64,000 nucleotides of DNA, from positions 186,001 through 250,000 of the forward strand of contig QPGO01000096.1 in assembly GCA_008632985.1 (NCBI GenBank). Reading direction: 5' to 3'. The notes below the pieces were generated by a model. The model made no database searches, was not told the DNA's origin, and saw only the letters and a program-made list of their open reading frames with translations. Origin of the DNA: Psammoneis japonica. Lineage: Eukaryota. The translations under genes and the position numbers were made by a program. This document shows, in pieces, positions 1-64,000 of this stretch. Positions within the stretch are counted from its first letter, which is position 1, and every line of letters starts with the position of its first letter.

Positions 1-539
1 ACGATGAGCATTATCACAATGACCGTCTCTGAGAGCATGCTGTTGATCCATGTGCCAACGACTGCTCCTGCGATGGTCACGGGTTCCATGATGAGAAGCA
101 GCTGCCAGTCAATTAAAGGCCGATCCGCAAGGGGATGCCGCTGTCGAACATTCAATATAAGGTTAGCCAGTGCTCCACCCAGCACAGTCACATTCGACAA
201 AGGGATTGCATGTTTGGGACTGAATCTCATAACGAGAATGTAAATGGGAATGAGGATTCCCCCGCCTCCAATGCCGCCGCCAGCAGCTAAAACCAACCCC
301 AGAAAACAGAGAAAGAAACCTGCGTAGTCAGTTGGTTCAAGAGGGAACAATGACTCATGGATCTCTTCGTAAACGTGATCCCCTTCTTTGAAAACCCTCT
401 CCAGTTCCTCTTCCACGGCCACCGGGAAAGTCACATTGTCGTTCGTTTCGTCTTTGGCGTCGACAAATCTCAGCAGAGTTCCCAAAAGTATCAGGAGGAG
501 CGCTGGGGATAGCGTTGAATCCTGAAGCTTCCAAATCAT
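1..539 (-). CDS. TauE/SafE (TSUP) sulfite-exporter-family membrane protein, 5' part; runs off the left edge of the window; apparently intact copy
   Basis: My translation from ATG at 539 is open to base 1: MIWKLQDSTLSPALLLILLG...EPTDYAGFFLCFLGLVLAAGGGIGGGGILIPIYIL...HAIPLSNVTVLGGALAN...RHPLADRPLIDWQLLLIMEP. The GGIGGG, AIPLSN and RPLID motifs are typical of eukaryotic TauE/SafE proteins. TpA content is near normal. Confidence 0.85.
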   Translation of the reverse strand, partial: MIWKLQDSTLSPALLLILLGTLLRFVDAKDETNDNVTFPVAVEEELERVFKEGDHVYEEIHESLFPLEPTDYAGFFLCFLGLVLAAGGGIGGGGILIPIYILVMRFSPKHAIPLSNVTVLGGALANLILNVRQRHPLADRPLIDWQLLLIMEPVTIAGAVVGTWINSMLSETVIVIMLI

Positions 540-1329
540 TGTTGATGTGCTTTAAGAGCGAGAAATGTTGTAGTGCAAGCCGAGTTTAGCCACAGTTTCA
601 TCGCCAATCGCAACCAGAATCTAACCACAATTTGAAATTGCAGCAGACAACTGGGTGTCAGGTGTCAGCCGACCGTTTTGTGACATGCCGTGTGGAGCGA
701 GCGAGCGTGGCGACATACATGCGACATCTCTATCGTGGTTGAAGATTCGCTCGGTTGGGGTGAGATTCATTTGAATCGCGACTCGATTGGCTTGCACGCC
801 GTCTTGTCAGCACAGTGACGCAAGGATGTCAAATTACACAAACCCATTCCTAGAATGATCCATGCCCCAGATGCAGCTCCCAAGACTTGATGCATGCATT
901 TGTTGGCTGTGGTGCAAGCTCCTCCTGTTGCTGGAGCATGGCCGACAAGTCGCAACCTGGCACAGCTCATTTTGTGGAGATGACAGAGAAAAGAGGAGCA
1001 GCAGCGGAGGGGTGCCCTGAATTTGACCAAAATGTTTGAGGCTGCAGGCCTTTGGCACAGCAGTCATGTTGACAGGGATGTTGATGGTTGTCCAGTTGAC
1101 GCATTTTTTTGGGTTGTCCACAGGGCTCTCTGGGGCTTGGACATTCGAACACCACACTGGAGCCACCGCATGGTCAGCGAAAGCTTTGATTTTCTCTCAC
1201 ACATGATTGATCACCTCAGCATGTGATTGCAGTGTTTCAAAAATTTTTTGCTTGTTGAAAGAAGATGGGAACCCATCCAATTCTAACTTGGCAATGTGTC
1301 TGCCTGGCTCAGATTCGTGCTGTGGCATG

Positions 1330-1495
1330 TTGTTTGGAGAAGGAAGAATTCACTCAACTTGGACTTTTTGCAAAGAACAGAGGCAACAAAAGAGACCTTG
1401 TTTCTGAACATGTTGTTTGGAAAAGGAAGAATTCACTCAACTTGAACTTTTTGCAAAGAACAGAGGCAACAAAAGAGACCTTGTTTCTGAACATG
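1330..1495. repeat. Tandem duplication, unit ~82 bp
   Basis: ttgtttgga(g/a)aaggaagaattcactcaactt...gagaccttgtttctgaacatg occurs twice head to tail. Confidence 0.8.
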
Positions 1496-2747
1496 GTGAG
1501 AGATGTTGAGAAGAGCAAAAGCTTTCCGACAATGAGCAGCCAACTTTGCTGCCCATTCTGCGGCTGCTGAGACAGGTGTTGTTGGATCAGCAAACAATGG
1601 TGCATTTTGGGTGCCTGGATGTTCTTGCAGGCAAGGAGAGTCATTTTTTCGACAGAACAATGTCCAAAACCCCGCAAAAAATGCTCGTGGCATCCATGAA
1701 TGACCATTGCCAGAAGCAAAGGGCAGGCTGGAGTGGCAACAATCCCGTCAGCAAAACACGTGCTCTTAAAATGCAATGAACAGCCCAAACAATTTTCAGC
1801 AAACACAACACAGGAACAGAAGGGAAAAAATGCAAAGGAGACCCTTGGTGAGCTGACAAATTGGCTGGCTGACTTTGACATGTGCTCATTCCCCCAAACG
1901 GCATCTCGAGCCTCTGGCACAGGTGTCACGGCCATTTCTTTCTTTGTTCCCACCATTTTACATTGAGCTGCTTGTTGCTTTGCCATGGCCAAACAACACT
2001 CTGCAAAGGCAGTGCTTGAGCACACAAGTCGCCGGATGCTGAGCCTGTGAGATGCTCTGAACCTGGCTTTCTTGCTGCTGGAGTGGACTCCTGTTTTGTT
2101 TTTGGGATCTCTTTCCATTGATCTTGTGCAAAATGAATGCACTCAGCATCAACACTGGGCACAATGACTCAACTGTTGAGAAATGCCGTGCAAGAACAAG
2201 AGAGAAAGCAATGATGATTGACATGAAATCTCATTGGCAACAGGGAAACATTCAAAAAGTCACTCACCTTGAAGCAGCGCATCTTTGACAATGCAGCTCA
2301 CAGTGACAACAATGTCCAGCAGTGCATTGTGCAGGTCTTCATGCATTTCTCCTTGAACAATGGCAGCAGCTGGCTCCTCAGGTTCATGGCGGTGCTTGGT
2401 GACAACATCTGGGATGCCAACAATCTGGGTCTTGTTCTGACCATCAAGAGTTGCTGGCTTCAATTTGGGTTTTTTCTCTGTTCAATCAAAAATGTTGTCA
2501 CCTTGAAAAATCTGCATTCCCTGAGCATTTGACAAGAACCTTTTTCATCCACCCAGTTCACTCATGTTTTGCTTCATGAGTGAGGCTGCATCTTCATTTG
2601 TGTTCATGTCATGTCATGAATGAAGCATGCCCCTGTTTTCCACATCCAAAACTTTGCAGTCATGCACAAAGTTGGATTTTTCCATTTCTCTGAAATTTTT
2701 GTCTGTGTGGGCACTCCTCTCCACACTCTCTTCTTTCCACATGTTCT

Positions 2748-2950
2748 CTCTTTTGTCAGATTCAAGAACACCCATGTTTCCCATCTTGCAACTGACTGTG
2801 ATGCTGGGGTTGGTCCCACCAAGTTGTTCAGCTCTGTCCACTTGTGTTGTCTCTTTTGTCAGATTCAAGAACACCCAATGTTTCACATCTTGCAACTGAC
2901 TGCGATGTTGGGGTTGGTCCCACAAAGTTGTTCAGCTCTGTCCACTTTGC
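2748..2950. repeat. Tandem duplication, unit ~103 bp
   Basis: ctcttttgtcagattcaagaacaccca...gttgttcagctctgtccactt occurs twice. Confidence 0.8.
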
Positions 2951-3819
2951 AGTTGACATGCTTTCATTGAGAAAATCAGGTCAAGCATCACCTCCCCCAT
3001 TTCTGCACCATTTCCAATTCTCTCCCTTCTTCTCTTGGATCCCCTGCCTTCCCAAGAACTGGCTCAGCTTCCTTGTCTGGTCAGACTCCTGCCTCTCTGT
3101 CCAATTGCCCCAGATGTCCTCACCGCTGAGTCCCCTTTTCCAACATTGCCCAGCATCTCAAGAAGTGTGCACCAAGCCATGACAAGGAGGGTGCTTCTTC
3201 CACAGTGCCATTCCTGGCAGTGGCCTGAATGCTCTCCCCCCATTGCAGATGACCTCTGTTGTGAACTTGGTGTCAACTCCATGTTTGGTTTTGGTGATGA
3301 TGCACCTGAACCCCCCTTCCCAAAGCTTGGTTAAATCTAGATTCTCCTCTGCATGCCAACATGGAGAATGAATCTGCTGTCAGCAAAGCTGCAGTTGGAA
3401 ACAGCACCTGCAGCCCCTTTCATCAGATGCTCTGGATGTTTGCATGCTCCCGCCAGGGCTGCAGCTGCAAATGCACACCAACTCTCATTTTGTTCACTGA
3501 TGATGGTGTTTCTGCCCCAGTGGGCAAAACTTTTGTCAACGTCCCCAACTTTGTTGCAACCAAATCTGTTGAAGCTTCAGTGGGTCCTCTTTTGATGTCC
3601 TGTTGTGTGGCTGCAACATGCCCTCCTTCTGATCCTGATGACTGTGCTGCTGATTCCTTGTTTGACCAGCACACAAGTCCACTTGGACCAGCACATTGTC
3701 TTGCCCCTGATGAGGGCTTCAATGTTCCCCCCATGTGCTCACCCAGCATCACACCCATTGCTCACCTGTTGCACTTGTGTTGTCAACCCAGTGTTGCCAT
3801 TTTGACTTTGTTGACAAAG

Positions 3820-4298
3820 CAACAAGAATGGTGCACAAAGAGCATGTCAAGAAGCAATTGGATTTGACAAAGATTTCCATGAGAACTGCTGTGACCATGA
3901 AGCAGCTGCTCACACTTTCCCCAGTGTGCCTTTGCCATGCTCCTGCTGTGATGCACTGGAGTGCAACAACCCGGTTGAACAAGAATGGTGCACAAAGAGC
4001 ATGTCAAGAAGCAACTGGATTTGACAAAGCTTTCCACAAGAAATGCTGTGACCAGCATGAAGCAGCTTCTCACACTTTTCCCCAATGTGCCTTTGCCATG
4101 CTCCTGCTGTGATGCGCTGGAGTGCAACAACCTGGTTGAACAAAAATGGTGCACAAAGAGCATGTCAAGAAGCAACTGGATTTGACAAAGCTTTCCACAA
4201 GAACTGCTGCAACCATGAAGCAGCTGCTCACACTTTTCCCCAATGTGTGCCTTTGCCATGCTCCTGCTGTGATGTGCTGGAGTGCAACAACCCGGTTG
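3820..4298. repeat. Three tandem units of ~160 bp
   Basis: aacaa(g/a)aatggtgcacaaagagcatgtcaagaagcaa starts at ~3820, ~3978 and ~4139. Confidence 0.85.
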
Positions 4299-4399
4299 AC
4301 CAACAGAAGAACAGACCCAAAAAGTGCCATCATTTTTCACCACCATTCCCAGTCTGATGCTTTGCCAAAATGTTGCAGGATCTTTTCACAGAGCCAGTC

Positions 4400-5524
4400 T
4401 TTCATGACTCGCCAAAGTTGCAGGCAAATCCAGATGATGTCTGGTCTCCCTGTGCCCCTCCTCCCAGAGACAGCACCATGGTGTCAGACACACCCAATGG
4501 CAAGTGTGACGTTTGATTCCCACAACATCCTGGTGGCTGGCTGTTCTCTGCTCAAAGCCAAGACATGGTGACAGAAAGTGGCTCCAATGCTGTTCCAAGA
4601 CTCAGGAAATCACACCTGATCCATCTTGACAATTGCTCTGACAAGACTGGTGGCATCAATGTGGCAAATCCTCACAGCATGGAGCCACTCATGCACTCAC
4701 TCACCATGATTTGAGAAGGTGCCCATCATGACTGTCATTGTTGGCATCCTCTCAGTTTTGTTCTGAATGTGAGCAAGCAAGAAAAGAAAAAAATTTGACT
4801 GCCTTGTTGTTGCAAATTGTTGCCACATTCTAAAGGCAGTGCTTGGTGGACTGCTTCACAGCCACAGCCCAATCCACCAATCATTTGCACAATGATTGGA
4901 AATGAGCACAGGTTTGTGAGAGCCACAACGCACTGCAATTCCCTTTTGGACAACATTCTCAACTAAGAAAGGACAAATGATGGCAGAGTTGTGAGCCAAA
5001 GCAAGTTGGAAAGACTGCCCCACAACTGCCATGTTCCCTCCTGTTTGTCAGATGACCCTCTTCATGCCTGCAAGTTTTTCAATCAGGCTTTCATCAAGTT
5101 GCTCACACTCTCTGCATTGGGGCCAGACCCTGACAACAAGCTGGTGTTGTTGTGTGAAACACTCATCTGGGAAACACAGGACAGTGACAGCACAAAAAAG
5201 AAAGTCAGAAAGCAATCTTCCAATTCTGTGTTGTTGTCATGGCCAATGAAAACATGCACCAAAATGTCAATGCAAGCTTTTGGTCAGCACGTTGTCAACA
5301 ATGTGCACTTTCCAGTCAACACGGGTGACAACCCACATGGTGCATCATTTGGCACAATGCTTTTGGACACAATGCGCCAGACAAAAGTGGGCATTGTCCT
5401 GCAGATGATGGAGGCTGCAGCCAGTGCAATGCCAGACAAACAAAAAGAGGAGCTTGACCACATTGCTTCAAAATTGTTTTGCAGTGCTTGGCGCCACACA
5501 GGTCAAAGGTGGGTCTGTCCATGA
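4400..5524 (+). pseudogene. Highly decayed coding remnant, possibly a Plavaka-like transposase
   Basis: Fragments CHVPSCLSDDPLHAC and FPVNTGDNPHG...DTMRQ..VG loosely recall diatom Plavaka-like transposases. The region has lost both TpA and CpG. Weak call. Confidence 0.25.
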
Positions 5525-5789
5525 CTTGGAGTGAACGGCAGTCTTTCCACCCTCAGCCAACTCACTTGTGACAAAAAATGGGCAAGTTGCTTGCTTTGAC
5601 AATTGTTGCACACACCGACTGGCAGAAAACTTCTTGCTTGAGAAGAGGTGCAATCCTTTGTTTGACAGCAAAGAGAAAGAAACAGGTGATGGTTTTGAGG
5701 GGGGAAACTGGACAAGATGAGCAAATGACAGAATCCTCAGAAAGCAAACCAGAAGAAGAGGAGGAGGAGGATGTGAGTGAGGCTGCCAA

Positions 5790-6375
5790 TGAAGTCGCTT
5801 TGCCAAGCGTTTTTTGTGCTGCAAGGGTGAGTGGCACGATGAGCATCATCACAATGACCGTCTCAGAGAGCATGCTGTTGATCCATGTGCCAACGACTGC
5901 TCCTGCGATGGTCACGGGTTCCATGATGAGAAGCAGCTGCCAGTCAATTAAAGGCCGATCCGCAAGGGGATGCCGCTGTCGAACATTCAATGTGAGATTA
6001 GCCAGTGCTCCACCCAGCACAGTCACATTCGACAAAGGGATTGCATGTTTGGGGCTGAATCTCATGACGAGAATGTAAATGGGAACAAGCACACCCCCGC
6101 CACCAATGCCGCCGCCAGCAGCTAAAACCAACCCCAGAAAACAGAGAAAGAAACCTGCGCAGTCAGTTGGTTCAAGAGGGAACAATGACTCATGGATCTC
6201 TTCGTAAACGTGATCCCCTTCTTTGAACACCTTCTCCAGCTCCTCTTCCACGGCCACCGGGAAAGTCACATTGTCGTTCGTTTTGTCTGTGGCATCGACA
6301 AATCTCAGCAGAGTTCCCAAAAGCATCAGGAGGAGCGCTGGGGGACAGTGTTGAATCCTGAAGCTTCCAAATCAT
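5790..6375 (-). pseudogene. TauE/SafE paralog, copy B, frameshifted and mutated
   Basis: Aligns with 1-539. The G run near 6340 has 5 G versus 4 in copy A, shifting the N-terminus out of frame. EPTDYAG reads EPTDCAG. Family-like sequence appears to end near 5790. Confidence 0.8.
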
Positions 6376-6641
6376 TGCTGATGTGCATTGAGAATGAGAA
6401 ATGTTGCAGTGCAGGCCGAGTTTAGCCACAGTTTCATTGCCAATCGTAACCAGAATCTAACCAGAATTTGAAATTGCAGCAGACAACTGGGTGTCAGTGT
6501 CAGCCGAACGTTTTGTGACAACATGCCGTGGGCCGTGGAGCGAGCGCGTGGCAACATGCGACATCATCTCTAGAGGGGTCTTTGTGCAAGATTCTGCTCT
6601 CGAGCACCATCGGACGAAATGCCATCCCAGACAACCAACCA

Positions 6642-9600
6642 ATGGCCTCCACTTGCCCCTTTCAAGGAGATGACTCAAGACATGCCGAAGCATCAGTGGT
6701 TGAAAAGGGGCAAGTGGAGATCAAAGAGTTAAACAAAAAACACGGGATTGCACTTCGTGAGATTTTTGCTAGATTTCTCTATGGTGTGAGGACGCAACGG
6801 GAGTGGTGGTTCCCGACAAAGACAAGGGAGGCATTGGCAATGGGCAAAGGCCAACAGAAACACTTGTTGGGAACCTTGCTTGGGTTTGAAGATGATGCAA
6901 TGCAAGCTCTACTTGCAGTTGCTGGTCCAGCCGACACAAAAGGAGACGACATCATTTTGAAGCCAACCAAGTTTAACGATTTCTTCCACGAGCATTTCCT
7001 GGACAATGAAGTTGTGACAAGGAAATTTGGTGCTGAAACGAAAGGCAACAAGGTCCACTTTGTCAGAGTTGGTGGTGATGGTGACAGCGCAAAGGCTTTG
7101 GCGACAAAGGATCAGTTTTCAAAGGACAGAGACGACAGGCCAGAAATGCCAAGACACCGAGTGACCAAGCTGCGTCGTGATTTCACTGTTGGGGCAAATG
7201 AAACTCTGCTGAACGTGCTTGAAGAGTTTCACATGGACAAGAACTTGACAGTTGCAGAGTCTGAAGGCGAAGAAGAAGATTTGGAAGACAACGATGCTGG
7301 TGCGATTGAAGAAGAACACGAGGCGCTCGAACATGCGTCAGCCGCCCCCGAGGTGGAGGAGAAGCAACCAAAGGAACCAGCTCGGGAAGTTCTAGAAATG
7401 GAAAAAGAAATGGCTTTAGATGCCACTTGCTTCCCACAGTTGTCTAGGTTTGGCAATGGCTCAAAGGAGTGGGAACCATCGGCATTGGTGCAAGATGTCG
7501 CAAAGCTCCGACAAGATCAGAACCAAGGTGTCACAACTGGCAATCGTGATCCGATGCTGTTGGCACCAATCCCCAGCACACGGCAAGTGAACTGCAAGAA
7601 CTTTTGCAAGGGCTGTCAAAAATGGAAATGGCCTCAAAAGGTTCTGGAGCACGCAGGAGGTGGCGCAAAGACCAAAGACAGCGATGCTGCCAGCTCATTG
7701 GGAGCCGAGTGGCTTTGTCGGTGGTTGGCTTCTAAGTGTGAAGTTGAGTTTCTCACAGCGGCAAAGGAAGTTGGCCTCCCAGTCATACAACGGATGGATG
7801 GAACATCCGCAGGTGCCATGTGGAGTCAAGCAAACGTCAACATCAATCAGCAGAGAACAATGTTGCGGCATCTCCACCACCAGTTCGGGAAGAAAATTGT
7901 TGTGCCGGAGAAGGACGTCCGATCACTTGGTGATGGATTCATCCCCGCAAGCTGTGGAAAATGCCACTGCAAGAAAGAAGAAGGGAAGAAACCGGAAGTT
8001 GTTGATTGTTGGTCACGTTCCATTCCAGAGCTGGTGTGCGCTGAAACAAAATTCCAGCTGGAGAAGCAGATCGCTTCTGCAGAACATGACGGGGAAAAGG
8101 AACCGCCGTTGGCCAGTTGTCCGACTCATGATGGCGAGGGTTGGGGCATTGTGTGCGGAGGCAATCATGGAAAAAAGGAATGGACCGGTGTTGCTGAACT
8201 GTTCACCCATGGTTCGTCGTACAGAAGATCTCTAAAAGAAAAAATGATGCATGTTCAAGACAGTGAGCAAACGACAAAGGGTGGGTGCAGCACACTCAAG
8301 CATGCAAGCATCCAGTGCAGGAAGGACAACTCTGAAATGCTGGCCAACACAGTCTCACCTTCTGTCAATGAGGGGATGGAAAAGACAGTTTCATCTCAAC
8401 TTGTTGGCGTGCAACAAGGAGAAGGGACAAGCGCAGAGGTTGAGACAAGGCTCATCCCCAAGGATGCGTTTGCTGTTTGCGCAGCAGAGAAGGAGGGAAC
8501 CAATGTGTTGCAACACAGCATCTCAAGTGGTGAAGACGGCACATTTGTTTCCATTGTGGATGAGGCACTCACTTTGCAGGGTGGGGCTTGCAAGATTGTT
8601 CTTGCCGTGCCCAAGTTCACGATCTACATTGCTGGAGACCTCGCGTTTTACGCCGATGTTCTTGGGAAGCCCAACTCGAGTGGGCATTGGTGTCACATTT
8701 GCCTGCTGAACTGGAAAGAATGGAATGAGCGTCAGCATGAAAAAGGAGAGAAATGGACAATCGAGAAACTGCAAGCCGCACTCAAGAAGTTTCTCGACTC
8801 GAAAAGCGATGACGCGGTCATGGGGGTGCGGGAAACAATGCACTGTGCCAAAATCGGTCCTCACCTGTGTGTTTGTCCACCACTTCATCTTGAAATTGGA
8901 CTGTTCAACAAGGTGTGGGACGAGTTTACAGAATGGATTGATGCCGAATTGGAGCAAATTGATGATGAAGAGGTTGCGGCGCGGGTCAAGCCAGTTGCCG
9001 CGAAAAGTGTGCTGGATGCTGCCACAGAGGTACGAACCCATGCCAAGGATGTCACCGAGCTAGAAGTCAAGGATCTAAAGGTTTCAAAGCAAGCAGTGAC
9101 AAAAGAGCTGAAAAAGGAAGAGAGTGGAGCACCTGCAGATGAGGAGAAGGTAAACGACTTGGGTGAGCAAATAAAGGCAATGGAGTTGGCGACGGCAACG
9201 GCGGAAAAAAAGACACGAGATTCGAAGACGGATGTGAAGAGAAAACGAGCTCACCTCAAATCATGCAAAGATGCAGTGGCTGAGCTCAGGAAGGATCGTG
9301 GGTGGCCAGTTGACAGCACAGCCGTGCGGATCGAGACGATTCTGAAGAAGTGTGGCATCAACAGGGAGGCGCACCATGGCGGCAACTTTAACGGTGTGTC
9401 GTGTCGTGAGTTGGGCACCTCCATTGCTGAAATCATGCCAGAAATGAGAGAGCAAATGCTTGAAGCCAGAAAGCAATCGGGTGTGACCGATGCAGAGGTA
9501 AACAAAAATGTGACATGTGCGGGACTCTGCTTGGTCGGCTAGACGCCTTGTTCTCTTCGATGCAAGCCATCCATCCAACAAATGAGGAGCTCGAGGAAAC

Positions 9601-10003
9601 TCAAGTGTGCATTGACCTTGTCGCAGAACTGTGGTTTGAATTAGACACATCGGTCACAACGAAAATGCACTTGGCATTGGATCATCTTCTTGACCAAATG
9701 CGGGATCTTGACGGAGTTGGTGACAAGGCAGAACACCACGTTGAGGTTGAACATCAAAGATCTGCAAAAGCCGCCAAACTGACCCAGTGCATCCCAAGGT
9801 GCGACCAAAAACATGACTGTCAGCTTCGAAATCGCAAAATTGAAGACAATTCAGCCGCAATCTTGCAGAGGGAAAAGGTTGCAAAGGGGTGCAAGCGGAC
9901 TTTGAATCCTGAGCGTGAAAAGTCTCACGCGACAGCTTCAAAAAGGGCAAAGGCAGTGAAGTCAGAAAAACGAGAGAACTTCAAAGATGGCAAAAGTGTG
10001 TGA
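6642..10003 (+). pseudogene. Large DDE transposase of the RAG1-core/Transib/Chapaev type (~1120 aa), Tyr-depleted, one frameshift near 9505
   Basis: Motifs in order: GG(N)HG, IAGDLAFYADVLGKPNSSGHWCHIC, PPLHLEIGLFNK, HHGGNFNGVSCREL, TTKMHLALDHLLDQM, GVGDKAEHHVEVEHQ. This mirrors D...D-CxxC...LH...GN..R...HxxxxH...E in those families. ORFs 6528..9542 and 9515..10003 join if one A is added to an A run. Confidence 0.7.
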
Positions 10004-10944
10004 CAATGTAGTTTCTTTGTGCTCCGCCTTTCGTTCTTTTGCTTGGATTTTACAATTGACAACAGCGCCGCGACGACGGAAGCAACCATTGCGTTGCGAC
10101 TGCGGTGCTGTCAAAAAGACATTTTTTGGCTCCGAACCGTTGGATTCGTGAGACGTCATCACTGTGCAGAAATGTGCAGAGAGATTTGGTGCAGATCAGA
10201 TCAGCACCACATCCTGCGCACAGGGTCCCTGTGTGCACTTGAAACCGTCATGCGCCTCTCGACGAGGTCGCAAAGGTTTGTTTGAGGACTGAGGCGAGCG
10301 CGCGGTTGCATGAAGTTTTGAGTCCCGCCTGCTCGGGACTCGTCGACGCTTCCATCTGGACACCGCGGTGCACCACGGGAAAAAATGACGACGGGTGCGA
10401 CAATGGCATGCCGATGCAATGACTTTTGCTGGCAAGCATGTTCACTGCATGCAACTGGTTCTTGGGCTTTACACACACACCAACAAACGGGTTTGTGCAT
10501 TGCATGCAGTGGGTTTCATAAAATGGCACCGAAACAATGCACGATTCATCAAGCATTCGACAACGCGATAAAACCATGCAACACGTTGTCTCTTGTTGGG
10601 CATTGGGCAAGCGCGGATGCTTGGTTGACCGAATTGCAGATCCGGGGCGTGAGCAAAGATGTCACAGTAAAACAAATGAACAATGAATTGAAGAAGCATC
10701 CCCAACACGGCCCTCACCTGAAAGATCCAATCCGCGGAACCAAAGTTCGCGTCGTCAGTGTCATCAAAAGCACAAAGATCAAAAACAAGATGAACTGTGT
10801 CGCCTCCCACACTTGCCATCTCTTCTGCTGTGTGTGTCCGTGCAAAGCATTGGTTGAGTTGCCGTGTGATGTCCTGTGGCATTCTTGGCAGCAAACGCAC
10901 GAGAAAGATTGGTTCCGTGTCAGCACTCGCACACGCCAATCCAG

Positions 10945-11250
10945 TGACACCGAGTCCCAAGCTGCCCAATCTGCTCAACGCCAACCTGTGAATGGAGAAG
11001 AAGGGGGGGGGGAGACGACAGCACTCGTGCACACGAATCCGGCATTGCCGAGTCCCAAGCCACCGAATCTGCCCAATCTGCTCAACGCCAATCCGGTGTT
11101 GCCGAGTCCCAAGCTGCCGAATCCACCCAAGCTGCTCAAAGCCAATCCGGTGTTGCCGAGTCCCAAGCTGCCGAATCCACCCAAGCCACTCAACGCCAAT
11201 CCAGTGTTGCCGAGTCCCAAGCTGCCCAATCTGCTCAACGCCAACCTGTG
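10945..11250 (+). repeat. Pro-rich coding-type tandem repeats (NPVLPSPKLPNPPK, ~51-60 bp) in an unknown ORF upstream of the Tc1-like gene
   Basis: ccgagtcccaagc occurs five times within ORF 10385..11251. Confidence 0.8.
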
Positions 11251-14152
11251 AATGAAGGAGGACAAGAAGAAGAAGAAGGAGGAGGTGAGAGCAACAAGTC
11301 GCGGAAGGTTGACGCACTGGAGTCCGATGTGGCTCGCAAGTTTCTCAACATTCCAAGCGGTCACGTCCAAACGGCAATCTACGAATGCGTTGACCTGCTC
11401 TCCGAAGTTGTTCGATTGGAGAGGCCTTTGGAAAGTGTGCCAAACGAGCCGGCAGAAGGTGTGGTGGACGATGTCCTTTCAACCAAGGATGTGCAACACA
11501 TTTCGGGAAAGATGTCGCACATGCTGACATTTTGCCTGATGATTCTCAACAAGTGTCACAGCGCGCAAGGCAGGCGGGGCGGAAAGAGAGGGTTTGCCTT
11601 TCAAGACTGCGCCTCCGCTGCAATCAAAGCTGTCAATGATTCACCCACAAGCCCATGTTTGATCACAAACAGTCGAACACTTTTGAGCTGGCACGCATCT
11701 TTCAGATGCCGATGCAAGTTCGAACATCCACTCGCAAACTGGAAAGCATGCGAACCGCAAGTCTTTCAAGCATTCCCACAGTTGAAGTTGGAAGTCAAGC
11801 AAGTTCTCGACGCAAAGGTGCACTCAGACAATTTCAACACAGACACCGCAATGGAGTGCTTCCAAACAAGCTTTCTAGACCGCGTGCACGAAGAAATCAA
11901 GAAGGACGACCCGGAAAGTTGCGACGATGATGAATTGGACAACGAATTGGATGAAGAAGATGAAGCCAACGAAGACGCAACGACAAAGAAATGGAAGAGT
12001 GTGTTGGCACAGTTTGGCATGAAGACTCTTTGTCACTCTACGGCAGTTCGCTGGCTTGCTCACCCAGGGCACGCCATCAACAAGCTGTTGGAACTGTCAC
12101 TGCGACAGACACGAGAGTCCCGAGAATGTGAGAGCTCGTAAAAAGTTCATCGATTGGTTCACAGAACACGAAACGCCAATGCCCACATGGGCTCAGCTTG
12201 CCAAATCTGAGATCTCAAGCACCACAAGCAAGCTCCCGAATGCACGACACAGTTTTGCACGCAAGGATGGTGAGGCTTGCAAGGAGTTCTGTGTGCTTGA
12301 CGATGTGGCGGCGTTGCTGCCACTTTCCAAGCCCCAAGTTTTTCAAGGTGTCGAGTTCACCTGCAGTTTCTCAGTTCAAAAGGACCCAAACAAGCGACCA
12401 TTGATCACAGTTGGTCAAGACGAAGCCATTGTGAACCAGCATGCCTTTTCAAGCAGGGTGTGGCATGACTCAAAGGGCAGTGCTGTCATTCGGCCGAAAG
12501 TCCAGGTGATGGCACAATGTTGAGTGCATTCACAGGCTTTGCAACAGGCTTCGGCAGAGCTGATTTGCCGGATGTCACTCCCACGGTCCTTGCTCGCATC
12601 AACAGCCATTGGTCTGGGGCAAAGAGTGAACATTTGGACAAAGAAAGCGCCGCAGAAGTCTCTGACACTGGCTCAAGCAAGAAGAAGCAGTTTGCATCCG
12701 CAGATGACATTCGTGACATTTTTCTCACCAAGTTTCGCCACGGAAAAGACAAAGACGGGCATTGGAACAACGCGCATGCCGTGGTCCAGACAGAAGATGT
12801 TGCTGACTGCCTGCAAGGAATCTGCCCTGGTTTTGATTTTGCACTGCCATGTGACCAAAGTTCGGGGCATGCCAAGAAGCGACCGGAGTCGTTGAATGTC
12901 AATGTCATGAACGGTGGTTTCGGGGGGAATCAGCCACCAATGCACGACACATCACTTGCTGAAGACATGTTTGGACCTTTCATTGACAAAATTGAGGAAC
13001 CTTCTGGCGGCGGTTTCAAGGCTGGCGACCACCAAACCTTCAATTTTCCAAAGAATTCAACCGACCCAAGTCTGGATGGTCCAAAGGCGCTCAGCAAGGA
13101 AGAGCGAATTGACCAGCAGCATCCAAAGCCATTGCCTCCTAAGCAGGGAAAGCAACGGAAGAAGGCAGATCTCAGTGAGATTTGGTGGCAAGGAATCTCA
13201 TGAGCGAAGACGACAAGAGGAAAGTCGGTGAGCTCCAGCAACTGCTCGTGAATGCGAGCCTCCAATCCCAACACACGAGCCTTCAATTCCAAGACCAACC
13301 AAACGACCACGTGCCAAACCAGAACTCTTTGATGAATTGCTCGGAAAGGGGCCAATCCAGCCAAATCGCGGGCACAAAGTCGAGCGGCTGCAGGAGCTTG
13401 CACGGCAAAACAACACTCCAATCGAGACAGACTTTGTTCCAATGACGAAAAGCTGGGGTGGCGCTCCAAAAGGCATTTTTCAGATTTTGCACGAGACTGG
13501 TTGGATTGACCCCGAGAAGAAAGACCAGCATCAGGTCACAGCACCAAAGGAATGGTTGGATGTTGAGGGCAACGTCAAGCCAGAGCACCGTGATTTTGTG
13601 CTCACCGATTTGCTTGCGCGGTGTCAAGACTTCGCAGAGGAGCTCACAGCACTTGAATGGCTTGTTGGCGAAACATCCGACGAGACATGCACTGTCTCTG
13701 TCATCTTCTCGCCAAAGTGCCATTGTGAGATTGCAGGAGAAGGCATTGAAATGTGTTGGGGGTTCCTTAAGAAGTGCCACCGCCGCAAGTTCACAGCCAC
13801 CGAAAAGAGTCGCAACTTTTCCAAGTGTGTTGACGAAGCCTCAGCCGCTGCTGCCGCTTGAAAGGACACCACACGAAAGTGCGCCGGTCATGTTTGTGGA
13901 TGCATGATGGCTCATCGCGCAATTTCAGATGAACTTGGCGATGACTCCTTGTCCTTGTCCCACCAGCTTGTGGAGAAGTTTCTCCGCAAGCATCAGTGCC
14001 GCCGCTGTTCCGCCGATCAGGAAGGGTCCCTGATCAAGCAGGATGTGTCGGCAGCTTTGGACAATGAGCAAAGAACATTTTCAGCACACGTCTCAACAAA
14101 AAAAGCAGAGTTTCACATCACAAAAGTGCCACTTGCCGTCAAGAGATTGTAA
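11248..14152 (+). pseudogene. IS630/Tc1-like DDE transposase, frameshifted
   Basis: Motifs across consecutive frames: RPLITVGQDEAI, GKDKDGHWN, CDQSSGHAKKR, MNGGFGGNQPPMHDT, PKGIFQILHETGWID, CQDFAEE, FSPKCHCEIAGEGIEMCWG (family pattern PK[FY]HCE...IE..WG). Confidence 0.75.
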
Positions 14153-15781
14153 AACCACCGGCTGGCGAATTTTCCGACCCCAACCTCCTCCTGGATTCAC
14201 ACCATCCAACCCGATTTTCACCGCGAGAAGTCGAGATGACAGGTTGGACATTGACGGCTAAAAATGCAGTGTGGAACTGCAGTGAAGCAACAAGTGCCTA
14301 AAGCTTTCAACAACGAGTAAGAAAAATGCAAAACATCAAGAAAATGTCGTCAGTTGCTTGCATTCGAGGTGAGTGTCATCATTTTTCGCGGCAGCAAGTT
14401 GTGAGCTCCACAAATCATACACTTGCCGTTGTCTGCCATCAAATGACGCACACCACAATCCACACCATCAATGAAATCGACCATCCGTTGCTTGGCTTGA
14501 TCCAAAAGACAGTGTGTGACACGAAACAGCCCCGCTTCGATTGATGCAGAAACATTGGCCGCAGACAAATGGCTCAAATGTCGACATGTGACTAAGAGCC
14601 GGTGTTCCTTGTCAGGGCTTTTAACACGGTCGAAATGCTCCCCATGTGAGTGTGTGAAACGAGCGCATCAAATAAAAAGAACGAGTCAGTGGCGCGAAAG
14701 CGCAGTGCGATTGCATCGCGACAGCACACGAAACAGAGCAGCGGATGGTGATGCAATTACAAAATCCATTTTTTGACCTTTTGATTGAGCAATTGCCTTC
14801 AAACAATCAATGAAAATGGTTTCTACATGATGGCAGAAACTGTTCTAAAGCACTGCTGTTGTTGAAAAGGTTTGGCAATGGCATGAAATGCCGCTCCGAT
14901 TCTCATGGTGAGTGGCGTTCGGAGGGTGTGTGCACACACGTGACTGAATGAGTCCCGCCCAACTTCATGCAGCCGCGCACTCGCCGCAGTCCTCACTGTG
15001 CATTGCACTGAGAAGAGTGCCTGAACGCCAGCATTGTGCGTGCATTGTGGTTTTTGATCCCATGCTGTTGGCCGCATCGTTCACACTTTGCGGGTGCAGC
15101 TTCATCCGTTGTCTTTCATGGCTCGGATCGTTTGTTTGTTGCATTGAGAAGAGCGCCTGATTGTTGTGTTGTCATGGGGAGTGTTGTCATTGCATCAAAA
15201 AGGCGTTTTTGCAACACTGCTTTCGTCATTGTGGTCGTGCTTGGAACTGACGGCACTTTTTGTTTTTGTTGTTGCTTTGAACAGCTTGGTCAGAGGACAC
15301 ATTTGCCATGAGTGAGCGACCGTGTCAAAAGCAAACACCATCAGCTGCAGCAGCATTGTCAGAGGACAATGACATCGACGTGAAGAAAGCAAGAGCAGAG
15401 CGCTCCAAGAAACAGGGCAACAGGAAGGAACTGCCACCTGAAGACAACAGTTCCTCCAGTTCCTCGAGTGGATCTGTCCAAGACATGCCTCGCCATTGCT
15501 TCAAAGATTCCGAGGGTGGAAGAAGAAGCAAATCAAGTGCCATCTAGCGTGTCGCGTCAAGTGCAGCATCGCGTCGGATGCTGTGCATCCCGTCGGTCCA
15601 TCTGCAGCATCGTGTCGGATGCTGGCCATGGCACTGCATCTAATGCCATCTGCAGCATCATGTCGGGTGCTGGCCATTGTGTTGCATCGAATGCTGTCTG
15701 CATCATCACATTGAATGCTGTCTGTTGAACACTGTCAATCACATTGCGCCAGAAGCTGTCTGTCGTGTCTCGTCGAAAACT

Positions 15782-16062
15782 GAGTGACTCGGAGGGAGTG
15801 ACTCGCTTGCAAACAGTTTTAGATTGGATGATTCCATGCTGCTTGGCACTTTAGTTTCTTTGTTCGATGCTGCTCTAGATTCCATGCCGGCATTGCTCTG
15901 GGTTGTTTGTTCAACAACACTCTAGATTGGACACTGCTCCAGGATCTTTGTTCAGCGCAACTCTAGATTCGACACTGCTCTGGGTTCATTGTTCAATGCC
16001 ACTCTAGATTCGACAATGCTCTGGCACCAGTGCAATCATGCAGTGGCATTGTTGACTCTAGA
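15782..16062. repeat. Dispersed repeat with GAGTGACTCGGAGGGAGTGACTCGCTTGCAA end and tandem CTCTAGATT sub-repeats (mutated copy)
   Basis: The reverse complement of 15782-15825 matches 55750-55793. Sub-repeats such as ctctagatt...gctct.ggtt..ttgttca are shared. Confidence 0.75.
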
Positions 16063-16145
16063 GTGTCTGTTTTTTTTTTTTCCATGTTGCTGGCATCCAT
16101 CCCAATGAAGATCCACACACGATGGCATGGTGCAAATGCCGCCCC

Positions 16146-16937
16146 TCATGGTGCGCCATTTCTCTTGCAATTTTCAAACTCCTGGACAGAAGCTTGCCAT
16201 TCATCAAGCTTCTTCTCATTCCTCTGTGCAATGTTTTGATTTTTGTTTGGCTCATCCACAGAAAAATGTCCACATCGAATGCATTGATGGTGCGCTTGGT
16301 CATCCGGCAGGCATCCGCCGACAAGAAACTTCCTGTCGCGCTCTTCCGCCATCAGGGGCACCACCATGGCCTGATCTTGATGCAAAGCAGCATGATGAGC
16401 TGCATTTCTTGCTGACAATGCAGTGTCCCTTGCTTGGCCAATGGCCTTCGTGATTGGGCCCGCCTGCCCGGCACGAGTGGCGCGCTGCAGTTCTCCTTGC
16501 TTCCGCACGCGATCAAGCACATCACTCAAATCTGGCAACGCCGTTGCCATGGGTGCCGCTCCAAAACTGGTCTCATTTAGCGCAGCAACGGTGGAAGGAA
16601 TGCATTTCCTGAACACTTCGATGTTGTGGGTGTTCTCCACACCAATCCTGTTCTCAACTTCCGCCTTGTTTGTTGTGAAGATCTCAATGACCTTCTTCTT
16701 CTCCGCCACCACACCACAACTCGGTTCCCTTGGCTCGTCCAGTGTTTCATCCCTCGTGGGACCATCTGCATCATCACACTCAACAGCGTCACATGGAGTT
16801 TCGGCGTTTGATTCCTGTGCATGGACACGGTTGTGCACGGCGTTTGCTTGCCATGGTCGACAAGAGACCTCGAGTGTGTTTTGTGCTTCTCGGCATCGGA
16901 GAGGTTGATCGAGATTCCGTTTCAGCAAAGAATGCAC
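16146..16937 (-). CDS. Unknown ORF at the right end of the 10.4-kb transposon, reading inward; CxxCxH motif
   Basis: 263-aa ORF with protein-like composition and QCIRCGH. No Tyr. Start and stop are unreliable because TAA/TAG codons are erased here. Confidence 0.4.
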   Translation of the reverse strand: MHSLLKRNLDQPLRCREAQNTLEVSCRPWQANAVHNRVHAQESNAETPCDAVECDDADGPTRDETLDEPREPSCGVVAEKKKVIEIFTTNKAEVENRIGVENTHNIEVFRKCIPSTVAALNETSFGAAPMATALPDLSDVLDRVRKQGELQRATRAGQAGPITKAIGQARDTALSARNAAHHAALHQDQAMVVPLMAEERDRKFLVGGCLPDDQAHHQCIRCGHFSVDEPNKNQNIAQRNEKKLDEWQASVQEFENCKRNGAP

Positions 16938-17016
16938 TTTTTCTACAAAGGAGCTTGGCGCGTTTCTACGTTGTGGTGAGAGCAGAATTTCTTTTGTGGT
17001 GAGAGCAGAATCTTGT

Positions 17017-18010
17017 GGTCTTCATCCATCATGGTTGAAGATTTGCTCGGTTGGGGTGAGATTCATTTGAATCGCAGCTCGATTGGCTTGCACGCTGTCT
17101 TGTCAGCACAATGACCCAAGGATGTCAAATTGCACAAACCCATTCCTAAAATGATGATCCATGCCCCAGGTGCAGCTCTCAAGACTTGATGCATGCATCT
17201 GTTGGCTGTGGTGCAAGCTCCTCCTCAATGGATTGATGCTGGGGCACAAGTCGCAAGTTGTGCAGCTCATTTTGTGGAAATGTCAGACAAAAGGGGAGCA
17301 GCAGGAGGGGTGCCCTGAACCTGGCCAAAACATTTGTGATTGCAGGCCTTTGTTGGCACAGCAGCCATGTTGACAGGGGCATTGATGGTTGTCCAGTTGA
17401 TGCATTTTTTGGGGTTGTCCACAGGGCTCTCTGGGGCCTCTGGACATTCAAGTGCTGGAGCCATCACGGTCAGAGAAAGCTTTGATTTTCCCGTGCACAT
17501 GATTGATCTCCTCAGCATGTTGTGGTGTTTCAAAATTTCTTTTGTGTTGGAAGAAAATGGGAACCCATCTAATGCCAACTTGGCAATGTGTCTGCCTTGC
17601 TCAGATTCCCGGTGAAACATGCTGTGGCGTGTGACTTGTTCACACTCAGACAGCACAGCATGGCAGTGTTCAGACTTGCACTTGGAGCAAATTGATTGGA
17701 GAAGGAAGAATTCATCCAACTTGTTTTTTTTTCAAAGAACAGCCAATGACTTTGCACAGCCCACTCTGCAGCTGAGACAGGTGTTTTGTTGGATCAGCAA
17801 ACAATGCACTTTGGGTGCCTGGATGTTTTTGCAAGCAAGGAGAGTGATTTGTTTTGACAGAACAATTTCAGAAACCCCACCCAAAATGCTTGCAGCATTC
17901 ACAAATCACCGTTGCTAGAAAGGGCCAGAGTGGCAACCTTCCATCAGCAAAACATTTGCCCGCATCTTGTGTGCAACACAGCGAGTGCTCTTAAAATGCA
18001 GCGAACAGCA
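17017..18010. repeat. Segmental duplication copy B, part distal to the transposon
   Basis: Colinear with 729-1790, with indels and many transitions. Confidence 0.8.
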
Positions 18011-21000
18011 CAAAGAATTTTTTGGTGCTGAACAGAGCATGGGAACAGCAGGTTGCATTTTTGCAGTGGTGAGTCAACAGAAGCTGAAAGGCAAATTCTC
18101 AACATGCAAGCAAATCTGACATCTCACGATTGAAGCTGTCGAATCTGCACAGTCCAACACAAAATTGCATCTTTGCTGACACACACTCCCACAACAAAAA
18201 ACACGCAGCCCAGGAGGATTGCTGCCAGCCATGGAGTGTCAACATTTGGCCACTGCACAAGTTGAGTTGCCCTCAAACACAGCTTTGTGCCTTGCTTTTT
18301 GCAGCAGTGTCTTGAGAAAAACTTTTAGAACATGCGCCGGGCATCCCTGTTTGTTTTTCACCTGGCATCTGTCATCTGTCATGTCCTCTGTCATGAGGTC
18401 AGTCAGGCCAGTCTTGTGATGATGGCCACATTTTGCACAATCCATGGCAGCTGCCTGCCAGAAACCCCCTGCGTGGGTTTCTGAATGTGCTCACGCACTC
18501 ATGTCACCCTTCTCAGATGGCATTTTGCTGGGTCTCCCAAGATTGTTCGGGCCATTTCGGTCAATGGCGCGCCCTTGTTTTGGCACATCAAGCAATGTCA
18601 CTCAGTGGAAAATGGCTGGCGTTGACTCCTTGTGGGTCACATGCGCTCGTCAATCTTTTTTGTCATTTCTGCAGATCCAAGAAATTTTCCACATGGATCC
18701 AGCACAAATTCTGCATGCTTCAGCAAACACAGTGCCGGCAAAAATGCTTTGTCAATCTTTGAGCTTCTTGCTGTGCCAACACTCTTCTGTCTTCAACGAC
18801 CCTCTTTGCTCCTGTTGGCCAATCAAGTCTTTCACTCTGTGGGGTGAAAATGCTGCTTCTGTTGAGGCGCTGACAAGTGTGAGTGCAAGCCCTCCTTCCT
18901 TTGGCATCAATTGGCCATCTTCCATTTGCTGTGTGCATCCGTTGGCATTTCCGTGCAAGATCCAGAGTGGTTTCTGCATGTGAAAAATGTTGTTCCTGAT
19001 GACTGACTCATCATCACATCATCAAGTGCTCCCATTTCTCCTCATCTCCCAGTCTTGGACAACCCCTCCCTCACTTGCTGGCAAATCAAGCTCCCTGCTA
19101 CATGCAGCAATCTTTTTGCCATTGTTGCATTTCTTGGAGGTTGCAATGTGGCTCCTTTCTTGATGAGCAACAGCCAGTGGCTTGACAATCACATTTTGCT
19201 GACTTCCTTCCCTTTGCTGTTCCCAAACCAAATTCTGAGAGCAGCAGCTGTTCTTTGCTGTTCTGGCATGGCAAGCACATCTCCAGCCCACATGAAAGCA
19301 ATGATCTCCTCAATGTGTTGCTTCACCATCTCCATTTGTCTCAGGTGGGCGCATCCTCTTTGGAGGGCACTGCACTCAGCCAATTGCATGAGCAAGCAGC
19401 TTCTTCTGCCACACTCCTTGCAGAGTGCACCAGAAGTGTGGGTCAGCTGGCGCACCTTGTTGCCAGGCAAAGGTGCAACAGCACACAAAACTGGGGCTTT
19501 TTTTGTGATGGTGGCCATGTGTGCAGCCTTCTTGTGGGTGGGCACCAAATGTTGGGGCAGTCATTTCTTCATTTGCCACATGCCCCTCCATTGCTCCATT
19601 GGATGGTTTGTTGTTTTGCTTTTTCACAAAGTTTTGACAACATTTCATGAGTCACACTGTCCCTTCTTGTGGTGTGCACTTCAGCATGTCTGCTCCATGA
19701 CCTGTTCTCAACTTTGAGCTGAGCCTGATGTCTGACAAGTTCTTTGTTTGTTGTTGTGACACAGCATGACAACCAGCTGATGGCAATGTTGAGGTTGAGA
19801 TCAAGATTGTTGAACTCATCAATCTGTCTGGCTGTCCACATTGCAAGGAAGTGGCTCCCAAGCAAGAAAAAAGGCGGCCCTTGTTCAGACAGTGGCTTTT
19901 GGTGTGTCAGATTGTTTCGCAGCACCTCATTTTTGTTTGCTCCAAAATGTTGTGTTTTTGCTGCTGAGTCATCAAGTTGTTGTTGGAAAGAATGCTGTTG
20001 CCAACTGTGCATCATCACATGGGTTTGTCTGAAGCACTCGCTGCAAACACAAAGTCCTGACAAAGCAAGTGTTCACTGTGTCCCTCATCATTTTGGAAAT
20101 GGTGGAACACATGGGATGTCCAGGGGGGGATTGTTGTCACAACTTTGATCTGAGATCAGGCTTGATGATGTGTGCAATGGGCATGTGCATGTGTGCCCTG
20201 AAGTGGAGCAGAGCAGCAGCACTCCACCAGATGGCTTTTTTGGCTTGAACCTGAGCCCTTGAGAGAGAAGTTGTGAATCATGGCAGATCATCAGTTGGCC
20301 AAGATCTGCAAGAAACCTCTCAGATTGACCAAGGAAGCAAGCAAGCAACTTGGGAGCTGAGAGGAGCATCTGGCATTCCATCAGCAGCCCTCCATTCCCA
20401 TTCTCAAAATGCTCTCATTGCAATGCCATGATCAACGATGATTGGATCACCAACAACAGGGTGTGTCAGTGTTGTCCAAAAAGTCATGGTCAAATGAATC
20501 AACTTTTTGCTGACTTTGAACAGCGAAAGTCAAAGCCACTCACAGTCAAAAGTGCCGACAAATGCCAGAGTCAAAAGTCAAAGTCAGGCAGTCAGCTGAA
20601 GATGAGTCAAGTCAACTGGCAGCTGCAGCCAGTCACATCTCATGGTGTTTGGTTTGTGAACTGACTGACGTGCATCACTTGTCAAGGCCATCTGCAACAA
20701 CTTGCTTCTGCTCTTGACAAGAAGAAATCTGAGCAATTCATTGCACAACTTCCACAAGACATGTGACAATTGTGGAAAAATTGACTCAGGCTCTTGTTGT
20801 CAAAATCAAGACCCATTCCCACCCAGACAATTTTGGCCACAAAATTCCCGTGTGGCAGTTTTGAGGTGCAGCCACCAGCATGTGTCAAAATTTCAAGGGA
20901 GTGCAACACCGCTGAGTGGGTGCCAAATGCTGAGACCCACCATTGGCCAAGCGCGTGTGTTTTTCCAAGCTTTTGGCAAGCATCACAAGCTGACATCAGA

Positions 21001-22330
21001 TTGCATCAGACCTGCAGTGCCCCTGGGACACTTCCACCAAGTTGCTCTTGCACACACACACATCATTGGAAGTTTGGCTTGCTGACCACACGTTGGCTCA
21101 CATTTTGGGGTTTCTTCTTGTGAGTGCACCCCAGCTTTGGGTGGGACCTTGCGCTGCTGAGCTGTGACATTGACAGTTTTTTGGATCATGCTGCATGTCA
21201 TGCACACATGTTTCTGTGTGACTTCAGCATCATTTTGTGGCATTTTGTGGCAAGGACTGAGATGAGCGCACACAAATTTGAAGTGGTCAGCCCCACCTGC
21301 TCATGACTCAGTGCTTTGCCATGGTGAAAATTGCTCAGGAGGAATCTGACGATGACAAAAATGGTCAGAAAACTTCTGCTCACAACAATGTCAGCTGCAT
21401 GGAATTTGCATTCTTTGTTCGTTGGTGCCTCAATTTCTGACTGTTTTGCGCATCACGCAGAGCCACCATGGCTTTGTGTGCAATGCAGTGCTTGGTGTTG
21501 TTTTGGCAAAGTTTGGCAAAGCAACTGGTGCATGCAATGCTCAAAGTTGTCAATTCATGTGTGAAAGAACAAGGAGTGCACATTGCATGCAGCAGATGTT
21601 GTTGTTGGTGGTGTGGTGGAAGTCATCTGACTGGCGTTTTTGTCATTGTCAGACTCCTGCCGCAATTTTCACTGTGGGAAAGTGTTGGGTCATGAGTTGG
21701 TGGGACTGACCTCTTCAATGAGCCACACACTTGACTTGGCCCTTGCACTCATTGAGCGGTCCATCCAACAACTTTTGACATTTTTTCAGCGCGATTCTCA
21801 AATGTCTTCAGAGTCATGCAGGGCAGGTGCATTGGCAAAAACTTCAAGTGGCAAGAGGCACAAATGTGCCACAAACTTGGTCATTCATTTTGAAGACAAA
21901 CACATCCATTGGTTAAATTCTTGCACCATGGAGCTCACACTCAGCATCTGCAGGCCCAATGTCACATGTGCCTGGGGCTGAAAAACGTGTCTTGGGGCAA
22001 AATGACGAGCTGCAACAACTCTGAGACCACTTCACACAATCCAGCTGTCACTTTGGCTCAACTCTGCTTGAGTCTTGAGTGGTGTTTCACAAACATTTCT
22101 CAGATTCTGGCACCTTTTCTGAATGTTTTGGCTGGCACAGTTTTCCAGTGTGCCGCAGCTGCCCAACGATGAGGACAAATGGCACTGCTGCTCCTGCAAA
22201 GACCCTGCCCCTGTGACAGAGCTTTGGACAAGAGAACAGAGGGCTCTGTTGTGCTTGGTCACTGACTTGGGTGATGTGTTGGAACAAACCACACCAAGAG
22301 CCCTCTCTGTCGACTTGTCTGAGTTTTTTT
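18010..22330. other. Old degenerate repeat-derived DNA lacking both TpA and CpG; origin not identified
   Basis: Almost no TA and very few CG dinucleotides over ~4 kb. Overlapping Cys/His-rich ORFs occur in all six frames. Confidence 0.6.
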
Positions 22331-22559
22331 GTCAGTCAGTCGCTCGGCAGTCTTTTGCGTTTTCGACGGTTGGCGTAAACTGCATGCAGGAATTGGCAAC
22401 ATTTTTGAAAGCACTGAACTCCCACGAATCTTCCACACGCCAAATCATGGCATCAATTCTGCCATTGCACACAAAAGTGACAGTGATTGAGAAATTTAGC
22501 AACGGTCACGACACAAACAGCCAATCTCAAAATCTGCGCTCGTTTCGATCTCGATCCCA

Positions 22560-22856
22560 CAACTCGTCGTCTCGCACGATGTGTTTGTTGTTTGCCAAGC
22601 CTGAATGCCGTCATCGCCAAAGGATGGCTCGCCCTTCCTCTGGATTGAGACCTTGCATTTGTTTGGCATTCCACAACTCATTTTGCTTGATGGTGTGTTG
22701 TCTCTCTTTTTCAACTCGTCGTCTTGCACGAGGTGTTGTTGTTCGCCAAGCCGGAATGCCACGACACCCAAGGATGGCTCGCCCTTCCTCTGGCTCTGAT
22801 TGCCTGCTCTTGTTTGGTGTTCCACAACTCATTTTGCTTGATGGCGTGTTGTCTCA
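22560..22856. repeat. Tandem duplication, unit ~150 bp
   Basis: caactcgtcgtct.gcacga...aaggatggctcgcccttcctctgg...ttccacaactcattttgcttgatgg occurs twice. Confidence 0.8.
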
Positions 22857-23086
22857 AATGGCAGTGCAGGTGTCGCCAGTCAAGTCCAGAGGTCGGGGCA
22901 AATCGAGTGTGTCTCTCCGGCCTTGAGTCCGTGTCACTCTTGTGTCTTTGAGTGCAGGAAGTTGCCTGTTCGCTTGACCCAGAAGGGTCACGGCTGTTGA
23001 AACAGACAGCAGCGTTCATCTGCGAAGCAGCAAAAGCTTGCCAAGCAGATCATGCCGCTGACGGAACACAGGTTTGGGGTTCCGTC

Positions 23087-23558
23087 AGTCGTGGTTCGTC
23101 TGTCCACTGACCCAGATTCTCTGTTGTGTCTGTGCTTCCGTCAGTCGGAATTCTTGTTGAAATTCTTTTCACGCCACATCGACTCGATTCTCAAGCCGAA
23201 TGCTTTGGGGATCACAGGCGGTGCTTTGGAGATCACAGGCTTTGCGTGGATGTTGGACCAACCATGGATTGGTTCAGCAGCACTTGGATGATTGTTGTGA
23301 ATGTGGTTGACCCTGAAGTTTGTGCTGGTCTCTAGTGCAAACCTGCGGATCAACCTCTGTTTGGGTGCATTCAGCAGATTCAGTCTGGGCAGCTTGTAAT
23401 TTGGTCACTGGCACTTTTGTGAAAGACCAAATGCTCGTTGCTGCTTGTCAGCAGATTCCATCTACTTGCATTCTGCCTGAGGTGTCGATCTGGAGTGGAC
23501 ATCCAATCGATGCGTTAGGAAGGCACTCGGAGCTTGCGTGGACACGCGAGCTTCGACT
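23087..23558 (+). repeat. 5' LTR (AGTCG...CGACT)
   Basis: Aligns without gaps to 31276-31747. Confidence 0.95.
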
Positions 23559-23561
23559 GGT

Positions 23562-23579
23562 TGGTTCGCCCAATTGGGG
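23562..23579 (+). promoter_or_regulatory. Putative primer-binding site
   Basis: TGGTTCGCCCAATTGGGG begins 3 nt after the 5' LTR and starts with TGG, complementary to a tRNA CCA end. The cognate tRNA was not identified. Confidence 0.5.
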
Positions 23580-24101
23580 CAACTTAACATGTTCTACACT
23601 TCTGGTTGGGGACGCCCAAACCAGAGCAACCCTGTCAATGGCTCTGATGCCATCAGCGCTCCTCATCAACTGCGCTCCGTGCTCTTGACATCAAGTGCTG
23701 CGACTGACTCCGTCAGCTGAATGGCTGGTTCCGCCAGAAGGTTCATTGTTGATTTTGCACGTCCACCATCTCAGGTCCTGCTCCAGATGCATTCCAGCCC
23801 TGGGTGGGAGCTCGCAGTGCTGACGTGTGACAACAACAATTTTTGTCATCTGTCGCATGTTTCGCACGTAGATTTCTGCATGTGACATTTAAAAAAAATT
23901 GTCCAGACTCACTGTTTTGCGAAGCCCCAGACGTTTTATGTGACAAATTTATAGAAACAACAATGCGCCAGTTACATTCTTCAATGTCTGAAGAATGTAA
24001 CTGGCCAAGTAAAAAATGATGTGCTTCAATCATGTGCGAGTTTGTGCGTTCGCAAAATTGCCTCATTTTCTGTTGGCGATCATTGACACTTTAATTGCCG
24101 T

Positions 24102-26450
24102 GTGATTTTACTGCGGAGCTCGCACGCAGAAGTCTACGGGCCCAATGTCACACGGATTCCCACCTGCGTCTGGAACGCGTCTCCACCCCATGGCCCTCCT
24201 GAGACCCAAGAGAGTTCTCCAAGCTTGCACTCTTTGATTGAGAACGTCCCAGACGATTGGTCTGACTCGATGGCTTCAAGCGCGCTGTCGGACATGGCTG
24301 ACGACCCCGAAGTGTTCGAGGATCAGCCTCCTGAGGATCAACCTCCACCGGGGGATGATCCACCACCTCAGGACCCTGACGACCCAGACAACTGGCCTGT
24401 TCCACCCTTGGAACTTTGCCCGGACGATTCGGATGACGACTCGGACGATGATGATGATGAGCCCGCTGCAGGCTCCGGCATGTCGGAAGATGAGCGTCGC
24501 ACCGTTCAGGCCATGGCTGCCATGGCAGCCGCGGTGATGCCGAAGACGAAAGTCTGCAAACCCAAGGCTCCCAAGATGGGGGGGGTTGTCTCCATTGGCT
24601 CTGCTGAGAAAGTTGCTTGGACCGGTGGGAAACCCAAGGCTGACTGGTCCAGATTGGAAACTCCCAACTCCAGTCCAATGTCACCAAACCAGCATCGCTC
24701 CCACCACGTTTTTTCTGCCCAGAAGAGCAAGGCCCACCGCGTTGCCGGACTTTCAACCAAGTTTGATGAGAAGGGAGATCTTGCAACCTTTGAGAAGAAC
24801 GTGATGAAGCATCTCAAGGACTGCGGTTTGGATGTGGCAACTCACCTGCAGGACCCCGAGGACTCAACTTCTGTGACGTCTTGCGTTGAAGGACATCCTC
24901 GGTGTTCCAAATCGAGCGTCGCCCATCTTGTCGCACCTCAACTCACCAAGTGTGACTCCTGCGATTCATCCAATGACAGGGACACCACTGAGTTTCTCAA
25001 GAACTCCTTGGAGGCTGGCCCAGTCGTGCAGCTGGATCTGGAGATGGAAGAGTCGGATTGCTTTCCGAAAGTCTGGATGGCTCTCGTTGTGATCCTCCAG
25101 AGCACGTCCATCGAATGCTTCAAGCAGCTCGAAAAGCAGCTGGAGGAACTCAAGCCCTCCCAGTTCGCCGGTCAGGATCTCTCCCAGCTCCCACCCAAGT
25201 TCAAGACTGCGGCCCAAGAGTCAGATGTTGCGGGTCAGTGCGACCACAAGCCAATGCTTGCCTTGGTCAACGCTTGCCTGGAAGCTGGCGGGGATGGTGA
25301 AAACGGTCAGCAGTTCAAGCATGCCCTTCGCACTGTCAAAGAGAATTTGAGCGAAGCACTTGTTGAGACAGTGCACAAGTCTAAGATGGACACGAAATGA
25401 CACCTTGCGTCCAAGAACCTCACCTGCTCTCAAGTCATTGGGAAGATCCTGGACCGCTGCCACTTGTTCAAGAACAACATGCAGTGGGATCCTGTCAAGC
25501 ACTCGACAGACTCCAAAGCTGCTCCCAGAGCCTTTGGAAACCCAGTGCTTGATCCCTCAGCCACTTGTCAAACGGTTGGAGTTCCACTCACTCAGGCCCA
25601 GTTCAGTGCTCTCTTCCAGCAGACAACTGCTCCCCACAAGAAGACTCCGGACAACTCTCCGTGCAACAACTGCGGCAAGCTCGGACACTGGGCACGTGAC
25701 TGTCCCAACAAGTCCAACGAGGGTGCTGGAAACAACCAAGGCGGCTCAAACCCTGGGCAAAATGGTGGAGGACAAGGAGGAAGGGGCAGGAACCGCTCTG
25801 GTGGCAACGGCAGTCAAGGTGGCAATGGAGGCAACGGTGACGGTGGCGTCACGTGCAACTGGAAGAAGGTCGCGCCTCGTCCCGGACAACCTGAGTCCAA
25901 GGTTGCTCAATGCAGCATGCATGCAGACAAAAGGTCATTTTTGTCATGCCCTTTGTGACATTTAAAGGCTGCAACACGTCACCGTGACACATTGACTCTC
26001 ATCAGTGGCTGTGTGTTGCACTCCTCCCCATGTGTCACGCGTCCATGCGGCTCTTTACTGATGTGTGCTGACACTGCACGGTTTTGGCGGAACAGTGTGG
26101 GTGTGTGCGAAGGAACACACAGAACTGCACAGAGTTTTGCGCATTCGACAGTGATCAACGTTGCTCCAGACAACTCCCACTCAGGGTTTCGAACCCCTGG
26201 CCTCCTGCCTGATGGTTGCGATGAACCACTCCGCTGTGAATTCATGATGCAGCATGCATGCAGACAAAAGGTCATTTTTGTCACGCCCTTTGTGACATTT
26301 AAAGGCTGTGACACGTCGCCGTGATGCGTTGACTCTTGCCAGCAGCTGTGTGTTGCATCAGGGCAAGACTTGGCACTGGTGTGCCAAGTGCCGTCGTTGG
26401 TCCACCACTCGCGGTGCTGCCAAGCATGGGCAGAAGGATGAGTCACCTCC
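24102..26450 (+). pseudogene. copia gag with zinc knuckle, frameshifted and interrupted by a TRIM-like insert
   Basis: AWTGGKP motif; CNNCGKLGHWARDC (CX2CX4HX4C); GKTWHWCAKCRRWSTT resumes after the insert. Confidence 0.85.
25911..26357. mobile_element. TRIM-like mini-element: 110-bp direct repeats around a 227-bp non-coding core, nested in gag
   Basis: 25911-26020 and 26248-26357 are gap-free direct repeats with TG...CA ends. Flanks TCAA/TCAG form an imperfect 4-bp TSD. Gag reads ESKVAQ|GKTW across the site. Confidence 0.7.
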
Positions 26451-27228
26451 CGTGCCGACTCAGCAGGCCAACACCCTCTTCCTGGATCCTGGAGTGTGGC
26501 ACGCGGAATTCGACTTTGAGCTGGGATTCAAGGATGCACTGCTTGGACCATCTCAGGTTGTGCTCACCTTGATCCACCCTTTTGCATCTCCGCTGCTCTG
26601 TGCTGCCTTGGGACATTGGTGTTCTCAGCTTCCGGCCAACTGGTGGATTGCTGGAGTCGACGCCATGATCTGGTTCATGGCGGTCATTGCGTCGCACATC
26701 TCGTCACATTGGCATCTCTGTCCTTTGCCCGCTGTCTGGTTCCTTCTGCTTCTAGCGGCTGTGTTCTTGCCGTCTGAGTTTGAGCGTGATGCTCGTGCCA
26801 AAGCCCTGCGTGCTCCTCCTCCACCCCCTCCCCCTTGCTGGGCCACACGCCAAGGAACCAAGTTCTCCAAGTGCCGTGAACATTGGGGGCGTCATTGCCT
26901 GCGGGAGCTTCAGCCTTGCTGCGGACGCCGCCACACTCCACCCAGGCACCCCTCTCTCGTTCAACGAGCTCGTGGGGTGCCTGATGTCAAGCAGCGGCAG
27001 CGCAATCAGTTGCACGACCTCAGTGAAGAGGTCAAGGCCTTCGAGCGGTCACTCACCTTCATGCGCGCACGTCCTCTCCTCGGTTGAGAGGGAGAAGCCG
27101 GTCATCCCAAGGGCACCAGACGTTGCAAGAGTGCCGCTCTAAAAAGGGGTCCCGACACTCGTCATCGAGGTTGTCGAAACCTCAATGCACCCACGTGTCA
27201 CCCTGTTGGTTCGAACGCTGCGCACGGT

Positions 27229-30200
27229 TTGACGCGCTCCCAGCTTGACGCCATCTGCTCCCCAGCAGCCAAGGCTTGTCTTGCCAATGCCGACGTCCCG
27301 TCACCTCTACTTTCTGTTGCTGGTGCTCTCAAGGCGGCATTCACAAGTCCCAAGGAGACAAAGGAGGTGGTTAAAGAGCACACCTTCCCGGTCATTTGGG
27401 ACTCAGGAGCAAGCGCATCGGTCTCACCTTGCAAGAACGACTTCGTCGGGCCTCTCGAGAAACCACCTGTCGCTGTCCGGCTCCAAGGTGTTGCAAAGGG
27501 GCTCCATGTGGCAGGTGTTGGACATGTTGCTTGGTCTTTTGTTGATGTTGCTGGGGTGCTTCGGACCCTGAAGGTTCTGGCCCGCTACATCCCCAAGTCC
27601 AAGGCTCGTCTCTTGAGCACGACCAGTCTCTTGCAGACGCACTCGGATGAGTCCATCAAACTGCTGTCGGACCGCACCATCCTCAGTGGATCCAAGAATC
27701 GTGAACAAGGACACACAGGCGAGGTGTTGAAGTGTTGATTGAACCTTCAACTAACCTGCCAGTTGGATGGGCCTGTGCGAATCAAGCAAGTCAACAAATT
27801 TGTGAGGAGTTTCATTTGACGTTGTCGACGATTGTGGAACACAATCACAATGTCTCACCTGCTGAAAAGGAGCCACTGCGCTGGCACTTTCGTCTCGGGC
27901 ATCTGAGCTTCCGAAAGGTGCAATTTTTGATGCACACGGGAGTTCTGTCCCACTCCGAGGGCACCCGTCATTTGCATGAACGTGCTTGTTGCATTGATCG
28001 TCCGCCCCTTTGTGCCGCATGCCAACATGGAAAACAAAAATGCCGTCCCAGCCCCGGAAAGACTTCTCGTGTCGTCAAGGATCGAGCTGGAGCCTTGAAG
28101 AAGGATCAACTGTTCCCCGGTCAACGAGTTTCGGTTGATCATTTTGTTTGTTCCACTCGTGGTCGTCTGAAACACACTTTTGGAAAGGAGAGCATAAAAC
28201 ATCAGCATTCAGGCGGAGCAATCTTTGTGGATCATGCATCTGGTTGTGTCAACGTTCAACATCAAACTCACCTTGACACCCATGAAACTTTGACGGCCAA
28301 GAACGCATTTGAGGCCCATTGTCGTGATCATGGCATCATTCCCCAAGAACATCTGAGCGACAACGGAAAGGCATTCACGTCGGCCAATTTCAGGGTTCAC
28401 TTGGAATCTTTTGCTCAAGTTTCAAAGCATGCCGGTGCAGGAGCTCACCATCACAATGGGGTTTGTGAACGAGCAACACACACCGCGATGTTGATCGCGA
28501 GAAGCATGATGTTGCACACGGCGATCCATTGGCCTGATGTTGCGGACGTCACTCTTTGGCCTTTGGCTGTGGACCATGCTGTCATGCTTTACAATGCGAT
28601 GCCAGACCCATCTGCGGGTCTCAGTCCACAGGATGTGTTCACCCAGACGCGTCATCCTCACTCTCGGTTCCAGGATTGTCATGTTTGGGGGTGCCCTGTT
28701 TGCGTTCTTGACAAAGCCCTCGCCGATGGAAAGAAACTGCCAAAGTGGAAACCCCGCGTGAGTCGGCATGTCTGTGTGGGATTCAGCCCCGAGCATGCCT
28801 CGTCAGTCCCACCAGTCTTGAGTCTTGAAACGGGAGCCATCACTCCACAATTCCATGTCATTTTTGATGATTGGTTTGCAACGGTTCCTGCCAATGCTGG
28901 CTCATCACCTGCCATTGGGTCTCCGGAATGGACGTCTCTTTTCGGAGACAGTGTGCATCAACACACCATGGATGATGAAGAGCAGGCTGATGTCAACATC
29001 CGTCAAGAACACCCAGAATGTGAGCGCCAATCCAAGGAAATCCGCAAAACCGTCACCCGCCGGTCGCCTCCCAAACCCTTGCAGGTCCCTCCTCCGGCTG
29101 CTCAGGCACCAGTGTCTTCTCCCAAGCCCCCTCGAGTCCCACTGTGGAACCCCCGGTCCCTGAGGTGGAGTCTGTGCCTCCATTAGAGTCTCCTGCTGAA
29201 CCCGTGGCTTCAGACTTGCCTCAGAGGGAGAGAGCACCCGCCGCCAACTCAAATGCCCCACCAAGTCCTCAGAGGGAGCCTCCTGCCCCTCAAAGTCTTT
29301 CTTCGGATCTCGGTCAAGAGAGGGAGTCACCACCTGTGGCTCCACCCAGCGCACAACGCCCCTCTCCAACCCCAGTTCGTCGCTCAACCCGGACTCACGC
29401 TGCACCTCAGCGGTTTGGACATGATGGATCTCAGGGACACGGATGCTTGTCCCACTTCATTGATTTCCATCATGCACACAAGTTTGACCACGGTTGCAAC
29501 ACATCCATGACCACTCCTGCCGTGTGCAAGGCGTCGGCGCGTAAAGTCAAGGATCCGGGTGCGCCATCGTGGGACGAGGCCATGCGCTCTTCCGATTGCG
29601 ACAAGTGGTTGAAAGCGGCTGAGATCGAGATTGCAGCACTTGTCCATCAAGGAACGTGGATCGAGGCACCCATGTCCAATGCTCAAACCAAGATCCTTCC
29701 CGGCACTTGGGCATTTTGTCGCAAGTGATCACCTTCAGGCGAGATCAAGAAATGCAAGGCTCGCCACTGTTGTCGCGGCGATCTGCAGGAAGGAAGTCTG
29801 TTTGACACTTGTGCACCGGTTGCAGCCTGGAGCACGGTTCGAGTGTTTTTGGTGTTGAGTCTTGTTCTTGGATGGCACACGGCATCCGCCAATTTCCAGT
29901 CTGCATTCGTTCAAGCAGCACTTCCCGCAGAAGAACCAGTTTGGGTTCATCTTCCACGAGGTTTCAGCTCGACGAAAGGACCCAAGACTTGTCCCAAGCT
30001 CGTCAAGAGTCTCTGTGGACTCTCTTTGGCTCCAAAGTTGTGGCACGAACATTGTCCACAAGCCTTCTTGGACTTGGGTTTCATCCAAAGCGAGTGCGAC
30101 CAATGTCTCCTGCTTTGCCATGATTGCATGGTCTGCCTGCATGTCGACGATTGCGGGATCAGTGCAGCGCAGGAGTCCACCATTGATCAGCTGACATTTC

Positions 30201-31129
30201 AGCCACGCGAGAAAGGATTTGATTTGACAAAGGAGGGCAGTTTTACCAAGTTCTTGGGTGTCAAGTTCGAAAGGAGAGACGATGGTGCCATCAAGTTGAT
30301 GCAGAAAGGGTTGATTGACAAGATCCTGTCAGCAACCGGCTTGGTTGACAGCAAACCAAACTTGCTCCCTGCGGCGTCCCAAGCCCTCGGCACTGATGCG
30401 GACGGAGATCCCATGCAGGAGGAATGGAGCTGTCCCTCCATCGTTGGAATGCTCCCATGCTTGTCCACCAATGCCCATCCTGACATTTCCCTCGCCATCA
30501 GTCAGGTTGCATGCTTTGGTTCCAACCCGAAACAGTCGCGCTCAACCGCCGTCAAGACTCTGGTCCGCCACTTGAAAAGGATGCATGATCAGGGGATGCT
30601 GCCATCTCCAACCGGTTGTTTGGATCTTGATTTGTGGGTTGATGCCAATTTTGCTGGTCTCTGTCGCTGCGAAGCGGACTCTGATCCGAATTCTGTGAGG
30701 TCATGCACCGGACACATCACAACTCTCAGTGGATGTCCTTTGGTGTGGAAATCGCAGCTCCAGTCGGCTGTTTCCTGCTCCACCCTCAAAGCTGAGCATC
30801 AAGCCGCCTCCCATGCTCTTTGGACTCTCCCACCTTTGAAGAACCTGCTCCTTGAGATCGTCTTTACCTCAGACATCTCCCAAGATCTCAGGACTTCGGT
30901 TCGTGCGCGCATGTTCGAAGACAATCAAGGTGCTTGCCACCTGGCTGCCAACCACCGCATCACCAATCACACCAAGCATTTTCTCGTCAAGTGGCATTGG
31001 TTCTGGTCGCATTGTGATGAGTTTGGTGCAATTAAGGTGGAATCGGCCGAGCAACTCGCCGATTGTCTTGCCAAGCCTTTGACTCGAGAGCTCTTCCAGA
31101 ACAACCGGTTGAAGGTCCAAGGGTGGCAG
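27229..31129 (+). pseudogene. copia pol (protease, integrase, RT, RNase H) with frameshifts and systematic Tyr->Cys/His
   Basis: PR: VIWDSGAS. Pre-integrase: WHFRLGHLSF. IN: VSVDHF, SDNGKAF, HHNGVCER, WGCPVCVL. RT: KCKARHC, KSLCGL, CLHVDD. RH: WVDANFAG, FEDNQGA, QLADCLAKPL. Confidence 0.95.
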
Positions 31130-31266
31130 CACTTTGGAAGCATCGCTTCCTTCATTTGTTGTGTGTTGTGGCTCGGTCAAGATGTGGGAGCTGTGCTCTG
31201 AACTTGCACCAATTGTGTGAGCTTTCTCGTTTGCGATTTTCTTGTTGGTTGCTGGAATCTGTGAAT

Positions 31267-31275
31267 GAGAGGGAG
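31267..31275 (+). promoter_or_regulatory. Polypurine tract
   Basis: GAGAGGGAG directly abuts the 3' LTR. Confidence 0.8.
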
Positions 31276-31747
31276 AGTCGTGGTTCATCTGTCCACCGAC
31301 CCAGATTCTCTGTTGTGTCTGTACTTCCGTCAGTCGGAATTCTTGTTGAAATTCTTTTCGCGCCACGTCGACTCGATTCTCAAGCCGAATGCTTTGGGGA
31401 TCATAGGCGGTGCTTTGGAGATCATAGGCTTTGCACAGATGTTGGACCAACCATAGATTGGTTCAGCAGCATTTGGATGATTGTTGTGAATGTGGTTAAC
31501 CCTGAAGTTTGCACTGGTCTCTAGCACAAACCTACGGATCAACCTCTGTTTGGGTGCATTCAGCAGATTCAGTCTAGGCAGCTTACAATTTGGTCACCAG
31601 CACTTTTGTGAAAGACTAAATGCTCGTTACTACTCGTTAGTAGATTCTATCTACTTGCATTCTGTCTGAGGTGTCGATCTGGAGTGGACATCCAATCGAC
31701 ACGTTAGGAAGGCACTCGGAGCTTGCGCGGACACGCGAGCTTCGACT
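31276..31747 (+). repeat. 3' LTR (AGTCG...CGACT); retains many more TpA than the 5' LTR
   Basis: Aligns without gaps to 23087-23558. Confidence 0.95.
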
Positions 31748-32634
31748 CCGTCGTATCAGTGACATGATATGGTAAGTCTTCACTCGTAGGGAGTGTTGAT
31801 TTAGAACGCGGTTGACTCGCAAGTTTACTTGTCGTCTCCGTAGTACGTCCCCCCTTTTTCTTTTTTTGGGATGGTGATCCACCCCGAAAATAGGAAAAAG
31901 CTTGAGCTCCATCTTTTGATGGCGCTCTTGAGGCAACGTTACCCTGCGCTACCGATTTCTACATCAACTTTTGACATTGGTGTGTCTCAAATTTTTGAAA
32001 CACCCTTTGAAACCTTCACAATAGAAGTAGAAAGACTCTAAAAGTACACTGCAGCAATCTTTATTTTCGTGTAATTCATTCCGTACGTATGTCAAATGGA
32101 CTGCGATGACGGTCGTAGCGCTTGCGATGTCGTTGCGTACTTCCTTGCCTCTAGAGTAGAGTCCACGCCGGGTTATTCGTTACGGTATGCCCCGTCGTCG
32201 ACACATGCTGGACTATTTCGGCTCTGCTTGCCTGCTTGCCACAACATTCAACAACTTGAACAGAAGAGTAGCGACTTGAACAGAAGAGCAGCAAAAGATG
32301 GTAAACGATAAAGGATACAGTATTTCGTTATTGAGCATTAACATCGCTAGTTTCGAATTTCGATTCCTTCATCATACCGGTAGATCCATCAACGACCGAT
32401 ATAGCTTCTCCTTCTTCATGCTGCGCTTGAAGAGAACCGTCGTCACTACACTTGCACAACATACCACAAGCCCACTTGCGAGCGCCGCCCCTGCACTATC
32501 GCGTCCCCTACGATATACTCCTCCTCCGCCAGCGTTGTCGTTGGCGATGTCCCTTTCATTCTTTTAGCCTACGAACTCTCTAGAGCCCAACTCTCAACTC
32601 CTGGTGCCATTGTATTCAAGCTCTCTCACTACCA

Positions 32635-33745
32635 TCAACTCCTGGTGTTTTGATTCTGCGCCGCAATCAAACGAGCTGCTCGCATGTCTTCACGAACCTG
32701 ACGACAACGGTGACCGGCATCACTCTCAAAGACCCCCAAAGCCACTGGCATCCAGTCGTCGAAACTAGCTATGCGTCGGTCGTGAGAAGGGTGAGTCGAA
32801 ATGAATTCTGGAGGCTGCGCTCCCTTTGCCCCCTCTTTCATCGCTCTGGATATACCGACATTGGAAGAATAGAGGCAGTAAGCAGAGGAGCAACGCACAA
32901 GATAGCACAAATACCACTGTACGAAAGCAAACAACTTACGCAAAAACACGTTTGGCAGCACGTGGATCATAGCAAGCCTGAGCAGCCAAGAATATTCCAA
33001 TTTGATCCGCCTCGGTTTCAGCTTGTCTAGAATTAGGAAGCTCTTGCAGCAACTGAGCTGCCGGGAGAAGTATGGACGACAATACCCCTGAAGGATCCAC
33101 TAAGAACAACAACCGAGCAGCGATATTGACAACAATGGAGCCGCTCATTTTTTCGCCAGCATGGCGCGCAATTCCATGAGCTAATTCATGTCCCAACACA
33201 GCGGCCAACTCATCTTCGTCTCGAACGTATTGGAAAAGGCCCGTCATGACAAACACATGGTTGTTGGGCAGAACAAAGGCATTGACCATGTCGGAACGCA
33301 CAACTGTGAAAGTATACGGAGAAGCCGAAAGACTTGCAGTAGGGTGGGATTGAGCAAAGACTCGAGTAGCTCCAATGAGACGTTGGCCGACTCGCTGAAC
33401 CGTCTGACTAGCAGGGTGCTGCGGCGGCAAAATAGCTCCACGAAACTGCTGAAGGAGCTTCTTGTACTCCTGATCTCCCAATTGCCGTTCAAAAGCAGGT
33501 GACGTTGCTATCCAACGCTTTCGGTCTGTAAGGGGGGCTTCCTCCAGAAAGGCATAGTATCCATACACCAACGTCCCAGTCACACCCACAGCGGGTAACC
33601 AAACATATGCGGGCAGCGAAGAAGATGTGCTACTACCTCGACCGCTGCTCTGCCGGGAACTCGACAGAAAAGAGGACGGTAAGCGGCTTCGACGCTGAGA
33701 AGAAAACAAACGGCGACTGCTGCCATACATCATGGTGAATGCCAA
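32635..33745 (-). CDS. OMA1: OMA1-like mitochondrial metallopeptidase (peptidase M48), two exons
   Basis: NAFVLP, ELAAVLGHELAH, SRQAETEADQIG and PEFISTHPS motifs. A GTAAG...CAG intron at 32939-32846 joins the two ORFs in frame. Arg/Ser-rich N-terminus. Confidence 0.85.
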
Positions 33746-34323
33746 AGATATACCGTACTGTATCTAACGAAGTAAAAAGTATCGCGGTCTCATATCCACC
33801 CACCGTGAGAGGTCGGACTGTTCAGTTGCCTGCCTAATCCATTGTCCTCAACTTTAACAGCAGCAAGACTTCGGCTTCCGCCGAGGAACGTGTGCAGACG
33901 GCGAATCATGATGAGACGATACACTTCAACAGAGCGATTTTTAGGTATCTAAATAGCTGCGTTTGCCAAAGATTCCATGGAATCTTTTTTATGTTGATCC
34001 TCAGCGCACACCTATTCCCGCCAATGGAATCTTTGATCGTGGTGTCAAGTCGACTTCAAACAAGTTGCGGCTGCAAAGGACGACGGGCTAGAGTTCGAGT
34101 CCTTGCAACTATCAAAACGAAGTCAAAGCTACTGTTGCAACAAAGCAATGACAAAAAAGGCGCCAAATTCAAAGTGGTATTCTCTTTCTCTAGAGGCTAC
34201 AGAAGGTTGTTTTCGGCCTGAGCACACTGGCTATCAACCTTCCGCCATTTCGTATTGAATACAAAGAGCGCAATAGTTTTGATTTTGCATATCTTGTTTT
34301 ATATTCAAGTCATGAGCACCATT

Positions 34324-35554
34324 TCACTTCAAGAAAAAGTACGCGCCACAGGCCAAACCAATAGCACCCTGTACTAGAGCCGCCACCGCGTGCCCCCCTG
34401 CACCGTCGCCTCCGCCACTTACCATGGCAAATGTCTCGACTATAGCTCTTACCGAAAAGAGTATAGTTCCCGCCATGGCTGCTTGTTTGACGAGATCGCC
34501 GCTTACAAGCCTCATCATGGGATCAGCGTCCATGGCTTCTTTTGCCTTTTTCAAGTCGGCCACAGCTCGTTCCACCTCTTGCGTCTCTTTGTTTACGTTT
34601 TCGAGAACTTTTTGCATTGACTCTTGCGCTTGTTGCATTCTTATTTCATTCTCCTTTTCTGTTGCCATGCGCTCCTGAGATGACTTTTCCGCGCTGGCTT
34701 TGGCTAATTCAGACTGTACATCACAAGTAAAGGAGTAAAACAAAAAAGTTGTGAGGATAAACGCAGCAGCGCAATCACCATACTGGCACATTCGTTACCT
34801 GTTCTTTACGAATTTCATCTAGACCCTGCAAAAGCTCTTCGTTGGCCTTGTCAAAGACCCCTCTAATTTCAGCCATCATGTCTTCATCATCCAGTATATT
34901 TTCAGAGAGCGAGGAGATCTGTTCCGGTGTCTTGTCCTTAGCTTCCTTCATCGCTTGTTCCAAAGCGGCATTCATAAAATCCTCCATGTTGTTCCCTTTG
35001 TCAATTGTGCTAATGGGTGGAGTAGTTGCAATTTCCTCTGAAACCGATTTGGGAGATTGCTTTACAGTCCCGCCCATGTCCTGCAAAACCTCGGAATACA
35101 GCGCTTCTCCCTGTTCGTCGCCCTGAAGATCTTGATATAATTCAGTATATCGTTTGATTTCCTCCTCCGGCGCTACATTTGGTGCCTTTCCTTTTAAATC
35201 TTCCTTATCAACGCTTCCCTCAATGTCTTTGCGAAGCTCGTCGTCCTTCAATGGACTATCATCATCAAGATCACCCAAGGAATCCAACGCATCCAGTTCT
35301 CGAAAGGCTTGCTCCATGCCCTTGTCGACGTCTTCATCCTTTTCTTTTGCAGACAGAAACCAGCTTCTGATGGAAGTATTTTTTCTTAATGCATGTTTCG
35401 GTAATCTTTTGACCACCTGAGACTTTACAGCATAAGAAGGAGCACGCCCTCGAGATGACGAAAACGCAAAGGCGGCCGTCACTGTTGAAAGATGAAGCAG
35501 AAGAGACAGAACAAGCACATTGATGGGGGTAGTATTTCTGCTTGAATCACTCAT
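34324..35554 (-). CDS. Unknown, probably plastid-targeted coiled-coil protein with two C-terminal hydrophobic helices; two exons
   Basis: Signal peptide ending TVTAAF. A GTAAC...CAG intron at 34798-34714 joins KEQ|SEL in frame. Confidence 0.75.
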
Positions 35555-36047
35555 TCTAGAACAAACAAAACTAGAGAGAAAGTCAGAAGATACAATCGTT
35601 CTGAGATGGGACTGAACAAAAACGCTTTTGTTGTTCTTGCAGTCGCAGCACTTATTGTTGATGTTTTCTGATGCCTGCTTCGATTTTTTGTGATTTTTGG
35701 AATTTGTGATGGCTGTTATTGTTTCGCGGCGGCCGCGGTGTCAGACACAGACGGGTGGGTACTTCAACACCTCATGACCTGTTGAAAAAAGAAAAAATCA
35801 GGTTCTTTTTCTTTTTTTGAAATTTTGACCAAACTCAAAATCACGACCTCGCACGGATGCGCACAGCACGATACGAATCATCAAAACAAAAAAAACCTAA
35901 AATCACGCTTCCACAGCACGAATGCAGAGCCTATTATCATCGCGACTCTCCTCAGTGCCGTTTTTACAGAACGAAAGAGCAATCGCTTTATTATCAACAT
36001 AAGGTAGCCATATCTGACACTTCCTTGAGCAACCACAGACCCAAAAA

Positions 36048-37045
36048 ATGGTTTCATCGTTGGATACACTGGCTGACGAGCTTCTCTGTAAGCTATTCGA
36101 GTGGGTTCCTCCAGAGGAGCTGCTTCTGTCTGTATCCCTTGTCTGCAAGCGCGTTTTCGTGCTTACAATGCAAGAGACATTTTGGCGCAGATATCCCTTG
36201 TTTACCTCCATAACCACGAATCAGCATTTGACGCTGAACCAGATGCAACGTTGCTGTATTTGGGCGGGAGTAGCAAAGGACTCAAGAATAAGCGACCCTC
36301 CTTCTTATCTCGGTGTTGGGTCAGTTCTCCTTGCCAAAGAGACCGCCAAAGACACGCCGTTTCGACGTGTTCATGGATATGTGTGTGCGGCCTCATCGAC
36401 GCACAACGGAACTGAAACACTGGATAATGTGTTACCGTCGTCTCTGGGGGAGGAAGACAATCGTCGGTCAACACTGAGACACCTTTTTGGATACAGGGCC
36501 GACTGGTGGAGTTCAGCGCCTTGTCCGTCACAAGACTCTTCCGAGGTGCTTCTTTTTACAACGAAGTATCCAACCGCTTTGATTACCAGAGTTTGCATTA
36601 GGCCCTTGATCGATCCTTTTCTTCGAAACGTCGTGTACACGTGGAGAAAGACAGTTATCCGAGCGTATCACGTTGCAACCACGTTTCAGCCTTTCAAATA
36701 CCCTTCCTTTTCTCTTGGTCCTGATCACAAGCCTCTCTGTTTCAAACATGCCAGCACAGAAGCTGAAAATGGCATTCCTGACAAGGACACTATTGATGCT
36801 TTGCTGCATGATTACGAGCCGGTCTATGAGTCGAAGGCATACAACGTTCCGGTAAACGAGGCAGTGACACGTTGGTGTACGACTTGCCCGGTGTTGTGGC
36901 CAATGTGGTCACGATTACTCTAGTTGGCAAGAATTATGAGCAATTTGAAGGCTCCGGACAGTACTACGCTTGCGTCAGTAACGTTGAATGCCTGGGCATG
37001 CCACTTCTCCCAACTCCCAACCACCACGTAAGGAATGAGATATAA
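36048..37045 (+). CDS. F-box protein, apparent frameshift near 36865
   Basis: N-terminal LDTLADELLCKLFEWVPPEELLLSVSLVCK. ASST and WWSS motifs. An alternate frame gives VVTITLVGKNYEQF...YYACVSNVECLG to TAA at 37045. Confidence 0.7.
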
Positions 37046-37199
37046 CGGATTGCTTCGTGGTACCTTCACTAGCGACCGCACTTACGACACATGTAAATAA
37101 AGTATTTTGTAGAACCATGCTGTAGAGTAAGAATGAGAAGACAGCTCTCTTGACTTTAAACACTGGTAAAACTCTCGCTAGCTACGGTAGTGCGGAGTG

Positions 37200-37573
37200 C
37201 TTGCCAGCTTCGCTTTTCGACGTGACTCGCTTCAGCAAGCTGCCATTGACAATGCATCTTCTGACTAACATTTTTGTGTTGTGGTGGGTGGACCGATGCT
37301 TGCAATTTGCCCATGAATTTCCAAAAAGATGTTGTGTGGTCTCCAGCACGTGTTTTGACCATTGCAGAGGGGGGCTGACACAGGCTGATTGTGTCTCTCC
37401 TGTCAGTTGCCATGAGTTGTTCTGGAAGCAGGCTTGTTCATTCAGAAAAGGCAGCTGCAAGGAAAAATCACCATCTTGGCTGGATTGCATGGCAACATTC
37501 ATTGCAAGGCTGTTGAATGAAAAAATTGAGTCAGTGTCTGCCCCCCATGAAGCTGGTCTGATTTGGCCACCAT

Positions 37574-37608
<35 letters not shown>

Positions 37609-40600
37609 CAACAACATCTCTGCACAACAGAGAAACAAAGGATGCTGACAGTTGTTGGAAAAATGCTGCCACCAACCCAAGCCAGGAATTTTTCATGCAT
37701 GTTGACAATCAACAAGAGGTCTTCCAGAGCACAGACAAGGCTGGCTGGCAACCATGATGATCACATGCTCTCAATGCTGGCTGGCATTTGTCGTCAGCAT
37801 TGCCTGCTGTGAGCAATGCAACTGTCCTCCACAGAGAACCACCACACATCAGCAGCAGCTGACTTTCTCAGATTTGATGGCAACTTTTCTGTGGCTCCTT
37901 AAAAGCCACCAGACAGGGTCTTGCTCTGAACAATGGCTCCTCCTCTTGCAAAGCATGAAAAATGTGCTGCTGGAATTGGAAAGGCTCGCATGCTCACAAG
38001 CCAGCAAGTGCTGCTGCAACAATCACAGTGGGATGCTCTGCAGGCCTGTTCATCTGGAAAATGCAGCTGCTCTTGTTCAGAGTTAAAACTTGCTTGCCAG
38101 ACAGAAGCTTTTGACAACCGACCATTCAGCAAAGTGAGAAACCACCAGACTCACAGAAATTTGGTCTCACAGCACACGGGCTCTTGACAAGATTTGTTTT
38201 GACCTCATTGACGACTGCAAATTCTGGAGTGCTGGTTGTCAACTGAGCCAGCAAAGTGAAAAAAAAAGTAACATGTGGTTCATTTCTGCACATTTTGTGA
38301 TTTTGGTTTCTGACAATGTCTGCTTTCCACCCTGGCAGTGTTCAATGTTTGGTGCATGCTCATGTTCCACACACTGTCACACCGTTGCATTTGCTCTCTC
38401 TCTCTCTCTCTGCTCTTTGAGCCACCACCCCATTGTCTTTCCCATTGTCTCTTGCAGTCTGTCTTGCATCTTTTGGTGTTCCCAGCTGTGCTGGCATTGC
38501 ATCATGCTCCAATCTTTCATGTTTCAAAAATGTTTGGTTTTTGTGACAGCTTTTTGTTGTGAGACGTGACAGCAAAAAAATGTGCCTGGCAGACAACAGC
38601 AAAGAAGTTGTCAGTTTGGCATGTTTTCTTTGTCAAGCATGTCACAATGTGCTGCTGCATTCTTTCTGCTCACCTGTGTGTGATGTTGCAGAACTTTGTT
38701 TCTCACTCTGCTTGGCCATTTTCGTCAACTTGTCTGAGTTTCATGAAGCAAAAAATCATGAAAGGAAAACATTGCTTTGTTGTCATTTGCTGCAAGCTGC
38801 CTGATGCTCCCTTGTCAGACTTCTGACCTCTTCTGATCTTTCCCATGGCTTTTCTTTGTTGGTGTGTGCAGAATCCTGTTGGCGCTTTCCCCCCCTGCAA
38901 TGTTGTCATTGTTTTTGTGGTGCTTGGATGCACCCCATGTTTTTGCACTGTTTTGTGCAGCAGATGTGTGCTTTCTTTTGCTGCAGAGCTCTGAGCAAAT
39001 CAGTCTGACAGCCATTGCCTCTGTGTCATTTTGCAAGTGGCGGTCACTGAAAAAGCCTTTTGCTGCACTTCTTTTTGAAGTGCCAAGTCATTTGAGTCAA
39101 CTCAAATGAGTCATTTTGTTGGTCTTCATCTCGCCAACACAGCTGTTTTGCTTGTGAGATCTCAGTTGCTCTGCAGGATGCTGAACATTGTTTTTTAATC
39201 AGATGCAGCACACATCTGTTTTTAAAAAAGATTGATGTCTCAGTTTTTTTGTGATCTCAATTGGCTCTTGTCAAGAATGAAATTTTCACATTTGTGCCAG
39301 TTCATGTGGCTTGTTTGTGTCTGCAGGGTTGCCATTGCAGCTGGTGTTTTTGCAGCTGATTCACACATGCACAACAACCTTTGTTGCTGTTGCTGAGCAC
39401 TCTCTCATCATGGTTGGAACTTTCAGGCAGGAGGTTGGAAGAGGTCTTGGAGCTGGTTGTGCAGGTGGTTGCAGACAAGGGGGTGGTTGAGCAAGAGGTT
39501 GATTTGGTCAGCATGGCCACAGTGCTGGGTGTGTGTGGGCAGCAGCCCCCAGAGACATGGGGGTGCTGCAGCTGCAGCACCTCTTGCCCATGTTCCTCCT
39601 CCCAATGCAGGTGGTTGCTTGTGCCAGTGCAGTCTTGTCACCAGCAGGTTGGCACACACTTGAGCTTCCCAGCTTCAATGCAAAGCAGCCCGTGGTGGTG
39701 CCAACCAGCCCAATGAGCAACAGCACACATGCACAGCAACCTTTGTTGCAGTTGCTGCACTCTCATCATGGTTGGAGCTTGTGGGCAGGAGGTTGGAAGA
39801 GGTCATGGAGCTGGTTGTGAAGGTGGTTGCAGACAAGGGCTGGTCAAGCAAGGGGCCAACTGGGTCAGCATGGCCACAGCACTGGGCACGTGCCTGCAAA
39901 GAGCTGGGGCAGCAGCCCCCAAAGATGTGGGGGTGCTGCAGCACCTCCTGCCAATGTTCCTCCTCCCCAAAACAAGCAGTTGCCTGTGCCGGTGCAGCCT
40001 TGTTGCCAGCAGGTTGGCACAAACTTGAGCTTCCCAAAGCAGCCCCATGATGGTGCCAGCTGACCCAACAAGCAACACAGCAGGCTGAGGGCACTGCTGG
40101 CAAAATCTGGTGGACCCCAAGTGACACCCAAAGAACTGTGGCTGATTGTCAAGCAGTGCATGGCCGGTGTTGTGCAGCTGCAGTGACCTGTCATGTCCTC
40201 CCAGCAGCCAGAAGCACACACTTCAAACTGCCAGCTCCAGAATGAGAGGACCCCATGACGGCACCAGCCAACCTGACAACAGCAAGCTGAGGGCATGGGA
40301 GGTCTGTTGTGGGTTGTCTTGTGCAGCTGTGGCCCCAAGCCACATTGTCCAACAAGAGGAGCAGACTTGAGCCCCCCAACTCCACAGTGAAAGGGCTGCA
40401 TGATGGTGGCAAAAGCCAGCCAACCCAAAAAGCTGCAAGCTGAGGACACTGGCAGCATGAGTGGGCCAGCACAGGTGCAACACTTTAAGAGCTGTTGTTG
40501 GGCACTGCAAGAGGCTGATCTTGTGGTGGTGTTGGGGCCCCATGTCACCTTGTCCCCAACAGCAGCAGACTTGAACCTCCAAACTCCAGGGTGAAAGGGC

Positions 40601-43450
40601 CCCCAATGACAGCACCAACCAACCTGACAATGGCAATCTGAGGGTTCTGGTGGTGTTTGGTGGGCCCCTGCCATTGTTCCTTAAACAGCAGCAGACTTGA
40701 CTTCCCCAGATCCAGAGTGCAGAGATCCTGTCATGACATCGCCAACCCAACAGCTGCAAGCTGAGGGCACTGGCAGTGTTGGGTGGCCCCCGGTGGTGTG
40801 ACTTTAAAACCTGCAGTTGAGCACAGCAGGGTTGATCTTGTGGCACTCTTGTGGCCCCATGTCCCCTGTCCTCAATGGCAGCAGACTTGAGCTTCCAAGT
40901 TCCAGAGCTGTGGCTGAGCATTGCAAGATTGATCATCTTGTGGTGTTGTGGCCCCACTTTGCCTTGTTCCCAACACATGCTTGAATTTTCCAAACTCCAG
41001 AGTTGCTTGTTCAAATGCTTGATTGCTGGATGGCAGCGGGTGAGCGAAGCTTCAAAAAACAATGCGCTGGGAATGCCAGAAATGTGGGGTTGCTTTGCAG
41101 TGGCAAAATGGCTTGAGGAGGAGAGTGGAGAAATTTCTGGCAGCATTTTTGAAACAATTTTCTCTTTGTTAGAAGCAATGAAGAGCTGCAATGAGAACAG
41201 CAGGTGAGCTGCCCTCCATTTCATCTGGATCTAAAGTTCAAGCAAGAATGGATCTCATGGGATCATGGGAAGATTGGCTGGGGCATGAGTCAGAAATGTA
41301 AAGTTGAGCTTTGTGTGAGTTGCACGCCATGCAATTTTGGAGGCTTGCAACCTTGTCAAGCTTTCCTGCGACACAAGTTGTTGAGTGAGACTTTGTGGCC
41401 AATCTTGCTCATGACACAGTTGTTTCAATGTGGTGTCAATTGTCCATGGCTGCTGACCTCTGCACAAAGCCTCAATGTCCAGCAAGTTTTCTGCCACCAA
41501 AGCCTGAGCTGCAACTGACACTCATGCAGCCCGGGTCCTTGAGTCAGGTGTGGAGAGAAGCAGTGCTCATCCTGGCACCAGCGCTTGAACAAGCATGAAC
41601 AATCAACAACCCTTTGCAAAAGAGATGACAAAGCTGACACACTCACAGAGCAACAAGGACAAGCTGCACAGATGGTGAGTGCCATTTGGTGCTTGCCAGC
41701 AAAAATCCATCACCACAGCCAAAACAGAGTGCAATGCGCATGAAGGCACAGACAAAACAAAAACTTAAAATCACATTGCAGCCATGTTGGCCCAGATGAC
41801 TTGGCACTCAAAAAGTGTTTGTGGGGCATTTGTTGTCAACCAAAACAGCTTCAAAGTGCCATCAAAGATTGACCCGCGCTTCTGTCTGGGTTGATGTTCT
41901 TGGAATTTGTCAAATTGTGACAATGGGGTCAATTTGGTGTTGACAGCATTTGTGGCAGTGGGAAGCATGAATGATGACAGGGATCAAAAATGACAACACG
42001 ACCATTGCGGGGACTGCTTGGCATGGCAAGCTGGGCTCCAGAGCACAAATTGATGCTTGATGATGGGAAGAAAGGACTCAAATTTTCAGCTGCAGCATCT
42101 GGCATCAAAAGGGAACAGGTTTAACAACAAAAGCTTGTTTTGAAAGGAGAGTCTTTTTTTGCAGTTGTTGGTCACATGATGGGGACACAGTGGATTGTGC
42201 AGCAAATGTGACGACAGGGGGGTGCACCGTTGTCGTGCAAACAACAGATTGGTGGCTGAGTCACATGGTGCTCAATGCAACAAAGAGAGACAAATGCAGC
42301 AGAAACACTGAAAAAATAGGTGACGGGCAATTGAGCTGAAGCTCTTCCAGACAAACATGTGCCACCTCTGAAAAAGATGCTGGGCCACAAAACAAGATGT
42401 TGCAAATCCATGCCCCCCCACCGGAAAAATCATCTGTCAACTTTAAACATCAACTTTGGCGATGCCAGATTTGTGGTTAAAAATGAGCCAGTGTCAGAAC
42501 ATTGCTCAGAACCACAACTGCAGTGACTGCCTTGGTTGAGTTTTGACAACTGTGTGATGCCTGTGGAAAGTGCAGCAACAGGTGCAAAAATTTTGTTTCT
42601 TGTTGATGGATCTTCTTGTCATGCACAAAAACATGTTGCAGACATTGCAGCTGTCAAGTGGCAAGCAAGTGACTGCGCATCACCAGCCAAATCCCACCCC
42701 ACTTTTGTGCAGGACTGCTTTGAGTTGCAGCTGTCAAGCCCATGACTTTGCAAGCATGCCTTGGCCTCATGAGAACTGTCCTTTCTTCTCTGTTGTTCCC
42801 AGGCCACAGTGGAAGACAAAGACAGAGCTCCTGACAAGGGGGCGCTGTTGGCAATTTTTTGCTCTGTGGTTGAAAGCCTGTCTGTTGTGAGTCTCAGGCC
42901 CAAAACATGCCGGCAGTCATGGCACAGAGACTTCTTGGTTTTGTTGACTTGTTTGTTGCCAGTGTTGTCACACAACTGCTCTGGCTGGCAAGAATCAAGA
43001 GCAGTTTGAAAGCTCTGCAGAGTGCTGCACCTGCACGTTGGTCTCATTGATTGCCCAGGCATGCCACTTTTCTCAACCTCATTTGAGGAGTTGGGCATTG
43101 CTTTTGTCATGCAAATCGGAGCTGGGGGGCAGATGTGTGACAATGTGGTCAGATCTCATTTCTTGCTTTCAAGTTGTTTTGACCTGGTTTCCAATGCACA
43201 CACTTGCGTCTGCCTTTCAAAAAGAGGGGCTCTTTCAATGAATGCAAATTTCTGTTTTGTGAAAGCATCTGACTGGATGCCAGGGGCTTCAGGGGTCTTT
43301 GAGAGTGAAAGTTACCAGGTGCAGTAAAAGAAAGATCAACCCGGTCATTGCACCAGCACTTGTTTGGCAGCCCAGCAACCAGCAACCCACCTGCCAAGGC
43401 AGCACAAAGATCCCACGGAGAGCAGCAATGCTGCTGTTGCCATGCTGTGA
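37200..43450. other. Old degenerate repeat block lacking TpA and CpG, with a (CTG)n tract and internal direct repeats
   Basis: Near-absence of TA and CG over ~6.2 kb between two normal gene blocks. (CTG)10 near 37576-37605. No domain confidently recognised. Confidence 0.65.
39362..40060. repeat. Two direct repeats of ~360 bp, followed by shorter related units to ~40900
   Basis: cacacatgcaca.caacctttgttgc...caggaggttggaagaggtc.tggagctggttgtg at ~39362 and ~39724. The motif gcagacttga.c recurs at ~40360, 40565, 40690 and 40880. Confidence 0.75.
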
Positions 43451-43662
43451 AAGAGTCACTTACAGCATCTCACCCATGTAGCAATGCAACACCAGTCGTA
43501 CAATAAAGGCTTCAAGACTGCCATTTCTAAGTTCCTTTACGTACGCTCTATGATAGTAACCGACATACACACAGCTCCACTGCGAGACGAGCCTGACATG
43601 ATTAACGAGTCAGTCCCATTCCATACATTGACACAATTCTTCTAACATCTGATGCACACAAC

Positions 43663-44571
43663 TTATGCTGCTTGAAGACCAAACTCAGCATCATCTTCTT
43701 CGTCATCTTCCTGCTCGTCATATACTTGCAACTTGTTGTACTGAGACTTGCCCGATTTCCCCATGCTGAGTGCATCACTCTCTTCCATGATACCCACTTG
43801 TTGTGATGCTCGCCTCTCGAGTCCATTAATATGCACAGTAGCCAGTATGACAACAAACGCAATCGCCATGACTTGCAAGACAAAGCCAGAAGCGACCCTT
43901 TCCATATCTGGTGGGCTTGACACAGCAAGAGCTGCAGTCACCAACCACGTTCCTTGTAGAATACCACAACACAAGAAGGCTACATAAAACAGGATACTCT
44001 TTGGCTTGACAATTGATAAAATCAAAAAGACAGAAATCAACATTGTCGAAACCGCCAAGAGTGTATGCACGCGATTGTCCACGTGATCTGTCTTCATGAG
44101 CGCATGCTCGTGCCACAAGAGCGTCTCTCCCAAGAATGCCAGGACCAACGCTTTTCTCATGGAATCTGGAGGTAACCGTCCATGGCTTTCACAGACACCC
44201 ACCAATCCCGCGAGACAAAACAATAGATACAGCGTCTGATGGGTAAGATTCGTAAAGAACGTGTTGTTCTCGTTGTGCATATAATTCACCACGGTGGCTC
44301 CGACACCTTCATAGATGATCCCAACAAAGGTGGACACCATAATAACCCACGACATGATTCGGAGTAACTTGTAGTTGCGCTCTGGTATATGGTGCTCACA
44401 AAAGGCGCCCGACGTAGCTGCTTCTCCGTCGATTGCGAGTCGCCTCATTCGGATAAAAGTTAAAATCAGGTAAAACGACATGAATCCCAGAAAGAACACG
44501 GCCGGAATGAAGTGACCGAGAAAGGTACCAGACGCCTTGCCCAAACTACGGCTAGTGCTATCATCCATCAT
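43663..44571 (-). CDS. TMEM45/DUF716-like multi-pass membrane protein
   Basis: GTFLGHFIPAVFF N-terminal motif, HQTLY, QGTWL and about seven hydrophobic segments. Start taken at MMDD. Confidence 0.75.
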   Translation of the reverse strand: MMDDSTSRSLGKASGTFLGHFIPAVFFLGFMSFYLILTFIRMRRLAIDGEAATSGAFCEHHIPERNYKLLRIMSWVIMVSTFVGIIYEGVGATVVNYMHNENNTFFTNLTHQTLYLLFCLAGLVGVCESHGRLPPDSMRKALVLAFLGETLLWHEHALMKTDHVDNRVHTLLAVSTMLISVFLILSIVKPKSILFYVAFLCCGILQGTWLVTAALAVSSPPDMERVASGFVLQVMAIAFVVILATVHINGLERRASQQVGIMEESDALSMGKSGKSQYNKLQVYDEQEDDEEDDAEFGLQAA

Positions 44572-45058
44572 GGCGAGATCTAAACAACTTCTGGATCGGT
44601 ATGCTATGAACGGTATGCTCAACTGCGAGCCTCAAGTCGCTGAAATGACATCGCAGGGGAATACTAAAGCTGAGGAATGAATGAGAACACAAAGAATGAG
44701 GAATGAGGGGGTGGGGGGTGGATGGGGACATGAAAAACATACGATGACGAAAACAGCAAATTGAAAATTTTCACATCCGCCAGTCGCGCGAATTGTCAGT
44801 CTGTCTCTCCTCAAGAGTGTCCCGCGTCCCGTGTCCGGTGATCCCTGTCTGTGAGACACGAGGAAGCAAGCCCTATTCCTACTCTAGCTGATAGCTAGAG
44901 TAGAGTGGCTAGGATGCGAGATTCACTTGATAGCGTCAGCGTAGAAGATATCCCAATATGGCATAGTGGTGTTACCCAAGCAAAACAACCTCCGATTTTC
45001 AAAACCAGTGCTCGTCTCTACAGTAGAGGAACAGTTCTTTGCTAATCTCTTTTTAGTG

Positions 45059-46138
45059 CTATCGGAAATCGAGCAGGAATTGTTTGATTTCACTCCAATC
45101 TTTTGCTCTCCAAATTGTCTGTGTGTTTACACGATTGGCATTATACAGGGAAAGAGTCGACAATTGAATATTGTACTGTTTCGCAATGTCGGTCAATGTT
45201 TGACTCTGCCCCACAACAATGCCTATATCGGCTTCAAGCAGTCCTAGCAAGTCGGTCTGGGAATCTCCAATATAGACAATGAGTGGCTTTTCGTCATTTA
45301 GATCTCGTCGCAGGGATGCAATGCGTTCCTTCTTGGCAGATGCTCCGGGAACTACATAAAATTGACCATACCCAACCAAAGCAGCAAATGAGCATTGTAT
45401 TCTTGCCATATTGCGGTGTTTATTGCATTCATTACTTACCATCTAGTTTCACAATACCGTGTTCATCCACACTGTTGGACCATATCGGTGGCGTGATTCT
45501 GAAACGTTTACATGCTCTTCCAACACGGCCTGAATGAGCGATGGACACCAATTTATGCTCAGGACAGACAATTCCCATCCTTTTGCACACGCCGCAGTCA
45601 AAGCGGGTCCACAGCCATCTTGTAACTGTGAAGCTTCTCGTAAATGGTCATGTCGTTTCAACAATTCAAGAGCTTGCGAGGATTCCAGAGGCAAACCGGC
45701 CAAACATCGTGATTGACTGACTTGCCGTGTTACCGTGGTTGATACATTGTCAAGCAACGTAAGAGCCTCTTCTAAATCATGTGGATACGTTGATTCTTTT
45801 GCTTCCAGATACAATCGAAAATACTCTTGTTCCAATTCTCGAAAGGTCTCGAGACGAGCTTGGCGTGTCGTTTCGTCGTCTGCCGCGTGAAGAGAAGCCA
45901 ACTTTGGGAGTAGTGGCGTCGTATCGCTTTTGGTGATTGTCCCGTCAAAATCCACAACTAGACACGCTCTTGATGATGCAGCCATGGCAGAGACAGACAC
46001 AACTAGTATTGAAAACGTCAATAACAGCAGCAACATCAATGTTGACAGAGAATGCGATTGATGGTGTGCTGTGAAGTATTGCTTCTCGCGTATCGTCGAT
46101 GAGTCGATGAGTGTGACGGTGATGTGGCGGCGCAACAA
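45059..46138 (-). CDS. HAD-superfamily phosphatase, one intron, apparent frameshift near 45505
   Basis: Motif I VVDFDGTIT, LSINW, and motif IV YIGDSQTDLLGLLEADIGI. An alternate frame IWSNSVDEHGIVKLD leads into a GTAAG donor. The true start is uncertain. Confidence 0.8.
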
Positions 46139-46359
46139 GTTTAGTACTCAGACTGCGTAGAATTCTACGTAGGAAAAGTTGCCGCCACTATTTTTTTCGA
46201 AATTTTCGATTTTATATGAAAGAGGCACGTGAGCTTCTGCGAAGCAAAAATCGTTCATTCATTCCAATTCATCATTCTCTGCTATTGTCATTGGCACATC
46301 AACGCTTTGACATTGGACTAACTACAGTACTCGTACGACTATTCATCAGCGTAATAACC

Positions 46360-47248
46360 ATGGGCAGCAACGACAATGCGGAAGGATCGTCATCGTGCTG
46401 TAACTCGGAGCAGACTGCGTTCTGCGCTCTCTACATATTTTACGTCGTCTTGGCATTGATCACTTGGAAGTCTGTTATAGCCAAGCCCATGAGATTGATT
46501 GCGGTATTTCTCCATGAAATGTCGCATGCAGTGGCATGTTGGCTCACGGGCGGCCACGTGGTTGGGATTCAAGTACATGAGAATGAAGGTGGAGTCACGC
46601 GATATATAGGCGGCTGTCGATGTCTCATTATACCCGCAGGCTACGTCGGCTGCAGCTTTTGTGCCATGATTTTTGTTATTCTAAGTGGCGGACGCAAGAC
46701 TTCCACCGTAGCAGCTTCGATCTTTACCTTTTCGTTGCTCTTGTCGCTTTGTTACTCGCCATCCAGAGTCATGGTGTACTTGAATCTCGCATATGCAACA
46801 ATCACGTTGACTTTCATCTTGTTGGAGTGGTATGTGTTTACGCCGCTCTTGCCCTATGTGATTTTGTTCTATGGGGTCTTTGTGGGAATCTTTAGTGTTG
46901 CCGATATTCATGACGACTTGATTATACGATCTGTCGAGGGAAGCGATGCATACGCTTGTTATAATGAAATATTTCCGTGTTGCTATCCAAGATGTGTTGG
47001 GATTCAGTGGGTTGTTTGTGCAATCTTTTTTCAAGTCTTTGGCCTGTGGGATTCAGTGGGTTGTTTGTGCAATCTTTTTTCAAGTCTTTGGCCTGTGGCT
47101 CGCGCTGGTGCAGTTGAGTGAAGAATGCCAAGATGATTCGTGGTGGACTTGTACCCGGGACAACCTCAGACTGTCGTCGTTTGATGTGGACTTTGGGGAC
47201 TATTTTGATTTCCATTCAGATTTCTGGGACTGGGACGGTGGGCCATAG
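46360..47248 (+). CDS. Peptidase M50B-like membrane protein, frame broken by a 49-bp tandem duplication
   Basis: FLHEMSHAVACWLTGG, EGGVT, PAGYVG and GSDA motifs. Removing one 49-bp copy restores a C-terminus ending DWDGGP*. Confidence 0.85.
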
Positions 47249-47683
47249 CTTGATTGGGATTTTTTTGAATATGATTAATCGATGCATTTCTAAAAGGCAA
47301 CAACAACTTGTTTGTTGGTAAGAAAAGAGGCACCAAAGTAACATTGCTGTGGCGTTTACAGTGATAACAAATGAGAATCAGGTCTCTTTCTAATGCCAAA
47401 CAGCCACTAGGCTCAGCAACTTTCCTCATTGCTCATGCTTTTAAGTGCGAAAATAATACAGTACAAGAGAACTAAAATGTATCTAGTATTATGTATACAG
47501 GTGCAAAAAAACACACACAAACTTTTCCTTCTGCGATACAAGATCCGCCTTGTCGTCCATGGTATCGCAACAAATGAGCAACGATGATTCTACGTTGCCT
47601 ACCTTACAGGGACTTTTCCATTCAAACCCCATTGTTCTCAGCTCGCCTCGATTCATCAGTCTCTTAACACTCCGACAAAGACT

Positions 47684-48958
47684 TCACGGCTCCATAGTGT
47701 CTTGAGGTTTCTTAAATGACCTTCGCCGAAACGAGAACTTCCGCTTGTTTCTGGAACGCTGCTTCTTACGCTTGGCCCGTTCCAACTGCTTAAACGACAT
47801 GCTACGGATCGTTTTCTGTCGTTCTTCTGAACTCAAATGAACAAAGGGATCATCGTCGCCCCCCCATGCTTGATTGTCTTCTTCATTCGTGTTTAGGTCG
47901 CCCAAGGTGACAACCGTCAGTCCGGAGGAGTCGTCCTTCTTGTTGGCAGCAGCGCCGTTCAACTCGACATCATTGTCTTCTTCGGGCTCTGATCGATGCA
48001 CAATCAACGACCACAAGGCCTTGCGCGCCGCGTCTGCACTTAGAACCGACGCGACGGAGAAGCGAACCGTTCGCTTGACCCTCGCAGTAGCATCCACAAA
48101 GGAGGTATCCTTGGTGTATACTTGAAAGGGCTCATCAAATCCATTGGAAGGTGTAGCGACGCACAAGTCTGGATCAAGGTACAAGATCGTAACGTCGAGT
48201 GGGTTTCTTGTATTTGGAAGATAGTTACGTTTCCAAATGCTCCTTCCAAACAAACACAGTTTTGCTTCCACCACGTCCATATCCAAGTTGGTCCTCGTTA
48301 GACCCATGACGATATACTTTTTCGACTTGGTCAAGATACCGCCCAGGTATCCAACGCGGTCCATCATGTAAGGATCTTCGTAATCATCCAATTCCTCCAA
48401 GCGAAACAAACGTGAAGAGGAACGGAAGGGATTCAACGAGGACAATCCTGAACTTTGCTTCTTCTTCTTCTTTTTAGCGTTTCTCTCTGACTTTCTCTTC
48501 AATGCAAACCGATCCTGATCAAACAACACGCTCGATGCCGACTTGCTTCCAAACGCATAGTACCACTGCCCATCCAACAAGTTTGAGTCCGTCGTGGTGG
48601 ATACGGGATTGCTCTGTACCAGCATGGCCAGTTTGTCTTCAATCTCCTCGAGAGTGGAGGATGGCTTTCCGAGCAACTGCCATAGCTCCCGTTTGTACTC
48701 GCGCACCGTTTCTTGCACCAAATTCCTCTTTAACCGATTCACATCGTACACGACTCCATCGACGCCACCGATACCAATCACCTCCTTTTCTCCCTCTTCT
48801 TGTTGCTGCTGATCTTTTTTCTCTTGAGTCGACTGCAAGGAGAATGGCAGCCTCGGAGAGCTCGTGATACTATTACCGCTGCTGAGAAAGCCTTGAACGG
48901 TATGCCCCGAAAAAAGAACGGCAGAACTCCACAGGAGCAAACGCGAAACGTTCTTCAT
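47684..48958 (-). CDS. Plastid-targeted PAP/fibrillin-like protein
   Basis: Signal peptide ending VQGF. LVQSNPVSTTTDSNLLDGQW and ILYLDPDLCV motifs. 424-aa open frame. Confidence 0.7.
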   Translation of the reverse strand: MKNVSRLLLWSSAVLFSGHTVQGFLSSGNSITSSPRLPFSLQSTQEKKDQQQQEEGEKEVIGIGGVDGVVYDVNRLKRNLVQETVREYKRELWQLLGKPSSTLEEIEDKLAMLVQSNPVSTTTDSNLLDGQWYYAFGSKSASSVLFDQDRFALKRKSERNAKKKKKKQSSGLSSLNPFRSSSRLFRLEELDDYEDPYMMDRVGYLGGILTKSKKYIVMGLTRTNLDMDVVEAKLCLFGRSIWKRNYLPNTRNPLDVTILYLDPDLCVATPSNGFDEPFQVYTKDTSFVDATARVKRTVRFSVASVLSADAARKALWSLIVHRSEPEEDNDVELNGAAANKKDDSSGLTVVTLGDLNTNEEDNQAWGGDDDPFVHLSSEERQKTIRSMSFKQLERAKRKKQRSRNKRKFSFRRRSFKKPQDTMEP

Positions 48959-50313
48959 GGTTCAAATCTAACACACAATAATAACAACCCACACTCACAC
49001 TGTCAATATTCTTGTTTCTTTATAAGATCCAGAACAACAACAATACCCGGCCGTGCGAGTGTATGGATGATAATGCCGGCCACCTTGCAAGATCATGGGC
49101 GGTCACGAGTGCCTGAATTGTCACACATGAAAGATGGCGCATGAGTGCTTCAGCGGCGAAATTTATTTTTGAAATTCATCGAATGAAAAAGATATGGTTA
49201 TGAATAATAGGAAAAAAATCAATTAAAGATTTCAACGGAAGTAACGGAAATTGACACTCATAGATACGGGTGTGTAAGGCTGTGTACGCAGAACTCGACT
49301 TGGTATGACATTACGTAGAAAGTAACGGTAGATAATTCGTCGGACATTTTGGAATGGCGGCAAAAAAATCCAAAAAGCGCGGGAAGATGGCGAGGCGAGG
49401 CCGAGAGCCGAAGAGGAAACGAAACAAGCGTGAAACAAGAGGCATCATGGCAACAGAACATTCAGCTTCACAGGCGTGACCGGCAGCCTCGAGTTTGTTC
49501 TGGAGAGCAGACTTGTGAGGAAAAGGCCTTGTCGAGCAAGCGAAAGAGGAGTCATGAACAGTCGGCAGCTCTGCTGCATTTGGGTTGCGGTGGATCTGTC
49601 GACGTCAATTTCACTCTGCTGCAGCAAAGTCATACACAATCAATGCCAAATGCAGTGCAAACAGCAAATTGTCATTGCTGGGGGTTCGCGAACGCAAACA
49701 GTTGCGGCGCCACAACCGTGACAGGATGGACCGCACTTCCTTCATCCAAAAGCATCGTTCTCGAATGTCCCATTGAATGCATTGACGATGCGACGGGAGC
49801 ACGAGCACTGTGCGGATTTGACGAGAACGGCGACTGTCTCTGTCCACTTTGCTGCTGCGGGTGTGCTGCAGCGACAAAAGCAAGTCATGTTGTGCATTTG
49901 TGTGCTTTGTCACTCTCTCTTCTGCCACATTAATTGCCTTGCTCACTTGTTGTACGGTGAAGCCATTTGCTGCGCAACCTGCACAGGCGCAACGCATGCT
50001 TCGTCGCATGAACGCTGGCAATGGCGGTGATCCCAGTTTTGGGTGTCACGAGCAGCCTCTGGGGCCACCGGAAGCGCCACCCGCCCAGGCAACATCTTTG
50101 AGCAAGCCGACAAAACCCAGCTCCAGAGGCAACTGCTGCATGTTCCAGCTGAACTTCATCGTGGGACCCCACAAATGCGGAGGGACACGCAACCCGGAAA
50201 TGCAGCAATTTTGATTTTTTGCTCATGACGCGTGAGACAACAAAACAAACAAAGATGCCGTTGCGTTTGACACTCTCATTCTAGCCGCTGAAACACTCCT
50301 TCTGCAGTGTGTC

Positions 50314-51543
50314 ATGGCACCGACGTCTCTCAAGCGCAGCGCGAACAGTCAAAAGGCAGAGGCTCCAAAACGACGCCGTTCTGCTTCCAACAAGCCTGCT
50401 GATGGTTCGCACGCCGATGCTGTTGCTCAGGCAGGCATGCGACTTGGGAAGGAGCTTGCCGACGCCAACCAGGCGGAAACCATGGTTCAACTGAGACGCA
50501 GCAGCCGTGCGCGAAGAATGACTGATGCTGGGGCTCAATGCCAAATGGCAAACAGGCAGAGACGGGAGCGGAATCGACAAATGCATGATGAGGAGAATGC
50601 GACCGCCGAACAACCCCCCGCGAGTCGGAAGAAGAAGGGGCAGTCGAGCCTCCACCCACAGCGGAAGGAGAGACAGATGATGAAGTGGAGGCGGAAGAGG
50701 AAGAAGGTGCTCCTCCAGCTGAGGAGGAAGAAGCAACTTTGCCAGCAGCATCTGCGGAAGAGGAAGGAAAGGAAGAAGAAGGTGCTCCTCCAGCTGAGGA
50801 GGAAGAAGCGACGTCAGCAGCAGCTTCTGCGGAAGAGGAAGGAAAGGAAGAAGAAGGCGCCGCAACACGCAATCCCTTTGAGCATCCCGAAGACTGCGCA
50901 CCTAGAAATGAATCAAACATTGGTCGGCATGATGCGCAGGAGCTCAAAAGGAAGAAGAAAGGCACGAACAACATGACTGGAGCCAAGAAAAGATGAAACC
51001 CAACGGATCTTCCACGAAGTGCACGAGCTTCCTTCGACCATGACACGAGAACGAAATTTGGCCGTATGACAAAGAACGCACGCGGTGCGCTTAAGTGCTG
51101 CACACTCGATCCTGAAAGTGAATTGTTTGAAATCAGCCCAAAAGTCAGGGCAACTCTTGCGATCGAGACTGATGTGAAGCATTTCAAATCAAACAAAGAA
51201 GCAGAAAGTGGTTGTCTCACAGAACGAGAAAAAGTGGACAAACAAAAGGGAGAGGCCGTTGCCAATTCTCGCATCCAACAGCAGGGAGGATGTGAGGAGC
51301 ACCTTCACTGCAGTTGAGTCACACCTGAATGAAGCCAAGCAGTTGCACAAGGAAAAGAAAGAGGCCGGTGGGACAGCTCGGTTTTCTGACTTGCAGACTG
51401 CTGAAGTGCATGAGCTGCATGGCGTGGGCAATGAAGATGAGGCAGAGGAATTCATGAAAATGACAGTGGATCCGGGGAAAGAGGGTGAGTGGACTGGATC
51501 CAACACTGGTCCTCGTCAAGCACTTGAAAAGCTGATGAGGTGA
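50314..51543 (+). pseudogene. Second, convergent ORF of the transposon; acidic, with a duplicated EEEGAPPAEEEEAT segment
   Basis: Frames 50314.., 50685.., 51066.. and 51208.. appear to be pieces of one broken gene. There is a 78-bp tandem duplication at ~50690-50860. Confidence 0.5.
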
Positions 51544-51549
51544 CTGCAA

Positions 51550-54500
51550 TCAAACCTGGTGCAGTGTTGCAACAACACACAAGTCGCAACAACACATGAC
51601 ACAAATGTGCCTCTCCAACTGTTCTAGTCCAAGACAGTTGCGTGGATCGCTTCTTTCTTCGTGGGCTGGAGAGGCTGAAGATGGAAGAATCAATGCTACC
51701 CAGAGTTGAGGCTGACACTTGACTGAGCACTTGGTCCTGCGACTGAGACAAGTTCTCGTGCTGTGAGGCGGCAAAGTTGCGGGAATGATCCACAGCACAC
51801 TGCTGTCGGCCTCCAGACCTTGACTCTGTTGTCCCACTGTGGAACGGCATCCTCGTCTGCTTTTTCAGACGAGCCACATCAACCCCATCCGATGCATGTT
51901 CCTTGTCAAACAATTCTTCCTTTCTCTTTTTTCGAGCATCGTAAAAACCAGGAACCTTGTTGAGATGCTCTCGAGCCTTTGTCACCATGGTGAGATGCCA
52001 GTCTCGAGCAGCAGCAGTTTCCATGCCCTCAATGGCTGCATCTGCGGGGAAGGCCCATTCGAATTTCTGCTTCTGTCGCCATCCAGGATTCATTTGTTTT
52101 GTCCTGTCTCTTGACACCTTGCACTCTGCCGAGAGAAATTTTTCAGTGTGCGCACCTTTTATTTTCTTCATCTCTTTCTCGCTGTCCGACATGTGCTTTT
52201 TGACAAAATTGTCACGAGCATCTTCAAGCTCTTCGAGGGTCGCTCGAGGTGGCTTTGGAAGTGCCTTTCGATTGACGGGGTCAGGGTTGCTCTTGTTGAA
52301 GGGATTGGCTTTGTGACAATCAAGGGCAGCCTTTTCTCCCAGTTCAGCGAGGAAGCAGTTCACAGGATCAACTCGGTGCTTCCCTTTTGGCGTCCGCATC
52401 GCCTGAGGTTCCTCCTTTCCAAGAATTTCCGGTGGGCCGTCATGGCGCACTCCCAGGCAGTTCACATCCCACAACTGATGGACCATGGTGCAAAACGTGC
52501 GACCAAGATTTAGAGGCCTGTCACTCTTCGGAATGGAGTTCAACAAGTGTCGCTTCGAGAGACGCCCTGGTTCTTCCTTCAGATTCGTGTTGCAGTTCAC
52601 ATTTCTTGCGGCAACAATTTTTTTCACATTCATCTGCATTCTGACGATAGAAAGTAACTTCTCAAAGTTGGATGTACATTGCAGCAGCATGGTGTGTCAA
52701 CTTTGTTGACGCACCTGTCAATGCATTCCTCTTTCAGTTTCGAGTTTCCCAAGTCTTGCGTGCCGCACCCGATTGAGGCACCCTTCTGTTGGAATTCTTG
52801 GTGTCAATCGGTGCACACAATGGCTCCTTGTTCTGTCTTCTTGAACACCGCAAACTTCTTGAACATGGCTTTGTCTTTTTCAGACATGGTGCATTCTCGC
52901 TTTGCGACTTCCTTGGCGATCCTCATGCATCCAGTGGCATTTGTAATCGAAAAAATGAGCTGGTGGAGCATGTTGGCGGCAATGAACATGTCTCCGTCTC
53001 CATTGCCATCCCCTGCATCAGATTCAGCAACTTGGTGCATGATGCACATGAGGGCAGCATTGACATCATGCTCGTTTGTCGACTCTTCCGGGTGTGCCGC
53101 CATTCGCTTCCGGATGCAATCTTGGAGCTCAACGGGAGAGAACTGGATTTTGCCATCCCTGTCTAGCTTTGACCCATTCACCCTCATCCATGCCATGACA
53201 CCAACATGAACATGGGCGTTGAAATGCTCAAACAGCTCGTCGTTGTGTTGGTTTGGGTTTGGAGGATCGCACAGCCACATGACCTTTTTCAAAGTTGGGC
53301 GCCACGCCAATGCCAAGTCCTGAAGTTGGATCTTTCCGATGTTCCTCACACCTCTCCTTTTGGCGGACTTTTTACCTTGATGGAAACCTCCACAACAAAC
53401 CAGAAGCATGTCACACACACCGGGGTTTTCAGCCTGCATGGACAACATTTGTGCTCCTGGCTGTCCATCCACACAGAAACACAAGTGTCCCCCTGCCATT
53501 GACGGTGCGTCGGGATCGCCATCCTTCAAAGCATGCCAATCCTCGCCTGCGGTGTTCATCCAGTGTCGCACAGCACATTTTGCTCTCTCTTCCACTCCTT
53601 CCTTTTTTTTTGCTAGATTCTCTGGGACACACGCATCGGGGAAGGCATTGTTCAAATCGCACTTGTCCTTGCCCTGGACATGAAGGATCCTCGTGCACAG
53701 CTGAGGGGCATTGCAATCAATGAGACGATGCGTGCCACATTCTCCATGACCTAAATTCACATCATCAACAACGCATCGTTTCCCTGTCTCAATGATGGTC
53801 TTCATTGCCGGAAAGTCCCCAAACAAGTCCACAACATTTCGAACCAATTTACCTTTCAGATTGTGCATGATCGTGCAGTGAGAATCTTGGGGCAAGAGAT
53901 CTTCCAGTGTGAGTGTCCGTCTTGTTGTTTCCCATCTGTTTCGTTCATGAGAAAGTCCGGCCGTAAGCTCCTTTGCTTCTTCCTCCTTGTTCACTGTCAC
54001 CTGCTGGGTTGTGAAATGGCGCATGGCAGCGCACCCGTCTGCAACAAGCCTTTCGTCAAGATTGTCCAAACTGATCCCCAGCTGACCACCTTTCTGAACA
54101 TCGAGTTGGCGCACAAATTCATCATCTGCCTCAGCAATGTCCTTGCATCGAACGGAACTTCTTGAGAGGGAGAGACCCCAATTGTGGAAGTACAAACTCT
54201 TGGCGCTTGACGATGACTTGGAAAGGACCTCTGCTGAAGTCCTTTGGAAAGGCGTTGGTTCATCACTCGCAACATTTCTGATGAGCTCTGCGCAGACGAA
54301 TGCCTTGTTGCGAATTCTCTTTGTCACATCTGTCACTTTTCCATTGTCTTGCTCTCTTGAGCCTGTCATCAGGTGCTCCGTGAAAAGATTCAAGAGGCTC
54401 TTGTCATTGTTGGCAAACCCTTGTGGCTCGTCTACAGAGCCGTTCCAATGGAGAGCCAGATCTCGGCGTTCCACTTCAGGCTGCACCAAGAAAGCATGAA

Positions 54501-55045
54501 GTGCCAAAGCAAGCGAACAAAATCGGTCTTCACATCTGCAGAGAAACATCCCAACTCAGCTGCCCGCAAATTTGCAGAAAACGACCATCCGCGTGCACCA
54601 GCGGCAACTCCATGTCCCCCCCTGTCGCAACTGCAAAAACCACTTCGTTCTTTTGTTCACGCGAAGGAAGACACAAGAAATCATCAAGAGCTTCAAAGCC
54701 GTCAATGTCAAAATGTGAGCATGAAGACTCTCGCTGCATGACTCTGGTGCCAGACTCTCTGCTTCACGGCGTAACTGCTCTTGACCCGTCGGATTCTCTG
54801 GGAGCATTTTCTCAAGCTAGCGTGTCTCGGTAAGTGACGCACTTGTGGCAGTCAGCACGGCCATCACAGCTGGGACAAATGGGCCCTTCACAAAGTCGCT
54901 GTGCGTGCATTTCTCCAAAGCAGTGCGGGCACAAATGGCACCCACACGGACGCATGGTGAAGTGCGTCTTGCTTTTCAGTGCTTCTTGACACGCCGCATT
55001 TCCACAGCTTTCTGGGGAGGCAGCCTTCCTTTTTGATGACATGAC
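51550..55045 (-). pseudogene. Academ-like DDE transposase with N-terminal RING-like Zn finger, degraded
   Basis: N-terminal CGNAAC...PCGCHLCPHC...CPSC. Core ISLDNLD...HFTT...CVDGQP...GGFHQ...TD*HQEF resembles the DN..H.T..D.P..GGFH..D...E pattern of Academ transposases. The family call is from memory of motifs. Confidence 0.55.
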
Positions 55046-55589
55046 AATCTTCCACAGCACTGAACAGTCTTCTCACAGAGTGTGACAAGTGATTGGAGTG
55101 GAGGATTGAGCTGCACAACGACTGTGCACTCTCTGTCGGACGCAACAGCGTTTGTGGTCATGCATCTTTCATCGAGAAAAAATCAAAAAATCAAAATTGC
55201 TGCATTTCCGGGTTGCGTGTCCCTCCGCATTTGTGGGGTCCCACGATGAAACTAGATGAAGGACACAGCGTTCCTGGCATCAACACCCAAGCGCTCTTGG
55301 ACGGCACACTTCCGAAGACGCGGCTTCACGCATGTCCAATGACTTTCACGGGGATTCGGCGCATCAAGAGTTCATTGAACAAACTAGGCAGTTCTTAGGT
55401 ATGCCGATCTAAATTGCAACTCTTCAAAATCGCTCGGCACGTCGAAACAGAACCATGGTAAACACAACAAAATGCGCCTTCGCCACGAGTTGCTGAAATG
55501 TTGGACTTAGTGATTTCTCAGCGGGGTTATTGAATGTAGAAGATCTGCAAGGGGGTGGATCTTCATAAAAAGAAAACAGACACTCTAAA

Positions 55590-55799
55590 ATCAACAATGC
55601 CACTGTATGATCCGATTGTGTTGATTCTAGAGTGGCATTTAATCCAGAGTGGGGCTGAACAAACAACCTAGAGCAGTGTCTAATATAGAGCAGCATTGAA
55701 CAAACAACCTAGAGCAGCATGGAATCTAGAGCAACATGGTCTACAATCGAATCTAAAATTAGTTGCAAGCGAGTCACTCCCTCCGAGTCACTCCCTCCG
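55590..55799. repeat. Dispersed repeat, TpA-retaining copy, inverted relative to 15782-16062
   Basis: tgaacaaacaacctagagcag occurs twice, followed by aatctaaaa..ttgcaagcgagtcactccctccgagtcactccctccg. Confidence 0.75.
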
Positions 55800-56733
55800 C
55801 CGACAGAGAGAAGTTGGTGTTTACCCTCCTGCGCGCCATGTGTTCAATCTCTTCATTCATCACATCCAACTCTGCCTTCTATTGTATCTATCACGCAACA
55901 TTTCGCTAATTGGACTGCGTTGCGCGGTTCAAGATCCCACTCAGGAGAGAGACGAGTTGTGAGCTCAATTTCTCTCGAGCGCGAGCCATTTGTGGCCCTC
56001 TCATCACCTCGAACATCCACACTTTAGCACCAATTATTCAATGTACGAACGACTTTCACCAGCTTCGGTTGATGAAAGATAAATTAAGCTGCAATGCTGC
56101 TGAACAAAAGCAAACACTACGCGACATGCCACCTGGGATGTCAAAATGGCTCAGACAAAGAACAAAAAAATGTGAGTGAAAGCACCAATGGAAACAATGC
56201 AAGCAACAAAGCTCTCTTTCATGACCATTAAGAGCTCACTGAAACACGGGAGAGGGGTGAAAAGTGCCAGAATCAATGATAATGGGCACCGCCATTGTCG
56301 GATACATTCCATCCCGTGCTTCACCGCGTGTAGTCATGGTCTACCGTGTTGTGATGTGGGGAGTGGGGAGGTTTGCCCTTCACAGTACTGAGTGAGAGTC
56401 GGACAGCAGCAAGACGTAGCGCTGTAAATTTCTACGAGGCTCTGGTACAAACGAGAAACGAGCAATTTGTAGTATCAGAAGAGTGTAGTTTGTGTGTTCG
56501 AAATACGTATCCGATCGTGTATAATAGTATTAATAATTTTCGTCAAACTGAGAGCAATCGTGGCCAAAGAGCATCGTTTAGACACAGGAACATAACTATA
56601 TACATGGAGATATGTTTTTAAAAATAGAACGGACGTCAAACCAACTTGCATTCTCATGCTTGATCCACACTGATTGAACAGAACTCGTCTCACTTTCTCT
56701 GTGGTTGTGATCGATAGAGCAAGTATTGTCACC

Positions 56734-57603
56734 ATGACTGCTTACCTTCTCCTCGCTATGCTCAAGATCGCCATTATGGCTGTTCCTGTTGCTTCTCTTG
56801 GCATGGAAATCCCTCTCGCTTTGTTCTGCGTCTTCGTTTTGACGAAGAGCTTGGCCGTCCTTGTTTTCTTGATTTTCCGACGCGTCGTTACGAAAATCTC
56901 AAAAGTAAAAGCGTTCTTCATGAAGGGTCTATCCATTCTCCTTCCCATCCTTTCTACCGTATATGCTGTGGTCCGAGTTTGGTTTTTGAAAAAGACTCGT
57001 GCGACCGTTCGCCTTCCCTTCCTTTCTACCATTTATGCTGTCATTCGAGGTTGGTTTTTGAAAGAGACTCGTGCGACCAATCTCCAACGCGAACGCAAAA
57101 TCGATGTAATGAATCGCCACCTCAAGCTTCAGGAGGAACTACTACAGTATGGCAGCACTCCCCTTCAAGGATTGGCGAATCGTCTCAAGCTCAAACGAAA
57201 AACTCAAAAAACGTTGGATCTCTTTTTGGCAAATGTTGTCCAAGACTCGAAAAAACGCCAACCCCACTTTTATCTTTCGTACGGCGAACGAAAACTCAAG
57301 GCTTTAAAACGCGAGAGATCCATTGGTTTGACGCACGGTTACTACAAGCATCTAGAAGAAATGTATGGAAAGTGGACGCTTCAAAAAGCTGCAAGCCATC
57401 AAAAGCACAAGGGTGCCATTCGCGAGACGTTGAGCAAGTTTCTCGAACGTGCTGACGATGGGCGCCCTCATGGACTCAAGGAAGTCGCGTCGAAAAAGAT
57501 TCAGAATGCATTTCGAAACCACGTTCAGGCAAAGAAAGCCGCCAAGGAAATGGAAACTAAAATGCTTGAGCTCATGCACAAGATGCAGGCCTTGAAACTG
57601 TAA
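56734..57603 (+). CDS. Unknown protein with a hydrophobic N-terminus, a duplicated 24-aa segment and a basic helical C-terminus
   Basis: Open frame in normal-composition DNA. LPILSTVYAVVRVWFLKKTRAT is followed by LPFLSTIYAVIRGWFLKETRAT. Confidence 0.6.
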   Translation: MTAYLLLAMLKIAIMAVPVASLGMEIPLALFCVFVLTKSLAVLVFLIFRRVVTKISKVKAFFMKGLSILLPILSTVYAVVRVWFLKKTRATVRLPFLSTIYAVIRGWFLKETRATNLQRERKIDVMNRHLKLQEELLQYGSTPLQGLANRLKLKRKTQKTLDLFLANVVQDSKKRQPHFYLSYGERKLKALKRERSIGLTHGYYKHLEEMYGKWTLQKAASHQKHKGAIRETLSKFLERADDGRPHGLKEVASKKIQNAFRNHVQAKKAAKEMETKMLELMHKMQALKL

Positions 57604-59167
57604 AGATAAAGGTGATGAACGTACGATCACTGGGTATCTTCTGGTACCCGACTCATTATGGTGGTGCTACTTCTATCTGAGAGTAAGCAAAAGCCGTCGA
57701 GTTGCTGATTTAACACGTTGACACCGAAGATTTGCAGGGAAGAGGGGGCGAATTCAATGTCCAGAATTAGACTTTGTAACGTTAGAATTATATATCATGA
57801 CAAACGATAGTTCCATTTAGAAGTATTTATCTAGTCACAATCGTCCAGATTAGCTTGTCAGAATTATTGGTTCGCTGTAGTCTATTATTATTCATTTTCC
57901 ACCTGAAACACGGAAGATCAATTGCTACTCCATTGTACATTCTCCGATCGCAACAACAAATGCCTGTGGCGCAGTATTCTTGGACTACTCCGTCTTGGAT
58001 GCTAGAGAGAAGAGCACACAGAAATCGAATTGCTCAAGAAGTTATTGAAAACGAATAGGCTTTGATTCGTCAAGAAGGAGACGAAGTGAAGGATGTCTTG
58101 CGCTTTTGTGTTTGCGGCTGACTCGTAGATTGCAAGCAAAGATCGCAGGGTAGCCCGAGAGCGAGGAACATCAATTTCTGAGTGCAATTTCTGAGCATAG
58201 AATCACTTCCTTATTCCCTGACGAGAGCTTGAGATAGTCATTAGTCATGTTGGATTCGGTCTTGAACGTCTCACCCGTAGGGCCCTACCGGTAGCAACAA
58301 CAACCCCGTGCCCCGTGAACTTGACAGCATCGCGAGCATCGACTAAATCATCATCAACTGCAGCAGATCGAATTACTTGAGTCGTGCTGCTATCTTTCCG
58401 AGGACGTCAAGAACTCCCTTTGTCGAATGATGTTACCGCAAAGACAAATCTTTTTTTGTCGGGTTAGCATCACACATACCGGTAGCACGTAGCACCATAG
58501 CATTGGATGTCGCAATGAAAATTTCACTCAGTTTCTGCAAATAGTGCGGTCAACAAGGCATACAAAATCTTTTTCGATTGGGTTAGACCTGTCAGAAAAG
58601 ATTGAAAACGCTCAAGTATGAAGCAAACTTTCGCAAATACCATACCTTAGCTCTGCTCTTGCTAGCTCTCTAACTCCCCTCTCTAGCTACCGGTAGAGAT
58701 AGACTGGAGGCGCGGCAAAGGCAAACCAAAAAATGGGCCATGAAACACCATAATATATATTTATTCAGATATATCTTTTTATGATCGGGTTCTCGACGAG
58801 AACTCCGCCAAAATCGTGACGACACACAAACACCGCTATCAAGCGTTGAATAGGGCCAAAGCAAAAGCGACACAACAGCGCCTCCATTGGCCCTTAGTTC
58901 TTGTTATTGATAAGAGAGGACAGGAAAGGTCGTCTTTTGACGCAAAGGTATGCGTAATGTGCTTTTCCATGCTTTTGTCATCCGTCGAGACATGTTCTGA
59001 GTGAAAATATCATGACTGTGTTTTTATTCAATTTGTATTCAAAATGAACAGTCGAATACGTATTTATGCGTTTGACCTTATTTGAGAGTGCGGGTCACTG
59101 AAAAATTCTCACGCGTGACACGCACTTGTGTTCTTACACTCTTTCACAGAACAATTAGAGATTCACC

Positions 59168-61117
59168 ATGTGGTCGGCACTCAAGACGGACTTGAAGGAG
59201 TTTGTGTCTACTGTTACAGACGAGAGTAGCAACGTGCTGGATGCTATTGATTCCAAGTTACAGGAGAACGAGGGAGCTGCAGCGACGGATGAGGGACTGA
59301 AAACAGGAGAGGTGGTTGTTTCAGAAGACGGCAATGTGATCAATACTGAAGACTTGGCTGCTACTGGTATCTTGGCGAATGCTCGTGACGAAGCTGCGAG
59401 ACGTCAATTGGAAGAAGAAACTTATCTAGAACCGTTAATTGTAGAAGCAGAAGAGTCAGAAGAACAGAGTCGTCAAGGCGAAGAGTCAGAAGAACAGAGT
59501 CAAGGCGAAGAGAACGGAAATGCCGAGGAAGAATCAGGCGAGGCTGAAAAGCAAGAAGGCACCGAAGAGACAGCTGCAGAAGAATCAGGAGAAGTAGATG
59601 AGGAAGATGAGTTCAAAGAAGAACGCGAGTTTCTAGCGAGTTTTGATTTGGATTCCAAGACTGAGGAGATTGCAAAGTTGCTTGAGGATAATCCCGACAC
59701 TCTCAAGCCCCTATTTGAAGAATTGGTCCCAACTCAAGTATCCTACGAGGAGTTTTGGCAACGCCATTTCTACCGCTGTGATGAAGAACGTATTGTTCGT
59801 GAATGGAAACAAGAGCAGCAGGAAGCACGTGAGGCGCGAGCCAAGGCGCTGCAAGGAGGTATTGCAAGTGTCAAGAATCTCTTTGGAGCCGCTGCTGAAG
59901 CTGTATCCAACAAGTTTGAAGCAAAGGGGAGCACGGACGAAGGGGCAGCCTCTTCATTTGAGTATGGTGCATCGCAGTCTCAGCCCAGTGAAGGTGGATT
60001 CGGAGCCGCTATTTTTGGTGAAGGGGTACGTCCTCCGTTTGTTATGAATACCGCTGTTAGCGAAGATGATGACGAGGAAGAGGAGGAAGAAGAGGAGCTT
60101 GGTTGGGATGATGAAGACGATTATGAAGAGGACGAAGAAGCAAGCTTTGTGGAAGGCGATACGGAAGAGCAGATTGAGTTCTCAGAAAGCCTTCAAGAGG
60201 AAGTGACCAAGCTACGAGAAGAGCTTGCACAGGCCGTCGAGGAAAGGGATCAGCTGCATCAAACGGTAGAGATGCAGTCCAAGGCGATAGCGGAGATGAA
60301 AGAGAATACTGGGGAAGGTACTCCTCCTCCCAACGATACGGAAATAGAAAAGCTGAAAATTGCACTGTTTGAGAAGGATTCAGAGCTGGCGGCTCTCAAG
60401 GCCAGCCTTGATGATACGCACGAGGATAACTCTAAGGAATCCGGAAAGAAGGATGCTGCCAAAGTGGCATCGTTGGAGCGTGAGGTACAACGGTTGACCG
60501 AAGAGTTATCTAATAGCTCTAGCAAAGTGGACCAGTTGGAATCGGAGACGAAACAGGCGAAGGCTGAAGTGGAGCAACTGCGCTCTGAGTCACAAGCAGA
60601 CAAGGCCGCCCTCGAAGAAATGCGGAACGCATCCCAGTCTGACAACGCAGCACTGGAAGAAGCCTTATCCGCAAAGGCAGAGCTAAAAAGCCAAGTAGCC
60701 TCTCTTGAAAAAGCCCTTGCCAGGGCTGAGACAGAACGCTCCAGCTCGGAGTCCGCCATGGGCGAGACGGCCTCGCAGCTGTCTGCTGCCCAGAAGGAAG
60801 CCGCTTCCGCCAGAGGAAATGCCGAAACGCTCAAAGCCAAGATAACGGAAGTGGAGGGTAATTTGGAGACGGCAACTCGCCGTGCAGACCAGTTGGAACA
60901 AGAGTTGGCGGCCGTGCGACAAGAACTGGAACAGAAACAATCCGAGGTTGCGGCTCTTTCATCTATGCGTGAAAAGTCCGTCCCTTCACCGGTGAGCACT
61001 GCCTCGAGTGGTGTCAAAGTCCCGGCATCTACCCCTGCCATACTCCCGGACGCAACCAACGAGGACGAAGATGACGACAACGATGGTTGGGGCGACGACT
61101 GGAGTGATGAAGATTAG
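59168..61117 (+). CDS. BSD-domain protein with a long coiled coil
   Basis: LFEELVPTQVSYEEFWQRHFYR is a BSD signature. 649-aa open frame with acidic tracts and heptad repeats. Confidence 0.85.
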   Translation: MWSALKTDLKEFVSTVTDESSNVLDAIDSKLQENEGAAATDEGLKTGEVVVSEDGNVINTEDLAATGILANARDEAARRQLEEETYLEPLIVEAEESEEQSRQGEESEEQSQGEENGNAEEESGEAEKQEGTEETAAEESGEVDEEDEFKEEREFLASFDLDSKTEEIAKLLEDNPDTLKPLFEELVPTQVSYEEFWQRHFYRCDEERIVREWKQEQQEAREARAKALQGGIASVKNLFGAAAEAVSNKFEAKGSTDEGAASSFEYGASQSQPSEGGFGAAIFGEGVRPPFVMNTAVSEDDDEEEEEEEELGWDDEDDYEEDEEASFVEGDTEEQIEFSESLQEEVTKLREELAQAVEERDQLHQTVEMQSKAIAEMKENTGEGTPPPNDTEIEKLKIALFEKDSELAALKASLDDTHEDNSKESGKKDAAKVASLEREVQRLTEELSNSSSKVDQLESETKQAKAEVEQLRSESQADKAALEEMRNASQSDNAALEEALSAKAELKSQVASLEKALARAETERSSSESAMGETASQLSAAQKEAASARGNAETLKAKITEVEGNLETATRRADQLEQELAAVRQELEQKQSEVAALSSMREKSVPSPVSTASSGVKVPASTPAILPDATNEDEDDDNDGWGDDWSDED

Positions 61118-61530
61118 ATTTTTGTGGTCTAGATGACTACCGTAGTGACAGTAGCACCTGTTTGTAAAGTAGTTTGTAGCTATCGTTTCATACAACATCA
61201 TTGGCAATAACAACGCTCGGTATGAATAAGGTGATGCTATACTTGTCATAAAGAAGCGCATATTGTTCAAACATGGCAGGATCCAGCGGGTTTTCAGGTG
61301 ACGACTCTGACGATTGGGTCCCGTCGTGCCTACTCGTATGATGAATCATGGCGCTACTAACACTCGTCACGAACAACTATTGGAAATTGCAGAGGTAGAT
61401 CCGGAACATGTAGTAGTCACTTTTTCTAGAGAGAAGCTAGTGAGTTTGTAGAGCTGCACAACCACGTCTTCCGTTTTCGATTTCTTATTATTTACGTCCG
61501 TCTATCAGCAATCTTCTGTACAGAGCAAAG

Positions 61531-62357
61531 CTAGGAACTCTTGCACTTGAAAATGTTAAATCCTCCGCAGAGAGATACAGCCGCAAAGTACACCAGCACC
61601 GTCACTCCTACACCCAACGCAATGTAGAACCTCGTCCTTCTCCACCACATGGTCCGGCTCAGAGTGCGCGAAGACGATTCAAAGCGAAAGGCCTGTTGAT
61701 TGAGTCTGTCCGTCTTGTCTACAAGAAGCTCAATCTTTTCTCCTCGCTCCAACACCTTTTCAATATTCTCCACCATAACTCCCTTGACTTGATCAATTTG
61801 ATTCTTGACCGCTCCGATATTGTCAATCGTGTGATCGGCATTCTCAGTATTGTAGAAGTCCATGCGTTCGCGATCACCTTGGAGAACTCATCATTCATGG
61901 AAAAGGCAATGGCCGTCAGAGGAGCTTCTGGACCATACATTGCAATGAAACGCTGCTTGACATCTTCTAGTAGTGCATAAGGGAGGCGGTGTTTGTTTTG
62001 TTCGTCCGACATGCAGAGATAACAAATGCCTCCCTCGACTACGTAGTGAAACACGTGCTGATCATAGACATACGACATTTTGCCATCGACCGTGGGAATT
62101 TTGGAAAGAAGCACCCGTGTGACTGTGGGGAAATTGCCTGTTGCTTTTGCATAACAAGAAAAACAAGAGCGAGTTAGAGAAAAATAAAAACAACGGTATG
62201 TTGCAGCAGGTCCCGGTCATCACCACGTAGAAATCTACAGGATTCTGTACTAAGCGAAGAAAAAGAACATCACTTCAGCATGCTTCTTACCTGATGTCGC
62301 AGTGTACTCTGCCAGTACCGTCTTTTGACGAGATACGAGACAGTAAACAATCGTCAT
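61531..62357 (-). CDS. VAMP7: VAMP7-like R-SNARE (longin + synaptobrevin + TM), one intron, apparent 1-bp deletion near 61872
   Basis: MTIVYCLVSRQKTVLAEYT|GNFPTVTRVLL...KMSYVYD...VMVENIEKVLERGEKIELLVDKT. Intron GTAAG...CAG at 62290-62138. Confidence 0.9.
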
Positions 62358-62646
62358 GGTGCCTCTACGGTGTGATTATCGTAACGAGGAGGTTACTTGT
62401 TGTTGTGTTGCACAATCTAACTGCTGTTGCTTTTTGCGTATTCGATGTCGATTCGTGGGACTTCGATCTCGTGCATTTTTTCAGTCTGAATCTGCATTTA
62501 ACATAGTGACGTGGCATTGATTATTTTAGTTAGGGAATGAGAACCCGGTAGCATATACCAGGCCTTACGTAGAAATCTACGTACGGCAGATCGTGCGGTA
62601 CAAACCAGTTTTGGCCAGCACAACCCGCGCTCAACCAATTTTCACC

Positions 62647-64000
62647 ATGGCGACTCCTCTTCGTCGATCCCCACGCAGCCCCGACAAGGTCATTGACAAT
62701 GACAGTGGTGCTAATGATATCAAGACGAATGACAGTGATGAGAAGGAGTCCGTCACTGGAACCGATAACATGGAATCACAATCGAAAATGACCTCTGAAT
62801 CGGCATCCGACAGAGAGGAAACTTGCAAATCTGAATCTCCTGGGAAGCCTCCCTCGTCGTCTGGAGATGCTTCTGGCATAAAAGACGACTCCAACGACGT
62901 ATTAATCGATAAGGAAGCGACAGACGACGTTGAAATGGAAGAAGCGGATACTCAAGAAAATGACGAGGTGGGAAAACAGACAGACAGTTCTCCCAAAGAT
63001 GCGGTATCTTCAACAGAGTCTCCCTCAAACGACGCTTCCAAATCTCCCATTGAAAAGAAACCTCCTTTGGAACTCCCTCCTGGAGCATTGGATCGTATAA
63101 AGTCCAACTTACAAATCACTGACGCATTGGAAGAGGATGGGATTTCCCAGAAGATGATTCAAATCGATCGCATCGTGATGGATCGCGCGCATCAAGTGGT
63201 GCTTCCAAGTGTCGATGACGATTCCGACGACGAGCATCAAGACTATCAGCGTATTTATCAACAAGAGGAACATCTGGTGATGATGCAACACAATTTTAGG
63301 CACGCGGTGCGAGGCGTTGACAAGAAGACTGCCAACTGGTTAAGAAGTGCCATGGGGCTGAAGAATAAGCATCACGTCCACGCGAATCGAGATGAGGAAG
63401 GGGAGTCTGACGAGGACGAAGACGAGACTCCAAAACGCAAGACGACATCTAGACGGCTCACACGTGGTATGGCGCGGACTACGCGTATTCGTAAGCGAGA
63501 AGAGCGCAATGTACGAGAAAACCAAGGACTTTACGCTCTCTTGGATGTTATCAAGGACTTGGAAGAGGATCACGGTCCTTTTCCGCTTATTGAAAGTCCT
63601 TCCGTGTCAGAAGAAGAGGAAGAGGAGGAACCGCCTCGTAAACGAGTGAAACCTTCCAAGCCGTCAAGGGCGAAAAAAGAAAAAGAACAGGCGAAACGAA
63701 CCTTGAAGGTAAAACCCCAACCACTGATTGCGATTGTTCCCCGAAAAACGAGTAGGAAACGACGCGCAGTCAAGGACACGGACAAGACCGTCCTTGTCAC
63801 ACGAATCATTGCGAATGGGAAGAGAATTTTAGGGCCTGTGAGTATTTGCATCTGCGTGGTATCCTCACAATCTGATTATTTTTTCATTTTTCTATTTTCT
63901 AACCCAAGCCTCGTTATTTGTTCCGTTTGTCGTTTTATAGGGTGAAAGGGAGGTCAGGAAGGGCTCATCTCGGACTACAGCGTCCAAAAAGCGAAAAGCT
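62647..64000 (+). CDS. Unknown low-complexity acidic/basic, probably nuclear protein; continues past the window
   Basis: Open frame from MATPLRRSPRSP with an NLS-like PPRKRVK. Probable intron GTGAGT (63838) to TAG (63940). Confidence 0.65.

Follow-up and report, generated by a model that had tools for sequence, protein, structure and literature searches.

Structure of the locus

The window analysed here, a stretch of 64,000 nt, contains three blocks of transposon-type DNA separated by blocks of host genes (Table 1). The best-defined element is a Ty1/Copia LTR retrotransposon at 23087-31747, recognized by its LTR pair, a target duplication, the order gag-PR-IN-RT-RH, RVT_2 and rve domains, and 150 relatives. 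Among the contigs from one public DNA run, one joins 23080 to 31747 with 6 shared letters and looks like the empty site with its target duplication. All Copia frames are inactivated, with HVDD in place of YVDD, frame shifts, and conserved Tyr columns without Tyr. The element also holds a pocket that keeps TA, probably a later small insertion, where many contigs of the same run diverge (24152-24182) at very high depth.

The first-pass annotation had described four unrelated element types, including a Tc1-like element and a transposase. Pfam supports Copia alone at the family level; the transposon-type frames outside Copia match no Pfam family even at E≤5, and the other labels remain those of the first-pass annotation. 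A Tc1/mariner or other DDE transposon at 6.5-14 kb and 50.2-55.2 kb was not confirmed, as no DDE domain was found there (Pfam, E≤5), and at 50155-55250 the identical 67-bp inverted ends are the sole sign of a DNA transposon. These TA-free ends could have lacked TA originally or have been mutated before the last move; they fit either. In the first host gene block, a spliced contig supports a 94-nt intron at 32846-32939.

Table 1. Features of the 64,000-nt window.
Feature	Position	Strand	Description
TA-depleted block 1	730..31400	.	Nested repeat and transposon DNA; right boundary 31322-31404
Host TauE-type gene piece, copy inside block 1	5836..6565	-	Pfam TauE; 8 TA vs 17 in twin at 1-728
Copia 5′ LTR	23087..23558	+	Heavily mutated, 4 TA left; 92.8% match to 31276-31747
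Copia internal region	23559..31275	+	gag, protease barrel, integrase and RT-RNaseH frames; Pfam gag_pre-integrs, rve, RVT_2, Pol_BBD
TA-keeping pocket in Copia	23840..24182	.	11 TA; perfect 17-nt hairpin at 23967-24005
Copia 3′ LTR	31276..31747	+	Partly mutated, 17 TA left; depleted-zone boundary falls inside LTR
Host gene block 1, TA-normal control	31748..37150	.	Pfam M48, M50B, DUF716, BSD
TA- and CpG-depleted block 2	37190..43400	.	Tandem-repeat-rich; without family assignment
Further TA-normal control gene blocks	43401-49333, 55401-64000
TA-depleted block 3	49335..55385	.	Contains inverted-end element
Inverted ends of block 3 element	50155-50221 and 55184-55250		67 bp, identical, TA-free

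TpA is nearly absent from three sharply bounded blocks

Using the ratio of observed TpA counts to the expectation from base composition (O/E), we found values of 0.05-0.08 in the three transposon blocks (0.73-31.4, 37.2-43.4 and 49.3-55.4 kb), in agreement with the first-pass annotation. The counts are 121 TA vs 1874 expected at 730-31300 (O/E 0.06), 19 vs 402 at 37200-43400 (0.05), and 30 vs 357 at 49400-55400 (0.08); in the gene blocks between them we count 229 of 377, 263 of 437, and 352 of 610 expected (0.58-0.61). The change is abrupt and takes place within 80-300 bp, judged by the positions of dense TA runs (31322-31404, 37188/37266, 43325/43461, 49333/49633, and 55253/55385). Within the window the process is confined to transposon-type DNA and host genes are spared; the host gene piece inside block 1 is partly affected.

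The loss is reflected in the encoded proteins. The transposon frames contain 10 Tyr in 5044 aa and the host frames 73 in 3099 aa; the RT-RH frame (490 aa, stop to stop) has 0 Tyr and the 1007-aa frame at 6519-9542 has 4, much as initially described. Since the remaining TA in the gag, IN, and RT frames is spread over the codon phases with no single phase preferred, and since the LTRs and non-coding stretches are likewise TA-poor, the depletion is not a codon effect, as had been argued from the start. GC content is 0.49-0.51 in the transposon blocks vs 0.46-0.47 in the gene blocks.

CpG is also lost in part of this DNA. CpG O/E is 0.05-0.3 at 1-6, 17-22, and 37-43 kb (49 CG vs 372 expected at 37200-43400) and near normal in other TA-free DNA, including 6-17 and 22-31 kb of block 1. 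Because CpG loss is patchy, with per-kb O/E values of 0.05-0.97, and TpA loss is uniform, we take them to be two separate processes. The earlier view that TpA loss is distinct from CpG decay thus stands, with the amendment that some of the TA-free DNA is also very poor in CpG.

Conversion of TA to TG or CA followed insertion

The two LTRs of the Copia element date the change. They differ by 29 events, comprising 20 of TA type, 7 of CpG type, 2 other transitions, and 0 transversions. Among the TA-type events, 14 have TG or CA in the 5′ LTR and TA in the 3′ LTR, 1 is the reverse, and 5 are TG-vs-CA doubles. As the LTRs of a single Copia differ at 20 TA-type events, TA loss postdates insertion. 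Outside TA and CpG the LTRs have diverged by ~0.4%, whereas ~95% of TA is lost within the element, which implies that TA steps would have changed at a rate far above that of other sequence after insertion.

Comparison with relatives gives the same direction. All 13 columns with consensus Tyr among relatives (RT 9, IN 3, PR 1) are changed in the window, to C at 5, H at 7, and W at 1, so that 12 of 13 are Tyr-to-Cys/His replacements. Other conserved columns are retained at 140 of 174, 116 of 133, and 34 of 38 positions, and the remaining changes are mostly of CpG type (R>H/C/W, T>M). The individual replacements originally singled out (HVDD, SLCG, KCKARH, and WGCPVCV) are all present, and the Pro codon of KEPLRWH, attributed to a Leu CTA, is indeed CCA. 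Two relatives in public protein sets, P0016 and P0065, are likewise Tyr-less. In P0016 (2061 aa, 1 Tyr) the same 13 columns read C or H in 12 cases and Phe in the remaining one; at these 12 it shares the residue of the window at 4 and differs at 8. The window element and P0016 record independent TA hits, P0016 often having the alternative product at a given column.

We observe that 80 metagenome relatives have TA O/E of 0.33-0.72 (median 0.54) vs 0.05 in the window Copia (pocket 23841-24182 excluded), although they were fetched by two patterns, one of which requires Tyr, so that the sample is biased against hypermutated copies. Judged from these sequences, the Copia lineage is not natively TA-poor. 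Copy pairs within the window agree: the TauE piece differs from its twin by 10 TA>TG/CA changes with 1 reverse, and the pairs 36897/42956 and 55567/15782 show the same direction.

The products can be accounted for by mass balance. The window Copia has 2.6 TA, 49.6 CG, and 181.3 TG+CA per kb, and the 80 metagenome relatives have 34.8, 47.0, and 152.2. The sum of the four dinucleotides is 233.5 per kb in the window Copia and 234.0 in the relatives, and 238.6 in all transposon blocks vs 237.5 in the gene blocks; with this sum unchanged, TG and CA account for the missing TA. These two products are balanced between strands (702 TG and 696 CA in Copia, with the other blocks similar). From the LTR pair, the Tyr columns, the three in-window copy pairs, the mass balance, and the relatives with normal TA, the proposed A:T>G:C change, specific to TpA, acting on both strands and on transposon-type DNA after insertion, is borne out.

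The surviving TA steps reveal a duplex context bias in which RTAY is lost first and TTAA and CTAG last. A four-rate context model is better than a single rate (LRT chi-square 150-173, 3 df, with two different baselines). A strand-specific neighbour model does not predict which product arises (17 of 28 informative sites, p=0.17, likelihood below that of 50:50), so the context bias lends a single-strand deaminase no direct support.

Read support and copy number

In the public DNA run, contigs at 38055-39964 agree with the window at every letter apart from one 1-base gap, and those at 41096-41999 agree throughout, a check that would not be independent if the run is the sample behind the window assembly, as it may be. 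The depths of these block 2 contigs (26-43) are like those of the gene block, and a repeat copy just outside a depleted block retains TA. Both observations count against the suggestion that the process is targeted to repeats. Among the 40 variant places listed, of 1304, the window has TG or CA at 3 where other copies have TA and at 16 where other copies have CG. Part of the TA loss may be common to the copies and so predate their spread.

A model of TpA-directed hypermutation and its alternatives

Our best explanation, which we consider probable, is that silenced transposon or foreign DNA is hypermutated after insertion by A:T>G:C change at TpA. The three blocks would be such DNA, struck after integration, with the A:T pairs of TpA steps converted to G:C on either strand so that TG and CA are about equally likely. 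The process would have run near to saturation while scarcely altering other sequence, and it would kill the elements by destroying Tyr codons, TAA and TAG stops, and other codons bearing TA. It would operate beside ordinary CpG decay and independently of it. Its target would be chromosomal DNA, neither RNA nor cDNA, and its extent would depend on the sharply delimited domain that was inserted or silenced, not on copy number alone, with RTAY preferred and TTAA and CTAG spared. The process may serve as genome defence. The putative agent is an enzyme of the TadA/ADAT2 type that deaminates adenine in DNA and is directed by silent chromatin or by small RNA; we place a DNA adenine deaminase just short of an even chance and thymine oxidation well below it, and leave the rest to other chemistries. 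Pol-eta-type WA>WG mutagenesis, initially suggested, is not supported: ApA O/E is 1.24-1.32 in the transposon blocks vs 1.11-1.16 in the gene blocks, so ApA is not depleted, and TA and CpG account for all but at most 2 of the 29 LTR events.

The alternative closest to this explanation keeps the signature and targeting and places the primary lesion on thymine, with a JBP/TET-type dioxygenase making 5hmU or 5fU at TpA in silenced DNA and mispairing or repair fixing T>C. Since TpA is self-complementary, T>C leaves TA>CA/TG just as deamination of adenine does, and the two are inseparable from sequence alone at this palindromic step. 5-Formyluracil mispairs with G; 5hmU itself, however, pairs well with A, and we know of no thymine dioxygenase or 5hmU in this lineage. 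Dinoflagellate 5hmU is reported to prefer T in TA and TC and to be tied to transposon silencing (PMC11572971), yet TpC shows no sign of loss in the transposon blocks (TC O/E 1.08, 0.84, and 1.19 vs 1.06-1.22 in the gene blocks). We regard a thymine lesion as rather unlikely. It is improbable that the blocks were already TA-poor on arrival, either mutated at an extrachromosomal or donor stage or spread as copies of mutated elements by duplication or trans-mobilisation. In that case the window would be a record of past events and not of action in place. The very sharp boundaries at 37188/37266 and 49333/49633 would suit this history, as the edges are tighter than a usual chromatin boundary and could be insertion junctions of already-mutated DNA; so would the identical TA-free inverted ends and the scarcity of TA in other copies among the 40 variant places listed. 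The 20 TA-type differences between the LTRs of one insertion argue against it, however, as do the depletion boundary inside the 3′ LTR and not at the element end, the half-depleted host gene piece in block 1, the start of depletion in block 3 ~800 bp outside the left inverted end, and the finding that B. natans events arise in place (10.64898/2026.01.13.699255).

Two further alternatives appear more remote. If a modified heterochromatin base caused systematic errors in base calling, polishing, or assembly, TA could be written as TG or CA, and the matching DNA run, of unspecified platform, shares the possible dependence on the assembly noted above. Such an artefact is very improbable given the contigs that match two depleted stretches, the mutual LTR differences that a sequence-tied error model would not produce, the existence of P0016 and P0065 in public protein sets, and the same signature in Illumina MA lines of another alga (10.64898/2026.01.13.699255). 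Least credible of all is native TA avoidance, for example through selection against UpA in RNA, or ADAR-like editing of retrotransposon RNA before reverse transcription, even though U-preferring ADAR editing is known (10.64898/2026.01.13.699255). Against both stand the loss of invariant Tyr residues, catalytic ones included, the normal TA of relatives, the equal effect on the two strands, the changes in the inverted-end element, in a host gene piece, and in non-coding DNA, and the divergence of the LTRs after insertion. UpA avoidance is itself a known phenomenon.

Implications and comparison with known systems

The process was first put forward as undescribed, but a preprint of 2026, the single report so far, describes the same TpA>TpG/CpA signature in Bigelowiella natans, an alga that is only distantly related (Mettrop et al., bioRxiv 10.64898/2026.01.13.699255). 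Should the host be a heterokont alga, which seems to be the case, TpA hypermutation would extend to another lineage far removed from the first, where it acts on transposons with full strength, and what is now a peculiarity of one species would become a candidate for a general defence. What the saturated blocks add to the MA study is the end-state, the sharpness of the domain edges, the preference at the tetranucleotide level (RTAY fast, TTAA and CTAG slow), and the independence of CpG decay; each of these constrains the enzyme and the targeting signal. TpA-directed A:T>G:C hypermutation may be a widespread eukaryotic defence that is present also in a heterokont or diatom-like alga. There it would reach saturation on transposons with LTRs or inverted ends, its extent would follow silent domains with sharp boundaries and not repetition, and it would be exerted in a duplex RTAY context by a putative dedicated DNA-acting enzyme (adenine deaminase or thymine dioxygenase); we hold this whole reading in even balance. 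A natural TA-specific A:T>G:C editor of DNA would be of interest for base editing. Because TA-free DNA has TGA as its only stop, it also contains long false ORFs, which matters for annotation.

The closest known system is that of B. natans, and we infer that the window reflects the same kind of process. In that alga viral inserts undergo TpA-only A:T>G:C hypermutation, and MA lines acquire de novo TpA-only A>G/T>C changes at ~6e-7 per site per generation, for which the preprint proposes an ADAT2-type deaminase; TpA-poor, CpA- and TpG-rich clusters and coding sequences are enriched for DDE and RT domains, and a single-copy target is hit, so that the process is not repeat-induced, and it appears episodic (10.64898/2026.01.13.699255). 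Both systems have A>G/T>C at TpA, both products, and foreign or transposon DNA as the only target. The B. natans rate, far above background, was measured directly, whereas the window is an end-state read from its letters. According to the preprint, saturation is a long way off in B. natans (NCLDV region Rho TpA 0.45), where clusters span a few kb, whereas the window has sharp-edged blocks of 30, 6, and 6 kb near saturation; the targets are viral inserts there, and LTR and inverted-end elements here with CpG decay superimposed. The main text of the preprint, supplements aside, was not found to report a context wider than TpA (10.64898/2026.01.13.699255). The host lineage here appears to differ from that chlorarachniophyte.

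Ascomycete RIP resembles the window in that dinucleotide-specific transitions disable transposons and leave sharply bounded, compositionally odd blocks (as the preprint Discussion also describes, 10.64898/2026.01.13.699255). RIP, however, converts CpA to TpA and lowers GC, whereas here TpA is lost and GC raised, so that the defence would be RIP-like in the opposite chemical direction. RIP also requires duplication, in contrast to the gene-block-like depth of contigs matching depleted stretches and the spared outside repeat copy, and fungal RIP was rejected as an explanation on both grounds. Decay of 5mC at CpG likewise converts a self-complementary YpR step to TpG/CpA on both strands of the same blocks, but it affects the other base in the other direction. 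Hypermutation of invading nucleic acid by editing enzymes, such as APOBEC3 on retroviral cDNA, ADAR on dsRNA, and TadA or ADAT2 on DNA, is a further parallel. APOBEC changes C>T in a single strand prior to integration, and the substrate of ADAR is RNA, with a preference for a 3′ G, whereas in the window integrated DNA is changed on both strands with RTAY first. ADAR and TadA favour a 5′ U or T (10.64898/2026.01.13.699255). Finally, dinoflagellate 5hmU offers a parallel as a modification of T that concentrates at TA and is tied to the silencing of transposons; it is an epigenetic mark for which the part of that paper drawn on here describes no mutational outcome (PMC11572971), and in the window such a base would be hypothetical.

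TpA is nearly absent from three blocks of transposon-type DNA

In a per-kb profile of the window, the observed/expected (O/E) ratio of TpA is 0.00-0.21 at ~1-31, 38-43 and 50-55 kb, and 0.40-0.77 in the gene blocks. Relative to base composition, only 121 of 1874 expected TA are found at 730-31300, 19 of 402 at 37200-43400 and 30 of 357 at 49400-55400; the three gene blocks hold 229 of 377, 263 of 437 and 352 of 610. Both profile and counts thus bear out the first-pass annotation, which had described three blocks almost devoid of TpA with normal DNA between them. Gene-block TA are spaced ~24 bp apart in dense runs, and these runs break off abruptly at the edges of the depleted blocks.

Coordinates of blocks, elements and depletion edges in the window
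Feature	Position	Strand	Basis or remark
Block 1	730-31400		TA-depleted, transposon-type DNA
Block 2	37190-43400		TA-depleted, transposon-type DNA
Block 3	49335-55385		TA-depleted, transposon-type DNA
Gene blocks	31748-37150; 43401-49333; 55401-64000		host-gene controls
Copia LTR pair, 472 bp	23087-23558 and 31276-31747	+	repeat match
Identical 67-bp inverted ends, second element	50155-50221 and 55184-55250		window self-comparison
TA-bearing pocket, 11 TA	23840-24182		inside otherwise TA-free Copia
TA-run edges	31322-31404; 37188|37266; 43325|43461; 49333|49633; 55253|55385		dense TA run stops/starts

The missing TA reappear as TG and CA. CpA and TpG are both raised in the depleted blocks, with O/E ratios of 1.43-1.88 against 1.06-1.23 outside them. 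On the plus strand TG equals CA in every block (702 TG and 696 CA in the Copia element), so that both strands are affected, as had been proposed, and an edited single-stranded intermediate, whether RNA or cDNA, is excluded as the main source. Compared with 80 metagenome loci that carry relatives of the element at 43-59% identity, the window's Copia has fewer TA per kb (2.6 instead of 34.8) and more TG+CA (181.3 instead of 152.2). The per-kb sum of TA, CG, TG and CA is nonetheless conserved, at 233.5 in Copia and 234.0 in the relatives, and at 238.6 in all transposon blocks and 237.5 in the gene blocks. TpA O/E is 0.05 in the Copia interior and 0.33-0.72 (median 0.54, none <0.3) in the 80 loci, a sample in which hypermutated copies are disfavoured because Tyr was part of one of the two patterns used in the search. 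Even with that bias, these relatives speak against a natively TA-free family, which the first-pass annotation had named as the outcome that would undo its reading.

TAA and TAG are nearly absent from the TA-free blocks (730-31300 and the others), leaving TGA as the sole frame stop and giving rise to long overlapping false ORFs on both strands, such as 10322-11251 (+) and 10469-11344 (-) in block 1. Over-prediction by gene callers is to be expected in such DNA.

TA is changed to TG or CA after integration

The two LTRs of a single insertion are identical at the outset, and the Copia pair now differs by 29 events. At 14 of these the 5′ LTR has TG or CA where the 3′ LTR has TA, and at 1 the opposite holds; the remainder comprises 5 TG-versus-CA doubles, 7 CpG-type changes, 2 other transitions and 0 transversions. 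The predicted excess of TA to TG/CA over other transitions is therefore found in this pair (20 of 29 events TA-type, 7 CpG, 2 other), and the change occurred after integration. Divergence outside TA and CpG is ~0.4%, while ~95% of the TA expected in the Copia interior are gone. The border of depletion falls within the 3′ LTR which, together with the LTR differences, indicates that the element was unevenly treated at its present site.

Three further pairs of copies within the window agree in direction with the LTR pair. A piece of the TauE gene keeps 17 TA at 1-728 and 8 in its twin inside block 1 (5836-6565), with 10 differences from TA to TG/CA and 1 reverse at 93% identity. With 12 transversions versus 0 between the LTRs, the TauE pair is the older of the two, yet its inner copy has lost about half its TA. 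A 125-bp repeat adjoining block 2 on the outside has TA where its twin inside the block has TG or CA. Likewise, TA present in a repeat outside block 3 (55567-55793) are partly lost from its inverted relative at 15782-16079; many CTAG survive even in this inner copy, CTAG being among the slowest contexts to change. The two copies of this last repeat are made of a 41-bp unit with CTCTAGATT. The TauE copies flank a 5.1-kb block depleted in both TA and CpG, and their duplication may reach past the start of the window.

A TA-bearing pocket interrupts the otherwise TA-free Copia element. It contains a perfect 17-nt inverted repeat (hairpin) at 23967-23983/23989-24005, k-mer depth is very high, and many contigs diverge at 24152-24182. 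The pocket looks like a small high-copy element that was inserted after hypermutation; if so, the process would be episodic, as in Bigelowiella natans.

Conserved tyrosines are replaced by cysteine and histidine

Loss of TA leaves a strong mark on coding sequence. None of the 490 residues of the reverse transcriptase-RNase H (RT-RH) frame is Tyr, compared with a median of 2.96% among its 150 best relatives, and all transposon frames together have 10 Tyr in 5044 residues versus 73 in 3099 for host frames. We defined Tyr columns as those with Tyr in >=60% of relatives, yielding 9 in RT (129 relatives), 3 in the integrase (75) and 1 in the protease (15). In the window none of the 13 is Tyr: 5 are Cys, 7 are His and 1 is Trp. 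Replacement of invariant Tyr by the products of TGY and CAY, as first proposed, hence accounts for 12 of the 13, with Trp at the other. Other conserved columns are retained (140/174 in RT, 116/133 in integrase, 34/38 in protease), and their remaining changes are mostly CpG-type, from Arg to His, Cys or Trp and from Thr to Met.

Three of the 150 best RT relatives, the public protein representatives P0016, P0065 and P0044, are themselves Tyr-poor (0.05%, 0.27% and 0.84%), with raised Cys and His, and were excluded from the Tyr consensus for that reason. In P0016 a single one of 2061 residues is Tyr; 12 of the 13 Tyr columns hold Cys or His and the remaining one holds Phe. At those 12 columns its residue is identical to that of the window in 4 cases and different in 8, as predicted for independent changes of TAY to TGY or CAY. 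The same process seems to be recorded in these three public sequences.

Survival of TA depends on its flanking bases

With all 170 TA of the full blocks counted and the frequencies in gene blocks as reference, survival is 0.54 for TTAA, 0.29 for CTAG and 0.27 for CTAA, and falls to 0.006 for GTAT and 0 for ATAT. The count of surviving TA is 145 without the half-mutated 5836-6999 and the pocket at 23841-24182, and these survivors are strongly non-random. An additive four-rate model fits the surviving TA with either of two baselines (likelihood-ratio chi-square 150-173, 3 df), with rate-time products of ~0.45, 1.6, 0.75 and 3.0 for a 3′ flank of A, C, G and T or, equally, for the complement on the 5′ side. 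This is fairly stated as a preference of the duplex, in which RTAY is lost fastest and YTAR slowest. Among 38 sites with TA kept in one copy, the flank does not predict which strand was changed (17 of 28 informative sites right, p=0.17, likelihood worse than 50:50). The context bias can therefore not be taken as the trace of an enzyme that acts on a single strand, and a strand-specific neighbour model was rejected as unproven.

Source of the signature

Loss of CpG accompanies loss of TpA in part of the depleted DNA. CpG O/E is 0.05-0.35 at 1-6, 17-22 and 37-43 kb and 0.6-0.97 in other TA-free DNA, and TG+CA reaches 1.65-1.98 in the CpG-poor sub-blocks 1000-6000, 17000-22000 and 37200-43400. 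Since CpG depletion is limited to part of the TA-free DNA, CpG loss is a separate, patchy process and TpA loss is independent of it. This contrast among TA-free stretches indicates that methylation-type decay varies by element or age.

An error of assembly is opposed by reads. DNA-run contigs from a single study, whose run may be the assembly's own source, match 38055-39964 without a differing letter apart from one 1-base gap, and match 41096-41999 exactly. Depth over these two depleted stretches is 26-43, similar to the neighbouring gene block. These matches at gene-like depths argue against an assembly slip. They also argue against strict dependence on repeats, so the first-pass notion of repeat targeting is not supported in its strict form. 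The Copia family itself is high-copy, with 5900 matching contigs, and variant places number 245-291 per transition kind versus 20-37 per transversion kind. Changes private to the window are mostly CpG-type (16, with 3 TA-type) among the 40 of 1304 variant places listed, and part of the TA loss may be common to several copies of the family.

Several known processes leave other traces. RIP was rejected because it acts in the opposite direction. Mutagenesis at WA by Pol-eta, one of two candidate mechanisms initially proposed, would be expected to reach ApA, which is not depleted, and changes other than at TA are nearly absent; this candidate was wrong. RNA editing and native avoidance of TA were both rejected on the LTR events, the Tyr columns, the equality of TG and CA and the TA content of relatives. 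The reading of the blocks as transposon DNA hypermutated at TpA was judged right. As TpA is self-complementary, adenine deamination and thymine modification are indistinguishable from sequence. For the former, the B. natans preprint proposes an ADAT2-like candidate enzyme (bioRxiv 10.64898/2026.01.13.699255). Thymine modification may instead be the source, and has a precedent in dinoflagellate 5hmU, which lies at TA/TC and is tied to transposon silencing (PMC11572971).

Elements and host genes in the window

Pfam backs one Ty1/Copia element, through gag_pre-integrs, rve, RVT_2 and a weak protease barrel. One contig of a public DNA run connects 23080 directly with 31747, six letters being shared. 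It resembles an unoccupied insertion site, with its target duplication, from a further copy of the surrounding repeat. The non-Copia frames of the depleted blocks gave no family and nothing usable with Pfam at E<=5, and the labels 'Tc1-like' and 'transposase' attached to them earlier were not confirmed. No tRNA and no Rfam family were found in the window.

M48, M50B, DUF716, BSD and TauE domains occur in the host genes between the blocks. These genes are compact, most lack introns, and their single frames encode 259-652 residues. Four host proteins had no exact match in the protein collection searched. Chlorarachniophyte genes are intron-rich. Among RNA-like contigs matched to the window we observed a single 94-nt intron (32846-32939, GT..AG, minus strand, within the M48 peptidase gene), which one contig of sequencing run X2 skips. 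X2 is RNA-like, with this one spliced contig, though not recorded as RNA; 14 of 30 bins are covered, chiefly in a gene block, and coverage is zero over the greater part of block 2 and of the Copia interior, which we did not count as evidence. At its 3′ end, the M50B-like host frame has an exact tandem duplication of 49 bp (46998-47098; 2.1 copies, 100% match). The proteins of 34775-35554 (-) and 47684-48958 (-), the latter with a weak PAP_fibrillin match, have N-termini resembling a signal peptide, with Phe just after the predicted cleavage site (AA|FAF and QG|FLS), which we take to be the heterokont plastid-targeting pattern (ASAFAP type). A signal peptide followed by Phe is typical of plastid targeting in heterokonts and not in chlorarachniophytes. 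On these grounds the host is probably a heterokont or diatom-like alga, and very probably not B. natans.

Comparison with B. natans

The claim that the process is undescribed is out of date, the same signature having appeared in a 2026 preprint on B. natans (bioRxiv 10.64898/2026.01.13.699255). Our literature search on the signature or on diatoms, which covered few subscription journals, found this preprint alone and nothing for diatoms. In the preprint, 231 of 302 nuclear point mutations in mutation-accumulation lines lie within two viral inserts; all but one of those in the inserts are A>G or T>C, every such one at TpA, and the rate is ~6e-7 per site per generation in some lines only (10.64898/2026.01.13.699255). 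The same source gives 324 low-TpA coding sequences enriched in DDE and RT domains and 124 clusters depleted in TpA, and its main text lacks the words 'diatom', 'stramenopile', 'trinucleotide' and 'flanking' (10.64898/2026.01.13.699255). At B. natans rates, saturation of TA loss would take ~1e5-1e6 generations, over which background divergence would be far <1%, consistent with the LTR data. We count the window as a further case of a process with a single earlier description, from another lineage in 2026. Compared with the B. natans description, what is new here is an end-state at saturation, transposons as targets, sharply bounded domains and a preference at the tetranucleotide level.

Follow-up and report, generated by a model that had tools for sequence, protein, structure and literature searches.

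A TpA hypermutation signature near saturation in a Ty1/copia element and its chromosomal domain in the diatom Psammoneis japonica

The two LTRs of a retrotransposon are identical at insertion, and an LTR pair is thus a natural, clock-controlled experiment. Here, such a pair was found in a 64-kb stretch of DNA (the window) from the diatom Psammoneis japonica, and it raised the question of which mutational process had separated the two copies, in which direction it had run, and how far along the chromosome it extended. A sequence-only reading had counted about 34 differences between the LTRs, all of them transitions and none an indel, and had proposed that TA was the ancestral state.

The element is a Ty1/copia LTR retrotransposon with an LTR pair, a 5-bp target duplication, and an integrase upstream of the reverse transcriptase (gag_pre-integrs and rve at 27732-29186, then RVT_2 at 29843-31201). 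Its features are as follows.

23082 to 23086, no strand: left target-site duplication CCGTC, from the flank sequence and the empty-site joint 23080>31747 (8666 bp skipped)
23087 to 23558, plus strand: 5' LTR, 472 bp, within the TA-depleted domain, 4 TA
23559 to 23585, plus strand: putative primer-binding region adjoining the 5' LTR, assigned by position only
23863 to 24137, no strand: intra-element island with normal composition, 276 bp, 11 TA, CG o/e 1.21
24102 to 25400, plus strand: first long element ORF, gag role assumed by position, without a reliable Pfam match
25910 to 26020 and 26247 to 26357, plus strand: two 111-nt direct repeats, both inside the depleted domain
27229 to 29186, plus strand: protease/integrase part in two frames, gag_pre-integrs E = 2e-9
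29843 to 31201, plus strand: reverse transcriptase/RNase H ORF, RVT_2 E = 6e-18, zero Tyr, YVDD changed to HVDD
31263 to 31275, plus strand: putative polypurine tract, purine-rich by sequence reading, adjoining the 3' LTR
31276 to 31747, plus strand: 3' LTR, 472 bp, 17 TA, at the margin of the depleted domain
31748 to 31752, no strand: right target-site duplication CCGTC, from the flank sequence

In the protease/integrase part, Pol_BBD (E = 1.3e-4) and rve (E = 2.8e-4) both failed the Pfam cut-off. The island of normal composition sits in a bin with a word depth of ~90,000 and contains a hairpin-like inverted repeat. The insertion itself was seen directly: contigs from a public run link 23080 straight to 31747 and leave out 8666 bp (8661 + 5); thus, copies of the flank without the element exist.

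Alignment of 23087-23558 with 31276-31747 was gap-free and gave exactly 34 differing sites, every one a transition, as the sequence-only reading had it. The probability of 34/34 transitions is ~5e-6 at a transition share of ~0.70, as seen for two further repeat pairs within the 64-kb window (29:12 and 48:22). Pyrimidine-purine (YpR) steps cover 228 of the 472 LTR positions and held 32 of the 34 differences (binomial P = 1.2e-8), while only 2 of the 244 non-YpR positions differed. A recount by context matched the classes estimated earlier. TA in one LTR faced TG or CA in the other at 15 sites (5' LTR/3' LTR: TG/TA, 8; CA/TA, 6; and TA/CA, 1), 5 reciprocal TG/CA steps made up 10 differences, 7 sites were of the CpG type (TG/CG, 3; CA/CG, 2; and CG/CA, 2), and 2 lay outside these steps. 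Sixty-six TG/CA steps were unchanged between both LTRs. The reciprocal steps had been read as descendants of TA; all five pairs were seen, but some may stem from CG. About 2.5 such sites are expected under the TA model and ~1 under the CG model. The seven sites with CG opposite TG or CA are ordinary CpG decay, which corrects the earlier interpretation. Overall, 25 of the 34 differences fit TA>TG/CA, with 7 assigned to CpG decay and 2 to other changes.

The damage was distributed unequally. For the ancestral LTR, 23 TA steps were inferred; the 5' LTR has lost 19 of them and the 3' LTR 6, and CpG loss in the 5' LTR was 5/25. The lost steps of the 5' LTR had become TG in 13 cases and CA in 6, a record of action on both strands, and in the 3' LTR each of the 6 lost steps is now CA (T>C on the plus strand), a mild strand bias. 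The loss of 19/23 TA steps compared with 2/244 changes elsewhere gives an indirect speed ratio on the order of 100 relative to background, with which a burst and steady accumulation are both compatible. The two LTRs diverge by 7.2% (34/472) when every site is counted and by 0.8% (2/244) when YpR steps are left out. The earlier warning against dating this insertion by its LTRs was correct, and the element appears about nine times older by LTR divergence than its true age.

The direction of change was read directly from the coding sequence. Every tyrosine codon (TAY) includes TA. None of the 11 conserved tyrosines in the reverse transcriptase was kept (they are now 5 His [CAY], 4 Cys [TGY], 1 Trp, and 1 Leu), whereas 206 of 248 other conserved residues were (Fisher P = 1e-8). 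Four conserved leucines had become proline (three CCA and one CCC) and one had become serine (TCA), and the codons CCA and TCA are a single T>C away from CTA and TTA. The changes polarized in this way, TAY>CAY/TGY at 9 of the 11 conserved tyrosines, fit a spectrum of almost solely A>G or T>C. The nearby M50B peptidase gene, in a normal domain, kept 8/9 conserved tyrosines. Tyrosine made up 0.15% of residues in 16 ORFs of depleted domains versus 2.3% in 10 ORFs of normal domains, and the depleted-domain ORFs were richer in His (4.4% versus 2.0%) and in Cys (4.2% versus 1.3%). The ORF at 52804-54549, which belongs to another depleted domain, had His or Cys at 7 of 11 tyrosines of its homologue P0243 and kept 0, in a count made by eye.

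Noncoding comparisons pointed the same way. TA accounted for 17/114 (15%) of YpR steps in the 3' LTR, 17.5% in normal DNA of the window, and 8.1 to 23.6% in 79 copia relatives from metagenomes, and the 5' LTR sits in a domain where this share is 1 to 2%. Of the duplicated segments 1-728 and 5836-6565, the first lies in normal and the second in depleted DNA; TA>TG/CA changes numbered 10 in the second, compared with a single change in the opposite direction, and 7 TA were kept in both copies. Between the 111-nt repeats at 25910 and 26247, 12 transitions and no transversions were counted, and the differences include 4 reciprocal TG/CA pairs. The proposal that TA was ancestral and TG/CA derived is thus supported by four independent polarizations: tyrosine codons, domain TA share, the duplicate pair, and the internal repeats. 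At the LTR sites, the change likewise appears to have run from TA to TG/CA, a direction supported by the coding-sequence and domain arguments.

The earlier account was framed around the LTRs. Its TA loss stands, but the loss is not a property of LTRs, because whole domains are affected and the two LTRs are damaged unequally (19 versus 6). By three-state segmentation, gene-bearing normal DNA (TA o/e 0.58 to 0.61) alternates along the window with sharp-edged domains whose TA o/e is 0.01 to 0.10. The domain of the element and its neighbor are as follows.

22311 to 31320, no strand: TA-depleted, CG-retaining domain, TA o/e 0.05 to 0.09, CG o/e 0.67 to 0.73
31322 to 37228, no strand: neighboring normal domain, TA o/e 0.61, CG o/e 0.98, with Peptidase_M48 and F-box genes

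The depleted domain spans the left flank, the 5' LTR, and the entire internal region, with the island at 23863-24137 as the sole gap. Most of the LTR divergence arises because the 5' LTR lies inside this domain and the 3' LTR lies at its edge. In normal DNA, the YpR steps were shared among TA (.17 to.18), CG (.22 to.24), TG (.27 to.30), and CA (.30 to.33); in depleted domains, the shares were.01 to.02,.20 to.22,.38, and.39 to.41, respectively, and the missing TA share thus turns up as TG plus CA. Some depleted domains were also CpG poor (CG o/e 0.09 to 0.15). The borders between normal and depleted DNA are sharp and match element ends to within tens of bases. Depleted domains contain the copia element and a transposon-like unit flanked by 67-nt inverted repeats, and normal domains contain host genes by Pfam (M48, F-box-like, DUF716, M50B, BSD, and a subthreshold PAP_fibrillin). 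For most of the depleted DNA, no origin was identifiable within the 64-kb window. Two bins to the right of the element had present-day word depths of 425 (32020-32620) and 192 (32621-33221) versus ~56 for single copy, and their TA content was normal.

Copies of the family likewise diverge largely through transitions. Among 5845 public contigs placed on the window, transitions occurred at 973 places versus transversions at 188, and reciprocal CA/TG places were found among the family contigs, for example at 27935-27936. Among the related copia loci from metagenomes, 0/79 had a TA o/e below 0.33, and 1-kb windows with a TA o/e below 0.2 numbered 2/973 in copia relatives versus 160/253 in the window analyzed here. 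Since the environmental relatives lack the effect, TA depletion is not general among related elements.

The only report of TpA-directed hypermutation that we found in the literature is a 2026 preprint on the chlorarachniophyte Bigelowiella natans (Mettrop et al., bioRxiv 10.64898/2026.01.13.699255); our searches turned up none for diatoms or LTR elements, and the available text of the preprint mentions neither. In its mutation-accumulation lines, two viral regions are described as having gained 231 mutations, of which 230 were A>G or T>C and all of these 230 at TpA, at a rate ~1000 times background and in some lines only. The targets there are integrated giant-virus and virophage DNA, one hit region being single copy, and the long-term trace is TpA depletion with CpA/TpG gain, seen in clusters where reverse-transcriptase and DDE genes also occur. 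As in B. natans, the change here is A:T>G:C only at TpA, to TpG or CpA depending on the strand, and foreign-derived regions are hit while the remainder is normal. The host here, however, is a stramenopile rather than a rhizarian, and the best-documented target is an LTR retrotransposon. TA o/e is near saturation (0.01 to 0.10), compared with 0.45 given for a B. natans viral region, TpA loss coincides with CpG decay, and the borders follow element ends to tens of bases. The evidence is comparative here and experimental in B. natans.

Fungal RIP shares with this process transition-only hypermutation in place, transposon inactivation, a dinucleotide signature, sharp borders, and inflated repeat divergence. 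However, the change in RIP is C:G to T:A, predominantly at CpA, and new TpA steps and stop codons result, whereas here TpA is lost, TAA and TAG are removed, and GC rises. CpG decay of methylated transposons, which also occurs here, similarly turns a palindromic YpR dinucleotide into TG/CA in silenced domains, but deamination of 5-methylcytosine cannot remove TpA, and in this young element TpA loss far exceeds CpG loss (19/23 versus 5/25 in the 5' LTR).

The best explanation overall, which we regard as probably correct, is a post-insertion, domain-confined TpA to TpG/CpA hypermutation of the copia element. A Ty1/copia retrotransposon whose two LTRs were identical and had a normal TA content entered a diatom chromosome. 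Later, a process acting on DNA within one contiguous chromosomal domain turned TpA into TpG or CpA through A:T>G:C transitions on either strand, across the left flank, 5' LTR, and internal region, as far as approximately the inner end of the 3' LTR. About 83% of the TpA steps of the 5' LTR and ~92% of those of the internal region were converted, with a non-YpR divergence below 1%. A separate, slower CpG decay, presumably by deamination of 5-methylcytosine, produced the CG-versus-TG/CA sites. The element was inactivated without new stops, because every tyrosine codon and the TAA and TAG stops were destroyed. The process would be enzymatic, and the leading candidate for its chemistry is adenine deamination in DNA at TpA; alternatively, thymine may be oxidized at TpA and then mispair. 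Dependence on homology is not evident, given the unequal LTR damage and the untouched, repeated right flank; targeting would instead be by the silent chromatin of foreign DNA, and the process may act as a genome defense.

An epigenetic by-product is the strongest competitor, although we think it unlikely. Here, in place of a dedicated mutator, a putative modified base at TpA in silenced transposon domains would occasionally mispair, and TpA would decay like methylated CpG, only faster; candidates would be thymine oxidized to 5-hydroxymethyluracil or 5-formyluracil, or a modified adenine. TA loss and CpG loss share the same domains, and depletion is partial at domain edges, both in the 3' LTR (6/23) and at 5836-6565 (10 changed and 7 kept). 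In dinoflagellates, also a SAR lineage, 5-hydroxymethyluracil (5hmU) is described as enriched in transposons, silencing them, and preferring the T of TA and TC (PMC11572971); in the available text, it is an epigenetic mark with no mutational consequence described. Set against this account are the near-complete TA loss beside only 2/244 non-YpR differences, the loss of just 5/25 CpG in the 5' LTR, and the lack of a visible TpC effect among those 2 differences.

A sequencing or assembly artifact is very improbable. A pattern confined to domains and to a single dinucleotide does resemble systematic base-calling errors at modified motifs, so that bases in silent chromatin would be misread and true TA called as TG or CA. 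However, contigs assembled separately from the raw reads of public run X1 repeat the pattern: one of 2087 nt, at a word depth of 58.7 (the single-copy level), spans the TA- and CG-free stretch 20000-21170 (1171 bp) unbroken and with 1 difference, although this run is not an independent confirmation because it is possibly the source of the assembly itself. Strand-dependent misreads would have broken up these contigs, and the two LTRs bear stable, differing calls. In addition, the copia reverse transcriptases P0060 and P0073, from other public assemblies, carry His or Cys in 7 of the 10 conserved tyrosine columns.

The reverse direction, in which RIP-like or methylation-driven C>T changes at CpA/TpG and CpG made the TA alleles, chiefly in the 3' LTR, is more improbable still. 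Formally, a C>T or G>A change in a CpA, TpG, or CpG context would account for each difference, and RIP is reported to give transition-only repeat divergence (PMC2621366). This reading is contradicted by the conserved tyrosine codons, which were lost (0/11 kept) and never gained. It would also imply an ancestral LTR TA share of at most 3.5%, under that of all 79 relatives (minimum 8.1%); the internal region adjoining the 3' LTR is nearly TA free, and the 5' LTR shows no TA gain. Editing before integration, by ADAR on element RNA or an APOBEC-like enzyme on cDNA during retrotransposition, is barely credible even though ADAR is reported to prefer U 5' of the edited A (bioRxiv 10.64898/2026.01.13.699255) and edited vertebrate LTR elements are described (PMC4866542), because a shared template would give identical LTRs and 34 sites differ, because the 5' LTR carries 13 TG and 6 CA rather than a one-strand bias, and because non-retroelement DNA is affected too (the left flank, 5836-6565, and the inverted-repeat-bounded unit).

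Taken with B. natans, domain-confined TpA hypermutation might, rather tentatively, be read as an ancient, SAR-wide, TpA-editing DNA defense common to diatoms and Bigelowiella. Guided by chromatin or small RNA, such a system would recognize integrated mobile DNA, work with near-base-pair precision at its ends, and erase TpA and every tyrosine codon while the background stays below 1%; its effector could be a DNA adenine deaminase (ADAT2/3-like or toxin derived) or a thymine dioxygenase, with a chemistry opposite to that of RIP and APOBEC.

In genomes of this kind, LTR-divergence dating is inflated, and hypermutated elements yield long spurious ORFs and are missed by profile searches because they lack Tyr, TAA, and TAG. 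The LTR pair places the process after integration, on both strands, and at TpA only. The sharp borders between normal and depleted DNA would mark the stopping points of the targeting machinery, on which chromatin or small-RNA maps could be overlaid. The TpA hypermutation signature, here at saturation, is real in a diatom, the second host lineage after B. natans. Diatoms are thereby a second, ecologically dominant SAR lineage with this signature, and conservation versus convergence can now be tested directly.

Repeat finding and MAFFT alignment identified a pair of direct repeats at 23087-23558 and 31276-31747, each 472 bp long, with the five bases CCGTC immediately 5' of the first repeat and immediately 3' of the second. 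In the interior, RVT_2 (E = 6e-18) is preceded by gag_pre-integrs (E = 2e-9) and by a weak match to rve, a domain order that assigns the element to Ty1/copia. In contigs assembled from public sequencing runs, including run X1, position 23080 is fused with 31747. The 8666 bp skipped equal the length of the element and a single CCGTC; thus, insertion-free copies of the flanking sequence exist. The element is a single insertion event with a true long terminal repeat (LTR) pair, and a search of the 64-kb window found neither another such LTR nor another such element.

The sequence-only reading had aligned the two LTRs by hand and found about 34 differences, with no transversions or indels. The alignment of 23087-23558 with 31276-31747 was gap-free over 472 bp, and a scripted comparison gave 34 differences, all of them transitions (34/34). 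Its counts of sequence context at the differing sites were also exact when pyrimidine-purine (YpR) steps (TA, TG, CA, and CG) were tallied in both LTRs.

YpR steps in the LTR pair (state in 5' LTR/state in 3' LTR, number)
TG/TA, 8
CA/TA, 6
TA/CA, 1
TG/CA, 5
TG/CG, 3
CA/CG, 2
CG/CA, 2
TA/TA, 3
CG/CG, 18
TG/TG, 40
CA/CA, 26

YpR steps make up 228 of the 472 LTR positions yet hold 32 of the 34 differences (P = 1.2e-8), and 2 differences fall outside them. Two other repeat pairs in the window showed ordinary spectra, with 29 transitions to 12 transversions and 16 gap columns in one pair and 48 transitions to 22 transversions and 24 gap columns in the other. Between the copies of a 111-nt repeat within the element (25910 and 26247), there were 12 transitions and no transversions.

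The window is a mosaic of normal and depleted DNA. Following dinucleotide profiles of the window, a three-state segmentation on YpR steps delimited the domains below, for which TA and CG are expressed as observed/expected ratios (o/e).

Domains of the window
2-851, normal DNA (short segment), TA o/e 0.37, CG o/e 0.89
31322-37228, 43461-49429, 55244-63992, normal DNA, TA o/e 0.58-0.61, CG o/e 0.98-1.00
856-2033, 5796-17093, 17910-18952, TA-free, CG-keeping, TA o/e 0.04-0.10, CG o/e 0.30-0.75
22311-23858, 24143-31320, 49431-55242, TA-free, CG-keeping, TA o/e 0.04-0.10, CG o/e 0.30-0.75
2037-5790, 17096-17907, 18954-22308, 37233-43457, without TA and without CG, TA o/e 0.01-0.05, CG o/e 0.09-0.15

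From normal to depleted DNA, the TA share of YpR steps fell from.17-.18 to.01-.02, and the shares of TG and CA rose from ~.29 to.38 and from ~.31 to.40, respectively; thus, the lost TA reappears as TG and CA. The change is domain-confined, TpA-specific, and found on both strands, and the domain borders are abrupt, as in the sequence around 37230-37270. The host genes recognized with Pfam (Peptidase_M48, F-box-like, DUF716, Peptidase_M50B, and BSD) all lie in normal domains, as does a PAP_fibrillin match under Pfam's cutoff. The named homologues of the M50B gene were all from diatoms (Grammatophora, Seminavis, Pseudo-nitzschia, Nitzschia, Fragilaria, Thalassiosira, and Cyclotella; best identity, 67%), and the reverse transcriptase (RT) had a single named relative from a cultured organism, likewise a diatom protein. 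The depleted domains hold the copia element along with open reading frames (ORFs) that lack a Pfam match, the exception being a TauE-like ORF (5562-6326, minus strand) that lies mostly within a depleted domain. For the depleted-domain ORFs other than copia, Pfam gave nothing credible at E values up to 0.5; ORF 52804-54549 had 27 hits in a representative library, and the 8 of these that were scanned gave nothing credible either.

In the depleted DNA, 153 TA steps survive in 42.2 kb, versus 868 in 20.6 kb of normal DNA. A flanking-base preference of the process is hinted at by these survivors, which are overrepresented in TTAA, CTAA/TTAG, and CTAG contexts (small counts, and some TA may be new) and nearly absent from ATAT, GTAT/ATAC, and TTAT contexts (also small counts). 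The doubly depleted domains, in which TG and CA together account for ~96% of YpR steps, resemble ancient remnants that have completed both TpA loss and CpG decay; the parts sampled (20000-20600 and 37429-38000) were single-copy at an identity of at least 85%, with a depth of 63-70. Two local features of depleted DNA were also seen, a 54-nt tandem repeat at 11036-11238 (three overlapping 95-nt copies, 85-92% alike) and a CTG triplet run at ~37570-37605, inside the interval 37566-37620 where aligned reads were cut.

The direction of change was read from coding sequence. The RT was aligned with eight homologues (51-59% identity), which gave 259 columns conserved in at least six of them, and the window RT matched 206 of these. 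Tyrosine is encoded by TAT and TAC. All 11 conserved Tyr residues were replaced, five by His (CAT/CAC), four by Cys (TGT/TGC), one by Trp, and one by Leu, with YVDD changed to HVDD among them (Fisher's test of Tyr versus other conserved columns, P = 1e-8). Conserved Lys (10/10), Gln (9/9), Trp (8/8), and Gly (20/20) were intact. Of the conserved Leu residues, three are now Pro encoded by CCA, one is Pro encoded by CCC, and one is Ser encoded by TCA; a single T>C step separates CCA from CTA and TCA from TTA. His or Cys replaced four conserved Arg residues, these being changes at CpG. The RT ORF contains no Tyr at all, and in an alignment of 120 homologues, the window reads CHCCHWHHHC at the 10 columns with at least 70% Tyr. 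Coding capacity was destroyed without the creation of stop codons. For comparison, eight of nine conserved Tyr residues survive in the M50B peptidase gene, a control located in normal DNA. Overall, Tyr, His, and Cys accounted for 0.15%, 4.4%, and 4.2% of residues in 16 depleted-domain ORFs versus 2.3%, 2.0%, and 1.3% in 10 normal-domain ORFs. The depleted-domain ORF 52804-54549 (minus strand) has one close homologue, the protein P0243 (34% identity over 561 columns); at the 11 aligned Tyr residues of P0243, counted by eye, the ORF has His or Cys at seven and Tyr at none.

A duplicated segment gave a similar result. Between 1-728 (normal) and 5836-6565 (depleted), TA in the normal copy is paired with CA or TG in the depleted copy at 10 sites, versus 1 site in reverse; thus, duplicated host-gene sequence is mutated when it lies within such a domain. 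The segment overlaps the TauE-like ORF. Among 79 related copia loci from metagenomes, TA o/e was never under 0.33 and the TA share of YpR steps never under 8.1%, and 1-kb windows with a TA o/e below 0.2 numbered 2 of 973 in these loci versus 160 of 253 in the window. The share was 15% in the 3' LTR and 3.5% in the 5' LTR. Together, the Tyr loss, the control gene, the duplicate pair, and the copia relatives indicate that TA is ancestral and TG/CA derived, as judged, for the LTR sites too, from coding sequence, domains, and relatives. The proposal of the sequence-only reading that TA changed to TG or CA is therefore supported: the opposite outcome, with TA derived, was not found, and 0 of 11 conserved Tyr residues were kept.

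In reconstructing the ancestral LTR, TA was assumed where either copy is TA or where the copies are reciprocal, and CG was assumed where one copy is CG, which gave 23 TA and 25 CG steps. On this basis, the 5' LTR changed at 19 TA and 5 CG steps and the 3' LTR at 6 TA and 2 CG steps, and 2 of the 244 non-YpR positions differ between the copies. The TA changes of the 5' LTR led to TG 13 times and to CA 6 times, in 7 runs versus ~9 expected (not significant; hand arithmetic), so nothing points to long single-strand tracts; all six TA changes of the 3' LTR led to CA. Reciprocal TG/CA pairs are expected when both copies mutate at one palindromic step on opposite strands. Five such sites are visible, versus ~2.5 predicted by a TA model and ~1 by a pure CpG model (hand arithmetic), and part of the five may have descended from CG.

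For the 5' LTR, loss per TA step came to -ln(4/23) = 1.75, versus a background of ~0.004 per site per copy, a rate ratio of order 100. CpG decay in this DNA lagged far behind TpA change. The LTRs diverge by 7.2% at all sites versus 0.8% outside YpR steps; as anticipated from the sequence, LTR-divergence dating overestimates the age of the insertion, by ~nine-fold if the whole LTR is used. Four TA steps remain in the 5' LTR and 17 in the 3' LTR, the first of these at 31322, which is the segmentation border. Because the 5' LTR sits inside the depleted domain, most of the LTR divergence is that of an in-domain copy versus a domain-edge copy.

The read evidence came mainly from X1, which carries 0.47 of the window's words (next to none in two other runs of that sample). 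The aligned contigs were used for depths, joints, and kinds of change, with two LTR places among those listed; zones without cover in runs X2 and X3 were left out of the evidence. Raw-read contigs of X1 span the TA- and CG-free stretch 20000-21170, with one 2087-nt record at a word depth of 58.7 (single-copy genes, ~56) and 1 difference. Misreads at a modified base that depend on strand would have fragmented these contigs, so the unbroken record counts against them. The X1 contigs exclude an artifact of assembly or polishing, though not every platform artifact, as X1 may be the assembly's own data. The element interior had a depth of 530-990, that is, ~10-17 copies at an identity of at least 85%. 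Across 5845 aligned contigs, the window copy of the element was compared with the rest, and 973 places differed by transitions and 188 by transversions. Reciprocal places were among these; at 27935-27936, for example, the window has CA and other family copies have TG. The family copies appear to have mutated independently.

Other observations concern the element's surroundings and expression. Empty-site contigs at 23080/31747 had a depth of 605 in X1 and 90 in X2, and both flanks (22404-23086 and 31748-32620) were at raised depth; thus, the copia element is nested in another repeat of ~ten copies, the window copy of which is TA-free in its left part and normal in TA content in its right part. 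At 27711, where the reading frame changes between a protease-like ORF (27229-27738) and an integrase ORF (27732-29186), three contigs from other copies of the family lack 2 nt (their word depth is 207.5 of the 373.9 at this place). X2 skips 94 nt at 32846-32939, beside the M48 peptidase ORF; the skipped piece is bounded by CT..AC, which the minus strand reads as GT..AG. The depth of X2 was 79-201 in bins 32020-33822 and 35626-37428; between 24207 and 30817, only bin 26010-26610 had any depth. This run thus has the look of RNA data, a hint that the depleted domain is transcriptionally silent.

For the mechanism, an enzyme would target TpA steps of DNA where the chromatin bears the mark of integrated mobile DNA. 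The simplest chemistry would be adenine deamination, with A>I read as G, and it is the same as that proposed for Bigelowiella natans. In mutation-accumulation lines of that species, 231 of 302 nuclear mutations were in integrated giant-virus and virophage regions, and 230 of these 231 were A>G or T>C, all on TpA, at ~6e-7 per site per generation, or ~1000 times background, with only some lines affected (bioRxiv 10.64898/2026.01.13.699255). Its TpA-poor coding sequences were enriched in reverse-transcriptase and DDE domains, and its authors proposed an ADAT2-like DNA adenine deaminase; the main text of the preprint makes no mention of diatom, stramenopile, or LTR. The window shows the defining features of that hypermutation that are testable from sequence and is therefore filed as the same kind, although its host belongs to another supergroup lineage and the depletion is much deeper. 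Full-text literature searches found no report of TpA or RIP-like hypermutation in diatoms.

A rival to adenine deamination is thymine oxidation at TpA. In dinoflagellates, transposons are reported to be marked and silenced with 5hmU, a base that takes the place of thymine preferentially in TA and TC (PMC11572971); as the target is palindromic, adenine and thymine chemistry are indistinguishable from sequence. Homology dependence is not supported: the two LTRs mutated unequally, bins to the right of the element have normal TA at word depths of 425 and 192 versus ~56, and the old depleted domains are single-copy at 85% likeness. Repeat-induced point mutation (RIP) has as its defining feature C>T changes that create TpA, which differs from the pattern in the window. 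Editing by APOBEC or ADAR before integration is at odds with LTRs that differ from each other; the change came after integration. A foreign-origin composition or selection against TA is ruled out, since catalytic and conserved residues were destroyed. The hypermutation seen in this one window of one genome may have been a burst or a steady accumulation.

An island at 23863-24137 (276 bp) in the otherwise TA-free copia has normal TA and CG content, includes a hairpin-like inverted repeat, and falls in a bin with a word depth of ~90,000, ~1600-fold the single-copy level; 23779-24186 is absent from one contig of another element copy. The island may have been protected, or it may be a highly abundant short element that inserted later, and the latter case would date the hypermutation. 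A 5.1-kb unit at 50155-55250 has perfect 67-nt inverted repeats at its ends (50155-50221 and 55184-55250) with zero TA and every CG intact and identical between the arms. It carries three minus-strand ORFs, almost Tyr-free and without a Pfam match, and its right end falls where the depleted domain stops on that side (55242/55244), the first TA lying at 55253. The unit is probably a young DNA transposon, either mutated by the same process or TA-free already at insertion.

Two copia RTs from other public assemblies, P0060 and P0073 (52% and 49% identity to the window RT), have His or Cys at 7 of the 10 conserved Tyr columns and keep Tyr at 1 and 3, respectively, a pattern suggesting that the same process may act in other organisms. 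In the depleted DNA of the window, long overlapping ORFs abound on both strands because TAA and TAG are gone, with 41 ORFs of at least 80 aa in 23000-31800 and a 1004-aa ORF at 6528-9542 for which a homologue search (residues 380-1004) found no match. The long ORFs of depleted domains are therefore a trap for gene prediction.

Follow-up and report, generated by a model that had tools for sequence, protein, structure and literature searches.

RIP, known from Neurospora and other fungi, changes CpA to TpA and so raises TA; it requires a duplicated sequence and as a rule mutates each of its copies. APOBEC3 and ADAR act before integration, on RNA or single-stranded cDNA, and are strand-specific, and both ADAR and ADAT favour U or T before the edited A. 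TpA-specific hypermutation of selfish DNA has been reported once so far, in a 2026 preprint on a chlorarachniophyte and with no known enzyme or targeting rule. In that work, mutation-accumulation lines of Bigelowiella natans showed de novo TpA to TpG or CpA hypermutation of silent viral DNA that is integrated in single copy (Mettrop et al., bioRxiv 10.64898/2026.01.13.699255). According to the main text of the preprint, the de novo rate is about 1000-fold above background, only some lineages are active, and transposon Pfams are enriched in TpA-depleted CDS (10.64898/2026.01.13.699255). No case of TpA hypermutation in diatoms came up in our literature searches. Judged from its sequence, the stretch of Psammoneis japonica DNA analysed here, a single window of 64 kb, carries a signature that matches the TpA hypermutation of foreign DNA in B. 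natans.

At least four TA-free blocks lie in the window, with TA o/e of 0.02-0.09 and TG/CA o/e of 1.5-2.0. The gene stretches have TA o/e of 0.58-0.61 and are all untouched. An old TA-free, CpG-poor block, Y1, occupies 729-5560 (TA o/e 0.02 and CG o/e 0.14 over 860-5560), and its second copy, Y2, lies at 17025-22130 (TA o/e 0.02 and CG o/e 0.20 over 17160-22130). Y2 is separated from a duplicated gene fragment, A2, by a TA-depleted insertion of 10.46 kb (6566-17024; TA o/e 0.09, CG o/e 0.75) in which no protein family could be identified. Further right, a TA-free, CpG-free block with step borders (37270-43310; TA o/e 0.04, CG o/e 0.12) is bracketed by a direct repeat of ~270 bp (36756-37017 and 42809-43080). 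Another depleted block (49340-55250; TA o/e 0.08, CG o/e 0.73) contains perfect 67-bp inverted repeats at 50155-50221 and 55184-55250, together with a minus-strand ORF (52804-54555) whose homologues are of unknown function and without a Pfam family. The segment 37443-38000 is TA-free at single-copy depth (59.8), although old copies would have diverged past the 88 % likeness cut-off.

Since TGA is the only stop available in TA-free DNA, such DNA yields long false ORFs and unrecognisable transposon proteins, and these false ORFs will mislead the annotation of such genomes. The ORF at 6519-9542 (1007 aa) had neither homologue nor Pfam match and was read as a false ORF because the missing TAA and TAG make a long frame possible. 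Among 20 block ORFs searched against Pfam at E<=0.5, the only match above cut-off was TauE for 5562-6371. As for the genes, the named diatom matches of an M50B protein have 50-58 % identity and its unnamed best matches up to 67 %; the nearest protein-atlas clusters are labelled fungal, and we followed the sequence search instead.

A direct comparison is provided by a young Ty1/copia LTR retrotransposon of ~8.7 kb on the plus strand (23087-31747). Its two LTRs are 472 bp each (5' LTR, 23087-23558; 3' LTR, on the gene side, 31276-31747) and are flanked by intact, matching copies of the 5-bp target-site duplication CCGTC (23082-23086 and 31748-31752). A purine tract (PPT) stands directly before 31276, ahead of the 3' LTR. 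Between the LTRs run a leader and the gag-protease-integrase-RT interior (23559-31275; TA o/e 0.05 over 24125-31275), with the Pfam domains Pol_BBD, gag_pre-integrs, rve and RVT_2 in that order; the carrier element is thus a Ty1/copia. Within its TA-free sequence a TA-normal island of 308 bp (23817-24124; 10 TAs, o/e 0.37; bin depth 91049) is flanked by both copies of the 10-bp direct repeat GGAGCTCGCA, contains a perfect 17-bp hairpin and is possibly a later insertion. The copia family has ~10-25 copies by contig depth. A search of metagenomes with the copia RT returned distant relatives only (33-57 % identity), all with normal TA o/e (0.50-0.76) and none serving as an outgroup for the LTR.

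The element interrupts another repeat. Its left part (22134-23086), with a 151-bp tandem unit inside, has a summed contig depth of 2839-4491 compared to ~56 over genes, and its right part (31748-32322) reaches 2899 in the bin 31773-32339. Contigs with empty-site joints (23080 to 31747 and 23083 to 31750) have depths of 605 and 155 against ~56 for single-copy genes. The depth of these joints shows that the right flank is repeat DNA, yet it is unmutated. The right part lies between the 3' LTR and a Peptidase_M48 gene on the minus strand (32323-33858; Pfam E=3.8e-27). Contigs from run X2 join 32845 to 32940 across this gene, a spliced gap of 94 nt (32846-32939), and it is from this joint that we infer X2 to be RNA. 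Most of the copia interior is left uncovered by X2, a blank to which we attach no weight as evidence. The sequencing runs come from one sample, possibly the source of the assembly itself, and are therefore not independent of it. No tRNA genes that might act as barriers were found in the window.

At insertion the two LTRs were identical and had a normal TA content; TA was lost in place afterwards. They differ at 34 positions, all of them transitions, with 0 transversions and 0 indels, and are 100 % identical in purine/pyrimidine space. All but two of the differences (32/34) fall in TA, CG, TG or CA dinucleotides, 15 at TA sites and 10 more in TG-versus-CA doubles. At 14 sites TA survives in the 3' LTR while the 5' LTR has TG or CA; the opposite holds at 1 site, and 3 sites have TA in both LTRs. 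The preliminary description, which had named the 3' LTR as the keeper of TA at 14 of the ~15 polymorphic sites, was right in this (14 of 15, binomial p=0.001). The 5' LTR retains 4/23 TAs (o/e 0.14, a heavy depletion) and the 3' LTR 17/23 (o/e 0.54; p=0.0003), corresponding to 19 and 6 losses. These 25 TA-site changes compare with 0 transversions in 944 bp of LTR. With the 6 inferred lost sites put back, the 3' LTR would hold ~23 TAs, a normal density. At 23265-6 the 5' LTR has TG, the 3' LTR TA and four other LTR contigs, among the variants listed, CA. These different states indicate that the copies mutated independently.

Within the 3' LTR the mutation does not fade. The retained TAs had been described as clustering toward its outer part, and the string quoted as an example, located at ~31612-31655, does hold 7 TAs. 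However, the mean LTR position is 283 for lost and 282 for kept sites (Mann-Whitney p=0.86), with losses at positions 160, 236, 249, 310, 322 and 424 and the 17 kept sites spread over positions 46-430; the local cluster merely mirrors the distribution of TA sites. Instead of a gradient, there is a step between 31064 and 31322, near the PPT/LTR junction.

The polarity of the change is a loss of TA to TG or CA, not a RIP-like gain of TA. Compared to 60 homologues, 8/8 conserved Tyr columns of the copia RT are now Cys (4) or His (4), the YVDD motif reads HVDD, and the 490-aa RT ORF is without any Tyr. In a second element none of the 11 aligned homologue Tyr positions carries Tyr, and 7 of them have His or Cys instead. 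The same replacement of Tyr by Cys or His is found at 4-6 of 7 conserved Tyr columns in 3 of 120 database homologues, which come from other assemblies. Both strands are affected without bias (TG:CA 622:635 across 24001-31000), and TG:CA varies modestly from one 500-bp window to another (chi-square p=0.002 for blocks versus 0.06 for genes). TA in the context RTAY is most sensitive while TTAA is refractory. There is a hint of strand clustering among the private changes of the LTRs (runs test p=0.027 for the 5' LTR; 8/8 changes of one strand, all CA-type, in the 3' LTR), and none in A2 or Y (p about 0.6).

CpG decays to TpG or CpA in the same blocks, down to a CG o/e of 0.12-0.20 in the oldest. 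Private CpG losses have the same copy bias as TA losses, with 5+7 on the block side and 2+1 on the gene side (p=0.035). Counted by site-copies in the LTR pair, the loss is 25/46 for TA versus 7/50 for CpG, or 15/36 versus 17/60 when five TG/CA doubles are taken as CpG. Per site in the LTR pair, TA is lost at least as fast as CpG.

The asymmetry continues outside the element. As the preliminary description had stated, the interrupted locus is TA-free on its left and TA-rich on its right: the left part of the target repeat holds 2 TAs (o/e 0.04), with zero TA from 22497 to 23333, while the right part holds 33 (o/e 0.77), 12 of them in 31754-31960. The other transitions that it had listed are also present, at ~730-860, 37190-37266, 43313-43460, 49333 and 55253-55400. 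Most of these are steps as well, completed within 100-150 bp; four of the six borders are steps, and these could coincide with element ends.

Other repeats in the window allow similar comparisons. A1 (1-728, minus strand; TA o/e 0.37) covers the upstream region of a TauE/SafE-like gene together with its 5' part and is the gene-side copy of a duplication whose other copy, A2 (5836-6565, minus strand; TauE Pfam E=1.1e-11 for 5562-6371), lies inside the transposon block. A2 has lost 10 TAs and 7 CpGs, A1 1 and 1. The number of TAs kept only on the gene side versus only in the block copy is 10:1 for A1/A2, 10:0 for the 36756/42809 pair and 6:1 for the 55567/15782 pair. In the border zone of Y it is 2:0 for TA and 4:0 for CpG, the first ~170 bp of Y1, by the gene, keeping 2 TAs and 4 CpGs that Y2 lost. 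All five repeat comparisons in the window (5/5) spare the gene-side copy, a result that is partly circular for those pairs that were picked for having one copy in a TA-free block. A1 may owe its protection to selection on a working gene. In both A2 and Y2 the TA loss followed the duplication. A2 predates the copia element (13 versus 0 transversions, P=0.0003) and lies deep in the block, yet it has kept 9/19 TAs, whereas the 5' LTR has 4/23 and the copia interior about 3-5 %. Together with the TA-normal island, the lighter mutation of this older copy means that element identity or timing counts besides position.

The proposal that mutation follows position, through a chromatin domain with a boundary, therefore stands in part: the direction of TA loss and the inequality of the LTRs agree with it, while the gradient is absent and position alone is insufficient. 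Because identical LTRs have been hit unequally and four more pairs have their gene-side copy spared, mutation cannot be predicted from homology alone; the simplest reading is a domain with an edge. We give a probability of about 55 % to in-place TpA hypermutation whose targeting depends on more than similarity, being set by a bounded domain that particular elements seed. In such a domain, TpA on either strand would become TpG or CpA, an A:T to G:C change, in nuclear DNA that is rich in transposons and presumably silenced, with a slower decay of CpG to TpG or CpA running in parallel. The copia element, itself still TA-normal, would have entered another repeat at the edge of a hypermutated block. 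Afterwards its 5' LTR, its interior and the block-side flank would have been driven almost TA-free, and the 3' LTR with the next ~575 bp of the repeat, facing the expressed gene, would have been largely spared, the domain edge resolving to about one nucleosome. As has been proposed for Bigelowiella, an ADAT/TadA-like enzyme may deaminate adenine in the DNA; the boundary is presumably one of chromatin. The position of the switch at the PPT/LTR junction argues against the domain, as a chromatin edge by itself would not explain this coincidence.

That same position speaks for a homology- or pairing-dependent process, one that is RIP-like with another chemistry and whose partner lacked the 3' LTR, or for which the 472-bp LTR and the 575-bp right flank fell below a length threshold. 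We regard this as unlikely, though deserving of some weight: it places the step at the junction of interior and 3' LTR, gives the sharp borders expected of homology ends, agrees with multi-copy copia being hit harder than two-copy A2, and fits the fact that the copia insertion separated the spared right flank from the remainder of its repeat. Yet the 3' LTR, contiguous with the 8.7-kb element and of the highest copy number of any part, keeps 17/23 TAs versus 4/23 in the 5' LTR of equal length, A1 and the other gene-side repeat copies are unmutated, and the hypermutated viral region is described in the main text of the B. natans preprint as single-copy (10.64898/2026.01.13.699255). Mutation could also be episodic and patchy, with the 3' LTR escaping by chance or timing and gene proximity having no causal role. 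The restriction of activity to some B. natans lines in the same source (10.64898/2026.01.13.699255), the island within copia, the half-mutated A2 and the strand runs in both LTRs are consistent with patches. We nevertheless consider it distinctly unlikely that chance patches would spare the gene-side copy in every repeat comparison and leave all gene stretches untouched.

An unmutated copy might recently have overwritten the 3' LTR, perhaps with its flank, by gene conversion or recombination, or the assembly might be a chimera; there are other family members to supply such a sequence, and the switch falls where LTR homology starts. The absence of any transversion or indel between the LTRs over 472 bp, the intact target-site duplication, the 8 hypermutation-type changes of the 3' LTR's own and the TA-normal state of the adjacent non-LTR flank make this improbable, though no contig bridging the 3' LTR/flank junction is among the contigs listed. 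Editing of RNA or cDNA by an ADAR- or APOBEC-like enzyme before integration, with the region 3' of the PPT shielded by becoming double-stranded first, would also put the step at the PPT. It fits the strand types of the private changes, all minus in the 3' LTR and mostly plus (16:8) in the 5' LTR (Fisher p=0.0024), as in the editing of strong-stop DNA. We find it highly improbable, since the interior has no strand bias in TG:CA or in Tyr to Cys versus Tyr to His (4:4), the 5' LTR has 8 CA-type changes that are at odds with it, depletion extends to the non-element left flank, A2 and the inverted-repeat element, and the near-total loss of TA far exceeds one editing round. Modified DNA can give systematic miscalls, but a base-calling or assembly artefact at modified transposon bases is hardly credible: TA-free stretches are matched exactly by contigs from a public run (one of 389 bp on 37621-37969, for instance, has 0 differences), although that run may itself have supplied the assembly, the balanced mix of TG and CA with site-specific differences between LTRs is unlike miscalls, and the three homologues from other assemblies share the Tyr to Cys or His pattern.

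A wider proposal can be made, which we hold tentatively as a possibility. Diatoms may possess a chromatin-guided, RTAY-preferring defence that edits adenine in DNA, seeded on particular elements, erasing every TpA in place from silenced transposons and halting no more than about a nucleosome from active genes; C at CpG may be deaminated in the same strand-coherent events, as by a dual A/C DNA deaminase. Every Tyr, TAA and TAG codon would then be erased from silenced transposons, and the SAR group would, with Bigelowiella, have in TpA editing a genome-immunity system of ancient origin. A saturated footprint in a diatom-like genome would extend the range of TpA hypermutation to a major phytoplankton group. 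The identical LTRs and the duplicated gene-plus-transposon border, placed in different contexts, are natural experiments on targeting, by which homology, element identity and chromatin domain become testable. The sensitivity of RTAY and refractoriness of TTAA are a concrete biochemical prediction for candidate deaminases.

Among known systems, the window resembles RIP as a genome defence in which transitions in a dinucleotide context, in tracts that can be strand-coherent, riddle and inactivate transposons. It differs in polarity, TA being destroyed here, and in the inequality of the copies (19 TA losses in the 5' LTR versus 6 in the 3' LTR; 10 in A2 versus 1 in A1). CpG decay driven by 5mC in methylated transposons, those of diatoms included, resembles the loss of CpG to TpG or CpA in the same blocks, biased to the copy that loses TA, but it does not remove TpA. 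APOBEC3 and ADAR likewise make clustered transitions of the deaminase type and are able to make the two LTRs of one element differ, whereas here both strands are hit equally, as are flanks and DNA outside retroelements. B. natans is the closest match. According to the main text of the preprint, the two share changes that are almost only A:T to G:C at TpA and leave, on either strand, TpG or CpA, integrated foreign or selfish targets with normal host genes (except the partly hit A2 here) and a long-term signature in which TpA is scarce and CpA+TpG abundant. CpG decay and LTR asymmetry do not appear in its Results or Discussion, nor flank or trinucleotide context or a boundary in its main text, although the supplements might hold flank-context data. 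The hosts differ, a stramenopile here and a rhizarian there, as do the targets, transposons with an embedded gene fragment here and viral DNA there. Measured against the preprint's main text, the depletion is near total in the window (o/e 0.02-0.09 versus 0.45 in the viral region), and step borders and LTR asymmetry come in addition to what is new in P. japonica: the preference for RTAY over TTAA, the slower parallel decay of CpG and a weak strand clustering.

The window is a eukaryotic nuclear stretch in which normal gene stretches are interspersed with TA-depleted transposon blocks. Within the blocks the observed/expected ratio (o/e) is 0.02-0.09 for TA and 1.5-2.0 for TG/CA, and the gene stretches have a TA o/e of 0.58-0.61 and a CG o/e of about 1.0. 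Two grades of block can be told apart by CpG content: the two copies of a duplicated sequence, Y1 (729-5560) and Y2 (17025-22130), and the block at 37270-43310 are nearly CpG-free (CG o/e 0.12-0.20), whereas 6566-17024, a copia element and 49340-55250 keep most of their CpG (0.67-0.75). Because TAA and TAG are absent, TA-free blocks hold long ORFs in many frames. We rejected one of these as an artefact (6519-9542, 1007 aa), as it has neither a homologue nor a Pfam hit; such false ORFs would mislead gene callers. For an M50B peptidase ORF (46123-47121) the best hits, which are unnamed, reach 67 % identity. The hits that carry a name in the sequence search are diatom proteins at 50-58 % identity, from Grammatophora, Nitzschia, Fragilaria, Thalassiosira, Cyclotella and Epithemia, and other hits carry record prefixes that we take to denote Seminavis and Pseudo-nitzschia. 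We set aside, in favour of this search, the fungal label given by the nearest clusters of a feature-based protein atlas.

The copia is a Ty1/copia retrotransposon (23087-31747) with 472-bp LTRs (termini AGTCG...CGACT), a purine tract (PPT) before the 3' LTR, a 5-bp target duplication (CCGTC) and Pfam domains in the order Pol_BBD, gag_pre-integrs, rve, RVT_2. Its 5' LTR (23087-23558) lies on the block side and its 3' LTR (31276-31747) on the gene side. The two LTRs show 34 differences, all of them transitions with 0 indels, and are 100 % identical in purine/pyrimidine space. As the preliminary description had noticed, the 3' LTR is the copy that keeps TA at 14 of the 15 TA-polymorphic sites (binomial p = 0.001), with one site kept only in the 5' LTR and three in both. 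At five more sites the 5' LTR has TG and the 3' LTR CA, the ancestor being TA or CpG. CpG is kept in one LTR only at five sites in the 3' and two in the 5' copy, and 2 differences fall outside TA, TG/CA and CpG contexts. TA retention is thus 4/23 in the 5' LTR compared to 17/23 in the 3' LTR (p = 0.0003), or 4/18 and 17/18 if the five double sites are counted as CpG.

The target sequence around the element follows the same division, with a TA o/e of 0.04 in the left flank (22134-23086) and 0.77 in the right flank (31748-32322); the copia interior has 0.05. The flank contrast described earlier is confirmed by 0 TA in 22497-23333 on the left versus 12 TAs in 31754-31960 on the right, and five other transitions from that description are all real. 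The switch is confined to 258 bp. On the interior side the final site that can be dated, a Tyr codon at ~31064, has been mutated, and on the LTR side the first site (31322) keeps its TA; the interval between them contains the PPT/LTR junction. Two further claims fail: the retained TAs are not concentrated in the outer portion of the 3' LTR, since lost and kept sites do not differ in their mean position (Mann-Whitney p = 0.86), and the change at the gene-proximal border takes the form of a step, not of a fade.

Depth was taken from contigs of runs from one public sample, which may be the assembly's own source and is hence not independent support. Joints corresponding to the empty site (23080 to 31747, depth 605; 23083 to 31750, depth 155) exceed single-copy genes (~56), which indicates that the copia inserted into another multi-copy repeat; the bin 31773-32339 reaches 2899. 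The left part of this host repeat is TA-free and its right ~575 bp are TA-normal. Beyond the right flank lies a minus-strand Peptidase_M48 gene, and the contigs over it, which omit a 94-nt GT..AG interval, are read as spliced RNA.

A RIP-like gain of TA (CpA to TpA) in the 3' LTR would yield identical polymorphisms, and a test of polarity was therefore required. We aligned the RT ORF (29729-31201) with 60 of the 120 homologues listed. All 8 conserved Tyr columns are replaced, 4 by Cys and 4 by His, YVDD reads HVDD, and the ORF has 0 Tyr compared to ~3 % in homologues. Other changes fit TA to CA (Leu to Pro, CCA; Ile to Thr, ACA; Val to Ala, GCA) or CpG decay (Arg to His/Cys, Thr to Met). A second, unrelated element is bounded by perfect 67-bp inverted repeats (50155-50221 and 55184-55250, 0 TA, ~5 kb between) that enclose a minus-strand ORF (52804-54555; homologue at 35 % identity, E = 7e-83). 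Of the 11 aligned positions that are Tyr in the best homologue, this ORF has His or Cys at 7 and Tyr at none. The replacement of Tyr by Cys and His in two unrelated elements indicates that TA is being destroyed. RIP normally mutates both copies; with this and the opposite polarity, the RIP family is excluded. No Pfam family was found among the homologues of ORF 52804-54555 (the best and 26 weaker), and the element at 50155-55250 may be an uncharacterised DNA transposon, although repeats that are still identical are surprising in a mutated element.

At insertion the two LTRs of an element have the same sequence. Today the 3' LTR has 17 TAs (o/e 0.54) and, with 6 inferred lost sites restored, ~23, a normal density. 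It follows that the copia was unmutated on arrival and that its TA was lost in place. Since insertion the LTR pair (944 bp) has accumulated 25 TA-site changes (15 if the five double sites were CpG), 7-17 CpG changes and 0 transversions. Both strands are equally mutated (TG:CA 622:635 over 24001-31000; Tyr to Cys:His 4:4), so that strand-specific editing of cDNA or RNA can be discarded as the principal cause. Site 23265-6 is CA in four other LTR contigs, TG in the 5' LTR and TA in the 3' LTR, and these three states imply that copies mutated independently.

Other repeat pairs were compared in the same way. A unit of ~5.8 kb, A+Y, made up of a gene fragment and a transposon, is tandemly duplicated (1-5835 versus 5836-6565 plus 17025-22130). 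A1 (1-728) comprises the upstream region of a TauE-like gene together with its 5' part, and A2 (5836-6565) is the block-embedded copy of A1; A2 has lost 10 TAs and 7 CpGs, A1 one of each. Over the first ~170 bp of Y beside A, 2 TAs and 4 CpGs are kept in Y1 and lost in Y2, with 0 in reverse. The TG/CA sites of Y are mostly common to both copies, so Y was TA-free before duplication. A 10.46-kb TA-depleted insertion sits precisely between A2 and Y2. Two short repeat pairs, whose copies lie on opposite sides of a border, keep TA only on the gene side at 10 and 6 sites and only on the block side at 0 and 1. The first of these pairs consists of direct repeats of ~270 bp (36756-37017 and 42809-43080), perhaps old LTRs or a duplicated target, that flank the TA-free block 37270-43310; the left copy, which runs into the end of an F-box-like ORF, holds 10 TAs and 7 CpGs gone from the right copy. 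All gene-side versus block-side comparisons agree in direction, although those of repeat pairs involve some circularity, TA content being the criterion that defines a block, and selection may protect A1.

The A pair carries 13 transversions and the LTR pair 0 (P = 0.0003), which makes the copia younger than the A+Y duplication. A2 nevertheless keeps 9/19 TAs, compared to 4/23 in the 5' LTR (p = 0.049) and ~3-5 % in the copia interior. A TA-normal island of 308 bp (23817-24124; 10 TAs, TA o/e 0.37, CG o/e 1.12) lies in the TA-free copia leader, bounded by both copies of a 10-bp direct repeat, GGAGCTCGCA. Contig depth in its bin is very high, and the island may represent a short element of very high copy number that inserted later, in which case hypermutation would be episodic. 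The island also holds a perfect 17-bp-stem hairpin (23967-24005). Four of six borders are steps (for example 18 TAs in 49201-49335 and 0 in the next 300 bp) and may be element ends. At the gene-side edges of two CpG-free blocks (729-900 and 37200-37350) a zone of ~100-170 bp, about one nucleosome wide, retains CpGs and a few TAs, after which both are gone. A (CTG)n run of ~10 units (37577-37607) lies just within one TA-free block.

Flank bias was assessed by comparing 140 surviving block TAs with 849 gene-stretch TAs, and it is strong. Survival odds are 0 for ATAT, 0.008 for ATAC, 0.013 for ATAG, 0.021 for GTAC, 0.022 for ATAA, 0.033 for CTAC, 0.092 for GTAA, 0.127 for CTAG, 0.138 for CTAA and 0.42 for TTAA, a pattern consistent with two preferences that add up, one for a purine preceding T and one for a pyrimidine following A (RTAY). 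Private changes are all of CA type in the 3' LTR (8/8, TA to CA and CG to CA alike) and mixed in the 5' LTR (TG 16, CA 8), where they come in runs (runs test p = 0.027); the LTRs differ in change type (Fisher p = 0.0024). Private CpG losses side with TA losses, in the same copy at 12 versus 3 (p = 0.035). A2 and Y had no strand clustering (p ~0.6), and strand-coherent events shared by A and C changes are thus only hinted at.

The preliminary description had proposed that mutation depends on position and not only on homology. What stands of this is that mutation is not determined by similarity alone; a bounded domain that determines it is the best-supported reading, to which we give a probability of about 0.55. 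Conversion of an LTR, partner structure in a homology-dependent process and a chance episode of mutation remain as rivals to the bounded domain. Position alone is insufficient, given the half-spared A2 and the TA-normal island, and in our reading the targeting starts from particular elements and is limited by context instead of being set by distance alone.

A literature search found no report of TpA hypermutation in diatoms. Three of the 120 RT homologues listed (P0192, P0202 and P0193, from other assemblies) have Cys/His at 6, 5 and 4, respectively, of the 7 columns with conserved Tyr and a low overall Tyr content (0.6-1.3 %), so that the footprint is present in other organisms too. A preprint on Bigelowiella natans mutation-accumulation lines reports that regions of integrated giant-virus and virophage DNA mutate ~1000-fold faster than the rest of the genome, almost exclusively from TpA to TpG/CpA; the virus region is silent and single-copy, activity is seen in some lines only, and the proposed enzyme is an ADAT2-like adenine deaminase (10.64898/2026.01.13.699255). 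A term search of the preprint text brought up neither diatoms nor boundaries nor flank context (10.64898/2026.01.13.699255). The B. natans TpA hypermutation has the same signature as the window. We conclude that a hypermutation of the Bigelowiella kind erases TpA in place in this diatom-like genome and has reached saturation.
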